A stretch of DNA of 64,000 nucleotides, from NCBI RefSeq assembly GCF_963921235.1, contig NC_086097.1:170316001-170380000 (forward strand), read 5' to 3'. The notes beneath the pieces were generated by a model. The model was not told the origin of the DNA. It did no database searches and saw only the letters and a program-made list of their open reading frames with translations. Shown here piece by piece: positions 1-64,000 of the stretch. The DNA is from Mobula hypostoma. Lineage: Eukaryota. The position numbers were made by a program, and so were the translations under genes. Positions within the stretch are counted from its first letter, which is position 1; each line of letters starts with the position of its first letter.

Positions 1-291
1 CCAGCAAAGGTGTCAGTGATAGTGCTATCATGTGGCACTTACACAGCAGAAACCTACTCACCAATGGAGGCATGAGAGACTGCAGAAGTTGGAATCCAGA
101 GCAACCAACATTGTGCAGGAGGAACTCAATAGGTGAGGAAAAAGGACAGTTGACGTTTTTAGGTCCAGACTCTTCATCTGGCTGAAATATAGTGGGGCTG
201 GAGTCAGTATTGCTTTCTCTCACATTTTAATACTGGCTATCTTCTCCACATCTTTCTGTCCAGATGAAGACTTTTGATCTGGAATGTTGAC

Positions 292-504
292 CAAGCAACA
301 CACACAAAATGCTGGAGGAACTCAGCAGACCAGGCAGCATCTATGGAAGAGAGTACAGTTGACGTTTCAGGCAGAGACCCTTCATCAGGACTGAAATGTC
401 GACTGTACTGTTTTCTATAGATGCTGCCTGGCCTGCTGAGTTCCTCCAGCATTTTGTGTCTGTGTGTTGCTCGGAATTCCAGCATCTGGAGATATTCTCT
501 TGTT
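292..504. mobile_element. Palindromic PLE-derived mini-element with 14-bp TSD
   Basis: Arms ~295-370 and ~391-470 are reverse complements; flanked by tctg(g/a)aatgttgac at 278-291 and 505-518. Confidence 0.8.
356..393 (-). ncRNA. Minimal type I hammerhead ribozyme motif in PLE pLTR (core intact)
   Basis: Minus strand reads CAGTC-CTGATGA-AGG gtctctg CCT-GAAAC-GTC-AACTG: CUGANGA box, helix II, GAAA, GUC site, helix I with one mismatch. Confidence 0.75.
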
Positions 505-699
505 TCTGAAATGTTGACTGTCCATTTCTCTCCACTGATGCTGCCTTACTTGCTGAGTTCCTTCAGCATCTTGTTGTCTGCACTTACTCACTGATACCCA
601 TTTGAGGTTTCACCAGGAACTCACAACAGCCTTAGTATAAATATAAACAAAAGAGCTGAATTCTAGAGTTGAGATGAGAGCAACTGCCCTCTTCACCAA

Positions 700-960
700 G
701 GTACCACTTCACTGGGTGTGTCGTCATGGAGTTCTGACTAAGTTAGTCAAAGGAAAAACTCTCCAGTGGCCAGAGTCATACCTCACATAAATGAAGATGG
801 GTATAGTTATTATCCCAGGCCCAGGACATCACTACATGGGTTCCTTAGTCAGTGTCCTCAGTCCAGCCATCCTCAATTGCTTCGTCAATAACTTCTGCTT
901 CATCAGATTGGAAGTGAGGATATTTACTGATAATAACATAACATTCAATTCCATTGCCAG
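700..960 (+). mobile_element. Old CR1/L2-like LINE RT fragment
   Basis: Degenerate RT segment (SVLSPAILNCFVNN...VRIFTDN). Confidence 0.55.
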
Positions 961-1384
961 CATGCTGGAGAGGTGTGGGATGATTTGTCAGCATATTGCC
1001 CTGGATTAGAACATATAAATTTAATGGAGAAGTTTGTTTTCCCTGGAGTGGAGGAGGCTGCTGGGTAAGGTGTATAAAATTTGAGGGGAAACTGAACATA
1101 GAACTTAGAACAGTATAGCACAGGAACAGGTCCTTTGGCCAATGATGTTGTGCTGAACTAATTAAACAAATAATTAAATGCCTACTCAACTAGTCCCTTC
1201 TGCCTGCGCAATGTCTTTATCCCTTCATTCTCTACACATTCATGTGCCACTGTAGGAGGCTCTTCAATGCTTCTGTTGTATTTGCCTCCACTACCACCAC
1301 TGGCAATGCCATCTGGGCATCTATCACTCTTTGTAAAAAGAAATGTGCCCTACATGTCTCCTTTGAACTTATTCAAATTTCAAA

Positions 1385-1745
1385 CTTATAACACCATCGA
1401 GGACATCTTCAGGAGGTGGTGTTTAAAGAAGGTGGCATCGATCATGAAGAACCCTCACCATGCAATGCATGCCCGCTTTTCATTATTAGCATCAGGGAGG
1501 AGGTACAGGAGCCTGAAGGTCCACACTTGATGTTTCAGGAGCAGCTTTTTTCCCCGCAGCTATCAGATTTTAGATTGGTCCATAACACTGCCCCACTATT
1601 TTGTTTTCTTTGCACTATTTATTTAGTTCTTATATATTTCTTAATGGAATGTTTGGTTATTTGTTTATGTATTGTATTGTACTGTTGCCACAAAACAACA
1701 AAGGTCACAATATAGGTCAGTGATATATAAACCTGACTCTGATTC
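1385..1745 (+). mobile_element. Rex1/Babar-like LINE 3' fragment inside an old minus-strand CR1 tail
   Basis: CLKKVASIMKNPHH..FSLLASGRRYRSLK matches the C-terminus of the 21640..22398 ORF; ends in aaacctgactctgatt. Confidence 0.7.
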
Positions 1746-2014
1746 CTCTCACCTTAAATGTATGTCCTCTGGTATTGATATCACAAACCTGGGAAAATGA
1801 TACTGGCTATGTACTCTGTCTATGCCTCTCATCGTCTTATAAACTTCTATCATGTCTCCCCTCAGTCTTCACCACTCCAGAGAAAACAACCCACGTTTGT
1901 CCAACTCCTCCTCATAGCACATGCCATCTAATCCAGAGAGCATTTGCCAGGAATGCTGCCTGGATTAAAGAGCATGTGCTATGAAGAATTGGAGAAACTC
2001 TTCAAAACTTCCAC

Positions 2015-2672
2015 ATCCTTTGCTGAGCACCTACGCTCTGTCCGCCAAAGAAAGCAGGATCTCCCAGTGGCCACACATTTTAATTCCACGTCCCATTCCC
2101 ATTCTGATATGTCTATCCATGGCCTCCTCTACAATAAAGATAAAGCCACATTCAGGTTGGAGGAACAACACCTTATATTCTGTCTGGGTAGCCTCCAACC
2201 TGATGGCATGAACACTGACTTCTTAAACTTCTGTTAATGCCCCACCTCCCCCTCGTACCCCATCCGTTATTTATTTATATACACACATTCTTTTTCTCTC
2301 TCTCCTTTTTGTCCCTCTGTCCCTTTCACTATACCCCTTGCCCATCCTCTGGGCTTTTCCCCCCCTCCTCCTTTTCCTTCTCCCTGGTCCTCCTGTCCCA
2401 TGATCCTCTCATATCCCTTTTGCCAATCAACTGTCCAGCTCTTGGCTCCATCCCTCCCCCTCCTGTCTTCTCCTATCATTTTGGATCTCCCCCTCCCCCT
2501 CCCACTTTCAAATCCCTTACTAGCTCTTCCTTCAGTTAGTCCTAACGAAGGGTCTCGGCCTGAAACGTCGACTGTACCTCTTCCTAGAGATGCTGCCTGG
2601 CCTGCTGCGTTCACCAGCAACTTTGATGTGTGTTACTTGAATTTCCAGCATCTGCAGAATTCCTCGTGTTTC
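2015..2672 (+). mobile_element. PLE 3' fragment: GIY-YIG C-terminus plus pLTR
   Basis: FAEHLRSVRQRKQDLPVATHFN...LEEQHLIFCLGSLQPDGMN nearly matches the 46934..47752 ORF; hammerhead motif at 2538-2573 with core mutated to CTAACGA. Confidence 0.9.
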
Positions 2673-2818
2673 CTTCCTATAACTGGGCAGCTCAAATTGA
2701 ATGTAAAGTTCGGTAACAAGTAGAATGCACGTGTAGTAAAAATGAATGAAAGTGTCAAAGACTCGTAGGCATGGGTTTAGGATGAGGGGTAGAAGGGGTG
2801 AGGGATAGAGATCCAAGA

Positions 2819-5027
2819 TCATAAGACCATAAGACAAAGGAGCAGAAGTCAGCCATTCGGCCCATCGAGTCTGCTCTGCCATTTTATCATGAGCTGATCC
2901 ATTCTCCCATTTAGTCCCACTCCCCCGCCTTCTCACCATAACCTTTGATCCCCTGGCTACTCAGATACCTATCAAACTCTGCCTTAAATACACCTAATGA
3001 CTTGGCCTGCACTGCTGCCCGTAGTAACAAATTCCATAGATTCACCACCCTCTGGCTAAAAAAAATTTCTTCGCATTTCTGTTCTGAATGGGCGCCCTTC
3101 AATCCTTAAGTCATGCCGTCTCGTACTAGACTCCCCCATCATGGGAAACAACTTTGCCACATCCACTCTGTCCATGCCTTTCAACGTTCGAAATGTTTCT
3201 ATGAGGTCTCCCTTCATTCTTCTAAACTCCAAGGAATACAGTCCAAGAGCGGACAAACGTTCCTCATATATTAACCCTCTCATTCCCGGAATCATTCTAG
3301 TGAATCTTCGCTGTACCCTCTCCAACATCAGCACATCCTTTCTTAAATAAGGAGACTAAAACTGCCCACAGTCCTCCAAGTGAGGTCTCACCAGCGCCTT
3401 ATAGAGCCTCAACATCACATCCCTGTTCCTATACTCTATTCCTCTAGAAATGAATGCCAACATTGAATTCGCCTTCTTCACTACCATCTCAACCTGGAGC
3501 TTAACCTTAAGGATATCCTGTACGAGGACTCCCAAGTCCCGTTGCATCTCAGAACTTTGAATTCTTTCCCTATTTAAATAATAGTCTGCCCATTTATTTC
3601 TTCTGCCAAAGTGCATAACCATACACTTTCCAACATTGTATTTCATTTGCCACCTCTTTGCCCATTCTTCCAATCTATCCAAGTCTCTCTGCAGACTCTC
3701 CGTTTCCTCAGCACTACCGGCCCCTCCACCTATCTTCGTATCGTCAGCAAACTTAGCCACAAAGCCATCTATTCCATAATCCAAATCGTTGATGTACAAT
3801 GTAAAAAGAAGCGGCCCCAACACGGACCCCTGTGGAACAACACTGGTAACCGGCAGCCAAGCAGAATAGGATCCCTTTATTCCCACTCTCTGTTTCCTGC
3901 CAATCAGCCAACGCTCTATCCACGTATGTAACTTTCCCGTAATTTCATGGGCTCTTATCTTGTTTAGTAGCCTCATGTGTGGCACCTTGTCAAAGGCCTT
4001 CTGAAAATCCAAATATACAACATCCACTGCATCTTTCTTGTCTAGCCTGCTTATAATTTCCTCAAAAAATTGTAATAGGTTTGTCAGGCAGGATTTTCCT
4101 TTAAGGAATCCATGCTGAGTTCTGCCTATCTTGTCATATGCCTCCAGGTACTCTGTAACTTCATCCTTGACAATTGACTCCAACAACTTCCCAACCACCG
4201 ATGTCAAGCTAACAGGTCTGTAATTTCCTTTTTGCTTCCTTACCCCCTTCTTAAATAGTGGAGTCACATTTGCAATTTTCCAGTCCTTCGGAACCATGCC
4301 AGAATCTATCGACTTTTGAAAGATCATCGCTAATGCCTCTGCAATCTCCACAGCTACTTCCTTCAGAACACGAGGGTGCATTCCATCTGGTCTGGGAGAT
4401 TTATCTACCTTTAGGCTATTCAGCTTCCTGAGTACTTTCTCTGTTGTAATTGTGACTGCGTACACTTCTCTTCCTTGCCACCCTTGAGTGTCCGGTATAC
4501 TGCTGATGTCTTCCTCAGTGAAGACTGATGCAAAATACTCATTCAGTTCCTCCGCCATCTCCTTATCTCCCATTACAATTTCTCCAGCATCATTTTCTAT
4601 CGGTCCTATATCTACTCTCACCTGTCTTTTACTCTTTATATACTTGAAAAAGCTTTTAGTATCCTCTTTGATATTATTTGCTAGCTTCCTTTCATAGTTA
4701 ATCTTTTCCCTCTTAGTGACCTTCTTAGTTTCCTTTTGTAAGCTTTTAAAAACTTCCCAATCCTCTGTCTTCCCACTAATTTTTGCTTCCCTGTATGCCC
4801 TCTCCTTTGCTTTAACTTTAGCTTTGACTTCTCTTGTCAGCCATGGTTGCATCTTTTTTCCATTCGAAAATTTCTTCTTTTTTGGAATATACCTGTCTTG
4901 CACCTTCCTCACTTCTCGCATAAACTCCAGCCACTGCTGCTCTGCCGTCCTTTCTGCCAGTGTCTCTTTCCAGTCAACTTTGGCCAGTTCCTCTCTCATG
5001 CCACTGTAATTTCCTTTACTCCACTGA
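2819..5027 (-). mobile_element. 5'-truncated CR1 LINE
   Basis: ORF2 RT on the minus strand; 3' tail of short repeats (ataagacc ataagac). Confidence 0.95.
3356..4999 (-). pseudogene. CR1 ORF2 reverse transcriptase segment (547 aa open; frameshifted continuation 3056-3334)
   Basis: NYRPVSLTS, QHGF, YLDFQKAFDKVPH, VPQGSVLGP and KFADD motifs; no endonuclease domain. Confidence 0.92.
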
Positions 5028-6339
5028 ATCTAGTTGTGTTACCATCCATCGACTCTCACCATCAACATCCTAAGTGTCACCATTGATTGCGGAAGCTAAC
5101 TGGCTCAGTCACAGAAGCTTTAAACAAACGTCCAAGGCTGAGTATCCTGCAGTGAGTTAATCACCTCCTGACACCCTAAAGTCTTATCACCATCTGCATG
5201 GCAAAAGTTGTGAGTGATGGGTAAGTTATAGATATTGACATTATTGCCACATGTATTGAGTACCAGACTCAAGGGCAGCTTCCATCCTGATGTTATCAGA
5301 GTCTTGAATAGACCGCTTGTACATTAAAAGTTGAATTCTTAATCTCCCAGTTTATCTTCTTGTGGTTGTTGTACTAGATTTATCTACCTGCACTGCACTC
5401 TCTTACTCTATCATGTCCTGCCTTCTGATTTTCTTTTGCTCAATTTGATATAATTATTTCCGGCATGATTTATCTGGATTGTGTGCAAAGCAAAAACTTT
5501 TCTTGGTACATACGACAATAAAAATAAACCAGTCCAATTTCAAAGGGAGTGAAATGCACTGTAAGGTACAGTATCAAATTCATGAAGGAACACAATAGGA
5601 ATGCTACACGTCGGGAATGCAAATGCTCCTTGTCCAAAATTGTTGAACTCCGCATCCTAAGAGAAGTGCATCTCTATCTATTTTCCATTCCACTGAAAGA
5701 TCATTGATCTGAAATGTTAACTCCACTTCACTCTCTGAAGGCCTGTTGAGTGTCTGCATCGCTTCTTTGCTCTACCTGAAAGTAAATGATTATCTCAGTG
5801 GTGTTTCACTGTTGGTGCTCATCTCCTACATTGTAGGATCAACTGCATTTCACTGACTGTGGGGAGCATTATCAATCCAAGCCCCTTTTATTAACCTCTC
5901 CAGCTTCTTTGGTTGTGGACATCAGCCCAGAAATTTAACTCTCAAGACATTGACCTTTGGTGTACATGTAAAGAATATTTTGTAACTGAACTTCTCTCCT
6001 GTCTGAAACTTAATCATATATTTGCAGAACCCTTGGTGGCCTAATTGGACACTATAAATTGTCTCCAGTCCCTCAGGAGGCAAGCAGAAGCTGGAGGAAG
6101 GTGATGGGAATCCATGATCCCACGAACACTACCTTGCTATTCCTCTTCTGTACTATTACTTATTCTTTATTGTATTTTTATTTTTTGTAGTATACTGCTA
6201 CCACAAAACAGCAAATTTCACAGCATGTATCAGTGATATTAAACTTGATTTTGAGATAGTGTGAATTCAGAAGGCTGAAGGGTTCCAAGTCTCCATGACT
6301 GAACACAGAACAAGCACTGTGTCCATGCTGTTTATCAGA

Positions 6340-6835
6340 TACCTATCTGGAGGCAGTACACAGTTAATGGCAAGACCCTGAACAGTATAGATGCACATAG
6401 AGATCTTGGGGTGTAAGTTCATAGTTCCCTGAAAGTGATAACACAAGTAGTTAAGTGGTTAAAAAGACATATGGCATGCTTTCCTTAATCACTCATGGAG
6501 TACAAAAGTCAGGAAGTCATGATGTAATTGAATGAAACTTTGAAAATCTTTGCACTTTGAGTAGTGTATACATTTCTGGTTGCCCCATTACAGGATGGAT
6601 GCCAAGTCTTTGGAAAGAGTGCAGAAGAATTTGAGCAATGTTCTGAATGGATTAAAGAGTTTTGGCTATAAGAAGAAGACATTGGACAGACTTGGAGGCT
6701 TTATCAGATATTGGTCAGACGGCATTTGGAATATTGTGAGGCATTTTAGACCCAGTATCTAGGCAGAAGATCAGGTCAGTGTGGACCAGATGGGCTGAAA
6801 GTCCTGCTTTTGTGCTGTAGTACTCTATGACTTTA
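6340..6835 (+). mobile_element. Degraded CR1 3' fragments
   Basis: PHYRMDAKSLERVQK motif and CR1 tail (gggctgaaagtcctgct..gtgctgtagtactctatga). Confidence 0.65.
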
Positions 6836-8049
6836 CGTGGCTGGACCAGCACTAGTAGGTGATCGGTGGACACAGGAAGGGTGTAACATGATAGACAGGT
6901 TTTCCAGATAGGAGAGGAAAGAGGGGTGGAGCTGGGAGACAGAAGAAGGTGAATGATAGATGAAAGCAGATGGAGTCAGAATGAGGGAAATAAATATATT
7001 GTGAAAGTAAAAACAGTATAAATAAATACATTTATTTCTCCTCAGCACAAAAACAGGACCATCATTCCACTATGTCTATGCCAGAATGAGAATCAGAATC
7101 AGATTATCACTGACTCATATGGTGTGAAATTTGTTCTGTGGCAGCAAAGACACAAAATATTATACTGCAAATTAAAAAAAATGAATAATGAGTTGGTGTT
7201 CATGGGTTCATGAACTGTTCAAAAATCTGATGGTGGAAAGGAGGAAGCTTTTCCTGTGCATTCCAGGCCGCAACGCAACCAGTATGAATGCTCTATAGTT
7301 GGTTATTAGTGACACACCGAATCTCATCAAATTACTAATTTTTTTTACTCATTTACACTAAATCCGTTTGGCTGCTTTAGGGATTCATCCTTGTATAGTT
7401 TGCCTTTTGAAGTATCCATCCAAATATCTCTCAATTGCAGTGACTATACAGTATCTCATTCCAGCACCTCCTGTGGCAGAGAGTCCCAGCCGGTTGAAGC
7501 CGAACCTTCAGCTTAAACAGGGTGCTGATCTGGCTATACCAGCCCAAATCAGCAGGTGTACCCAGAACAGGTGAGCTCCTGGTGCAGGCCTATAGCGGAG
7601 AACAGGCGAGCACAGATTTTAGCACTGTAGCAGAGTCTGTGCCACGTTAACTGGACCTCGTCCAGCAGCCCATTGAAATGAAAGGGAAGGCACAGCTGTC
7701 TATAGACCAGTGAGTGGAAGTTAATTTCCATCTTCATTTAATTTTATTCTGTAGGTTTAAATGGGTTTAATTTTTTGAGCACGTGCAACTGCACTCCTTA
7801 GCATTTTAATTTTATTTGAATAATTTTAATTTTATTGAACAATGTTTTTACTTTTAATTAGTGCGTGAGTGCTTGTTAGAGCCAAAGACGTTCATAAACG
7901 TCCAGCTGTTACGAGAGTGTTTGGAGTCTAAGAGAAAGGTCATAAGGACCTGCCAGGGGTGTGCTGTCTGATCAGCAGGGAGCCCAGTGGCTGAGGTGAA
8001 TATTTGTCCATGGGAACAAAGCAAGGAAAGTTGTGCTCCTGGAACAGGC

Positions 8050-9430
8050 AGAACATAGAACACAACATAAAGCGTATACAGTACAGCTCAGGAACCTCTT
8101 GACCCACAATGTCTGTGATGATCATGATGCCAAATTCAACAAAACCCCTTCTGCTTGTACATTATCCATATCGCTCCATCCTCAGCAGTTTCTGTATCTA
8201 TCTAAAAGCCCTTTAAATGTCACTATCCCATCTTCACATCTTCTACTGCCACTCCTAGCAGCCCTTTCCAGGCACCCATAATTCTGTGTTTTTTTTTAAA
8301 ACTTGCTCAGTGCACTTCCTTTGGACCTTCCCCCTCTCACCTTAAATGCACATCCTTTGGTAATTGATTCTTCTACCCTGGGAAAAAGATTCAGGCTTCT
8401 ACCCTAACTATGGTTACGTATCACACAACCTGCCTGGGCCATAGAGGTGCTGTATAGGTAAGTACTGCACCAGTTGCCTCCACCTCTCATGGTTGTGGGT
8501 GAGTGCCTGGGTTGCAGCAACACTCTCTCCAGTCCACTCCGCGATGTTATCTGCCCACTTCTTCCTCTGAGCACCATTTTGTTACTGTTACCAGGTTCGG
8601 ACATGGCCCAAGTGTGGAGTGAGAGACACTGAAGGAGATTGATAGTTCACAGACTTTAATACGAACAATGTTAAAGGGAAAATAAAACAATAAACGCTAG
8701 GCCAGACAGGGCTTTTAACTAAAAGTCTCAAATGGAAAATGAAGCCTACACTGCAGCTGAAAAGGACATCTAAACATTAAACAAATGCCGCTAGTCTTCA
8801 GACTTGGAAGTCCGATATCTCAGGGAAGGTTGAATGCAAAACAGCAGCGAAGCTCTGTCCAAGTCTTGACAAGCACCACGATGACAAGTATGGAGTTAAA
8901 TACTATCACGATTAAATACTAATTACCTGACACGTGCAAATTCACAAGCACAATTGCTGCATCTACTGCACTGCTGAATCTGTGGCTGTGCCAGTTATGT
9001 GGCCATGCCGTAACTTCTTCAACCCTAACTCTGCTCTCATAATCTTAGAAGCCTTTATCAAGTCTCTTCTGTCTCCAATGCTCCAAAAAAACCAACCCAA
9101 GTGTTGTCTAACCTCTCCTTTAAGCAGCTCTTTCAATTCAGGCAGTGCCCTGGTAAATGTTTTATGCTCCTTGTCCAAAGCCTCGACATGCTTCCTGTAA
9201 TGAAGTGACCAGAACTGACTGCCTGCAGCCTAACCAAAGTTTCATACAGCAGCACTGTGACTTCTTAACTCCTATATTTAATAAAGACCAATATGTTATA
9301 TGACTGCTTTACCACATCTCTACATATGTGGCCACTTATTGTCAGTTATGGACTTGGACCCCAAGATCTCCCTGTACGTCAGTTCTGTTAAGGATCCTGC
9401 CATTACCTATACACTTCCCCCTTGCATTAG
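8050..9430 (-). mobile_element. Old CR1 3' fragment interrupted by an LTR-like insert
   Basis: FTRALPELK..LG.F...RRDLIKASKIMR; tail gaacatagaaca. Confidence 0.65.
8412..9015. mobile_element. Putative solo LTR (Gypsy-like)
   Basis: ~600-bp non-coding insert with inverted termini gttacg...cgtaac that interrupts the CR1 tail. Confidence 0.45.
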
Positions 9431-9454
9431 GGGATGGTCCCTCCTCCCAGCTGC

Positions 9455-10237
9455 TTTTCAACCCAGAGAAGTGTGAGGTAGTGCACTTTGGAAGGCCAAA
9501 CTCCAAGGCAGAGTACAAAGTAAATGGCAGGATACTTGGTAGTGTGGAGGAGCAGAGGGATCTGGGGGTACATGTCCACAGATCCCTGAAAGTTGCCTCA
9601 CAGTAGATAGGGCAGTTAAGAAAGCTTAGGGGTGTTAGCTTTCATAAGTCGAGGGATAGAGTTTAAGAGTCGCGAGGTAATGATGCAGCTCTATAAAACT
9701 CTGGTTAGGCCACACTTGGAGTACTGTGTCCAGTTCTGGTCACCTCACTATAGGAAGGATGTGGAAGCATTGGAAAGGGTACAGAGGAGATTTACCAGGA
9801 TGCTGCCTGGTTTAGAGAGTATGCATTATGATCAGAGATTAAGGGAGCTAGGATTTGACTCTTTGGAGAGAAGGAGGATGAGAGGAGACATGATAGAGGT
9901 ATACAAGATATTAAGAGGAATAGATAGAGTGGACAGCCAGCACCTCTTCCCCAGGGCACCACAAGAGGACATGGCTTTAAGGTAAGGGGTGGGAAGTTCA
10001 AGGGGGATATTAGAGGAAGATTTTTTACTCAGAGAGTGGTTGGTGCGTGGAATGCACTGTCTGAGTCAGTGGTGGAGGCAGACACACTCGTGAAGTTTAA
10101 GAGACTACTAGACAGGTATATGGAGGAATTTAAGGTGGGGGGTTATATGGGAGGCAGGGTTTGAGGGTCGGCACAACATTGTGGGCCGAAGGGCCTGTAC
10201 TGTGCTATTCTGTACCATTCTATGTTCTATGTTCTAT
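9455..10237 (+). mobile_element. CR1 LINE 3' fragment
   Basis: KCEVVHFG; LYKTLVRPHLEYCVQFWSPHYRKD; (ttctatg)n tail. Confidence 0.92.
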
Positions 10238-10294
10238 TTTCCAGAAATACAAATCATTGGCATAAGGAATACGAGCACTGGCATCACATTACAT

Positions 10295-10526
10295 GACAGG
10301 TAGTGCTGCTGTGCCAAGTTTCCAGTGGCTCGGGTTTGATGCTGATCTCTGTATGCTATTTGCATGTTCTCCCTCTGATGGTGTGGGTTTTATCTTCCTC
10401 TTGCTGCTCCTGTTTCCTACTACAACCCGAGGAGCTGAGACTTGCGAGGTTAATTGGCAGCTTTAGACTGCCCCTTGTTAAATGTGGGCACTGGAATTGA
10501 TGAAAATGTGGGGAGAGTTGATTATA
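10295..10526 (+). mobile_element. Degenerate V-SINE (HE1-like)
   Basis: tttgcatgttctccc..gtgtgggttt..tgctcctgtttcct resembles the V domain. Confidence 0.55.
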
Positions 10527-11035
10527 CAGGTGTTATACAGCTTTACGAACGTTCGCTTTACGCCACTTCGCATTTACGAAAGACCTACATTAGTACCTGT
10601 TTTCGCTAACTGAAAGAAGATTTTCGCTTTTATGAAAAAAGATGCCCACTTTAAACTTGTGCTTACCCCGAGAAAGACTACCATGACTGTGAAGCCTTGC
10701 GTGGGCAGGTGTGTGCACATGCGTGTACGTGACGATTTTTTTCCTACAGATTGGTTTTGGCTAAATCTTCCTGATTCTGCTAAGTGAAACTACACTGTAT
10801 ATACATTATTTTTACTTTATATAGGCTGTATATTTATCATATCATTCCTGCTTTTACTATATGTTAGTGTTATTTTAGGTTTTATGAGCTATTTGGTAGG
10901 TTATTTTTTGCGTCTGGGAATGCTCAAAAATTTTACCCATATAAATTAATGGTAATTGCTTCTTCGCTTTACGCCATTTCGGCTTACGAAAGGTTTCATA
11001 GGAACGCTCTACTTTCGGATAGCAGGGGAAACCTG
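10527..11035. mobile_element. Tigger/pogo-family non-autonomous element (MITE)
   Basis: TA|CAGGT...ACCTG|TA ends; termini homologous to the Tigger at 60991-62560. Confidence 0.85.
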
Positions 11036-13249
11036 TAATGAAAATTAGTGGGGTAATGGGATAAGTGTACAAACAACTTGGTGAGTCCCAATGCTTCCTT
11101 CTATGTTGTAAGGCAATATGGCAATGTGTGAGCAAGAGTAAAGGTAAATAGGATTACCCTGAGAGATAGTATTGAGTTACTGGGCTGAATGTCCTCTGTC
11201 TCCATGAATAGACCGTTTCACCTACTGAGCCTGCTCTATTGTGTAACAGGACCACAGTTATCATCTACCTCAACATAATTTTCCTGCCCTTTACCTATAT
11301 ACTTTATTCCTTTAACAATCAGCAATCTACCAATCATTGTCTTGAATAAACTCAATAAGTAAGTTTCCACAGCCCCCAATATAGAGAATTCAGAAGATTT
11401 AATATCCTTTTACTGTAGACATAAAAGGAAAAACACATGTTAATAACATCTTAAATAATGCAAGCAAAGAACAAAAGTTCCTTTGTGGAGGGACTAAGAT
11501 TGTGTAGAACCTTGGTTCAACCACTTTTAGAGGATATAGAGACCCTAGAGAAGTTGCAAAGTAGATTTGTTAAAATTATATCAGAACTCAAAGCTTATAA
11601 CTATTGAGAGACTGGGTGGTTTCACCAGAAAAACTAAGGGTGATTTATTAAAGGTATTTCAAAATATGAAAGGTCTTGATAGGTTAGACTCAGAGACGTT
11701 TCCTCGTGAGATGGACCAAACTGAGAGATCATATATAATCCAATAGAAAGTTGAGCAGCACCTACGAAGATGGTGGGTGGGTAAAGACATGTTGATGTTT
11801 CAAGATCTGTTGCAATGCTTAGATCATAAAATGTTGACAATTCCTCCCCCACCACCGGTAGATGCTGCTCAACCCCTGAGCTCCACCAGCAAATTGCTTG
11901 TGGTTGGTTCCTGGTATTGTTTTAACCCAGTAAGACAGTTATGCATAGCTACTTGAGATAAAAGCATTGCAGTGTTCCAGCTAAGGTTTAGAATCTTGTA
12001 TGATGAACATAGTCTAAAATTGATATTTCCTTATATTGGAGGAACAAAACAAAAAAATGTAAATTTTCAGCAGGTCAGTCAGAACATATAGAGTGAAGAG
12101 TGAGAAACAAAGTTAATTTGTAGATCAGTGACCTTGTATAAGAGATTGAACACAATTTTCCCTTGTTTTCCACCTGTGGAACCTAAACCTGCCATGTTAT
12201 CTTCCAATTCCAATCCATGTAATCATCCCAAAACAATCAATTTCCTGTCATTAAGTCGGTGATAATACACTTGATTCTGAAACTTCTACTTTTGGTTAGT
12301 GGTTGCCATGCGCATTTGGTAACATTATATTTTGTTACATGTAGTCATTAACCCATGCTATTAATTCAGTAAATATCTCTTGGAAATCATTCACATTAAT
12401 CTTTCTGAATGATTCAAAACTGTTGATGAATCACTGTAGTCAGAATATTATGTACGCACCAATATCCTGGAACCAAGCAGGGAACCAGTGGAGCAGACTC
12501 ACCAAATAACCTAATTCTGTTCCTATGTCTTACAGTCTTGGGGCCGAAAGTTTTAGTAACAAAATACACATGGCTCTTAACTTATTAAGCAGCCTCATAT
12601 GTGATAACTTGTAAAAGGCCTTCTGATATTCCAAGTACACAACATCCACCGATTCCCTTGTGTCTATCCTGCTTGTTATTTCTTAAAAGAATTCCAACAG
12701 ATTTCTTCAGCAAAATTTTTGATTAAGGAAATCATGCCTCCAAGTACCTCAAACCACAATCTTAACAATCGACTCCAACATCTTCCCAACCACTGAGTTC
12801 AGACTAACTGGCTTATAATATCCTTTCTTCTGCGTCTCTCCCTTCTTGAAGTGTGGAATGACATTTTCAATTTTCTAGAACTCTGGATAATCTGCTGATT
12901 CTTGAAAGATCATTACTAATGTCTCTACAATCTCTTCAGCCACCACTTTCATAACTCTTGGGTGTAGACCATTTAGTCCACGTAACTTATCTACCTTTGG
13001 GAAACTGAAAGGTCCAAGTACTTTCTACCTAGTAATGCAAGTTCACTCCTATCTGCCTCTGACAATCTGAAATGTCTGGCTTACTGCAAGTGTCTTCTAC
13101 AATGAAAACTGATGCAAAATACTTACTCAGTTTGTCTACTATTTCCTTGTCCTCTTTGAAGAAACTTTTGGTATCCTCTTTAATATTATTGGCTAGCTTA
13201 CTTTGGTATTCAATCTTTTCTTTCCTTATGACTTTTTAGTTGCCTTCTG

Positions 13250-16200
13250 GTGAATAGCCAGAGGTCATGGTACATATTGGCATCAATGACATAGGTAGGA
13301 AAAGGGAGGAGGTTCTGAAAATGGATTACAGGGAACTAGGAAAGAAACTAAGAAGTAGGACCACAAGGGTAGTAATCTCAAGATTACTGCCAGTGCCACG
13401 CAACAGTGAGTATAGGAATACAGTGAGGTGGAGGATAAATTCGTGCCTGAGAGATTGGAGCAGGAGGCAGGGATTCAGATTTCTGGATCATTGGGACCTC
13501 TTTTTGGGCAGACGTGACCTGTATATTAAGGATGGGTTGCACTTGAATCTGAGGGGGACCAATATCCTGGCAGGGATGTTTGCTAAGACTATTGGGGAGA
13601 GTTTAAACTAGAATTGCTGGGGGAGGGGCTGGAAACTAAACTGAAGAGATGGAGAAAGAGGCGGTTGGCTCACAAATAGAGAAAGCTTGTAGGCAGTGTG
13701 AGAGGGAGGATAGGCAGGTGATAGAGAAGGAATGCGCTCAGACCAATGGTTTGAGATGTGTCTATTTTAATGCAAGGAGTATCATGAACAAAGCGGATGA
13801 GCTTAGAGTGTGGATCAATACTTGGAGCTATGATGTTGTGGCCATTACAGGGACTTGGATGGCTCAGGGGCAGGAACAGCTACTTAGAGTGCCAGGGTGG
13901 GGGCAAAAGAGGTGGGGGTGTGGCACTGCTGAGCAGGGATTGTCTACTGAGTCTCTGTGGGTGGAAGTTAGAAACAGGAAGGGGTCAATAACTCTACTGG
14001 GTGTTTTTTAATAGATCACTCAATAGTAACAGGGACATCGAGGAGTAGATAGGGAGACAGATTCTGGAATAGTGCAATAATAACAAGGTTGTCGTGATGG
14101 GAGATTTTAATTTCCCCATTATTGATTGGCACCTCCCAAGAGCAAAGGGTTTAGATAGGGTGGAGTTTGTTAAGTGTGTTCAGGAAGGTTTCCTGACACA
14201 ATATGTAGATAAGCCTACAAGAGGAGAGTCTGTACTTGATCTGGTATTAGGAGGTAAACCTGGTCAGGTGTCAGGTAGCTCAGTGGGAGAGCATTTTGGA
14301 GACAGTGATCACAATTCTATCTCCTTTACCGTAGCATTGGAGAGGGACAGGAGCAGACAAGTTAGGAAAACGTTTAATTGGAGTACACATTTATAAAAAG
14401 AAATATAAAGCTATCAGGCAGGAACTATAAATTGGGAGCAGATGTTCTCAGGGAAATGTATGGCAGAAATATGTCAAATGTTCAGGGGATATTTGCATTG
14501 TGTTCTGCATAGGTACATTCCAATGAGACAGGAAAAGGATGGTAGAGTACAGGAACCATGGTGTACAAAGGCTGTTGAAAATCTAGTCAAGAGAAAAAGA
14601 AAAGCTTATGAAAGGTTCAAAAAACTAGGTAATGATAGAGATCTAGAAAATTATAAGGCTAGCAGGAAGGAGCTTAAGAATGAAATTAGGAGAGCCACAA
14701 GAGGCCACGAGAAGGCCTTGGCAAGCAGGATTAAGGAAAACCCCAAGGCATTCTACAAGTATGTGAAGAGCAAGAGGATGACATGTGAGAGAATAGGACC
14801 AATCAAGTATGGCAGTGGAAAAGTGTGTATGGAACCAGAGGAGGTAGCGGAGGTACTTAATGATACTTTGCTTCAGTATTTACTACGGAAAAGGACCTTG
14901 GCGATTGTAGGATGACTTACAGTAGATTGAAAAGCTTGAGCCTATAGACATTAAGAAAGAGGATGTGCTGGAGCTTTTGGAAAGCATCAAGTTGGATAAG
15001 TCACCAGGACCAGATGAGATATACCCTAGGCTACTGTGGGAGGCAAGGGAGGAGATTGCTGAGCCTCTGGCAATGATTTTTGCATCATCAGTGGGGATGG
15101 AAGAGGTTCAGGAGGATTGGAGGGTTGCAGATGTTGTTCCCTTATTCAAGAAAGGGAGTAAAGATAGCCTGGAAATTATAGACCAATGAGTCTATAATGA
15201 TTGGTAAGTTGATGGAGAAGATCCTGAGAGGCAGGATTTATGAACATTTGGAGAGGCAGAATATGATTAGGAATAGACAGTATGGTTTTGTCGAAGGCAG
15301 GTCGTGCCTTATGAGTCTGATTGAATTTTTTGAGGATATGACTAAACACATTGATGAAGGTAGAGCAGTAGATGTAGTGTATGTGGATTTTCAGCAAGGC
15401 ATTTGTTAAGGTACCCCATACAAAGCTTATTGAGAAAGTAAGGAGGCATGGGAAGCAAGGCGGCCTTGCTTTGTGGATCCAGAATTAGCTTACCCACAGA
15501 AGGCAAAGAGTTGTTGTTTAAAGTCTGTCACGAGACTTGCGGCCCATCAGGCCAGTGCTTATGCTGGTTTCCATGGCGTGAAGTGACTGAGAGTACAAGA
15601 CTTCCCCCTGGATAGGATGCCAGTCTGTTGCGAGGTTAACCTCCAGCATTTTTGTTGGTACCCATTCTCAGCTGGGTAGACTGGAGCATTGTGTGGTTAA
15701 GTGCCTTGCTCAAGGACGCACATGCTGCCTTGGCCGAGGCTCGAACCCATGACCTTCAGCTCGCTAGTCCATCGCCCTAACTACTTGGCCATGTGCCACT
15801 AAGAGTATTTGTAGACAGGTCATATTGTGCATGGAGGTCGGTGACCAGTAGTGTGCCTCAGAGATCTGTTCTTGGACCCCTTCTGTTCGTGATTTTTATA
15901 AATGACCTGGATGAGGAAGTGGAGGAATGGGTTAGTAAATTTGCTGTTGACACAAAGGTTGGGGGTGTTGTGGATAGTGGATAGGACTGTCAGAGGTTAC
16001 AGCAGGACATCAATAGGATGCAAAACTGGGCTGAGAATTGCCAGATGGATTTCAACCCAGATAAGTGTGAGGTGGTTCATTTTGGTAGGTCAAATATGAT
16101 GGCAGAATATAGTATTAATGGTAAGACTCCAGGCAGTGTGGAGGATCAGAGGGGTCTTGGGGTCCAAGTCCAAAGGACACTCAAAGCTGCTGTGCAGGTT

Positions 16201-16875
16201 GACTGTGTAGTTAAGAAGGTATACAGTGCATTGGTCTTCATCAACTGTGGGATTGAGTTCAAGAGCTGAGAGTTAATGTTACAGCTATATAGGACCCTGG
16301 TCAGACCACACTTGGAGTACTGTGCTCAGTTCTGGTCACCTCACTACACGAACCATGTGGAAACTATAGAAAGGGTGCAGAGGAGATTTAGAAGGATGTT
16401 GCCTGGATTGGGGAGCATGTTTTATGAGAATAGGTTGAGTGAACTTGGACTTTTCTCTTTGCAGGGACGGAGGATAAGAGGTAACCTGATAGAGGTGTTT
16501 AAGATGATGAGAGGCATTGATTGTGTGGATAGTCAGGAGCTTTTTCCCAGGGCTGACATGACTAACACGAGAGGACACAGCTTTAAGGTGCTTGAAAGTA
16601 GGTACAGTGGAGATGTCAGGGGTAAGTTTTTTTACACAGAGAGTGAAAAAAACAGAGAGTGATGAGTGCATGGAATAGGCTGCCAGCAACGGTGGTGGAA
16701 GCGGATACAATAAGGGTCTTTTAAGAGACTCTTGGATAGGTACATGAAGCTTAGAAAAACAGAGGGCTATGTGTAACCATAGGCAATTTCTAAAGTAAGT
16801 ACATGTTCGGCACAGCATTGTGTGCCGAAGGGCCTGTATTGTGCTGTACGTTTTCTATGTTCTATGTTTTATGTT
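13250..16875 (+). mobile_element. 5'-truncated CR1 LINE: ORF1 esterase C-terminus plus broken ORF2
   Basis: VHIGINDIG...DGLHLN (SGNH); YFNARSI, GDFNFP and SDHN (APE); RT motifs; (ttctatg)n tail; many stops and frameshifts. Confidence 0.93.
15518..15799 (-). mobile_element. tRNA-derived SINE with CORE-like domain, inserted in CR1 RT
   Basis: A box TGGCCAAGTAG, B box GGTTCGAGCC, then gtccttgagcaaggcacttaacc; degenerate duplication aagagt(tg/at)ttgt. Confidence 0.8.
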
Positions 16876-18035
16876 CTCTTGGATTTTAAAAGATTCCCAA
16901 TCCTCTAACTTCCCATTATTTTTTTGCTCTATTATATTCTGTATGTTTGGCTTTTATGTTGGCTTTGACTTCTCTTGTCAGCCGCAGTTGCATCATCCTG
17001 CCTTTAGAATATTCCTCCTTCTTTAGGATGTATCTATACTGTGCCTTCTGAATTGTTCCCAGAAATGCCAGCTATTGCTGCTCTGCTAGAGTTCCTTTCC
17101 AATCAATGTTGGCCAGCACCTCTCTTATGCCTCTAATTCCCTTTACTCTATTGTAATACCGGTACATCTGACTTAACTACCCCTTCTCAGATTGCAGGGT
17201 GAATTCTATCACATTATGATCGCATCCTCAAAAGGTTTCTTTACCTTAAGTTCTCTCATGAATTTCAGTTCACAGTACAACACCTAATCCAGAATAGCTG
17301 ATCCCCAGTTGGGCTCAACCACAAGAAGCTCTAAAAAGCCATCTCATTGGCACTCTACAAATAATCCCTCTTGGGATCCAGCACCAACCTGATATTCCCA
17401 ATCTACCTGCATATTGAATTCCCCCATGACAATCGCAACATTGCTCTTTTGACATGCATTTTCTATCCCAATCGTAATTTGTACACCACGTTTTTGTTAC
17501 TTTTGGAGGTCTGTATATAACTCCCATCAGGGTCTTTGTACCTTCTTCGCTCTACCCAAAATGATCATATGCCTTCCCCCACAACAGTTCCTTAGCCACA
17601 CAACTTTCTGCCAAATACTCCTATTCTTACCGTAATGGCATGTGGCATAGGCAGCAATCCAGAGATTAGGTTATCCGGGAGGCTGGAAATCTCCCAGAAC
17701 TCCCACATCTCACACACAACCCTGAAACCAGTCTCACTGCACTAACTGTGCCCTAACTGATAAGGAATGAAGAAAAGGAAGAAAAACCGACCAGATAATT
17801 GCCTCACGCAAACCTGATGAGCCAAAGCTTCTCCAGTACTGGCCCACTCACACAATGGCTGCTCTGCTTGCCCCTGCCTTCTTTTTAAATTTGTGCTTTC
17901 TGATGAATCCCATTCACTGATTGGGCTCAGTACAATTCTGAAAATCGCTGCAAAGTGCTGCCTATTTTACCTTCAGCTGTGGATTTAAGTGAAATTGACA
18001 AGTGGCAGAGAGGAGTGCCGCGGGTAGGGGATGGC

Positions 18036-19105
18036 ACGGGCACAGACGCACCCAGCCCTGACACGTGGATGCATGGACGCAGACGGACCCGGCCCTGACA
18101 CGTGGATGCAGGGGCGCAGATGCACCTGGCCCTGACACGTGGATGCAGGGGCGCAGACGCACCCGGCCCTGACACGTGGATGCACGGGCGCAGACGCACC
18201 CGGCCCTGACACGTGGATGCACGGGCGCAGACGCACCCGGCCCTGACACGTGGATGCAGGGGCGCAGACGCACCCGGCCCTGACACGTGGATGCACGGGC
18301 GCAGACGCACCCAGCCCTGACACGTGGATGCAGGGGCGCAGACGCACCCGGCCCTGACACGTGGATGCACGGGCGCAGGCGCACCCACCCCTGACACGTG
18401 GATGCATGGGCGCAGACGCACCCGGCCCTGACACGTGGATGCAGGGACGCAGGCGCACCCACCCCTGACACGTGGATGCAGGGATGCAGACGCACCCGGC
18501 CCTGACACGTGGATGCACGGGCGCAGGCGCACCCAGCCCTGACACGTGGATGCACGGGCACAGACGCACCCGGCCCTGACACGTGGATGCACGGGCGCAG
18601 GCGCACCCAGCCCTGACAAGTGGATGCACGGGCGCAGGCACACCCAGCCCTGAGAAATGGATGCATGGGTGCAGACACACCCAGACCTGACACATGGATG
18701 CACGGGCGCAGATGCACCCAGACCTGACAAGTGGATGCACGGGCACAGACGCACCCGGCCCTGACACGTGGATGCACGGGCACAGATGCACCCGGCCCTG
18801 ACACGTGGATGCACGGGCACAGACGCACCCGGCCCTGACACGTGGATGCACGGGCACAGATGCACCCGGCCCTGACACGTGGATGCACGGGCACAGACGC
18901 ACCCGGCCCTGACACGTGGATGCACGGGCGCAGGCGCACCCAGCCCTGACAAGTGGATGCACGGGCACAGACGCACCCGGCCCTGACACGTGGATGCACG
19001 GGCGCAGGCACACCCAGCCCTGAGAAATGGATGCATGGGTGCAGACACACCCAGACCTGACACATGGATGCACGGGCGCAGATGCACCCAGCCCTGAGAC
19101 ATGGA
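18036..19105. repeat. 37-bp GC/CpG-rich minisatellite, ~29 units
   Basis: Unit cctgacacgtggatgcacgggcgcagacgcacccggc; period confirmed at 18061 and 18098. Confidence 0.97.
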
Positions 19106-19144
19106 TGGTTATTTGATTCCAATCAACTTGTTTATTGATCATTA

Positions 19145-19210
19145 CAGTACTGTGCAAAAGTCTTGCGCATCCTAGCTATATATATGTGCCTAAGACTTTT
19201 GTACAGTACT
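19145..19210. mobile_element. ~66-bp Tc1/mariner-type MITE
   Basis: TA|CAGTACTGTGCAAAAGTCTT...AAGACTTTTGTACAGTACT inverted termini. Confidence 0.75.
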
Positions 19211-19214
19211 TTAT

Positions 19215-20558
19215 GGACTAGTGAGTCTTATATCTGTGATAGGGAAGTTACTGAAGAGAATCCTTAGGGATAGGATTTATGAGAATTTGAAAAACCATGG
19301 CCTAAGTAGGGAGAGCCAGTATAGCTTTGTGTGGGATAAGTTGTGTCTTACTAACTTGTTTGAGTTTTTTGAGGAAGTGACTAGGGTGAACGATGAAGGT
19401 AAGGCTGTAGATGTTGTCTGCATGGATTTTAGTAATGCATTTGACAGGGTCCCTCATGTGAGGTTCATCCAGAAGATTAATATGCATGGGATCCATGGTG
19501 AATTGGCTGTTTGAAATCAGAACTGGCTTGCCCATTGAAGACAGATGATAGTGGTCAAAGGGACTTAATCTAGCTGGAGAACTGTGATTAGTGGTGTTCT
19601 ACAGGGATCTATATTTGGACCTCTACCGCTTGTGATGTACTGGGTAAATGACCTGGATGAAACTGTAGATGGGTGGGCTAGTAAGTTTGCAGATGATACA
19701 AAGACTAATGGTGTTGTCAATGGTGTGGAAGACTAGCAAAGAATACAGCAGAATATAAATCAGTTGCAGACAGGGGTGGAGAAATGGCAGATGGAGTTTA
19801 ACCTGGCCAAATGTGAAGTGTTGTACAGTGGTAGATCAAATGGAAAGAGACAGTTCACTGTTAAGAGCAAGACCCTTAACAGTGCTGATGAACAGAGTGA
19901 TCTTGGGAACTAAGGTCTTAGCGCCTTGAGAGTGGCTATGCAGGTTGATGGCATATGGCATTCTTACCTTTGCTAGTCGAGGCATTGAGTTCAAAAGTCA
20001 GGTTCAAAATTCTGGTTAAGCCACATCTGGCATATCGCATACAGCTCTGGTTGCCCCATTGCAGGCAGGATGTCGAAGCTTTGGAGAAGATGCAGAAGAG
20101 ATTTACCAGGGTGCTGCCTGGATTAGAGGGCATGTCCTATAATGAGATACCGGACAAACTTGGGTAGTTTTCTCCAAAGCGTCAGAGAGTGAGGGAGATC
20201 TGAAAGGTGACTGTAAGATTATAAGAGGCACAGACAGAGTAGCCAGTGAATATCTCTTCCCCAGGGTTGAAATGTCTAATACCAGAAGGCATGCATTTAA
20301 GCTGGGGGGGGGGGGAAGTTCAAAGGAGATGTGTGGGGCAATTTTTTTTTACACAGAGATTGGTGGTGCCTGGAATGTGCTGACTGGGGTGGTGGTAAAG
20401 GCAGAACATTAAGAGATGTTTGGATAGGCACTCCAACGTGAGAGTAGGTAGGCAGAAGGGATTAATTTAGTTGGCCATTTGATTACTAATTTATTGGTTT
20501 GGCCCAGCATGGTGTGAGGAACCTGTTCCTAAGCTGTACTGTTCTATGTTCTATGTTA
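19215..20558 (+). mobile_element. Degraded CR1 RT 3' fragment
   Basis: CLTNLFEFFEEVT..DFSNAFDRVPH; KFADD; (ttctatg)n tail. Confidence 0.88.
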
Positions 20559-21424
20559 TATTCCCCAGGACTATTGAAAATGAAAATAACAGGAATATTA
20601 ACACACCACTGGATGCTAGGTCTAAATTATAGATTATAACGAAACCATGATTTTCAATGTTAGGCATTTTGGATGCATTCTGGGAGTGAGCGGGGATCTG
20701 AAAGTCACTTTCTAAATGCAATTCATTTTAATTAAAGTTATTGAGCTTTTTTGAGACAATTACATTTGATGGACACCCTCCATCCAGTTTTTGCAATGTT
20801 ATATCCATATATCAGTGCTGTTTGGTCTCTAAGATGGAATTGCTGGTGCAAAGAGCAGTGTTAGGTAGTTAATGGCCACAAAGTCATTGAAAAGCTGCTC
20901 ATGCACATTATGCAGAATTAATTCATTTACTAAATGTGACCTTCAGTGAGAGAGAATGAGGGTGCAGAAAGCGGTTCAATGACATACTATAAAATTGTAC
21001 CAAAGGCTAATTAGCTTTTGATGGACAAGTCATACCAGCTTACAATGCACCTTGACATTATCAAGGAGATGCTCACTTATTTTCCTTGCCAGCAAAGTTA
21101 TTCAAAAAGTTGCAGCAATCTGCTGGAGGAATTCACTGGCTCAAGCAGAAGCTGTTGGGGGAAAGGAACTGTTGGCATTTTGCATTGAAACCCTGCTTCA
21201 GGATATCAGACTGTTGCTCTGGGATCCAGCATCTGCATTCTCTTGTATCTCTATTCAAAAGTTTGCTTTGTTTTCTAGATCACAGCATGTCTTTGTATTT
21301 GGTTGTACAACATTAAGAGGTATACTGTATAACAGTACATTTAATAGCTCAAGCGTTATGATTTCCATGATATAATCATCCATGATAAGCCAAAGTCCAT
21401 ATTAAAAAACATAATTCGAAACTA

Positions 21425-23530
21425 TCAGAATCAGGTTTATTATCACCGCTATGTGATGTGAAATTTGTTAATTTAGCAGTAGCAGTTCAATGCAATACAT
21501 AATCTAGCAGAGATAGAAAAAATAAAACAAAACATAATAAACAAGTAAATCAATTACGTCTATTGACTAGATGATTTAAAAAATGTGCAAAAACAGAAAT
21601 ACTGTATGTTAAAAAAAAAGTGAGCTAGTGTCCAAAGCTTCACTGTCCTTTTAGGAATCGGATGGCAGAGGGGAAGAAGCTGTTCCTGAATGGCTGAGTG
21701 TGTGTCTTCAGGCTTCTGTATCTCCTACCTGATGGTAACAGTGAGAAGAGGGCATGCCCTGGGTGCTCGAGGTACTTAATAATGGACGCTGCCTTTCTGA
21801 CACACTGCTCCCTAAAGATGTCCTTGGTACTTTGTAAGCTAGTGCCCAAGATGGAGCTGACCAGATTTACAATCTTCTGCAGCTTCTTTCGGTCCTGTGC
21901 AGTAGCCCCTCCATACCAGACAGTGATGCAGCCTGTCAGAATGCTCTCCACGGTACAACTATAGAAGTTTTTGAGTGTATTTGTTGACATGCCAAATCTC
22001 TTCAAATTCCTAATCAAGTATAGCCACTGTCTTGCCTTCTTTATAACTACATCGATATGTTGGGACCAGGTTAGATCCTCGGAGATCTTGACACCCAGGA
22101 ACTTGAAACTGCTCACTCTCTCCACTTCTGATCCCTCTATGAGGATTGGCATGTGCTCCTTCGTCTTACCCTTCCTGAAGTCCACAATCAGCTCTTTTGT
22201 CTTACTGATGTTGAGTGCCAGGTTGCTGCTGCGATACCACTCCACTAGTTGGCATATCTCACTCCTGTACACCCTCTCGTCACCACCTGAGATTCTACCA
22301 ACAATGGTTGTATCATCAGCAAATTTATAGATGGTATTTGAGCTATGCCTAGCCACACAGTCATGTGTATATAGAGAGTAGAGCAGTGGGCTAAGCACAC
22401 ACCCCTGAGGTGCGCCAGTGTTGAATTTGTCAGCGAAGAGGATATGTTATCACCAATCCACACAGGCTATGGTCTTCCGGTTAGGAAATTGAGGATCCAA
22501 TTACAGAGGGAGGTACAGAGGCCCAGGTTCTGCAACTTCTCAATCAGGATTGTGGGAATGATAGTATTAAATGCTGAGCTATAGTCGATGAACAGCATCC
22601 TGACGTAGGTGTTTGTGTTGTCTAGGAGGTCTAAAGCTGTGTGAAGAGCCATAGAGATTGCGTCTGCCATTGACCTATTGTGGTGATAGGCAAATTGCAA
22701 TGGGTCCAGGTCCTTGCTGAGGTAGGAGTTCAATCTAGTCACGAGCAACCTTTCAAAGTATTTTATCACTGTCGATGTGAGTGCTACCAAGGGATAGTCG
22801 TTAAGGCAGCCCACATTATTCTTCTTTGGCACTGGTATAATTGTTGCCTTTTTGAAGCAAGTGAGAACTTCTGCCCGTAGCAGTGAGAGGTTGAGAATGT
22901 CTTTGAATACTCCCGCTAGTTGGTCAGCACAGGTTTTCAGAGCCTTACCAGGTACTCCATCAGGACCTTCTGCCTTGCGAGGGTTCACTCTCTTTAAAGA
23001 CAGTCTAACATCAGCCTCTGAGACAGAAATCACAGGGTCATCAGGTGCAGCAGGGATCTTCACAGTTGTAGTTGTGTTCTCCCTTTCAAAGCAGGCATAG
23101 AAGGTGTTGAGTTCATCTGGTAGTGAAACATCGCTGCCATTCATGCTATTGGGTTTCACTTTGTATGAAGTAATGTCTTGCAGTCCCTGACAGAGTTGCT
23201 GTGCATCTGATATTACCTCCAATCTCATTCGAAATTGTCCCTTCACCCTTGAAATAGGCCTCTGCAAATCATACCTGGTTTTCTGGTACAGGCCTGGGTT
23301 GCCAGACTTGAATGCTACAGATCCAGCCTTCAGTAGATGACATACCTCCTGGTTGATCCACGACTTTTGGTTTAGGAATGTACAGCAAGTCTTTGTAGGC
23401 ACACACTCATCCACACAGGTGTTAATGAAGTTGGTAACAACTGCAGCATTCTCATCCAGGTTTGAGGATGAATCCCTGAATACAGTCCAGTACACGATTC
23501 AAAGCAGTCCTGTAGGTGCTCCTGTGATTC
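21425..23530 (-). mobile_element. 5'-truncated Rex1/Babar-clade LINE (RT; ORFs 22467..23495 and 21640..22398)
   Basis: DPLQFAY, LFIDYSSAFNTI, LSPLLYSLYTHDC, KFADDTT and KTKELIVDFRK motifs; tail aataaacctgattctga. Confidence 0.92.
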
Positions 23531-25119
23531 CCTTGTGTAAACTTCAAAAGCCTCACTTGATTGAAATATCAAGTCAAATCAAGTTGAGTTTATTGTCATC
23601 TGACACAAGTACATGTGTGCATGGGTAGAAAGAAAAACCTACAGCACCATCAAAGGCGTATAGCATTAGCCTCTTATTCACAATATAAACAAATTAACAT
23701 AAATTATAAAAAACTGACAAAAAAGAACACAATTAAATAAAGAATTAAAGTAAATTCAATTCAATTCAAACTTGCACAACTCACACAAAATGCTGGAAGA
23801 ACTCAGCAGGTCAGGCAGCATCTATGGAGGGGCTGGAAAGGAAGGGAGCAGAAGTCAGAAGAAGAAGTGGGGAGAGAAAGAGTACAAGCTGATAAATGAT
23901 AAATGCAACCAAGTGAAGGGAGAAGGTGGAACGAAGTAAGAAGATGGGAGGAGATAGTAGCAAGAGGTAAAGGGCTGAAGAAGAGGGAATGTAATAAGAG
24001 AGCACAATGAATTATGCAATTAAGTTATTACTGAAGCAGTGAATGGTTGAAGGGAATAAACTATTCTTGAATCTGGTGATGTGCGTCTCCAGACTTCTAT
24101 ACCTCCTGCCCACTAATAGCTGTGAAAAGATGGCATGGCCTGGATTGTGAGGATTGTTGATAGATGTTGCCTTTTTTCATGTAGATACTTTTAATCCTGG
24201 GGAGTGACGTGCCCCTGATATATTTGGCGGACTCCACCACTGACTGAAATTCCTTGCATTCCTGCACATTTAAATTGCTGAATCAGACCATGATACAACC
24301 AGCTGAGAGACTTTCAACAGTACATCTGTAGAAGTTTGTTAGACCGTTCAGTGACATGACCAAGCTCCTTATATTTCTAAGAAAATAGAGATGCTGACCA
24401 GCCTTCCTTTTTGATCAGTACTTCAGAGATTCATTGATTTGCTTCTCCTCAGTGCTTGGGATATCTAAGTCAATGCTGAAATGTGGTGCCTTAGAAGAAA
24501 GTTTGAACTTGAAAACAAGAAACTCTGGGCACCTGTGCTGAGAAGCATGAATCCTTCATCCACTCTCTGGAACCTTCCATGAAAGCCAGCAGACCAAGTG
24601 ACAGAAGTGGCATCCCATTCACTGGGATCTTGGCAACAGCTCCCTCTAATCCTTGCAGTCATGGAGGTGCTTCTGGATTGACCTATTCAGTTTTCAGCAA
24701 GGCATGCCTGACATTGTTGAAAATTAAAATACTGCAGCTGCTGGAAACCCGAGATAAAAGCAGAAGATACTGGGAACATCAGCAGGCCAGGTAGTATCTG
24801 TGGAAAGAAAACAGTCAATATTTTAGGCTAATGACAAATGTAATAGGAGATTGATTCAATTAAAGATAGATAAATGTTTCTGCGGCTGCTCGTTTGACAT
24901 CAAGGTGACACGTTGCCTCCTTGATATTAGGTTCAAGGATGTTATCAAGGGGCTCCAGAGCCTCTTGCAGAAGGATAGTGGATATCAACGTTTTATGATG
25001 TGTGGATACTAATTAAGTAGATTTCAAAAAAGGAAGAGATCCTGCATGCTGGGAGTTAAGAGATAAATTATAAAACAAGATCTCAAAGACAATAATTTCA
25101 GTGTTATTCCCATAGACAG

Positions 25120-25782
25120 AATGTGTGGTGATATCCAAAAAGAAGGAAACTCCTATCTGCAGGCTGAGAATAAACAGGGAAGACATAAAACAACTACAGA
25201 ACTTTTGCTACTTAGGAAGCTGAGTGACATCAGATGGCAGGTGCGACTTGGACATCAAAAGAAGAATAGGGATGGCAAAAGACACCTTTACGAGAATGAG
25301 GAGTATACTGACCAATACTAAACTAGACATGACAACCTGCCTCAGAGTACTGAAATATTACGTTTATCCAGTTATGTTATATGGCTCAGAATGTTGGACA
25401 ATATCTAGTAACATGAGGGAATGAATTGTAGCAGCAGAGATGTGGTTTTTGAGGAGGATGCAAAGAATATCATGGATGAAATGAATATCTAATGAGGATG
25501 TCATGAACAGAGCAAACACAAAAAGAGAAATAATGCACGAGATCATGAAAAGGCAACGTAACTTAATTAGACGTGATTAGGAAAGAGTAATTAGAATGCA
25601 CGGTAATTATGGGAAAGACTGAAGGGAAGAAAGCAAGAGGAAGACAAAGACAAATGATGATGGAGACAGCAGCCAGAGAACTGGAAATGAATACCAATGA
25701 ATTGATTCACTTGACCCGAAACAGGAGTTTGTGGGCCATGGCAGACAAAGCTCAAACTGGGCATGGCACCTGATGATGACGA
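25120..25782 (+). mobile_element. RTE-clade LINE 3' fragment
   Basis: SDGRCDLDIKRRIGMAK..LKYYVYPVMLYGSECWT; (tga)n tail. Confidence 0.85.
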
Positions 25783-25899
25783 TTATTCCCATAGCCACGT
25801 AAAAATGAGAGCAGAAGTGGAGGAAAGATGGATGCTGATAATTGGGACATTGATTCTTGAGAAGTTATACTGGGGGACTTTTAGGACTGGGGAATCTAG

Positions 25900-27200
25900 G
25901 GTGATCAGCTGAGCAAGTGGACCGAGGAATGGCAAATAAAGTTTAATTTAGATAAGTGCGAAGAGAAAGCCAGATCAAGGTAGGATTTTCACAGCAAACA
26001 CTAAGGGCTCTGGGAGTGTTATGGAACAAGGGCACCTAGGAGTAACAGTATGGTACCCTGAGAGTGGATTCACAGGTAAACTATCTTTTCTTCACCAATC
26101 TGGGCATTGAGTATAAAAGTTAGGAGGTCATGATGTAGTTGTGCAGTACACTGGTGCAGCTGCACTTGTATTATGTTCAGTTTTGGCCACCATGCCATAG
26201 GAAAGATGCCATTAAATTGGAAAGAGTGCAGAAAAAATCTTACAAAAATGTTGCCAAGGCTTGAGTGACTGAGTTATAGGGAGAGATTAGACAGTTTAGG
26301 ACTTTATTCCTTGGAGCTTAGGACACTGAGAGGTGACCTCAGACTCTTCCCCTACCAGAAGCCCTGAATGTACCATGAGGTCTGCAATCTGCTGAGGGCA
26401 ACATCAGAGGATTTCAAGCCTGCCAACCAATAATGTTACAAGAGGTCAAGGTACAATCTCTGGAAAGCCATTTCACTGGCAAAGTGGCAATTCTTGACTA
26501 AACTTGAGCCAATGAAGGATACTTAACAGCTATAGCAGGGCATTAATGCTATCACCTCTTACAAAGTGAACTCAAGAGGCATAGGTTGACAACAGGGCTT
26601 CGCTTCCAGATGACCTTAATGCCTTCTATTCTCACTTTGACCACCAAAACATGGAGGAACCATCATGAACTCCTATAGTCCCTGATGACCCTATGATTTC
26701 AGACTCTGAGGCTGACATGAGAGCATCTCTCAGGAGGATGACCCGATGGAGAGCTTCCAGTCCAGACGGGGTACCAGGCTGAGTACCAAAGATCAACAAG
26801 CTGGATTGTTCACTAAGATCTTTAACCTCTCACTTTGTCAGTCTGGCAAGCTTCAAGAGAGGAGAGGGGTAGAAGAAAGGAAATTATAGGCCAGTTAGTC
26901 TGACCTCAGTGGTTGAGAAGATGTTGGAGTTGATTGTTAAGGATGTGGTTTTGGGGTACTTAGATGCACATGATAAAATAGTCTGTAGTCAGCTTGGTTT
27001 CCTTAAGGGAAAATCTTGCCTAACAAATATGCTGCAATTCTTTGAGGAAGTAACAAGCAGGAAAGATGAAGGAGAATTTGAAGATGCTGTTTACTTGGAT
27101 CTTCAGAAGGCCTTTGACAAGATGCTACACATAAGACTACTTAACAAGTTAAGAGCCAATGATATTACAGGAAAGATAGTAGCATGGATAGAGCATTGGT
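25900..27200 (+). mobile_element. Patchwork of CR1 and Rex1 fragments
   Basis: CR1 RT pieces ~25900-26340 and ~26850-27200 flank a Rex piece ~26340-26850 homologous to 22900-23380. Confidence 0.7.
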
Positions 27201-29533
27201 TAAGCCCACCGGAGGATCCACTGTTCTGGATTGGGTGTTGTGAAATGAACTAGATTTGATTAGAGGAACTTAAGGTAAAAGAACCCTGAGGGGCAAGTGA
27301 TCATAATATGATGGAATGCACCCTGAAATTTCAGAAGGAGAAGCTGAAGTCAGATGTATCAGTATTACGGTAGAGTAAAGGGAATTACAAAGTCACGAGA
27401 AATGATTTGGCCAGAATTGATTGGAAAAGAACACTGGCAAGGATGATGGCAGAGCAGCAATGGCTGGAAATTCTGGAAGCAATTTAGAAGGCACGGGATG
27501 TATGTATCCCAAAAAGGAAGAATTATTCTAAAGGCAAGTTGACACACAGTGGCTAACAGGGGAACTCAAAACCAATATAAAAGCCAAAGAGAGAGCATAT
27601 ATAGAGCAAAAATTACTGAGAAATTAGAGGATTGAGACGCTTTTTAAAACCTACAGAAGGCAACTAAAAAAGTTATTAAGGAGATAAAGATGGAATATGA
27701 AAGAAAGCTAGCCAATAATATTAAATAGGATACCAAAAGCTTCATCGGCTACATAAAGTGTAAAAGAGAAGCAAAAGTAGATATCAGACTGCTGAAAAAA
27801 GAAGCTGCTCAAGGGGTAATGGTGGGGGACAAGGAAATGGGAGATAAACTGAATCAATATTTTGCATCAGTTTTCACTGTGGAAGACATTTGCAGTTGTG
27901 GTGGAATTTCAGGGTGGCTGGGGTCATGAAGTGTGTGAAGTTACCAATTTGAGAGAGAAGGCTTTTGGGAAACTGGAAGGTCTGAAGGTAGATAAGCCAC
28001 TTGGACCAGATGGTGTACAGTCCAGGGTTCTGAAAGAGGTGGATGAAAAGATTGTGAAGGCATTAGTAATGATCTTTCAAGAATTACTGGGTTCTGTAAT
28101 GGTTCCAGAAGGCTGCAGAATTGCAAATGTCACTCCACTCTTCAAGAAGGGAGAGAAGCAGAAGAAAGGAAATTATTGGCCAGTTGGTCTGGCCTCAGTG
28201 GTTGGGAAGATGTTGGAATCAATTAAGGATGAGGTCTCAGGGTACTTGGAGACACATGATAAAATAGGCTGTAGTCAGTATGGTTTCCTTAAGGGAAATT
28301 CTTGCTTGAGAAATCTGTAGGAACTCTTTGAAGAATTAACAAGCAGGATAGACAAAGGAGAATTGGTTGATGTTATGTATTTGTATTTTCAGAAGGCATT
28401 TGACAACGTGCCACACGTGAGGTTGCTTAACAAGCTAAGAGCTATGGTATTACAGAAAAGATTCTAGCATGGATAAAGCAGTGCTTGATTGACAGGAGGC
28501 AAAGAATGGGAATAAAGGGAGCTTTTTCTGGTTGGTTGCCGGTGACTAGTGTTGTTCCACAGAGGTCTGTGTTGGAACTGCTCTGCTTTTTATGTTATAT
28601 GTCAATGATTTGGATGATGGAATTGATGGCTTTGTTGCAAAGTTTGCAGACGATATGAAGATGGTTGGATGGGCAGGTAGTTTTGAGAAAGTAGAGAGGC
28701 TACAGAAGGACTTAGAGAGACGAGGAGAATGGGCAAAAAAATAGCAGGTGGAATACAGTGTCGGGAAGTGTATAGTCAAGCACTTTGGTAGAAGAAATGA
28801 AAGTGATGACTTTTTTCTAAATGGAGAGAACAGAGGTGCAAAGGAATTTGGGAGTCCTTGTGCAGGATTCCCTAAAGGTTAATTTGCAGGTTGAGTCTGT
28901 GATGAGGAAGGTAAATGTGATGTTAGCATTGATTTCAAAAGGAAGAGCATATAGAAGCAAGAATGTAATGTTGAAGCTTTATAAAGCACTGGTGGGGCCT
29001 CACTTGGAGTATTGTGAGCAGTTTTGCACTCATTATCTTAGAAAGGACATGCTGAAACTGGAGAGGTTTCAAAGGAGGTTCACGAAAATGATTCCAGGAT
29101 TGAATGGCTTGTTATATGAAGAGCATTTGATGGTTCTGAGCCTGTATTCACTAGAATGAAGGGTGACCTCATTGAAACCTATTGAATGGTGAAAGACCAG
29201 GATAGATTGGATGTGGAGAGGATGTTTCCTATGGCGGAAAAGTCTAAGCCAGAGGACACAGCTTCAGAATAGAAGAGTGTTCTTTTAGAACGGAATTGAG
29301 GAGGAATTTCTTTAGGCAGAGAGTTCTTTGCTTCTGGCAGCTGTGGAGGTTATGTCTTTATGTATATTTAAGGCAGAGGTTGATAGATTCTTGATTGGTC
29401 GGGACATGAAGGGATACAGAGAAAAGGCAGGAGATTGGGACTGAGAGGGAAATTGGATCAGCAATGATGAAGTAGAGGCAGAGTAGACTTGATGGGCTAA
29501 ATGGCCCAATTCTGCTCCGACATCTTATGGTCT
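27200..29533 (+). mobile_element. 5'-truncated degraded CR1 LINE
   Basis: SDH, ANVTPLFKKG, KFADD and LYKALVGPHLEYC; tail tcttatggtctt. Confidence 0.92.
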
Positions 29534-31569
29534 TATTATTATTATTATTATTATTATTTTATTTTAAATTTTCTCATCTCAAGCTGGTAAAACCTGAGAT
29601 ACGGGCATAGCCAATAACATTCATTTCTCAACTGCTAGGTCATCTTGGACTATTCTATTAGTGTTTAGTATTGTGACTTTCTGAAGATTTACATAGATAT
29701 TGCAATGTGGGCCCAACTGTTTAATGCTCTTGTGCAGTGACTCTGCAATGATACAATTGTACATATTACCATTAGGAAAATGTATACCCTGTTCATGTTT
29801 CATTGTTTTTCAATTTCCTATTCTAATTCAGCATATTTCTGTTGTTTTTTCACTTGTTGATTTCTGTATGTTATGTGTGTTTGAAATGGCTGCATCAATT
29901 AAGTTGTTCTTGCTTGTTTATCCTGTAATGTTATATTTGGATGGTTATTATGGATTGTCCTATCTGTAATACTGCATCAGTTGTAATATAATTTGTAGGG
30001 CTCTGACTCTAAAACTGGATCAAGCTTGTATTTATAGTAAGGAATGGTGTCTTTTATGAGTTTGTATCTTCAAGCAAGATTTTGGTGAATGGTTTTGCCA
30101 CTTGATTGTGCCAGCGTAAATTGCTACAGCAACCTGTAATTTATTGGATTTCTTCTGGTTTTTCTTGGAATTTTTTGCACTTATCATCTTGAATTTGTAG
30201 GTCTTTTATTATGTATTTATGACACTACTTTATATTCGCCCCCTGCTCCTGAATTTCCACAAGGAATCACTGTTTCTGGGAAGCAGTCGCCCAACGTTGA
30301 GCATGATGTTCGATACTTCCTTGTTGACATCTAGTCTACTCAGATTGTGTGGATGTCTTCCATGGAATGTCATGCTCTTTCATTGGTTAACTTTTTCTTT
30401 TATCGTGGGAACTCCTTCATTTTTCTGGCATTTGTGTATACTTCTTATCAGAATTGCAAATGCTCTCATAGAACGCTGAATACTGTTTTGGTTGAAGAAA
30501 GTATTTCCTTTGAAGTTTTATTTGACTTCTTTTGTAAATTTGTCATGTCTGTTATGTCTCTTCCTCCTTCTGTCTGAGGTAGTGTTATTTGAAGTGCACA
30601 TTGTAATTTCTAAAATTTGTTATCTAAGTTCTTATTTTTCTTTGTAAATTTTCCAGATCAGTTTCTGACCAAGATATTATGCCAAAAGAATATTTTGACA
30701 TAGGTATAGCAAAGGTGTTTATTGCCTTTGTTATATTTTTACTATTGAGTTCTGTTTGGCAGATTAAACCTTGAAGTAAATTCTGTCAAAAGTTTCCCCT
30801 TTATCGCACTATGATGTCTTTACATTGCTTGTTGATATCCTAGTTACTTATGTGTATGTTTCATATTCATTCATTGGTTGTATTGTGTTCTGCTGCTCTG
30901 TTTTATATTCTACTAACTCTATTGCACCTTTCTTTATGTTTAATGTTCTGCTCTTATCTAGTCCAAGGTTCATGTTTATATCTTTAGAAAATAGTTCTAC
31001 TATTTGATTTAATTGTTTTAGCTTTACTAATGAAAGAACATATAATTTCAAATCATCCACATATAGAAAGTTTGTCAAAGCATAATTCATTTTTTTTTCT
31101 AATTTGATACTCAAATTTCATCTGATTCAGTAAATTTGAGAGCAGGTTTAAAGCTAGACAAAACCATAGTGGCCTTACAGAGCCACCCTAGAAAACGCCC
31201 CGTGTTTTTTTATATAACAGTGGTTGTTCATAGACCGGGTGATTATAGTATGTCAATGCTTCATCAGATGTAGGAATTTCACACGTTTATATTAAGAACT
31301 CCTATTAAATATGAGTGTGAGACATGAATCAAATGCGCTTTGGTCGTCAATATCACAGCATGATGAAAGATGTTTGCTTTTCCTCCAGGCTTGATCTAGA
31401 GTTACAGAATCTATTATCAGTTCTTTATATCTTTTCATACCCGATGGCATCCTTTCTGCTCTTCTGTAAATATATTGTGGTTATCTAAGTGAGTGGTGAT
31501 AAGTTGTGAATGCATGATGTTATAATTTTATATATAGTTTGTAAACAAGTAACAATATTTTCATAGGTC
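29534..31569 (-). mobile_element. R4/Dong-clade non-LTR retrotransposon remnant (RT, CCHC-like motif, REL endonuclease)
   Basis: TCLQTIYKIITSCI, EEQKGC, LWFCLALN, LYVDDLKLY..FSKDINMNLGLDK, decayed Zn knuckle, HNQVAK, PDITLQDK, LQKVTILNT; (TAA)n tail. Confidence 0.85.
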
Positions 31570-31733
31570 ATTATTATTATCATTTTTCTTTCTTTTTGTA
31601 TTTGCATAATTTTACTTTTGCACACTGGTTTTCCACCCTGTTGGTGAGGTCTTTCATTAATTCTATTATGGTTATTGGATTTATTGTGTATACCCACAAG
31701 AAAATGAATCTCGGTTGTATATGGTGACATTTA

Positions 31734-32132
31734 CAGTTGAAGTCAGAAGTTTACATACGCCTTAGCCAAATAGATTTAAACTCAGTTTTTCACAATTCCT
31801 GACATTTAATCCAAGAAAACATTCCCTGTCTTAGGTCAGTTAGGATCACTACTTTATTTTAAGAATGTGAAATGTCAGAATAATAGTATAGAGAATTATT
31901 TATTTCAGCTTTTATTTCTTTCATCACTTTCCCAGTGGATCAGAAGTTTACATACACTTTGTTAGTATTGGTAGCATTGCCTTTAAATTGTTTAACTTGG
32001 GTCAAACGTGTTGGGTTGCTTTCCACAAGCTTCTCACAGTAAGTTGCTGGAATTTTATTCCATTCGTCCAGACAGAACTGGTGTAACTGAGTCAGGTTTG
32101 TAGGCCTCCTTGCTCACACACGCTTTTTCAGT
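31734..32132 (-). mobile_element. Sleeping Beauty-like Tc1 transposon right end (IR/DR 31734-31958 plus transposase C-terminus 31962-32131)
   Basis: TA|CAGTTGAAGTCAGAAGTTTACATAC outer DR; CCCAGTGGATCAGAAGTTTACATACAC inner DR; peptide LKKRV*ARRPTNLTQLHQFCLDEWNKIPATYCEKLVESNPTRLTQVKQFKGNAT. Confidence 0.93.
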
Positions 32133-32210
32133 GACCACATCAGGCATCATCTATGAATTTTGATCTGAAATACTTAATCTGCTTCTCTTTCCACAGATGG
32201 TACCAGACTT

Positions 32211-32398
32211 CATAGACACAAAAATTTCTGCAGATGCAATGCACTCAACATGCTGGAGAAACTAAGCATCTATGGAGTGAAAGAAATAGTTGTTTCCATG
32301 TAGCCCTGATTAAGGATCTTGCTTCGAAAAGTCGATGGTTAATTTCTCTCCATAGACGCTACCTGACTTATTGAGTTCCTCCAGTATTTTGTTTGTGT
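32211..32398. mobile_element. Palindromic PLE mini-element with 13-bp TSD inside an older pLTR remnant
   Basis: Inverted pLTR arms; tggtacca(g/t)actt at 32198-32210 and 32399-32411. Confidence 0.7.
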
Positions 32399-32434
32399 TG
32401 GTACCATACTTACTAAGATTTTCTGTATTATTCT

Positions 32435-33225
32435 TCAAAAGTTAAAGTTCAAAGTAAATTTATGTATGTGTCACCATATACAACATGAGATTCATTTTCC
32501 TGTGGGCATATTCAGGAAACCTGTAGAATTGTGACTATTACAGGATCAATGAAAGATCATCTAGAGTGCAGATAACAAACTGTGAAAATGCAAGTATCAA
32601 TAAATAGCAGTAGATAACAAGAAATTGAAATAACAAGATAAAGAGTCCTTAAAATGAGATAAATGGTTGTGGGAACATCTCAGTGGATGGACAAGTGAGT
32701 GTAGTTAACCCCTTTGTTCAAGAGCCTGATGGTTGTGGGGTAGTAACTGTTCTTGAACTTGGTGATATGAGTCCTAAGGCACTTGTACCTTCTACCTGAG
32801 GCAACAGTGAGAAAAGTGTATGGCCTGTGTGGTTAGGATCTCTGATGATAGATGCTACGACAGTGTTTTATGTAGATGTGCTCAATGGTTGGAAGGACTT
32901 TACCTGTGACATACTGGGGCAGATCCACTACCTTTTGTAGGATTTTCCATTCAAAGGTATTGTTGCTTCCATAACAGGCCTTGATGCAGCACTCTCCACT
33001 ACACATCTATAGAAACTTGTCAAAGTTTTAGATGTCCTGCCAAATACCCACAGACTCCTAAGGAAGTAGAGGTTCTGCTGTGATTTCTTTGCAATTGCAC
33101 TAATGTGCTGGGTCAAGAACAGTTCTTCTGAAATAGTAATATCCAGGAACTTAAAGTAGCTAACCCTCTCTACCCCTGGAGGACTGGCTCATGGGTTTCT
33201 GGTTTTCCTCTCATGAAGTCAAACT
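32435..33225 (-). mobile_element. Rex1/Babar 3' fragment
   Basis: AKKSQQNLYFLRSL..TLTSFYRCVVES; tail aaagttcaaagtaaattt. Confidence 0.75.
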
Positions 33226-33339
33226 AAACATAGGGAGGGAACGTCGGGAACATAAAATGCAAGAAATATTCAGCAGGCTGGCTCTGTGGGAAGTAAAACA
33301 GAGGTTAACTTTACAGGTCCGAGAACTTGGACAGACAGC

Positions 33340-33680
33340 CGTTGATCGTGTGGATAGTCAGAGGCTTTTTCCCAAGGCTGAAATGGCTAACATGAGAGGG
33401 CACAGTTTTAAGGTGCTTGGAAGTAGGTACAGAGGAGATGTCAGGGGTAAGTTTTTTTACGCAGAGAGTGGCGAGTGCGTGGAATGGGCTGTCAGCGATA
33501 GTGGAGGTACATACAATAGGGTCTTTTAAAAGAGTCCTGGATAGGTATATGGAGCTCAGAAAAATAGGAGGGCTATGGGTAACCCTAGATAATTTCTCAG
33601 GTAAAGACATGTTCAGCACAGCTTTGTGGGCCGAAGGGCCTGTGTTGTGCTGTAGGTTTTCTATGTTTTTATGTTTCTAG
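33340..33680 (+). mobile_element. CR1 3' end fragment
   Basis: DRVDSQRLFPKAEMANMRGHSFKV; closely matches 16520-16870. Confidence 0.88.
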
Positions 33681-36600
33681 AACTGAGATGGAGACAAAAT
33701 AAGCTTGTTAAAGTGGCAGGGAGAGTGGAGGAGAGGGTGTCTCTGATTGTGTAAAATGCTGGTGACAATAAGGATAGGTTTGCTAATTGTAAAATGTCTT
33801 TGGTGCAGTCATTTACAGCTGTACTTTCTCCTTGACAGTTTAACCATTTGGAGACCTGGGGAGTAACACCACAGACCATGATCAATGCTATCAAGGTTCT
33901 CCACAGAAACCATATTGTCAAATGGAAGCTGGTTCTTCATCTGTCTGTGGTACATGAATCTTCTGATTTCTGATTCTCTGTGGTTGTGTAGATGTTTTTG
34001 GAGGTTGGTCAAAACTGAAAGCTGGTTAATGAAGTGTCATGCCTTATTGTAAAGCACTTTGGTTCAAATCACACAGGGTGGATTTACATCAGCCTGACAA
34101 CTTTGAGAAATTGGTTTGTGGCCAAGGGAAAACACATCAGGTGCTGCTTTCTGCACAGAACAGTGAGAAATCTAATGAGGTTCTAATGGGTTCATTAAAT
34201 ATTTTAACTGTAGATATATTTCTAGCTTACTTTACTGCTTGCTAGTGTTCATGCCAGTTCCTGGTGCACTGAGCAGCGTTATTGTTCCTGAATAAGAAAG
34301 CTGACAGTTCGAGTTGCTTTCTCCTGACACATGGACATGTTGTCCTGCTCGTGTTGATGAGGGAGTGTGTGCAGTCAGAGGTTTAAGCTGACAATTAAGG
34401 TGTTAAAATGAGGCCTTCTTTTCAGTTACTGAATCTGGCTATGACCATGTGTCTGTGAGATCTTACTGTGAACAAAGAGGCTACAGAGTTTGAACCAACT
34501 GGCACAACCTTAATCATAGTTTAGCAACATTATGACAACTTTGATCTCTGTGGTTTTTTAAAATCTGTTTTAACTGTGTTCTTTCTTGTATAAATTGTGT
34601 GCAATGTATGTTTATCTTGTGAATGCTGCTTATATGATGCTATGTGCCTGCGATGCTGATGGAACCATGTTTTCAATGAACCTGTGCATGCGTGTACTTG
34701 TGCATTTGACAATAAACTCAACTTTGGCTTTGATTTAGCATTTCAGTGGTTTGTTGAATTATAAAGTAGTTTGGAAGGTCTGGGGGTCATGTAATATGCA
34801 ATAAAAATGTCTTTTTCTTTGTTAAGTCATCTTTGATCGTACTTCAGCTCCTGCTGCCTGAAAGAAGGTCCATATATTCTATGATTTTCCTGTGACCATA
34901 AGGGCTTCCACTGGGGGCACTGATTGTCTGCCACACCAGAAAGATGCGCAAGTTAGTAGGTTATTTGACCACCAAAACTTCCAATCCAAGTGGATGTCCA
35001 GAATTGGGTTGTAGAGGAATTAAATAAATGAAAGTACTTCTTATCTTTCAACATACTGAAACCTTTTGCTTTCAGTCCCAATGTATTGTATTTAGTGAAT
35101 TGGAATTGAAATTCGAATTGGTTTTTATTGCACATGAACTGAGACGTAGTGAGAAACCTTTCATGCATGCTATTCATGCAGATCAAATTACCCAGTGCAT
35201 TGAAGTAGAACAAGGTAAAACAATAACAATGCAGAATAAAGTGTAACAGCTACAAAGTGCAGTGCAGGTAAATAATAAAATAAAATTTGAAGGATTGTAG
35301 CTATTTGAGTGATACATCACTTCATTTCATTCCTCATTGTTCAGTCCCTTTATCCTGAGACTGTCCCTGCAGCTGAAGACTCCCTACTAAAGGCCTATAG
35401 CTATTTAGAACTGCCCTGTCAATATCCCTCTGAATTTTCTGAGTTTTAATACCGTAATAAAATTTCTCTTGGCACGTTTTCAGAAGGCATGTTTCCTCAC
35501 AAGAAGTGAAAAGCAAAAAGAAATTACGATATTCATCCTGATCATATAGTGATGTAAATGGCCATATAAATTATCAGTGTAGATGTAATGAGGATCATAA
35601 GAAGGTGTAACAATTTGCAAAAAGTCAAAATCGAGTGTAGCTTTATTTTGAACATGGATTGGATGCCCAAATAACGTTGAGTTGCATTTTCCTGTTTGTG
35701 ACAGGAGGGAATAATATTAAACAATAATAGTCCGTAGAATAATTAAACAATTTTGCTACTTTGTGACCCATGATTATGTCAATATGGAGATTAATAATCT
35801 GGAGACTGGAGTTGTCCAGCAGATCGAAGTGTTAAATATATAGAGGATGAAATGATGAAATTGGACTCTGTCTGCTCTTTTCTGTTAAAGTTTAATGGCA
35901 TCTCCATCATTGTTAAATTGAAAGCACTAATGATACAATACAGCTCCCAGAGAAACAAAGGAAACACACTCAATCCAATTGTCTGAGTAAAAGGATGACT
36001 GGTAACCTGTTATTAATACTGTGGCTTCTCACAGATTATGAAAAGCTGCTGTAATTATCATGCAGGCTGTGGTCATTGCTTACTTCAATTAGTGATCACA
36101 CTGTCATAGTTTGCACAGGTGAGGAAACATTGGACATCTTCTTCAAAGAAAAGTTCTAAGTCTTAAGTGGTTTTGCAGTGTGGAATTAAACAATTACTTC
36201 TCAGATAATATTGGCAAGCTGACATTCACCACCTATCCTCAATTGTCTCAAGACCTCCAGCCATACTGAGGTGAGATTATATTCCTATATAGTTCTTTGC
36301 CATCTCCATTGTAACCCATTCCTTTATTTCCTACCCAGTCTCTTGTAAAGATGCTATTCCTTTCTCTCAGTTTCTCTACCTCTATTGTCAAGGTGAGGCT
36401 TTCCACTCCCGGACATCTGAAATGTCTTCATTTTGGAGGAAATTTGTTACTTCCCTGTTTCTTGTTTCCCTGCAACACTGCAACTTAATCTCTCTCACAC
36501 ATGCTCTTCAATTCCTCTTTGAATCATATTTAGCCATTAACACACACCAGGACTTAACTTACAATTAATTCACAAATAACTTAATGGATATTAAAGGAAT

Positions 36601-37754
36601 AAAGTATATAAATATAGGGCAAGACCAATCCCTTTACCCCATTAATTTTCATTCTACCTTGTTCCCCTTACAGTTCCATCATTTCTATCACTCACACTTC
36701 ATGGGGGCAGTTTACAGTGGTTAACGAATCTCCCAACTCTCAGTACTTTGGGATGTGGGAAAAGCTGGAGCATCTGGAGGAGACCTGTGTGATAACAAGG
36801 AGAAAGGGTGAGCTCCATCTGATTTTTTAAAAATTTGTCCAATGTAACATTGGTTGAGGTTTACAATATATTAGTTTGGCATTTGACTTGTGTCTACCTT
36901 GTCATCAGTAAGAACAGTATAAGTATCTTTGAGAATATATTCATATTTGTGATATGGCATTTCTGTCCATGAATTTCCAGGATAAATATCACATCCTAAT
37001 CATGCTTTGCAGTTACGGCTATTGGTGTGTGAAGGCATTTGTGACTATTGACTACCCTAAACATTGGTCATTGAAACAGACAATGCGTTGCATTTGATTT
37101 TGTACCTTCTGTACTTACCAGACTGACCTGAGACACTGGAGATTCAGCAGATGCTGAAAATCCAGAGCAACACACAAAATGTTGGAGGATCTCAGGGTGT
37201 CAGGCAGCATCTCTGGAGGGAAATGTGCAGTTGAGGTTTCCAGCCAAGATCTGATGGAGTCAAATGCACCATTCCTGTGCTCTACTGCTCGAAATGCATT
37301 GACGTTTATATGTACTTTTATCTTGAAAACCTGCTGCATCCCGCATCCACTTGATGCAGAGCTTGTTTCAGGAGCGAAGATTTCCCTGCTGCCTTCTAAC
37401 TACATGCTGTTGTTTGTGACTTCTGTGGGATAAAATCCCTTGGCATATTTTGCTGCTTTTTTCATCAAAGTTAAAATTTTACAAGCGAGATCAAACATAA
37501 GCTTAACAATCCATTCATCGTTTAAAATTAACATAAATCTATTCCACAACCTGTGGTTTAAAGTTTATATCTGCATTATCTGCACAAGTCCTGTTTCTTG
37601 TTCTGTTTGATTACTTGTTCTACAATATTCTAACTGTTCGATCGGACTGTGGATTGAAATAATCGTCCAATTTCTGAAATAAATCCATGAATAGAACTTT
37701 TTCTTTTTTGTAGATGTAATTGACCGCTGATGGAAAGGCAAGGTTTGATTACTA

Positions 37755-38245
37755 ATAGTTAGCATGGCTTTGTGTGTGAGAAATCATACCTTGTGAAGTT
37801 GATTCAATTCTTTGAAGAAATAACCAAGAGGATTGACGAGGGTGGGGCAGTAGACATGGTCTATGTGGACTTGAGCATGGTTTTTGACAAGTTCCCTCAT
37901 AATAGACTAGTTTGACAGGGTAGATAGCATGGAATCCACGGTGAGCTAGCCAACAGGGTGCAACGTCAGTTTAGTGGAAGGATGCAGAGGGTGAAGTGGA
38001 GGGGTGTTTTTTATTTTTTTGGATTGGAGTTGGTGATCAGTGGCATGCCATTTGGAATTATGTTGGGTCCCCTGTTATTTTGTCATCTATATGAATGAGT
38101 TAGATGATAATGTTGTTAACATGGTTAGTAAATTTGTGAATGACACCAACACTGGCAGAATAGTGGACAGTGAAGAGAGTTTACAAATTGATGTGGTCCA
38201 ACTTAGGAAATGAGCCATAGGATGGGAAACAGAATTTAACTGGTA
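37755..38245 (+). mobile_element. Degraded CR1 RT fragment
   Basis: HGF..FFEEITK..FDKFPH..KFVND-like motifs. Confidence 0.7.
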
Positions 38246-38365
38246 AGGTTTTCTGGTTTAAGATAGTACTGGTGAAGAACAGTGACAACTTTCTGGCAGC
38301 AAACGCACCCTATTAACTACTTTATTGCTCACATTTTTTCTCAAAAACGGTCACTGCAATCAATA

Positions 38366-39537
38366 ACATACACAATATGTTGGAGGAACTCACCAGATCA
38401 GGCAGCATCTATGTAAATGAATAAACCGTCAATGTTTCAGGCCGAGATCCTTCTTCAGGAGTTGAAAGGAAGGGGAAGACGCCAGAATAAAAAGCTGGGC
38501 GAGGGGAAGGAGGATAGCTAGAAGGTGATAAGTGAAGTCAGGTGGGTAGGAAAGGTAAAGGGCATGAGAGGAAAGTGGACCATAGCTGAAAAAGAAGGAG
38601 GAGAGGACCCCAGGGAGGTGATAGGCAGTTGAAAAGATTAAGAGGCCGGAGTGGGGAACAGAAGAAGAGGGTAGAGAAAGCGACGTAACTTTTAAAATTT
38701 TTTTAAAAACTGGAAACAGAAATCGATATTCATGCCATCAGGTTGGAGGCTACCCAGCTGGAATATAAGGTGTTGCTCCTCCACCCTGAAGATGGCCTCA
38801 TCATGGCACAAGAGGAGGTCATGGGCTGACATGCCAGTGAAGGAATGGGAGTAGGAATTAAAGTGCTTGGCCACTGGGAAACTCTGCTTTTGTGGGAGAG
38901 GGAGAAAGAGAGAGAGATATCATTTTGGAGGTAGCAGAAGTTATGTTGGATGTGGTAGGTAAGGCCAAGAGGAATTCAATCACTGTTAAGGTGGCAGGAA
39001 GCAGGTGGCCAAACATTTTATTTCTAACTTCTATTCCCATTCAGACATGTTGATCCATAGACTCCTCTAGTGCCAAGATGAGGCCACCCTCAGGGTGGAG
39101 GAGCAACATCTTCTATTCCGTCTGTGTAGCCTCCAACCGATGGTATGGATGTTGATTTCTCCTTCTGGTTAAAAAAATCCCTCCCCCTCCTCTCTTCTAT
39201 TCCCCACTCTGGCCTCTTACCCCTTCTCAACTGCGTATCACCTCCTCCTTCCCTTCCTCCTATGGTCCATGCTCCTCTCCTATCAGATTCCTCCCTCTCC
39301 AGCCCTTTTCCTCTTCCACCCACCTGGCTTCACATATCACCTTTTCTCAATCCTCCTTCCCCTCCCCCCATCTTGTTATTCTGCATTTTCTCCCTTCCTT
39401 TGCAGTCTTGATAAAGAGTCTCAGCCCAAAATGTTGACTGTTTATTCATTTCCATTGATGCGACCTGACCTGCTGAATTTGTTGGGGGCGTGTTGTTTTG
39501 CATTTCCAGCATCTGCGGAATCTCCTGTGGTTATGAT
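38366..39537. mobile_element. Large fold-back PLE insertion (two inverted 3' ends) with 15-bp TSD
   Basis: Minus arm ~38370-38880 (VEEQHLIFQLGSLQPDGMN), plus arm ~39005-39530; tcactg(ca/ta)(a/g)tcaata at 38351-38365 and 39538-39552. Confidence 0.85.
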
Positions 39538-40098
39538 TCACTGTAGTCAATAGCCTGTAACTTCCCTTTTGGAGCTGAGCTTTTGAACCACCTGTACAAT
39601 CTGGTATTTCACTTTGTTAAGTTACTTGGTTAGTTATTCTAAAGGTACTTTGACAATTACACGGATTGGAAAGGTTTAGGGTAGGTGCTACCTATTATAG
39701 TGTCTCTTCTTCAGCTGAAAAAAACCATAGTGGACAGTGTGATCGTGGGATCGTCGCAACAGGAGGAACGAGGGGCTTGGGAGAGCGAGCGCTGAGTGCT
39801 GGGAAGCAGCTCAGGTGAGTGTGCTTTAAAAAGGAGCGTGGAGGGCGACTGAGAGGTTAAACAGAGTGTTGATTAGTTGATCAGAGGGAGTGAGTACTTG
39901 AGATAATTGGCAGGGACAAATAAAAGGAGGGGTAACTGAAGAGGAGCGGCCAGTGTGTGAGTGGCTCGGAGTAGGAGTGGAGCTTTGAGACTTTGGCTCG
40001 AGAAGCTTCGGCGAGCAGAGGCTGAGGACGAGCCTGCTCCCAGTGAGGTAAGGCCGGGTAAATTCCTTTAATGAATTTAATTAACTTAGGAGTAGGTA

Positions 40099-41040
40099 AT
40101 GGAGGCAGTAGTTAGGGCAGTCGAGTGCTCTGTATGCAGTATCTGGGAAGTCAGGGACAGCGCAATCGCCTCTGATGACTACACCTATAAAAGGTGCATC
40201 CAGCTGTAGCTCCTGACAAACCGAGTTAGGGAACTGGAGCTGGAGCTGGATGAACTTTGGAACATTCGTGAGGCAGAGGCAGAAGTAGACAGGAGTTTCA
40301 GGGAGACAGTCACCCCTAAAAGTCAGGAGGCAGGTAGCTGGGTGACTGTCGGGAGATGGAAGGAGAATAGACAGAATGAACAGAGCGCCCCTGTGGCCGA
40401 TCCCATCAATAATAAATATACTGTTTTGGATACTGTTGGTGGGGACGACCTACCAGGGACAAGTTGTCGTGGTCGCATTTCTGGCACCGAGACTGGACCC
40501 TCAGCTCAGAAAGGAAGGAGGGAAAAGAGAAGAGCAGCAGTGATAGGGGATTCGATAGTTAGGGGGATAGATAAGAGGTTCTGTGGGAGAGATCGAGAAC
40601 CCCGGATGGTCTGTTGCCTCCCCAGTGCCAGGGTCCGCAATATCTCGGATCAAGTTCTCGGTATTCTCAGGAGGGAGGGTGAGCAGCCAGATGTCGTGGT
40701 CCATGTAGGGACCAATGGAGTGGGTAGGAAGGAGGAGGAGGTCCTGCAAAGAGAGTTTAGGGAGTTAGATGCAAAGTAGAAGGACAGGACCTCCAGGGTT
40801 GCAATCTCAGGATTGCTACCCGTGCCACGTGCTAGTGAGGCTAGAAATAGGAAGATAATGCAGCTAAATACGTGGCTAAGGAGATGGTGCAGGAGGGAGG
40901 GCTTCATGTTTCTGGACAATTGGGCTTTGTTCCAGGTAAGGTGGGACCAGTTCTGACAGGACGGTTTGCACCTGAACTGGAGGGGGACTAACATCCTTGT
41001 GGGAAGGTTTGCTAGTGCTGCTCTGGGGGGTTTAAACTAG
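40099..41040 (+). pseudogene. CR1 ORF1p: Cys motif, coiled coil, SGNH esterase; in-frame stops
   Basis: MEAVVRAVECSVCSIWE..RVRELELELDEL..VIGDSIVR..VHVGTN..DGLHLN. Confidence 0.88.
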
Positions 41041-41042
41041 AT

Positions 41043-43960
41043 ATGCAGGGGGAGGGGAACCAGAGTGTTAGAGCAGATAGTGAGGTGGAGGAGGATAAAA
41101 GTCATGCGAGGACTGCATGTATAGACAGAAATCAAAGGTTTGTATGTGATAGAAATGTTCTCAGGTGCATCTATTTCAATGCAAGGAGTATTGTAGGTAA
41201 GGCAGATGAACTTAGGGCATTGATTGGCACGTGGGATTATGACATTATTCCTATTAGTGAGACTTGGTTGCAGGAGGGGTAGGACTGACAGCTTAATGTT
41301 CTGGGGTTCTGTTGTTTCAGACGTGATAGAGGGGGAGGGATGAAAGGGGGAGGAGTGGCATTAATATTCAGCGGAAATATCACAGCTGTGTGTAGACAGG
41401 ACAGCCCGGAGGGCTTGTCTACAAAGGCCATATAGGTGGAGCTGAGGAATGGGAAAGGTGTGACCACACTAATAAGGTTGTATTATAGACTGCCCAATAG
41501 TCAGAGAGAATTGGAGGAGCAAATCTGTAGAGAGATAGCAGACCGATGTAAGAAACAGAAAGTTGTAATAGTAGGGGATTTTAACTTTCCACATATTGAT
41601 TGGGACTCCCACACTGTGAAAGGGCTAGATGGCTTGGAGTTCGTCAAATGTGTTCAGGAAAGTTCTCTAAATCAATATATAGAGGTACCTATGAGAGAGG
41701 ATGCAATACTTGATCTCCTATTAGGGAACCAGACAAGTCAGGTGACAGAAGTATGTGTAGGTGAACATTTTGGCTCCAGTGATCATAATGTCATTAGTTT
41801 CAAGTTAATTATGGATAAGGATAGGTCTGGTCCTCGAGTTGAGGTTCCAAATTGGAGAAGGGCCAATTTTGTGGAAATGAGAAAGGACCTAGGAAAAGTG
41901 GATTGGGATAAGTTGTTTTCTGGCAAGGATGTGTTCAGTATGTGGAAGGCCTTCAAAGGTGAAATTTTGAGAGTGCGGAGTTTGCATGTTCCTGCCAGGA
42001 TTAAAGGCAAAGTTAACAGGCATAGGGAACCATGATTTTCAAGGGATATTGGCGATCTGGTTAAGAAAAAGAGAGAGGTGTATAGCAGGTACAGGCAACA
42101 AAGAACAAATGAGGTACTTGAAGAGTTTAGAAAATGTAAGAAAATACTAAAGAAGGAAATCAGGAAGGCAAAAAGAAGACATGAGGTTGCTCTGGCAGAT
42201 AATGTGAAGGTAAACCTGAAGGGTTTCTACAAGTACATTAAGAGTAAAAGGATAGTAAGGGACAAAATTGGTCCCCTAGAAGATCAGAGTGGTTGTCTAT
42301 GTGTGGAGCCTCACGAGATGGGGGAGATCTTAAACATTCTTTTTGCATCAGTATTTACTCAGGAAACTGGCATGACGTATATGGAAGGAAGGGAAAAAAA
42401 CAGTAGTGTCATGGACCATATGGAGATTAAAGAGGAGGAAGTGCTTGCTGCCTTACAGCAAATAAAGGTAGCTAAATCCTCCGGGCCTGACATGATATTT
42501 CCTCAGACCTTGAGAGAGACTATTGTAGAAATTGTGGGGGCCCTGGCAGAAATATTTAAAATGTCCTTAGCCACGGGTGCGGTGCCGGAGGATTGGTGTG
42601 TAGCTCATGTTGTTCCGTTGTTTAAAAAGGGCTCCAAAAGTAAACCGGGTAATTACAGACCGGTGAGCCTGATATCAGTAGTAGGTAAATTATTGGAAGG
42701 TGTTCTGAGAGATTGGGTATACAAGTATTTGGACAACCAAGGGCAGATTAAGGATAGTCAGCATGGCTTTGTGTGTGGTAGATCATGTTTAACGAAACTT
42801 GTAGAGTTTTTCGAGGAGGTTACCAAGAAAGTAGATGAAGGAAAGGCTGTGGATGTTGTCTACATGGAGTTTAGTAAGGCCTTCGACAAGGTCCCACATG
42901 GGAGGTTAGTTCAGAAGGTTCAGACATTAGGTATCCATGGAGAGGTTGTAAACTGGATTTGAAATTGGCTGTGTGGGAGAAGACAGAGTGTTAATGGATG
43001 ATTGTTTCTCAGACTGGAGGCCTGTGACTAGTGGTGTGCCTCAGGGATCTGTGCTGGGACCATTGTTGTTTGTTGTCTATATCAATGATCTAGATGATTA
43101 TATGGTAAATTCGATCAGCAAATTTTCTGATGACACTAAGATTGGAGGCATTGTGGACAGCGAGGAAGGCTTTCAAAGCTTGCAGAGGAATCTGGACCAA
43201 CAGGAAAAACGGGCCAGAAAATGGCAGATGGAATTTAATACAGAAAGTGTGAGGTGTTGCATTTTGGAAGGACAAATCAAGGTAGGACATACACAGTAAA
43301 TGGTAGGGCACTGAGAAGTGCAGAGGAACAAAAGGATCTGGGAGTTCAGATACATTATTCCCTGAAAGTGGCATCACAGCTAGACAAGGTTGTAAGGCTT
43401 TTGGCATCCTGGAATTCATAAATCAAAGTATTAAGTATAGGAGTTGGGATGTTATGGTGAGGTTGTACAAGACATTGGTGAGGCCAAATTTGGAGTATTG
43501 TGTGCAGTTCTGGTCACCTAACTATAGGAAGGATATCAGTAAGATTGAAAGAGTGCAGAGAAGACTTACTAGGATGTTGCCGGGTCTTCAGGAGTTGAGT
43601 TACAGGGAACGATTGAACAGGTTAGGACTTTATTCCTTGGAGCGTAGAAGAATGAGGGGGGATTTGATATAGGTTTACACAATTATGAGGGGTATAGACA
43701 GAGTAAATGTGAGTGGGCTCTTTCCACTTAGATTAGGAGAGACAAATACGAGAGGACATGGCTTTAGGGTGAAAGGGGAAATGTTTAGGGGGAATATTAG
43801 GTGGAACTTCTTCACTCAGAGAGTGGTGGGAGTGTGGAACGAGCTGCCATCTGACGTGGTAAATGCGGGCTCACTCTTAAGTTTTAAGAATAAATTGGAT
43901 AGGTGCATGGATGGGAGAGGTCTGGAGGGTTATGGACTGGGTGCAGGTCAATGGGACTAG
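41043..43960 (+). pseudogene. CR1 ORF2p: APE endonuclease plus RT; disrupted
   Basis: YFNARSI, SETWL, GDFNFP, SDHN, NYRPVSL, GVPQGSVLGP and KFSDD across several ORF pieces. Confidence 0.92.
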
Positions 43961-44242
43961 TGGAATAGGGTTTTGGCACAGACTAGAAGGGATGAATGGC
44001 CTGTTTTCTGTGCTGTAGTGTTCTATGGTTCTATTCTATCTGAGGAATAGCTTTTCCACAGAGAATAGTTATGATCTGAAACTCACGGCCTGAAAAGGTA
44101 GTGGAAACAGAATGAGAATCAGAGTCATAGAGTTCTACAGCATGGAAACAGGTTCATCACTCACACTGGCTCATCCATGTTGACCACGTTGCCTAACCAA
44201 GCTAGTCCCATTTGTCTGCATTTGTCCCATATCCCTCTAAGC

Positions 44243-44322
44243 CAGAGGTCCCCAACCTAGGGGTCCACGGACCCCTCGGTTCATGGTAGGGGTCCATGGC
44301 ACAAGAAGATTAGGAACCCTTG
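44243..44322. mobile_element. 80-bp hAT (Charlie/Buster-type) MITE
   Basis: CAGAGGTCCCCAACCT...GATTAGGAACCCTTG termini; 8-bp TSD ctctaagc/ctctaaac. Confidence 0.8.
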
Positions 44323-44852
44323 CTCTAAACCTTTCCTATCCATGTATGGGGCCGATATCTTTTAAACATGTTAACTGCACCCACTTCTTCTGTTCCTCTG
44401 TCAGCACTCTGCACTACCAACTGTATGGAAAAAATTGCCCCTCAGGTCCCTTTTCAGTCTTTCCCCTCCCACCTTAAAGCTATTCCCTGGCGTTTTCGAT
44501 TCTTCCATCCTAGGAAAAAAAACCTTTAGATGTTCACATTATCTATGCCTTTTATGATTTTATAAACCTCTCTAAGTCATTACTCAGTCTTCTGCAATCT
44601 AGAGAAAAAGTCCCAGCATATCTGGTTTTTCCTTATAACCTAAACCCTCCATATTGGTAAACCTTTTTTTTAACACACCCTTTTCAGTTTACTGATATCT
44701 AGGGCAACCAGAAACTGTATTTGCGCTCCCAATGTAGCCTTACCAACATATTGTACAGCTGTCTTCATTCGTCAAAGGAGAATTGAGGGAAAATGATTTG
44801 TAGGACTACAGTGAAGGAGCCAGGGAATAGCACAAGACAGTTTGTTCTGCAT

Positions 44853-46490
44853 CAGTGGTTCCCAGACTTTATGGCTTACTGTCCCTTTTACCCCCTAGGT
44901 TCCTAAGGTTGTCATAGCTGGGGGTGGTAGTGGGGATAAGCTCCCACTACCTATGAAGTGCTCCAAATGGTGTGTGACTCTACCAGACTCTGACAGCCAA
45001 GTTCAACTCTTGGCCTTCACATGTGACTTAGCTAGTTGGCCTGGCGGAGCTGTTTCTACTGACAAAAGAAGTTGCAAAGGCTGACCGCTAGTGCCTCACA
45101 ACCAGTTGCTTCGGGCAGGTGGGGCTCATCAGCCTTGGACGGCAGCCCACCTCGGCGAAGGGAAACTCTGATTTTAAACCTTAGGTGCCTTGCAGCCATA
45201 CCTACCCATGGGAAAGTCTTCAGGAGTCAGCCCCGAGGGAGAAATCCAGAGCCAGAGTCCCTAAGGCAGTTTGATGTTGTTTACAACTTCACTCTGGCAA
45301 CCTCTGCAACGACACTGGTGCCAAGCTGTAACCGCGTTTGCCTTTCCCTTGGACTACATCAGTGATGTGGAGAGGGGGAACCTACTGCATGGGTAACAGG
45401 CGATTATTCAAATGTTCCCACCCAGGCTTGCGCCCTGGAAAGGATGCAGTCCATCAGAAGGGCAAACCCATGATCCCCTGGGATCGACGGCTGCCTTCTA
45501 CTCCCAGACCACATCCCAGTGCCCCCATCTCCTTTTCTGGCTATTACATAAAAGCTATAAAGATTTTTGATTTACGATGCACAGTGAAAGAAAATAGAAA
45601 TTGTAAATTCAAAGCAGTGACAAAAAAATTGCAAAAATTATTCAAATCTATTAAAGCTATGATCTCCCTGTTCATATCTGTTTCTAGTCCCTTTGCAAAT
45701 AATAACTCCTGAATCATGCTTTCATCTTTTATGAAGTAAAAATAACCAAGCAAAGAATCAAAGAATCGTTCCCTGGAAAAGTTGTCTGCAGAGCAAATTC
45801 TGTTGTCCTAAGTATGTTGCACGATGTGGAAGACATTTCATCTATTTGTCTTTGAGTGGAATCGCTTTAATTATTTGGTCTGGTGACTTATGCAAATTGT
45901 ATTCAGAACCTCTCTTAATGCTGGCAACATCAGTTTTTCTTCTGCTGTATAGGGCTTTCCAGATTTGGCAATGAACAATGAAATGTTGTATGAAGCATAC
46001 AATGGCATGTATGAAGCAATTCAATGGGAATTGTTTTGTTGTGAAGTGCTGACAAATATGTTTTGAAGTCTTTTCTGTCTCTGAATGTCTTTACAAAGTC
46101 ACTGAAAATTGCTTTATCAGAGTGGATTATTTTCAAATATTCAAGGAGCCTGGATGGTTCCATTGACTCATCTGAAAAAAGCTTTTTTCACACAATTGAC
46201 ACACTGATTGCTGCTGGTTGCTTAATGCTTGTATAAATCCACATGAGACTGTTTACATTTGTTTTTCATTTGGCCTGCTTCTTCTCTTTCGTTATAGATT
46301 AACGAGGATGGTCCATTGTCACCAGAGATTTGGTTGGCCAAAATGTTTCCTTTGGATATGCGACAATATATGGTTTAATGATTCTAGGAGGGAAAAAGAA
46401 GCGGAGAGTGTGGGAGAGAAGAAGTAAGAAGATTAGAGACCAGATAGGGAGGAGGAGAAAGAGCAAGCAGTTGAAACATTGGAAACATTG
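44853..46490 (-). mobile_element. Deleted hAT Buster/SCAND3-like transposon (transposase N-terminal remnant ~45660-46290)
   Basis: CQLCEK..SMEPSRLLEYLKIIHSDK (BED finger), IAKSGKPYT, IIKAIPL, FIKDESMIQELLFAKGLETD; TIR-like CAGTGGTTCCCAGACT at 44853; the other end is uncertain. Confidence 0.75.
44911..45502 (+). mobile_element. Non-autonomous RTE-derived element (5'UTR-like region plus short 3' end)
   Basis: RTE 5'UTR-like motif ggcagcccacctcggcgaagggaaactctgattttaaacc; last ~200 bp homologous to the SINE tail at 51411-51600. Confidence 0.65.
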
Positions 46491-46601
46491 CTTTAAACTT
46501 CACTGAATTAAAGTAGGCACAAGAAACTGTAGTTTCTGGAAACATACATCAAAGTTGCTGGTGAACGCAGCAGGCCAAGCAGCATCTATAGGAAGAGGCG
46601 C

Positions 46602-46637
46602 AGTCGAAGTTTCAGGCCGAGACCCTTCGTCAGGACT
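46602..46637 (-). ncRNA. Minimal hammerhead ribozyme motif in pLTR
   Basis: AGTC-CTGACGA-AGG gtctcgg CCT-GAAAC-TTC-GACT; core intact, ACGT palindrome changed to ACTT. Confidence 0.7.
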
Positions 46638-46933
46638 AACTGAAGGAAGAGTGAGTAAGGGATTTGAAAGCTGGAGGGGGAGGGGGAGATGCAAAATGAT
46701 AGGAGAAGACAGGAGGGGGAGGGATAGAGCCGAGAGCTGGACAGGTGATAGGCAAAAGGGGATACGAGAGGATCATGGGACAGGAGGTCCGGGAAGAAAG
46801 ACAAGGGGTGGGGGGTGACCCAGAGGATGGGCAAGAGGTATATTCAGAGGGACAGAGGGAGAAAAAGGAGAGTGAGAGAAAGAATGTGTGCATAAAAATG
46901 AGTAACAGATGGGGTACGAGGGGGAGGTGGGGC

Positions 46934-47679
46934 CTAGCGGAAGTTAGAGAAGTCAATGTTCATGCCATCAGGTTGGAGGCTACCCAGACGGAATATAAGG
47001 TGTTGTTCCTCCAACCTGAGTGTGGCTTCATCTTTACAGTAGAGGAGGCCGTGGATAGACATGTCAGAATGGGAATGGGATGTGGAATTAAAATGTGTGG
47101 CCACTGGGAGATCCTGCTTTCTCTGGCAGACAGAGCGTAGATGTTCAGCAAAGCGGTCTCCCAGTCTGCGTCGGGTCTCACCAATATATAAAAGGCCACA
47201 TCGGGAGCACCGGACGCAGTATATCACCCCAGTCGACTCACAGGTGAAGTGATGCCTCACCTGGAAGGACTGTTTGGGGCCCTGAATGGTGGTAAGGGAG
47301 GAAGTGTAAGGGCATGTGTAGCACTTGTTCCGCTTACACGGATAAGTGCCAGGAGGGAGATCAGTGGGGAGGGATGGGGGGGACGAATGGACAAGGGAGT
47401 TGTGTAGGGAGCGATCCCTGCGGAATGCAGAGAGATGGGGGGAGGGAAAGATGTGCTTAGTGGTGGGATCCCGTTGGAGGTGGCGGAAGTTACGGAGAAT
47501 AATATGTTGGACCCGGAGGCTGGTGGGGTGGTAGGTGAGGACCAGGGGAACCCTATTCCTAGTGGGGTGGTGGGAGGATGGAGTGAGAGCAGATGTACGT
47601 GAAATAGGGGAGATGCGTTTAAGAGCAGAGTTGATAGTGGAGGAAGGGAAGCCCCTTTCTTTAAAAAATGAAGACATCT
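46934..47679 (-). pseudogene. PLE ORF C-terminus: linker Cys motif plus GIY-YIG endonuclease (open, 5'-truncated)
   Basis: PCKRNKCYTC; VIYCVRCSRCGLLYIGETRRRLGDRFAEH; VATHFN; EQHLI. Confidence 0.9.
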
Positions 47680-49999
47680 TTTCTGGAAGCTGGAGCAACA
47701 GGCAAAAATGCTGGGTGGGCAACATTTGTGGAAGCAGAGGAACGGTCACCATTTTGACTAAGGTCTTGTCCTAATGCAGGGTCTTAACTTAACTTGTCCA
47801 CTACTCCTCTGCCTCCATGGATGCTGCCTACACCCAGATGGTTTTTCCAGCAGCTTGAATATCATCTGCTCTTTGCTTGCCAAATCTGCAAGCTTAACAT
47901 TTTGTTGTCAATTTCTGTTCCTTTTGACCACACTTTCAAGCATGGTACCATCTACAAATAGGAACATTTTAACCTCACTTATTTTACCATTTTGAAAAGG
48001 AACCTTCAAGAATATTCCATATGACATCGGGAATTATCCTGTACCAGTCAGACATGGAATGGGATGAGACTATTCCTTTCAATGGGAATTGTAGCCTGTG
48101 GAATAGTAATGTAAGTAATTTCTTAAAAATAAATTAGCTGAAGTAAATGATTTGTGCTTAAATGAGTTTTGACTTTACTTCTAAAATTTTCTAAACTTTT
48201 TTAACAGTTTAAAAAATTAATTCTTCTGTATGTACAATATACATAATGAATATGCTTCAGGTAGAATGTTTTATTTGTAATGAAGTAATTCTGAGATAAA
48301 AATGATTCTCCAATTAAATTAATTATCTTTGAATACTTGACACGTTTAAAAATAGTTTGTAGCCATGGACACAAGGCTGTCCCGAGACTGTGTTGTTGTT
48401 AAGTCTTGTTATAAATATCACTAAAGATTTGCCCTGCTCCAGCCACATAGACATTATGATCAAGCAAGCACACTGGCATCTCGACTTCCTCAGAAAGTGA
48501 AGGAAACTCTGCAAGTCTCTTTTAAGAATGCAATAAAGTGCACATATTATTTGGATATTGATATGGAAATTGCTCTGCCCAAGACTGCAAGAAATTTCAG
48601 AGTTGTGAACACAGCAAGTTCATTAGCCTCCCTTCTGTGGAGTGCGTCTACACTGCCTGCTGCCTCAGTAAAGCAGCCAATGTAATCAAGGATACCTCTA
48701 ACCCTGTTATCGTCTCCTTCCCTTTCCCATTAAGCAGAAGCTGAAAAACTTGAGAACATGTCACCAGGCTCAAGGATCGCTTCTACTCTGCCATTATAAG
48801 TCTTTGGAATAGAAGATTATCTCTCCATTTTGCAACTTACTTCATCATAACACTTACACCGTATTATATACCTGCACTAGACTTAATCTACAACTGTAAC
48901 GATATATTCTGTTATTGTTTTCCTTTTGTATCAGCTTGAAATACTAATATGAACTGCCTGGGTGGCATGCAGACAAAGGCTTTTTACTATATTGTGCTAC
49001 ATGTGACAACAATAAACTAAAACCAATACAAGTAAGGGCTGGCAAGACTGTTTCTCTGCATCTGGTCCAGGTGTGTGCAGGCAGGTGAGACCTGTGGTCC
49101 CAGGAAGATCTGGAGCAATAGCAAAATGCTAGGAGTGCATCTTCAAAGGTATGGAGATTGTTGAGGCTGTGTGGCATAGAGTGCAACTTGGGAGAAGAGA
49201 ATGAAGGATTGAGCAAGAGACAATGAAAAGGAGTATTCTTCAGGAATAATGCTTTATGTGTAACAAAATAATTCCTTGAACATTTCAACCAAGTTATGTA
49301 TGTTTCATATACAAAAGGACACATTAGACACTGAATCCAATCAATCTGGAGACAGGACAAAGAGACTAACAAGATCTGAGTCAAATTTGTTTGAACCAAA
49401 TGAATTTCAAATAAAATGTTATTTAGTTGAATGATTATTCAAGGTCTGGGAATGCCAGCCGTTAAACACTTGGCTGCCTGAGGGTAGTAGACATTGGAAG
49501 TCAAGTTTCTTAACAAGTCTGTTAGTAAATCTTCAGAGCTGATTCCCCTGGAGACTTGGCAGCTACGAAAACAAAGAGGGAAAGTTCAAACTTATTCTGG
49601 TCTAGTCTGCATTCTTTACTGTTAATATGCACTTTTGGAGTATAAATGAATAAACAGTTCTAGCCCAAACCTCTAAGTGTTAAAAAGCAAATTCAAAGTG
49701 TATAACTTCACTAGTACCTCCAAACTGGAAAGAAAAATGCAGGTAAAGGGGAGAGAGAGCAACTTGTAACAGTCAAGGCTTTCTATGGTTCTGAGATGTG
49801 AGGAAGTGCTCTAGCGCCAGAGATGGGCTTCATTGTAATGATCCATCAGGCTGACAACTGAATTTACAGAGAGTGGTTGGTGCCTGGAGTGGGTTATCAG
49901 GGGTAGTAGCAGAAGCAGATATCAAATTTGGCACAATATTGTTGTCCAAATGGCTGGTCCAGTGCTGTTCTATTGTATATTCTAAGAGTATTCATGTTT

Positions 50000-50410
50000 G
50001 AATCAGATTTATTATCACTCAATTATATGACATGAAATTTGTTGCTTCACAGTGCAAAGGCATAAAAGTTATTATAAGTTGCAAAAATAAATAAATGGTG
50101 CAAATAAAGGTATAATGGGGTATTGTCCGTGGATTCATGGACCATTGGACATCTGAAAGTGGACAGGGGGAGTGCCGTTGCTGAATCATTGTGTGTGTTT
50201 CTTCAGGTTCCAGTACCTCCTCCCTGAGTGGTAGTAACAAGAAGAGGGCATGTCCTGGATGGCGAGGTTCCTTAGTGATGGATGCCGCCCTCTTGAAGAT
50301 GTTCTCGAAGTTGAGAATGGCTGTGCTCAAGATGGAACTGGCTAAGTCTACAACCTTGTACAGCCTCTTAAGGTCCTGTGCATTGGAGCTTCCATATCAG
50401 GCCTCCATGT
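50000..50410 (-). mobile_element. Rex1/Babar 3' fragment
   Basis: KRAASITKEPRHPGHALFLLLP. Confidence 0.75.
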
Positions 50411-51410
50411 TGTTAGATTCGGGAAATTATGCCGACGATAACTTCAAACGTGCACATTATGACTTCCCAATTTCCACTGTTGAAACAGCACCATGGCTAA
50501 TTATTTGCTGAGTTAAAACCATTCCACAGAAATCAATGCAGAACTGTGAATTGAGTCAGAATTTCTGGTACAGGAATCATAATACAGTCCTATTTAAATG
50601 AAAAAGCCTGGCTTGAGGGCATAAAAATGCAACTGTTAACTGAATTAAGATGCTGATTGAAGCCTACATCTTTGACTAAGATTTTAGTCATCTGCCCTGA
50701 TATTGCTTTAAATGTTTCAGTGAGAATTCTCTTACTTGATAATGTTCCTGTGAAACTAGTCTGAGAAGATTTTAATACATGCAATAAAGTTGTTGTTACT
50801 AAGTTATACATTTTCCTCAACAATTCCTTCAAATTGTGGAGCAACTGGATTAAAGGATAAACAATGACTGAAAGTTTGATGCCTACACCTGGTGATCTTG
50901 TAGAGTTCTTTTCTTTTATTAGCTTGGTAATTGGTAATCAGTTTATTATTGTCACATGCACCAAGATACTGTGAAAAGCTGTTGTTTGCATGCCTTACAG
51001 GCAGATTATGCCATATATAAATATTTCAAAGGAAAAAGCAAAAACTAAATGCAGAATATAGGGTTGCAGTTGCAGTGATGTGTGGAGCAGGTAGACAAAT
51101 AAGTGCAATGGCCAGGGTGAGGTAGGCCAAGAGATCAAGAGTCGATCGTAAAAGAGGCTCATTCAAAAGTTTTAAAATAGTGGAGTAGAAATCCTTCAGC
51201 CTGGTTCTCACGTTTTCAAATTTTTCTGTCTTCTGACTGATGGGATGAGAAAAAAAAGAGAATAGCAGGAGGGAGAGGTCACTGGTTATGTCGCTTGTTC
51301 TGTCTAGTTAGCAGGAAGTGTAGACAGACTCAATGGAATTTTGTGATGGGCTGAGTTAACTGCAAGGTAGAAGATGTGGTCCTGTTAGCTTTGAACTGGT
51401 TAACTGACTT

Positions 51411-51710
51411 ATAGGCATCTGTTAGTCTCGTGAGACCATGGATTTGCACCTTGGAAGATTTCCAGGGCACAGGCCTGGGCAAGGTTGTATGGAAGACTGG
51501 CAGTTGCCCATGCTGCAAATCTCCCCTCTCCACACCACCGATACTGTCCAAGAAAAGGGCACTAGGGCCGACACAGCTTGGCACTGGTGTCGTCGCAGAG
51601 TAATGTGTGGTTAAGTGCCTTGCTTAAGGACACAACACGTTGCCTCAGCTGAGGCTCGAACTAGCAACCTTCAGATCACTAGACCGATGTCTTAACCACT
51701 TGGCCACACC
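51411..51710 (-). mobile_element. tRNA-derived SINE with CORE-like domain and RTE-related tail
   Basis: A box TGGCCAAGTGG, B box GTTCGAGCC, gtgtccttaagcaaggcacttaacc; possible TSD a(a/g)ctgact. Confidence 0.82.
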
Positions 51711-51869
51711 AGCTGACTAGAATAACAGTTAATGCACATCATTCTCCTTTCTCCATCTTTTTCATTTGAGCACTTCACCCTATTTCTTCTCTGCCACTTA
51801 AAATGCGCTTGTTTTCTTGAGTTTCCCACTTCTATAGAGAAAAATTGATCTGAAATGTTATCTCTGTTT

Positions 51870-52318
51870 AGACCATAAGACCATAAAATATAAGAGCAGA
51901 ATTAGGCCATCAGGCTGATCCTTTTTTCCTATCTCCTCCTCAACACCATTTCCTGGCCTTCTCCACACAACCTTTGATGCCATGTCCAATCAAAAACCTA
52001 TTAATCTCTGCCTTAAACACACCCAATGACCTGGCCTCCATAGCTGCACGTGGCAACAAATTCCACAAATTCACCACCCTTTGGTTAAAGAAATTTCTCC
52101 GCATCTCTGTTTTGAAAGGGTCCCCCTCTATACTGAGGCTGTGTCCACTTGTCCTAGACTCTCCCACCATGGAAAACATCCTTTCCACATATACTCTGTC
52201 TAGGCCTTTCAATACTCGAAAGGTTTCAGTGAGATCCCCCCTCATCTTTCTGAATTCCAGCGAGTACAGACCCAGAGCCATCAAATGTTCCTCGTAAGAT
52301 AACCCTTTCATTCCTGGA
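51870..52318 (-). mobile_element. CR1 3' fragment
   Basis: PGMKGLSYEEHLMALGLYSLEFRKMRGDL; (gaccataa)n tail. Confidence 0.9.
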
Positions 52319-52459
52319 GATGTCTGATTAGGCTGATGCAGGAACCACAGACCCTTCCATAGATTGTGCTGGTAGTCATCCTCCATTCCAGGAGAATGCC
52401 TCAAAGAAGAAGAATTTTAATGCACCTAAAAAAACTTGCACCTCATATGAGCGATTCAG

Positions 52460-53310
52460 ATGAGAATATACAAGGCATGGTTAGGTTAGTAAGTTTGCAG
52501 ATAACCTCACAACATGTGGTGTCATAGACAGTAAAGAAAGCTAACAAAGATTACAGAGGGATCTTGATCAGCTGGGTATTTGGTATGAGGAGTGGCAAAT
52601 GGAGTTTAATTCAGATAATTGTGAGGTGTTGCATTTTGTGGAGACAAATGAGGTTAGGACTACAGCAGACTCTGACGCTTTTTGTAGAACAAAAGGACCT
52701 CGGGGAACAAGTACACAACTCCCAGAAAGTGATGCCACGGGTAGACAGGGTAGTAATGAAAGCATCTGGGAAGCTGGCCTTCTGGGTACTGACTCTTGGA
52801 GTTGAGAAGTTATGTTGCAATTTTACAAGCTGTTGGTGAGGCCACATGTAGAGTTTTGGTTACCATTTTATAGGGCAAATGTCATTAAACCAAAAAGAGT
52901 GCAAGGAGGATTTAGGAGAATTCAGGAGGATTTGAGGGCCTGCATTGTAGAGAGAGGTTGGTCAGGCTAGGACCTCATTTCTTTCAGTGTTGGAGGATGA
53001 GGGGTGGCCTTATAAAGATGGCGGGCATAGATAAGGTGGATGGTCATAGCCTTTTTCTCAGGGTAGGGGAATCTAAAACTAGGTGAGAGGAGAAAGATTT
53101 AAAAGGTACTTGAGGGGTTATATGAAATAGGTAGTCAGGGCAGGTACAATAACAACAGGCAGTTACAATCACAGCATTTAAAAGAGACTTGGGCAAGAAC
53201 ATGGCTAGGAAAGATCTGGGCCAAACGTAGGCAAATAGCTCAGATATGTGTCATGAACAGATTGGGCTGAAAGGCCTGTTTCCCTGTTGTATTACTGTAT
53301 GACCCATGAA
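52460..53310 (+). mobile_element. Old CR1 3' fragment
   Basis: KFAD, MEFNSDNCEVLHF and CR1 tail. Confidence 0.75.
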
Positions 53311-53539
53311 ATAAGTATTTTTCAGAATTCTTTGTAATGAGAATAAGGGTGAAGGTTGGGGAGCAGAGCAGTTCTTGAACAACCATTCAGAATTGCTGTC
53401 CTTGTTTCCATCAGTATGAATGCAACATATGGGTCAATAATAATAGCAGTCGAAGCTGCAGAACAGCACTTGGCAATGTGAAAACAGAAGATCAATAGAG
53501 TTCAAGAGAAATGGATTTTGTTCAAAAATTAGAAGATAA

Positions 53540-56500
53540 AGGAGGCTGAACAGATTGATAAAAGGATGAAGGTAAAACTAAACATGAAGGGAAAAAGGCA
53601 GTTAGAGCAGAGCACCCCTGTGGCTATTCCCCTCAAAAACAAGTATACCGCTTTGGATACTTTTGTGGAGGATGACCTCCCGGAAGAATGCCACAGCGAC
53701 TGGGTTACAGGCACTGAGCATGGGTCCATGGTGCAGAAGGGAAAGAGAGAAGAAGGGAATGGTAATGATAGGGGACTCAATAGTGAGGGGAACAGGCAGG
53801 AGATTCTGTGGATGTGAACAGGACACCCAAATGGTATGTTGCCTCCCAGGTGCCAGGATCAGGGATGTCTCAGATCATGTCCACAACATTTTGAAGAGGG
53901 AGGGGGAGCAGCCAGATGTCTTGGTACATATTGGTACCAATGACATAGGAAGGAAAAGCAATGGGGTCCTGAAAAGAAAATTTAGAGAGCTAGGTAGAAA
54001 GCTGGGAAGCAGGATCTCCTCGGTAGTAATTTCTGGATTGTAGCCTGTGCCATGTGCCAGTGAAGGTAGAAACAGGACAATTTGGCAGATCAATGAGTGG
54101 CTGAGAAGCTGGTGCAGGGGGCAGGGCTTCAGGTTCTTGATTAATTGGGATCTCTTCTGGGGGAGGTATGACCTGTTCAAAAGTGACAGGTTGCACCTGA
54201 ACCTGAGGGAGACCAATATTCTCGTGCGCAGGTTTGTTAGAGCTGTTGGGGAGGGTTGGCAGAGGGGTGGGAACCAGAGTGATGGGACTCGGGATAGGAC
54301 AAATGGTAAAAAAGTAAAAATAGCGTGCTGTCAGGTTGTCAGGAAGGGCAGGCAGGTAATGGAACTTTGTTGCAGCCAACAGGCTATCAAATCATTAGGG
54401 ATGCAGAATCCAGAAAGGAGAGTAACTATGGTACTCAAGGTGTTGTATCTAAATGTGCGTAGTATAAGAAATAAGGTGGATGATCTTGTTGCAATTTTAC
54501 AGTTTGCCAGGTATGATGTTGTGGCCATCACTGAATCATGGCTGAAGAATGGTTGTAGTTGGGAGCTGAATGTCCAAAGTTACATGTTATATCGGAGAGA
54601 TAGGAAGACAGGCAGAGGGAGTGGTGTGGCTCTACTGGTAAAGAATGGCATCAAATCACTGGAAAGATGCAACATAGGATCAGAGGCTGTTGAATCCTTG
54701 TGGGTTGAGTTAAGAAACTGCAAGGGTAAAAGGACATTGGTGGCAGTTATATACAGGCCTCCCAACAGTGGCTGGGAGGTGGACCACAGGTTACAACAGT
54801 AAATAGAAAAGGCAAGTCAAAAGGGCAATGTTATGGTAGTCATAGGAGATTTTAACATGCAGGTCAATTGTGTAAATCAGGTTGGTAATGGACCTCAAGA
54901 GAGTTAGTTGTTGAAAGAGATAGCTCTTTAGGGCAGTTTGTTGTTGAGCCTACTGGGGGATCAGCTATACTGGATAGGGTGCTATGTAATGAACCAGAGG
55001 CAATTAGGGAGGTTAAAGTAAAAGAACCCTTAGAAACCAGTGATCACAATATGATTGTTTTCAAATTGAAATTTGATAGGGAGAAAGCAAAGTCTGATTA
55101 GCAGTATTTCAGTGAAGTAAGGGAAATTATAGTGGTATGAGAGGGGAGTTGGCCAAAGTAAATTGGAAGGAGCTGCTGGCAGGGATGTCAGCAGAGTAGC
55201 AATGGCGTGTGTTTCTGGGGAAAATGAGGAAGGTACAGGACATGTGTATTCCAAAAATAAAGAAATAATCAAATGGTAAAATAGTACAATCATGGCTGAC
55301 AAGGGAGGTCAAAAACATTATAAAAAAGCAAAAGGAAGGGCATACAACAAAGCAAAAATTTGTGGGAAGATAGAGGATGGGGAAGTTTTTGAAAACCTAC
55401 AGAGAGCAATTAAAAAACTCATTAGAAGGGAAAAGATGAAATATGAAAGCAAGCTAGCAAATAATATCAAAGTGGGTAGTAAAAGTACTTTTCAAGTTTG
55501 TTAAAATAAAAGAGAGATGAGAGTGGATATAGGACCACTAGAAAATGATGCAGGAGAAGTAATAACGGGGGACAAGGAGATGGCTGATGAGCTAAATGAG
55601 CTGTGGAAGACTCGAGCAGTAGGCCTGATGTTGTGTGTGTAGGAGGAGAAGTAGGTGCACCTACTGTTCCAAGAAAGAAGGTACTCAAAAACTGAAAGAC
55701 CTAAAGGTACATAAGTCAGCTGGACCAGAGGAACTACACCCTAAGTTTCTGAAAGAAGTAGCGGTAAAGATTATGGTGGCATTATAAATGATCCTTCAAA
55801 AATCATTGGACTCTGGCATGGTGCCAGAGGACTGAAAAAATTGCAAATGTTACTCCACTCTTTAAGAAAGGAGGAAGGCAGCAGAAAGGAAATTATAGAC
55901 CAGTTAGCCTGACCTCAGTAGTTGGGAAAATGTTGAAGTCAGTTATTAAGGATGAGGTGATGGAGTACTTGGTGACACAGGACAAAATAGTTCAAAGTCA
56001 GCATGGTTTCCTTCAGGGAAAATCCTGCCTGACAAACCTGTTGGAATTCTTTGAGGAGATTACAAGTAGGATAGATAAAGGGATTGTAGTGGATGTTGTA
56101 TATTTAGATTTTCAGAAGGGCTTTGACAAGGTGCTACACATGAGGCTGCTTACAAAGTAAAGAACCCATGGTACTACAGGAAAGTTACTAACATGGTTAG
56201 AGCATTGGCGGATTGGTTAGAGGCAGCGAGTGGAAAAAAAGGATCCTTTTTTGGTTGGCTACCAGTGACTAGTGGTGTTCCGCAGGGGTTGGTGTTGGGA
56301 CCACTTCTTTTTATGTTGTATATAAATGATTTAGATGATGGAATAGATGGCTTTGTTCCCAAGTTTAAAGATGATATGAATGTTGGTGGAGAGGCAGGTA
56401 GTGTTGAGGAAACAGATAGGATGCAGAAGGACTTAGATTAGGAGAATGGGCAAGAAAGTAGCAAATGAAATACAATGTTGGAAAATGCATGGTCATGCAT

Positions 56501-57297
56501 TTTGGTAGTGGAAATAAATGTGCGGACTATTTTCTAAACGGGGAGAAAATACAGGAATCTGAGTTGCAGAGGGACTTGGGAGTCCTTGTGCAGAACACCC
56601 TGAAGGTTAACTTGCAGGTTGAGTCGGTGGTGAGGGAGGCAAATGCCATGTTAGAATTCATTTCTAGAGGTTTAGAATACAAGAGCAAGGATGTGATACT
56701 GAGGCTTTATAAGGCACTGGTGAGGCCTCACCTTGAGTATTGTGTACAGTTTTGGGCTCCACATCTTATAAAAGATGTGCTGGCATTGGAGAGGGTCCAG
56801 AGGAGGTTCACAAGGCTGATTCCAGGAATAAAAGGGTTATCATTCAAGGAACGTTTGGCTCTGGGTCTGTACTCGCCGGAATTCAGAAGGATGAGGGGGA
56901 GTCCCATTGAAACCTTTTGAATGTTGGAAGGCCTAGATAGAGTAGATGTGGAAAGGATGTTTCCCATGGTGGGAGAGTCTAGGACAAGAAGGCACAGCCT
57001 CAGGATAGAGGGGCGCCCTTTCAAAACAAATGCGAGAAATTTCTTTAGTCAAAGGGTGGTGAATTTGTGGAATTTGTTGCCACATGCAGCTGTGGAGGCC
57101 AGGTGGAAAGGTGTATTTAAGGCAGAGATTGATAGGTTTTTGATTGGACATAGCATCAAAGGTTTTGAAGAGAAGTCTGGGAACTGGGGTTGAGGAGGAA
57201 ATAAAAAAAAGGATCAGCCATGATTGAATGGCAAAGCAGACTTGATGGGCCAGACGGCCTAATTGTGCTCCTATGTCTTATGGTCTATAGTCTTATG
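53540..57297 (+). mobile_element. Long degraded CR1 LINE (ORF1 esterase plus ORF2)
   Basis: IGDSIVRG, VHIGTND, YLNVRSIRNK, IYRPPN, GVPQGLVLGP and LYKALVRPHLEYC; tail tcttatggtc. Confidence 0.93.
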
Positions 57298-57364
57298 GAA
57301 AAAGGCATAAATAAAGCACACATACCATAAAGTGATGAATTTAGTGAAGCGTGTCAACTGATCC

Positions 57365-57735
57365 AGGAATGGAAAATCAACTGTTGAAGGAACTCAGCAG
57401 ATCAGGCAGCATCTGTGTAGCAAAGAAAAGGTTAGTGTTACAGTGTCAGGACCCTACATAAGAACTGATGTATAAAGAGGTAGGGCAGAGGCTTGCAGGC
57501 TGGTAGGCTATGTCTCCCACCTCTCTCTCACGTCTTTTTACCAGCTATTGCCTTCTAGCCTTGGCTCCCTTTCACTTTATACTAGCTGCCTTTCCTCTAT
57601 ACTTCTGGCCCAGATTCAATATCCCAATCTGAAATATTTACCATGCCTTTTCCTCCAGAGTTGCTGCCTGACCTACTGTGTTCCTCCAGCAGTTTGATTC
57701 TGTTCTCCACACTCCAGCATCTGCAGTCTTTCGTG
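57365..57735. mobile_element. Old fold-back PLE mini-element
   Basis: gaaggaactcagcagatcaggcagc ... gctgcctgacctactgtgttcctccagcag in inverted orientation. Confidence 0.65.
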
Positions 57736-57896
57736 CCTCTATTATAACAGGAACCCAGCGGAAAGGAAGCACTGAGGTCAAACAACAGTATCATCTTATT
57801 AAATGTCAGAGCAGGCTCAAGAGGCGTGCCAGATCTTGCTTCTATTTCTAATAAAGAACTTTCAAATGTGGATAAAAAGACAATTAGGAAGAGAAA

Positions 57897-58555
57897 CGCA
57901 AACAGGAATTCTGCAGATGCTGGAAATTCAAGCAACACACATAAAAGTTGCTGGTGAACGCAGCAGGCCAGGCAGCATCTGTAGGAAGAGGTGCAGTCGA
58001 CGTTTCAGGCCGAGACCCTTTGTCAGGACTAACTGAAGGAAGAGTGAGTAAGGGATTTGAAAGTTGGAGGGGGAGGGGGAGATCCAAAATGATAGGAGAA
58101 GACAGGAGGGGGAGGGATGGAGCCAAGAGCTGGACAGGTGATAGGCAAAAGGGGATACGAGAGGATCATGGGACAGGAGGTCTGGGAAGAAAGACACGGG
58201 GGGGGGACCCAGAGGTCTCTCACTCTCCTTTTTCTCCCTCTGTCCCTCTGAATATACCTCTTGCCCATCCTCTGGGTCCCCCCGCCCCCTTGTCTTTCTT
58301 CCCGGACCTCCTGTCCCATGATCCTCTCGTATCCCCTTTTGCCTATCACCTGTCCAGCTCTTGGCTCCATCCCTCCCCCTCCTGTCTTCTCCTATCATTT
58401 TGGATCTCCCCCTCCCCCTCCAACTTTCAAATCCCTTACTCACTCTTCCTTCAGTTAGTCCTGACAAAGGGTCTCGGCCTGAAACGTCGACTGCACCTCT
58501 TCCTACAGATGCTGCCTGGCCTGCTGCATTCACCAGCAACTTTGATGTGTGTTGC
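57897..58555. mobile_element. Young fold-back PLE pLTR insertion (near-perfect ~285-bp arms) with 12-bp TSD
   Basis: Arms ~57931-58215 and ~58270-58555; taggaagagaaa at 57885-57896 and 58556-58567. Confidence 0.93.
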
Positions 58556-59194
58556 TAGGAAGAGAAAATAAACATCAAGGCATTTCATATACACATCAGT
58601 AACAAAGCAAGGTTCAAGGTCAGGCAGGATTAGACCCATTAAGCAATGGCAGGGATAATGAATACTTATCAGTTTTCACACCTTGATCTTTCCCTCAAAG
58701 CTGACATTTATTTCCCATCCCTGATGTCCTTGAGAAATTAAATTACGGACTTCAGTGAAAATGGCATGTTTTTACATGGAGGCTGCAGTGTGCTGTTAAT
58801 TACAGTACCTTCATTTTCTGGGAAATTTCTATTGTACCATAATGTTGGATATCCTTCACCACAACGATTGAGAAGGCAGCTCCCCTTCTCAAGGGCAATT
58901 AGGGATGTTTATTAATTGCTGTGTTTGCTAATGACATCTTATTGTATAACCCTCTGGAGAGTATGAGACAGCACTTTTCAAAGTTCAAAGTTCAAATACA
59001 AGTTTACTGCGACATGCACAAGTGCATGTTGGAGCAGGTGCATAGAGAAACTTACGGTAGCATCACAGGCAGAGAGCATCAATATACACAACGTCTGCAA
59101 GAAAATTGTAAATTATGCAAAATTTTACAAGAAAGAGTACAATTAACACAATTAGAACGTAAAATGTCCATTATGGTGCAAAGTGGTCAACGGA

Positions 59195-59562
59195 GTATTG
59201 ACCTTTCTGAATCCTTCTTATCAACTTAAAATATATGAGTAGAGAAGTGGAGTTGACGACATTACTGAACGTGTTCGATTTAAGATAATGGTCTAGCCTT
59301 GTTTTGTTCCGTTTGCTTTTTTTGGGTTTAGTACTTTTTTTGTTTTTTTGGGGTTTTTCTTTGTATTTATTTCTTTTTATTTCTTTTTTCTCTATGATTA
59401 ATTATATCAAGAGTTTGGAAGTCTATTATACTTGTATTATTTGAAATCTTTTTTGTACATGCTTATCAATAGTAAGATTATTCCAGTCTCTCTGTATCAA
59501 CATTGTTATTCTGTTTATAATTTTGGAAAACTAATAAAAAGATTTAAAAAGAAAGAAAGAAA
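59195..59562 (+). mobile_element. Probable L1/Tx1-like 3'UTR fragment
   Basis: T-rich tract ending in aataaaaagatttaaaaagaaagaaaga; inserted into a Rex-like remnant. Confidence 0.45.
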
Positions 59563-59599
59563 GGAGTATGACGTTGCTATGCTGAGTGGTGATTATGGC

Positions 59600-60385
59600 T
59601 ATGCAGCTTGGTTGACGGGAAGGAGCTGTTTTTGAACCTGGTGGTGTGAGACTTCAAGCTTCTGTTCCTCCTAGCCAATGGTAGCTGCGAGAAGATGGCA
59701 TGGGCTAAATGGTCAGTTTCTGTAATGACAGATGTTGCCTCCTTGAGGCAGAACCAGAACCTGATCTAGATACTACCAGTGATGGGGAAGGATGTGCCTG
59801 TGATGAGTGCTGGTCTTCCTGCGTTCCTGTACATTTGAATTGCCTGTGATGCAACCACTACTCAGGATACTCAGAACAATAGGTTATGAGGAAAAGGCAG
59901 GAGAAAGGGATTAAGGGGGATAATAAATCAGAATGACGGAATGCTGGAGCAGTCTCAATGGACAGAATGGCCTAATTCGGCTCCTATATCTTATGCTCTT
60001 ATGATCTTAGCAATGCATTTATAGGAGTATGTAAGTGTGTTCAGACCATGCCAAAAATCTAAACTTTTAAGAAAATAAAGGTGCTGCCTCTTCTTCCTTG
60101 CGATTGCATGGATGTGCTGGGCCCAAGACAGATCACCAAAGACTTAATGTCCAAGAATTTAAAGCTGCTAGCTCTCTCCATACCGATCTCCCAATGTAGA
60201 CTAAAGCACGCTTGCCTTCTCTTCCCTTCCTGAAGTCAACCACCAGTTCTTTAGTTTTACTGATGCTGAGCAAGAGGCTGCTTTTGCAGCACTACTCAGC
60301 CAGGTATCCTGTCTCTGTCTTGTGCACCTACTCATTATCACCTGTGATATGGCCAACAACAGTGATGTTGTCAGCGAAATATGAC
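59600..60385 (-). mobile_element. Degraded Rex1/Babar fragment containing a short CR1 tail
   Basis: Homologous to 21660-22330 (ttcccttcctgaagtcaaccaccagttc); CR1 tail at ~59880-60008. Confidence 0.7.
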
Positions 60386-60990
60386 AGATTTACATTTTAT
60401 TGTGTGTAGATAGTTGTTGTTGCAGTGTTATTACAGAATGTAAGAAGCACAGCATGGGTAAAAAAAAAGCAAGGGATGTTGAAAATAGATATGCCTCGAG
60501 AATAATTTGAAATAAATTAACTTGTTAAACCAATTTCCTCAGAGAAGTAAGGGTTCTCTAACTCGATTGCATACGCTGAATGTATGTAAGAAATAGTCAG
60601 ACACCAGATTCAACCAGCCTGGAGTGGTGACAGAGAAACACACACAATTTGAGTCAAATTTGTTGGAAGGAGCTTAGCTTTCTCTTAGAATTTATGTATT
60701 TGAAAGATGACAAGAGGAACATTTATTCAGAGCTTGGGAATATCAGCCACTGAGTTCCAAACTGCCTGGGGGTGGAAGGCATAGCAAGACACATTTCTTA
60801 ACAAGCCTGGCAGTAAGCCTTCACGGTTGCTGCTTTGGAGACCTAGTAGCTGTTATAGTGAAAACCCTGGTGAGTAAAGATGCTGGTCTAATACAGATGA
60901 GGGAAACTTAACCAACATTTCCTAGGAATATTGGCATTGGTTTATTATTGTCACATCTGCCAAGATATAGTGAAAAGCTTCTTTTGTTTA

Positions 60991-62560
60991 CAGATTTCCC
61001 CCGCCACCCGAAGGTAGAGCGTTCCTATGAAATGGTTCGTAAGCTGAAATATCGTAAAGCGAAGAAACAATTACCATTTATTTATATGGGAAAATTTTGT
61101 GAGTGTTCGCAGACCCCAAAATAACCCACCAAATCATGCCAAATAACACATAAAACCTAAAATAACAGTAACATATAGTAAAAGCAGGAATGATATGATA
61201 AATACACAGCCTATATAAAGTAGAAATACTTTTCCACAATCATTACTGCACTGTTCTCTGTAGCGAAAATCTCACGCAAGTGCCATTGGCAGAAAATCTC
61301 ACGCAATCGCTATTGGCAAAAACACGGCGCAAGCACTCTCCAGTAAGCTATGAAGCTGCCAAATCATACCAAATAACACGTAAAAATACACAGCCTATAT
61401 AAAGTAGAAATAATGTATGTACAGTGTAGTATCACTTACCGGAATCGGGACAGCGCCAAGCACACTGATGATGGTGTGTTAGACTGAGTCGTTGCAGGTT
61501 GGGTGGTGCAGTGGCCCCCACCCTCCAGGCCGCCGACCGATACATTGCTGCGAAGCATGCAGGAGTCCAGCGGTAGCCGGAAGGTACACGGCATATCTTT
61601 AAGAAAAAAGCTGAAATAAACATGCTAATTAATTAGGTGCTGCCCGACATGTAATGGTCAGCCCAGATCAGTGCCGATTTCCGATTGCGTCGTCTCTGAT
61701 CTAGGCCGACAATTACATGTCGGGCGGCACCTAATTAATTAGCATGTTTATTTCGGCTTTTTTCTTAAAGATGTGTTGTGAGCCTCCCGGCTACCGCTGC
61801 ATTCTCCACGAATCGGTATCTGTCCGTGGCCTGGGGGTTGGGGTGGTGGGACACTGGGATGTCATCTCATTGTCTGTTTCCATTAGAGCAGGTGGCTCAT
61901 CTTCTCCTATGACTGCCCGCCTCGATGTCGAAGGTCGAGGTTCGTCGTCTGCTGTGGCTGATGTGGAAGGCTTGCTTGACTGCTGAGCCTCGTGCATTTT
62001 TCTATCACACAGTTCTTTGTATGGACTCAAACCATCTTGCAAATATCCCCTAAACCTATGTACCCTTTCAAAATTAAAGTCGTACTTTATCATTACTCAT
62101 TCAGTTTCGATTGTTATCCTTTCCTCTTCCAATTACATCAGCTCTTCATCTATCAGTTCTTGGTCATGGGATGCCAAAACCTCTTCAACATCATCTTTGT
62201 CAGCTTCCACAAGCCAAACTCACTTTGTCCTTACCTCGTTCACCACGATGGAAACGCTTAATTATGTCTAGTTTTATGCTTAGTGTAACACCCTTATGAG
62301 CTCTTTCAGGGCTTTTCCGATACCTTAGAACTCATCTTGCAAACGGCTGCTCACAGGCACGTGTTTAAACAATGCTGGCTAGATTGCAGTTCCGAATCCG
62401 GGGGAGAGCGGCTGCTCGGGCGCGCGCAGCCTTTTATCGCGCGCTGCTTTTTTTTGTAACAGTGAAAACACCTTCTGAAAGCGAAAACAAGGTACTAATG
62501 TAGGTCTTTCGTAACAGTGAGGTTTCATAAAGCGAACGTTCGAAAAACAGGGGACACCTG
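60991..62560 (-). mobile_element. Internally deleted Tigger/pogo DNA transposon
   Basis: TIRs CAGATTTCCCCCG / GGGGACACCTG; N-terminus MSSKVSEKP..KGVTLSIKLDIIKRF joined to C-terminal DDVEEVLASHDQELIDEELM and DFNFERVHRFRGYLQDGLSPYKEL; DDE core absent. Confidence 0.88.
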
Positions 62561-62789
62561 GTACTCTTCTTACAGAGGTCAAATCGTTACACAGTGCGTT
62601 GAGGTAGAATAGGGTAAAGCAATAACAATGCAAAATAAAGTGCAAAAGCTACGAAGAAAATGTGATGCAACTAAATGTTAAAGAGCAAGATGTTGCATGT
62701 AAATTAGGATCTTCATTCAGATCAACATCATGGTTAGACTCTGGGAGCTCTCTTAATTAAATTGTTTAATTAGATTGACTCTTGTAAAC

Positions 62790-64000
62790 AGGCAAGACGT
62801 TCATCTGCAATAACTCAGGTTGCATTTTGTCATACAGGTAAAGATGGACACTCACATGGGAACCAGCTATGCCTGCCCCTTCATAGCTACATAGAACAGT
62901 CTATATTCTAAGCCTTCCCTGGTAATGCTCCCCAACTCTTCCTCTGACAACTGGATTGGAGCTGTTTCATGCACCCGTGCAGAGCTAATCAATTTCATCA
63001 CCTTTATCCCTAACTTCCACCCAGCCCTTAAGTTCACTTGGCCCACTTCTGACACTTCTCTCCCCTTTCACAATCTCTTTGTCTTCATCATGGAGACAAA
63101 CTGTCAACTGTCATCTGTCACCCCATCTTCATGCTGCCTCAACAGTGATAGAGTTCCTCTTGTCCTTACCTACTACCTCATGAACCTCTGCATCATCCTC
63201 TGTACTTTCTGCCATCTCCAACGACATGCCACCACCAAACGTAACGTTACCACACCCCCAGCTCCATTTTCTGCAGGGAATGTTCCCTCCAGGATTCCCT
63301 TGCCCATTTGTCCCTCCCCATTAATTTTCCTCCTGGCATTTATCCCTGTGAGCAACTAAAGCAGCAAACAGCTACATCTGCCCATTCACCTCCTCCCTCA
63401 CCTCCATTCAGGGCCACAAACAGTCCTTCCAGGTGAGGTAACACTTCACCTGTGAATCTGCTGGGGTCGTCTATTGTGTCCGGTGCTCCTAATGCTGCCT
63501 CCCCTACATCGGTGAGACCTATCGTAGAGTGGGGGACTGCATTGTTGAACACCTTTGCTCCATCCGCCAGAAGTCGAACTTCCTGGTGGCTAAACATCTT
63601 AATTATGATTCCCACTTCCATTCTGACATGTTGGTCCATGGTTTCCTCTTGTGTCAAGATGAGGCCACTCTCAAGGTGGAGGAGCAACATCTAGTATTCC
63701 ACCTGGGTAGCCTCCAACCTGATGGCATGAATATCGATTTGTCCTTCTGGTAAAAAAAAGATTCCCTCCCCCCCCCTTCTATTCTCCACTCTGACCTCTT
63801 ACCTCTTCTCATTTGCCTATCACCTCTCTTTGGGTCCCCTCCTCCTTTCCTTTCTCTTATGGTCCACATTTCTCTCCAATCAGAGTTCTTCTTCACCAGC
63901 CCTTCATCTTTCTGATCCACCTGGTTTGACCTGTCACCTCCTAGCTATCCTCCTTCACCCCTCCCCACTTTTTCATTCTGGCGGCTTCCTCCTTCCTTTC
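62790..64000 (+). mobile_element. Degraded PLE (RT remnant, GIY-YIG, start of pLTR)
   Basis: HMGTSYAC RT motif, NFHPALKFT, YIGET..GDCIVEHL, EEQHLVFHLGSLQPDGMN. Confidence 0.85.

What the first reader, a model, noticed from the sequence alone, without database searches (positions are those of the whole stretch)
278..58567. Recurring fold-back, hammerhead-carrying PLE insertions with 12-15 bp TSDs and a one-sided tail
Seen: four insertions of very different size and age (292-504, 32211-32398, 38366-39537, 57897-58555) share one architecture. Each has two inverted copies of the PLE 3' end and a direct duplication of 14, 13, 15 or 12 bp. One arm carries an extra ~30-40 nt tail (ttccagcatctgcagaattcctgttt-like) while the other stops at about gtgtgttgc. 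Established: PLEs often form inverted pLTRs and carry minimal hammerhead motifs. Inference: each fold-back arose in a single integration event by a reproducible priming or template-switch route. The ~200-bp versions may be a mobile non-autonomous, ribozyme-bearing hairpin family that looks like a MITE.
Basis: partly seen in the sequence, partly recalled or inferred. Interest (0 to 1): 0.72.

Follow-up and report, generated by a model that had tools for sequence, protein, structure and literature searches.

The report
Fold-back Penelope insertions with ordered tails
The hairpin-shaped insertions are real but are the already described truncated footprints of a Penelope-like jumping gene in a ray-like fish; what is added is that the extra tail almost always sits on the shorter arm, which hints at the order in which the two ends are copied.

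Summary
All four insertions are confirmed: head-to-head 3' ends of a Neptune-type Penelope-like element (PLE), one target-site duplication (14, 13, 15, 12 bp) and one tail. 'Hammerhead-carrying' is only partly true: 2 of 8 arms keep an intact core. The layout (inverted pLTR, one TSD, one-sided tail) is in print (PMC3846280, PMC8557442), the tail is explained by two RT start sites (PMC11167929), and the scan met the same pattern on other DNA. A MITE reading fails: TSD length varies and the ends are asymmetric. The short forms share a junction zone at a 5-6-nt self-complementary spot in the ribozyme, which recurs at other loci, but more than 1,300 other joints exist: a hot spot is likelier than a mini-family. 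Added here: four more fold-backs in the window and six in metagenome relatives; all 14 have exactly one tail, and in 12 of 14 (11 of 11 with a TSD) the tail is on the more truncated arm, twice as a tail-only arm. This fits ordered double priming of one RNA, testable in the existing in vitro system. No empty site was seen.

The parts
278..291 (+). Insert A, left TSD copy (right copy 505-518), 14 bp, 1 mismatch; lies inside the hammerhead region of an older pLTR
292..396 (-). A, tail-less arm; holds the complete minimal hammerhead (357-392), the longer arm at its 5' side
391..504 (+). A, tailed arm; starts inside the hammerhead; 391-396 is a 6-nt microhomology shared by both arms
505..518 (+). 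A, right TSD copy
62..209 (-). Older fold-back that hosts A: tailed, shorter arm (TSD 52-61/582-591, 10 bp, 1 mismatch)
210..581 (+). Older fold-back: tail-less, longer arm, interrupted by A
2018..2669 (+). E: young single 5'-truncated PLE end with tail; no TSD found
21110..21251 (.). M21: further fold-back; minus arm tail-less with degenerate hammerhead, plus arm (from ~21211) is little more than the tail; TSD core 21099-21107/21252-21260
32198..32210 (+). Insert B, left TSD copy (right copy 32399-32411), 13 bp, 1 mismatch; inside an older pLTR (weak, E 0.005)
32211..32293 (-). B, tailed arm, degraded, starts near the hammerhead GAAA box
32294..32398 (+). B, tail-less arm with whole but mutated hammerhead
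38351..38365 (+). Insert C, left TSD copy (right copy 39538-39552), 15 bp, 2 mismatches
38366..39002 (-). C, tail-less arm; reaches into the endonuclease ORF, with an internal deletion; 544 nt upstream of the hammerhead core
39003..39537 (+). C, tailed arm; 405 nt upstream of the hammerhead core
46542..47679 (-). F: young single 5'-truncated copy without tail, 9-bp TSD (46533-46541/47680-47688), inserted in the tail of an older fold-back
46934..47671 (-). C-terminal part of the PLE ORF: CX4CX2C linker, GIY-YIG endonuclease; identifies the parent element
47680..47868 (.). Older fold-back hosting F (its tail continues at ~46508-46541): tailed minus arm starts inside the hammerhead, tail-less plus arm holds it whole; no TSD found
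57380..57742 (.). Old head-to-head pair P/Q: tail on the plus arm, which is the LONGER arm (exception to the rule); no TSD found
57885..57896 (+). Insert D, left TSD copy (right copy 58556-58567), 12 bp, identical
57897..58215 (-). D, tailed arm (tail 57897-57930); 189 nt upstream of the hammerhead core; core G8-to-A
58216..58555 (+). D, tail-less arm; 245 nt upstream of the core; blunt junction to the left arm; core G8-to-A

Best explanation
These are dead-on-arrival insertions of a very abundant Neptune-type, endonuclease-bearing Penelope-like retrotransposon of a cartilaginous fish. SHOWN: each is one head-to-head pair of 5'-truncated 3' ends inside one 9-15-bp TSD, with one tail. FROM THE LITERATURE: a PLE protein cuts and extends both target strands, is predicted to be a dimer and starts reverse transcription at two adjacent sites that bracket the tail. 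INFERRED (about 0.55 on its own): the two 3' ends of a staggered cut prime the same RNA in order. The first primer takes the inner site and copies a long, tail-less arm. The tail is then the only free RNA, so the second primer takes the outer site, copies the tail, meets the first RNA:cDNA hybrid and must displace it; it therefore ends earlier, sometimes right after the tail. The two cDNA ends are joined bluntly or through a few complementary bases and the gaps are filled, which gives the TSD. The ~200-bp forms are extreme truncations whose junction falls at a 5-6-nt self-complementary spot around the hammerhead, so they look alike without being one mobile family. The hammerhead is carried along and is mostly broken.
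For: TSDs and one-sided tails at A-D. GIY-YIG ORF with CX4CX2C linker upstream of the same end, relatives carry RT plus GIY-YIG. Tail on the more truncated arm in 12 of 14 (two-sided p 0.013), and in 11 of 11 that have a TSD (A, B, C, D, the pair 62-581, M21; L021, L025, L045, L056, L073). Tail-only inverted arms with a TSD: M21 and L045 (13/13-bp TSD, arm stops a few bases past the inner site). In one metagenome family inverted upstream arms are tailed in 9 of 11, ORF-bearing arms in 3 of 13 (Fisher p 0.012). D's arms share 3 private states. Self-complementary 5-6-mers flank the hammerhead in three subfamilies. Both-strand extension, two start sites and dimer model: PMC11167929.
Against: Two head-to-head pairs have the tail on the longer arm (window P/Q; L063 = L066), though neither shows a TSD. 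In vitro, top and bottom strands showed no difference in start site, which does not by itself give coupling. Strand displacement by a PLE RT on its own cDNA is assumed, not shown. Arm boundaries of old copies were set by eye or by a purine/pyrimidine change point; the tail call for the pair at 47680-47868 is weak (p 0.03); TSDs of L056 and L073 are weak (p 0.021). The arms of B and C cannot be shown to be sisters (C arms 79% alike, a third copy 80-81%). A's junction register recurs at other loci, as a mini-family would predict. No empty site was seen.
Confidence: 0.58

Rival explanations
1. Same single PLE insertion event, other chemistry: the inverted arm comes from self-priming (snap-back, or priming on an antisense template) or from two separate RNAs held by a dimer, and the endonuclease trims one end so that only one tail is left.
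For: Proposed in print: self-priming on an antisense template (PMC3846280 Discussion) and EN-mediated resolution of the intermediate (PMC8557442). A's junction is what a cDNA snap-back at a 6-nt complement would give. Snap-back also gives identical arms, as in D.
Against: In a plain snap-back the copied, shorter arm cannot hold more than its template, yet it is the shorter arm that has the tail in 11 of 11 TSD-bounded cases; tail-only arms (M21, L045) have almost nothing to copy from. D's junction is blunt with a 58-nt spacer, not a palindrome. Two independent RNAs would give no-tail and two-tail forms, 0 of 14 here.
Confidence: 0.22
2. The ~200-bp hairpins are a mobile non-autonomous family: a master hairpin with a fixed junction is transcribed and re-inserted by the PLE protein (or moved like a MITE).
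For: 15 of 32 listed paralogous contig pieces from four runs bridge A's junction with 8-26 differences, 3 of them without gaps (table 8). Two very short junctions sit on contigs about ten or more times deeper than the single-copy flanks (325-405 in X1; 329-393 in X9 and X10). Non-autonomous PLE derivatives exist (retrozymes, 10.64898/2026.07.22.740005; Chlamys, PMC8557442).
Against: 1,344 different joints were recorded and those shown have 1-11 contigs per run. Short copies in the window differ in age and subfamily (A and B arms 63-73% alike, the pair at 47680-47868 51-62%) and their junctions differ by several bases. The junction motif exists in the parent pLTR. TSD length is not fixed and the ends are asymmetric, against a transposase. 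Re-copying a hairpin RNA would not be expected to restore both precise ends (inference).
Confidence: 0.12
3. The short forms began as long fold-backs and lost their interior later by microhomology-mediated deletion between the two copies of the 6-mer, which are direct repeats on the chromosome.
For: Gives the same junction as seen in A; the youngest insert, D, is longer (659 bp) than most old ones (143-360 bp). Microhomology deletions in PLE copies are reported (PMC3846280).
Against: C is old (19% between arms) and still 1,172 bp. Deletion does not explain one tail per insert, nor its place on the shorter arm, nor tail-only arms.
Confidence: 0.06
4. The two arms are independent insertions that landed next to each other, and the TSDs are chance.
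For: pLTR pieces are dense (28 profile hits in 64 kb) and 3 of 7 TSD-defined inserts sit in older pLTRs, so neighbours do occur; P/Q and L063 may be such cases.
Against: TSD p 0.0003 for each of A-D; restored target for A; shared private states in D; no tail-to-tail pair among the window's nine pairs.
Confidence: 0.02

Closest known systems
Complex insertions of canonical EN+ Penelope-like elements (Pen2a_Av and Pen2 of Adineta vaga, PMC3846280; general scheme in PMC8557442 Fig. 2 legend)
   Same: Adjacent inverted, 5'-truncated pLTR copy; head-to-head arrangement; one 9-10-bp TSD around the whole; 30-40-nt tail on one end only.
   Different: Here most inserts are only pLTR ends (140-1,200 bp), at very high density; TSDs 9-15 bp. 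The passages read say the tail is at 'one' or 'either' end; none says it is tied to the more truncated arm (figures not seen).
PAc, Poseidon of Anolis carolinensis, in vitro (PMC11167929)
   Same: Two adjacent RT start sites bracket the tail; both target strands are cut and extended; hammerhead cleavage is not needed (fits D, whose cores are broken).
   Different: Other PLE clade (no CX2-5CxxC linker); the paper does not explain inverted copies and saw no strand difference in start site.
Minimal hammerheads of metazoan PLEs (PMC4209133)
   Same: Type I minimal motif in the pLTR with an extra base after position 9 and a palindromic 15.2/16.2 pair; pairs of motifs 100-700 bp apart on opposite strands were already noted in Schistosoma.
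   Different: Only 2 of 8 arms here keep the core; activity untested.
L1 twin priming (recalled, no call)
   Same: Two primers from one staggered cut copy one RNA; cDNAs joined by microhomology; one TSD.
   Different: In L1 the second primer anneals upstream of the first cDNA and the two pieces barely overlap; here the second start lies downstream (tail) and the arms overlap fully, forming a fold-back.
Non-LTR retrozymes (10.64898/2026.07.22.740005) and MITEs (PMC8969392)
   Same: Short, non-coding, pLTR-related (retrozymes) or hairpin-like (MITEs).
   Different: Retrozymes are head-to-tail tandem units with a hammerhead in each; MITEs have symmetric terminal repeats and depend on a transposase. 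Neither fits.

Membership tests
Canonical EN+ PLE (Neptune/Nematis type) | C-terminal GIY-YIG endonuclease | tested here: met
   ORF 46934-47671, Pfam GIY-YIG E 0.00045, just under the curated cut-off; same 3' end as inserts C and D
Canonical EN+ PLE (Neptune/Nematis type) | RT upstream of the endonuclease in one ORF | tested here: inconclusive
   No RT left in the window's copies; relatives at 45-65% identity carry RVT_1 then GIY-YIG
Canonical EN+ PLE (Neptune/Nematis type) | CX2-5CxxC linker and CCHH motif | tested here: met
   C112/C117/C120 linker and C155, C158, H177, H193 in the alignment; definition from PMC8557442. Neptune versus Nematis not resolved by a tree
Canonical EN+ PLE (Neptune/Nematis type) | Inverted 5'-truncated copy, optional tail, variable TSD | tested here: met
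Canonical EN+ PLE (Neptune/Nematis type) | Partial-tandem full-length copy with direct pLTRs | not testable with these tools
   No genome held; none in the window
Minimal type I hammerhead | CUGANGA, GAAA, UH core with stems I and II | tested here: inconclusive
   Core intact in A left, C left and F; broken or cut off in the other 15 of 18 arms checked; not found by Rfam
Minimal type I hammerhead | Self-cleavage | not testable with these tools
   Needs an assay
MITE | Symmetric terminal inverted repeats reaching both ends | tested here: not met
   One end overhangs by a ~34-nt tail in all of A-D
MITE | TSD of fixed length or sequence (recalled) | tested here: not met
   9-15 bp, unrelated sequences
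MITE or other non-autonomous family | Many copies with one shared internal junction | tested here: inconclusive
   A's register recurs in at least 3 gap-free paralogous pieces, but 1,344 other joints were recorded; no count of bridging contigs is given
Non-LTR retrozyme | Head-to-tail tandem units each with a hammerhead | tested here: not met
   All pairs are head-to-head; definition

The most novel reading that the evidence does not exclude
Penelope-like elements integrate by an ordered double priming of one RNA: inner start site first (long, tail-less arm), outer start site second (short, tailed arm that runs into the first cDNA). This would explain inverted pLTRs, the one-sided tail and tail-only ends in one step, in fish and invertebrate elements alike. 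A bolder add-on, about 0.12 on its own, is that some of the shortest hairpins were then re-mobilised as a mini-family.
Probability: 0.42. Interest if true: 0.66.

Novelty: new member of a known kind. Interest (0 to 1): 0.42.

Why it matters
How PLEs form inverted repeats is named as an open question (PMC8557442), and the only in vitro paper leaves it open (PMC11167929). A rule that ties the tail to the shorter arm turns thousands of dead genomic copies into a record of the order of priming and gives a direct test in an existing assay. For annotation, it warns that the very abundant hairpins of shark and ray genomes are PLE remnants, not MITEs or miRNA precursors (Rfam gives below-threshold miRNA hits on D).

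Tried and rejected
No genome was held, so no genome-wide table. A degenerate pLTR pattern found 0 matches in metagenome and viral contigs. Rfam found no hammerhead; its miRNA hits are below gathering scores and reflect the hairpin only. Single-arm folding gave no unusual stability, z -0.5 to +1.9 in 8 arms. Empty-site test for A: not reached; a related organism (code C) already has A's right end (record 32), the fourth run barely covers the flanks, and no joint skipping A is among the 15 joints shown. Depth is not a copy number and was not used as one. No RNA holder listed. No TSD for E, P/Q or the pair at 47680-47868, nor for L063/L066. Dropped before the counts: a possible ninth window pair around B (partner arm E 4.5); of 79 metagenome loci, 22 had under 300 bases downstream; L003 and L075 (arm at contig edge), L004 (no tail seen on either arm or in 4-5 other copies), L018 and L038 (other repeats), L039 and L049 (complex or cut), L066 (same locus as L063). 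If L004 belongs to a tailed family it would be a no-tail case against strict one-sidedness. Literature searches for the tail/arm rule or for twin priming in PLEs found no statement of it; Arkhipova 2006 and Evgen'ev and Arkhipova 2005 were not read, figures are not visible, and no supplements were opened, so it may be drawn there.
Full report
OBSERVATION. The four inserts are at the stated places. Each is bounded by a direct duplication that ends and starts exactly at the given coordinates: A 14 bp with 1 mismatch, B 13 with 1, C 15 with 2, D 12 with none; each has p=0.0003 against 3,000 random pairs of flanks. Each insert is two copies of one repeat end facing outwards. Arm identity falls from 273/277 in D to 70/76 in A, 31/37 in B and 363/450 in C, in step with the TSD mismatches. 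One arm of each scores as tailed and the other does not. The tail is a common optional extension in these genomes: contigs from four public runs laid on A leave A's tail-less end with a loose sequence whose consensus is the tail, in 976-2,450 contigs per place in the window's own species (table 7). One qualification: by the minimal-hammerhead descriptor of PMC4209133 (parts 1-2 of 4 read) only A left and C left keep the core; A right and B left start inside it; B right, C right and both D arms carry core changes. Rfam reports no hammerhead.

PARENT ELEMENT. The same end lies downstream of an ORF fragment at 46934-47671 with a GIY-YIG domain. Its nearest proteins are from rays and sharks (76-61%), then coral and echinoderms; longer relatives carry RT before the GIY-YIG domain. 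The CX4CX2C linker places it with Neptune/Nematis rather than Penelope/Poseidon by the definitions in PMC8557442 (passages). The 3' ends point outwards, so the pairs are head-to-head. The family is very abundant: 28 profile hits in the window against 0-2 in five shuffles, and 180,243 contigs laid in the own-species run (not a copy number).

SINGLE EVENT. A interrupts an older pLTR: removing A and one TSD copy gives a continuous match of 60.4 bits against 50.0 for the right part alone; B does the same more weakly (E 0.005). D's arms share 3 states that the sister copies E and F lack and no site conflicts. For B and C the arms cannot be shown to be sisters. An empty site was not seen: a related organism already has A (record 32).

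WHAT IS KNOWN. [quoted passage not shown] PMC8557442 (passages and one section) gives it as general and calls the origin of inverted structures open. PMC4209133 noted hammerhead pairs 100-700 bp apart on opposite strands. PMC11167929 (parts 1-2 of 4) shows two RT start sites that bracket the tail, cutting and extension of both strands, a predicted dimer, and no need for ribozyme cleavage. Earlier notes of this scan reached the same reading in two other genomes and elsewhere in this one (unchecked notes). The architecture is therefore not new.

THE MINI-FAMILY IDEA. In A, B and the old pair at 47680-47868 the tail-less arm holds the whole hammerhead and the tailed arm starts inside it. In A both arms share a 6-nt overlap, and a 5-6-nt self-complement flanks the hammerhead in three subfamilies. 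Of 32 contig pieces listed out of 476,670, 15 are paralogues that bridge A's junction by 31 or more letters on each side, 3 of them without gaps; the listing favours long pieces and some may be one locus seen in two species. Two still shorter junctions sit on contigs about ten or more times deeper than single-copy flanks. Against a single family: 1,344 joints in all, those shown with 1-11 contigs per run; short copies in the window only 51-73% alike with junctions a few bases apart; variable TSDs; asymmetric ends. I read this as a junction hot spot (about 0.7 among explanations of the short forms), with a re-mobilised mini-family not excluded. MITE membership fails on two tested features.

WHAT THIS FOLLOW-UP ADDS. 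The window holds four more scorable head-to-head pairs: 62-581 (host of A; 10-bp TSD), 21110-21251 (TSD; the second arm is hardly more than the tail), 47680-47868 (host of F) and 57380-57742. All 8 have exactly one tail. The tailed arm is the more truncated one in 7 of 8, and in 6 of 6 with a TSD; the exception, 57380-57742, has no TSD. As an outside test, 79 metagenome loci encoding relatives of the endonuclease were fetched (host not determined). In 20 of the 57 with enough downstream DNA a hammerhead pattern follows the ORF within about 80-150 bases. One family shows two end points about 55-60 nt apart, each in about half of 27-28 copies. Six distinct head-to-head pairs could be scored at both ends: all have one tail; in L021, L025, L045, L056 and L073 it is on the short inverted arm and a TSD is present (p 0.001-0.021 for four of them; 13/13 for L045); in L063 it is on the ORF-bearing arm and no TSD is found. 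In that family 9 of 11 inverted upstream arms but 3 of 13 ORF-bearing arms are tailed (Fisher p 0.012). Overall: one tail in 14 of 14, tail on the shorter arm in 12 of 14 (two-sided p 0.013), 11 of 11 among TSD-bounded inserts. Rows dropped are listed under Tried and rejected; L004, with no tail seen on either arm, could count against strictness. Six literature searches found no statement of this polarity, but figures, supplements and two key older papers were not seen.

MECHANISM. Shown: geometry, TSDs, tail polarity. Taken from the in vitro paper: two start sites and extension of both strands. Inferred: both primers use one RNA in order. The first starts at the inner site and runs far; only the tail is left single-stranded, so the second starts at the outer site, meets the hybrid and stops early, at the limit just past the inner site (M21, L045). 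The cDNA ends join bluntly (D) or by microhomology (A, C), and fill-in gives the TSD. When only one primer extends, a simple tailed (E) or tail-less (F) copy results. Plain snap-back cannot put extra sequence on the copied arm, and two independent RNAs would give zero- and two-tail forms; both remain possible with an added trimming step.

VERDICT. Real, a known kind of PLE insertion in a new host family; the MITE-like reading is unlikely. Interest 0.42, carried by the tail/arm rule, which rests on 14 hand-scored cases and makes an open mechanistic question testable.

Noticed in passing
window 278-518, 32198-32411, 46533-47688: 3 of 7 TSD-defined PLE inserts (A, B, F) lie inside older pLTR copies, which cover 2.4% of the window (binomial p 0.0005; 0.011 if the target fraction is tripled, post hoc). 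F sits in an old tail about where its own tail would begin. Suggests a preference for pLTR-like targets.
   Followed up: partly
window 57897-58555: Both arms of the youngest fold-back carry the same G8-to-A change in the hammerhead core, absent from sister copies E and F; fits a ribozyme-dead template that still moved, or an early shared change.
   Followed up: partly
joints 325-405 and 329-393 on window 130-730: Two very short fold-back junctions lie on contigs about ten or more times deeper than single-copy flanks, one of them in two of four runs only; possible small amplified families or passengers of another repeat.
   Followed up: no
window 38905-39002: C's left arm jumps over about 300 bases of the endonuclease ORF (internal deletion or template jump).
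   Followed up: no
window 17927-19175: About 1.2-kb GC-rich minisatellite that gives long open frames on the minus strand.
   Followed up: no
window 3356-5029, 40210-43672, 53606-57200: CR1/L2-type LINE fragments with RT, AP endonuclease and an esterase-like first ORF (label from the translations, recalled).
   Followed up: no
window 21640-23498: Minus-strand RT fragments of another LINE type (Rex/Babar-like, label recalled).
   Followed up: no
window 62895-63999: Further degraded PLE ORF end on the plus strand, about 72% alike to F, running off the window.
   Followed up: partly
L033:4208-4322 and L037:1450-1512: Metagenome loci with a tailed arm downstream of the ORF in reverse orientation, and a detached tail-only piece: arrangements outside the simple model.
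   Followed up: no
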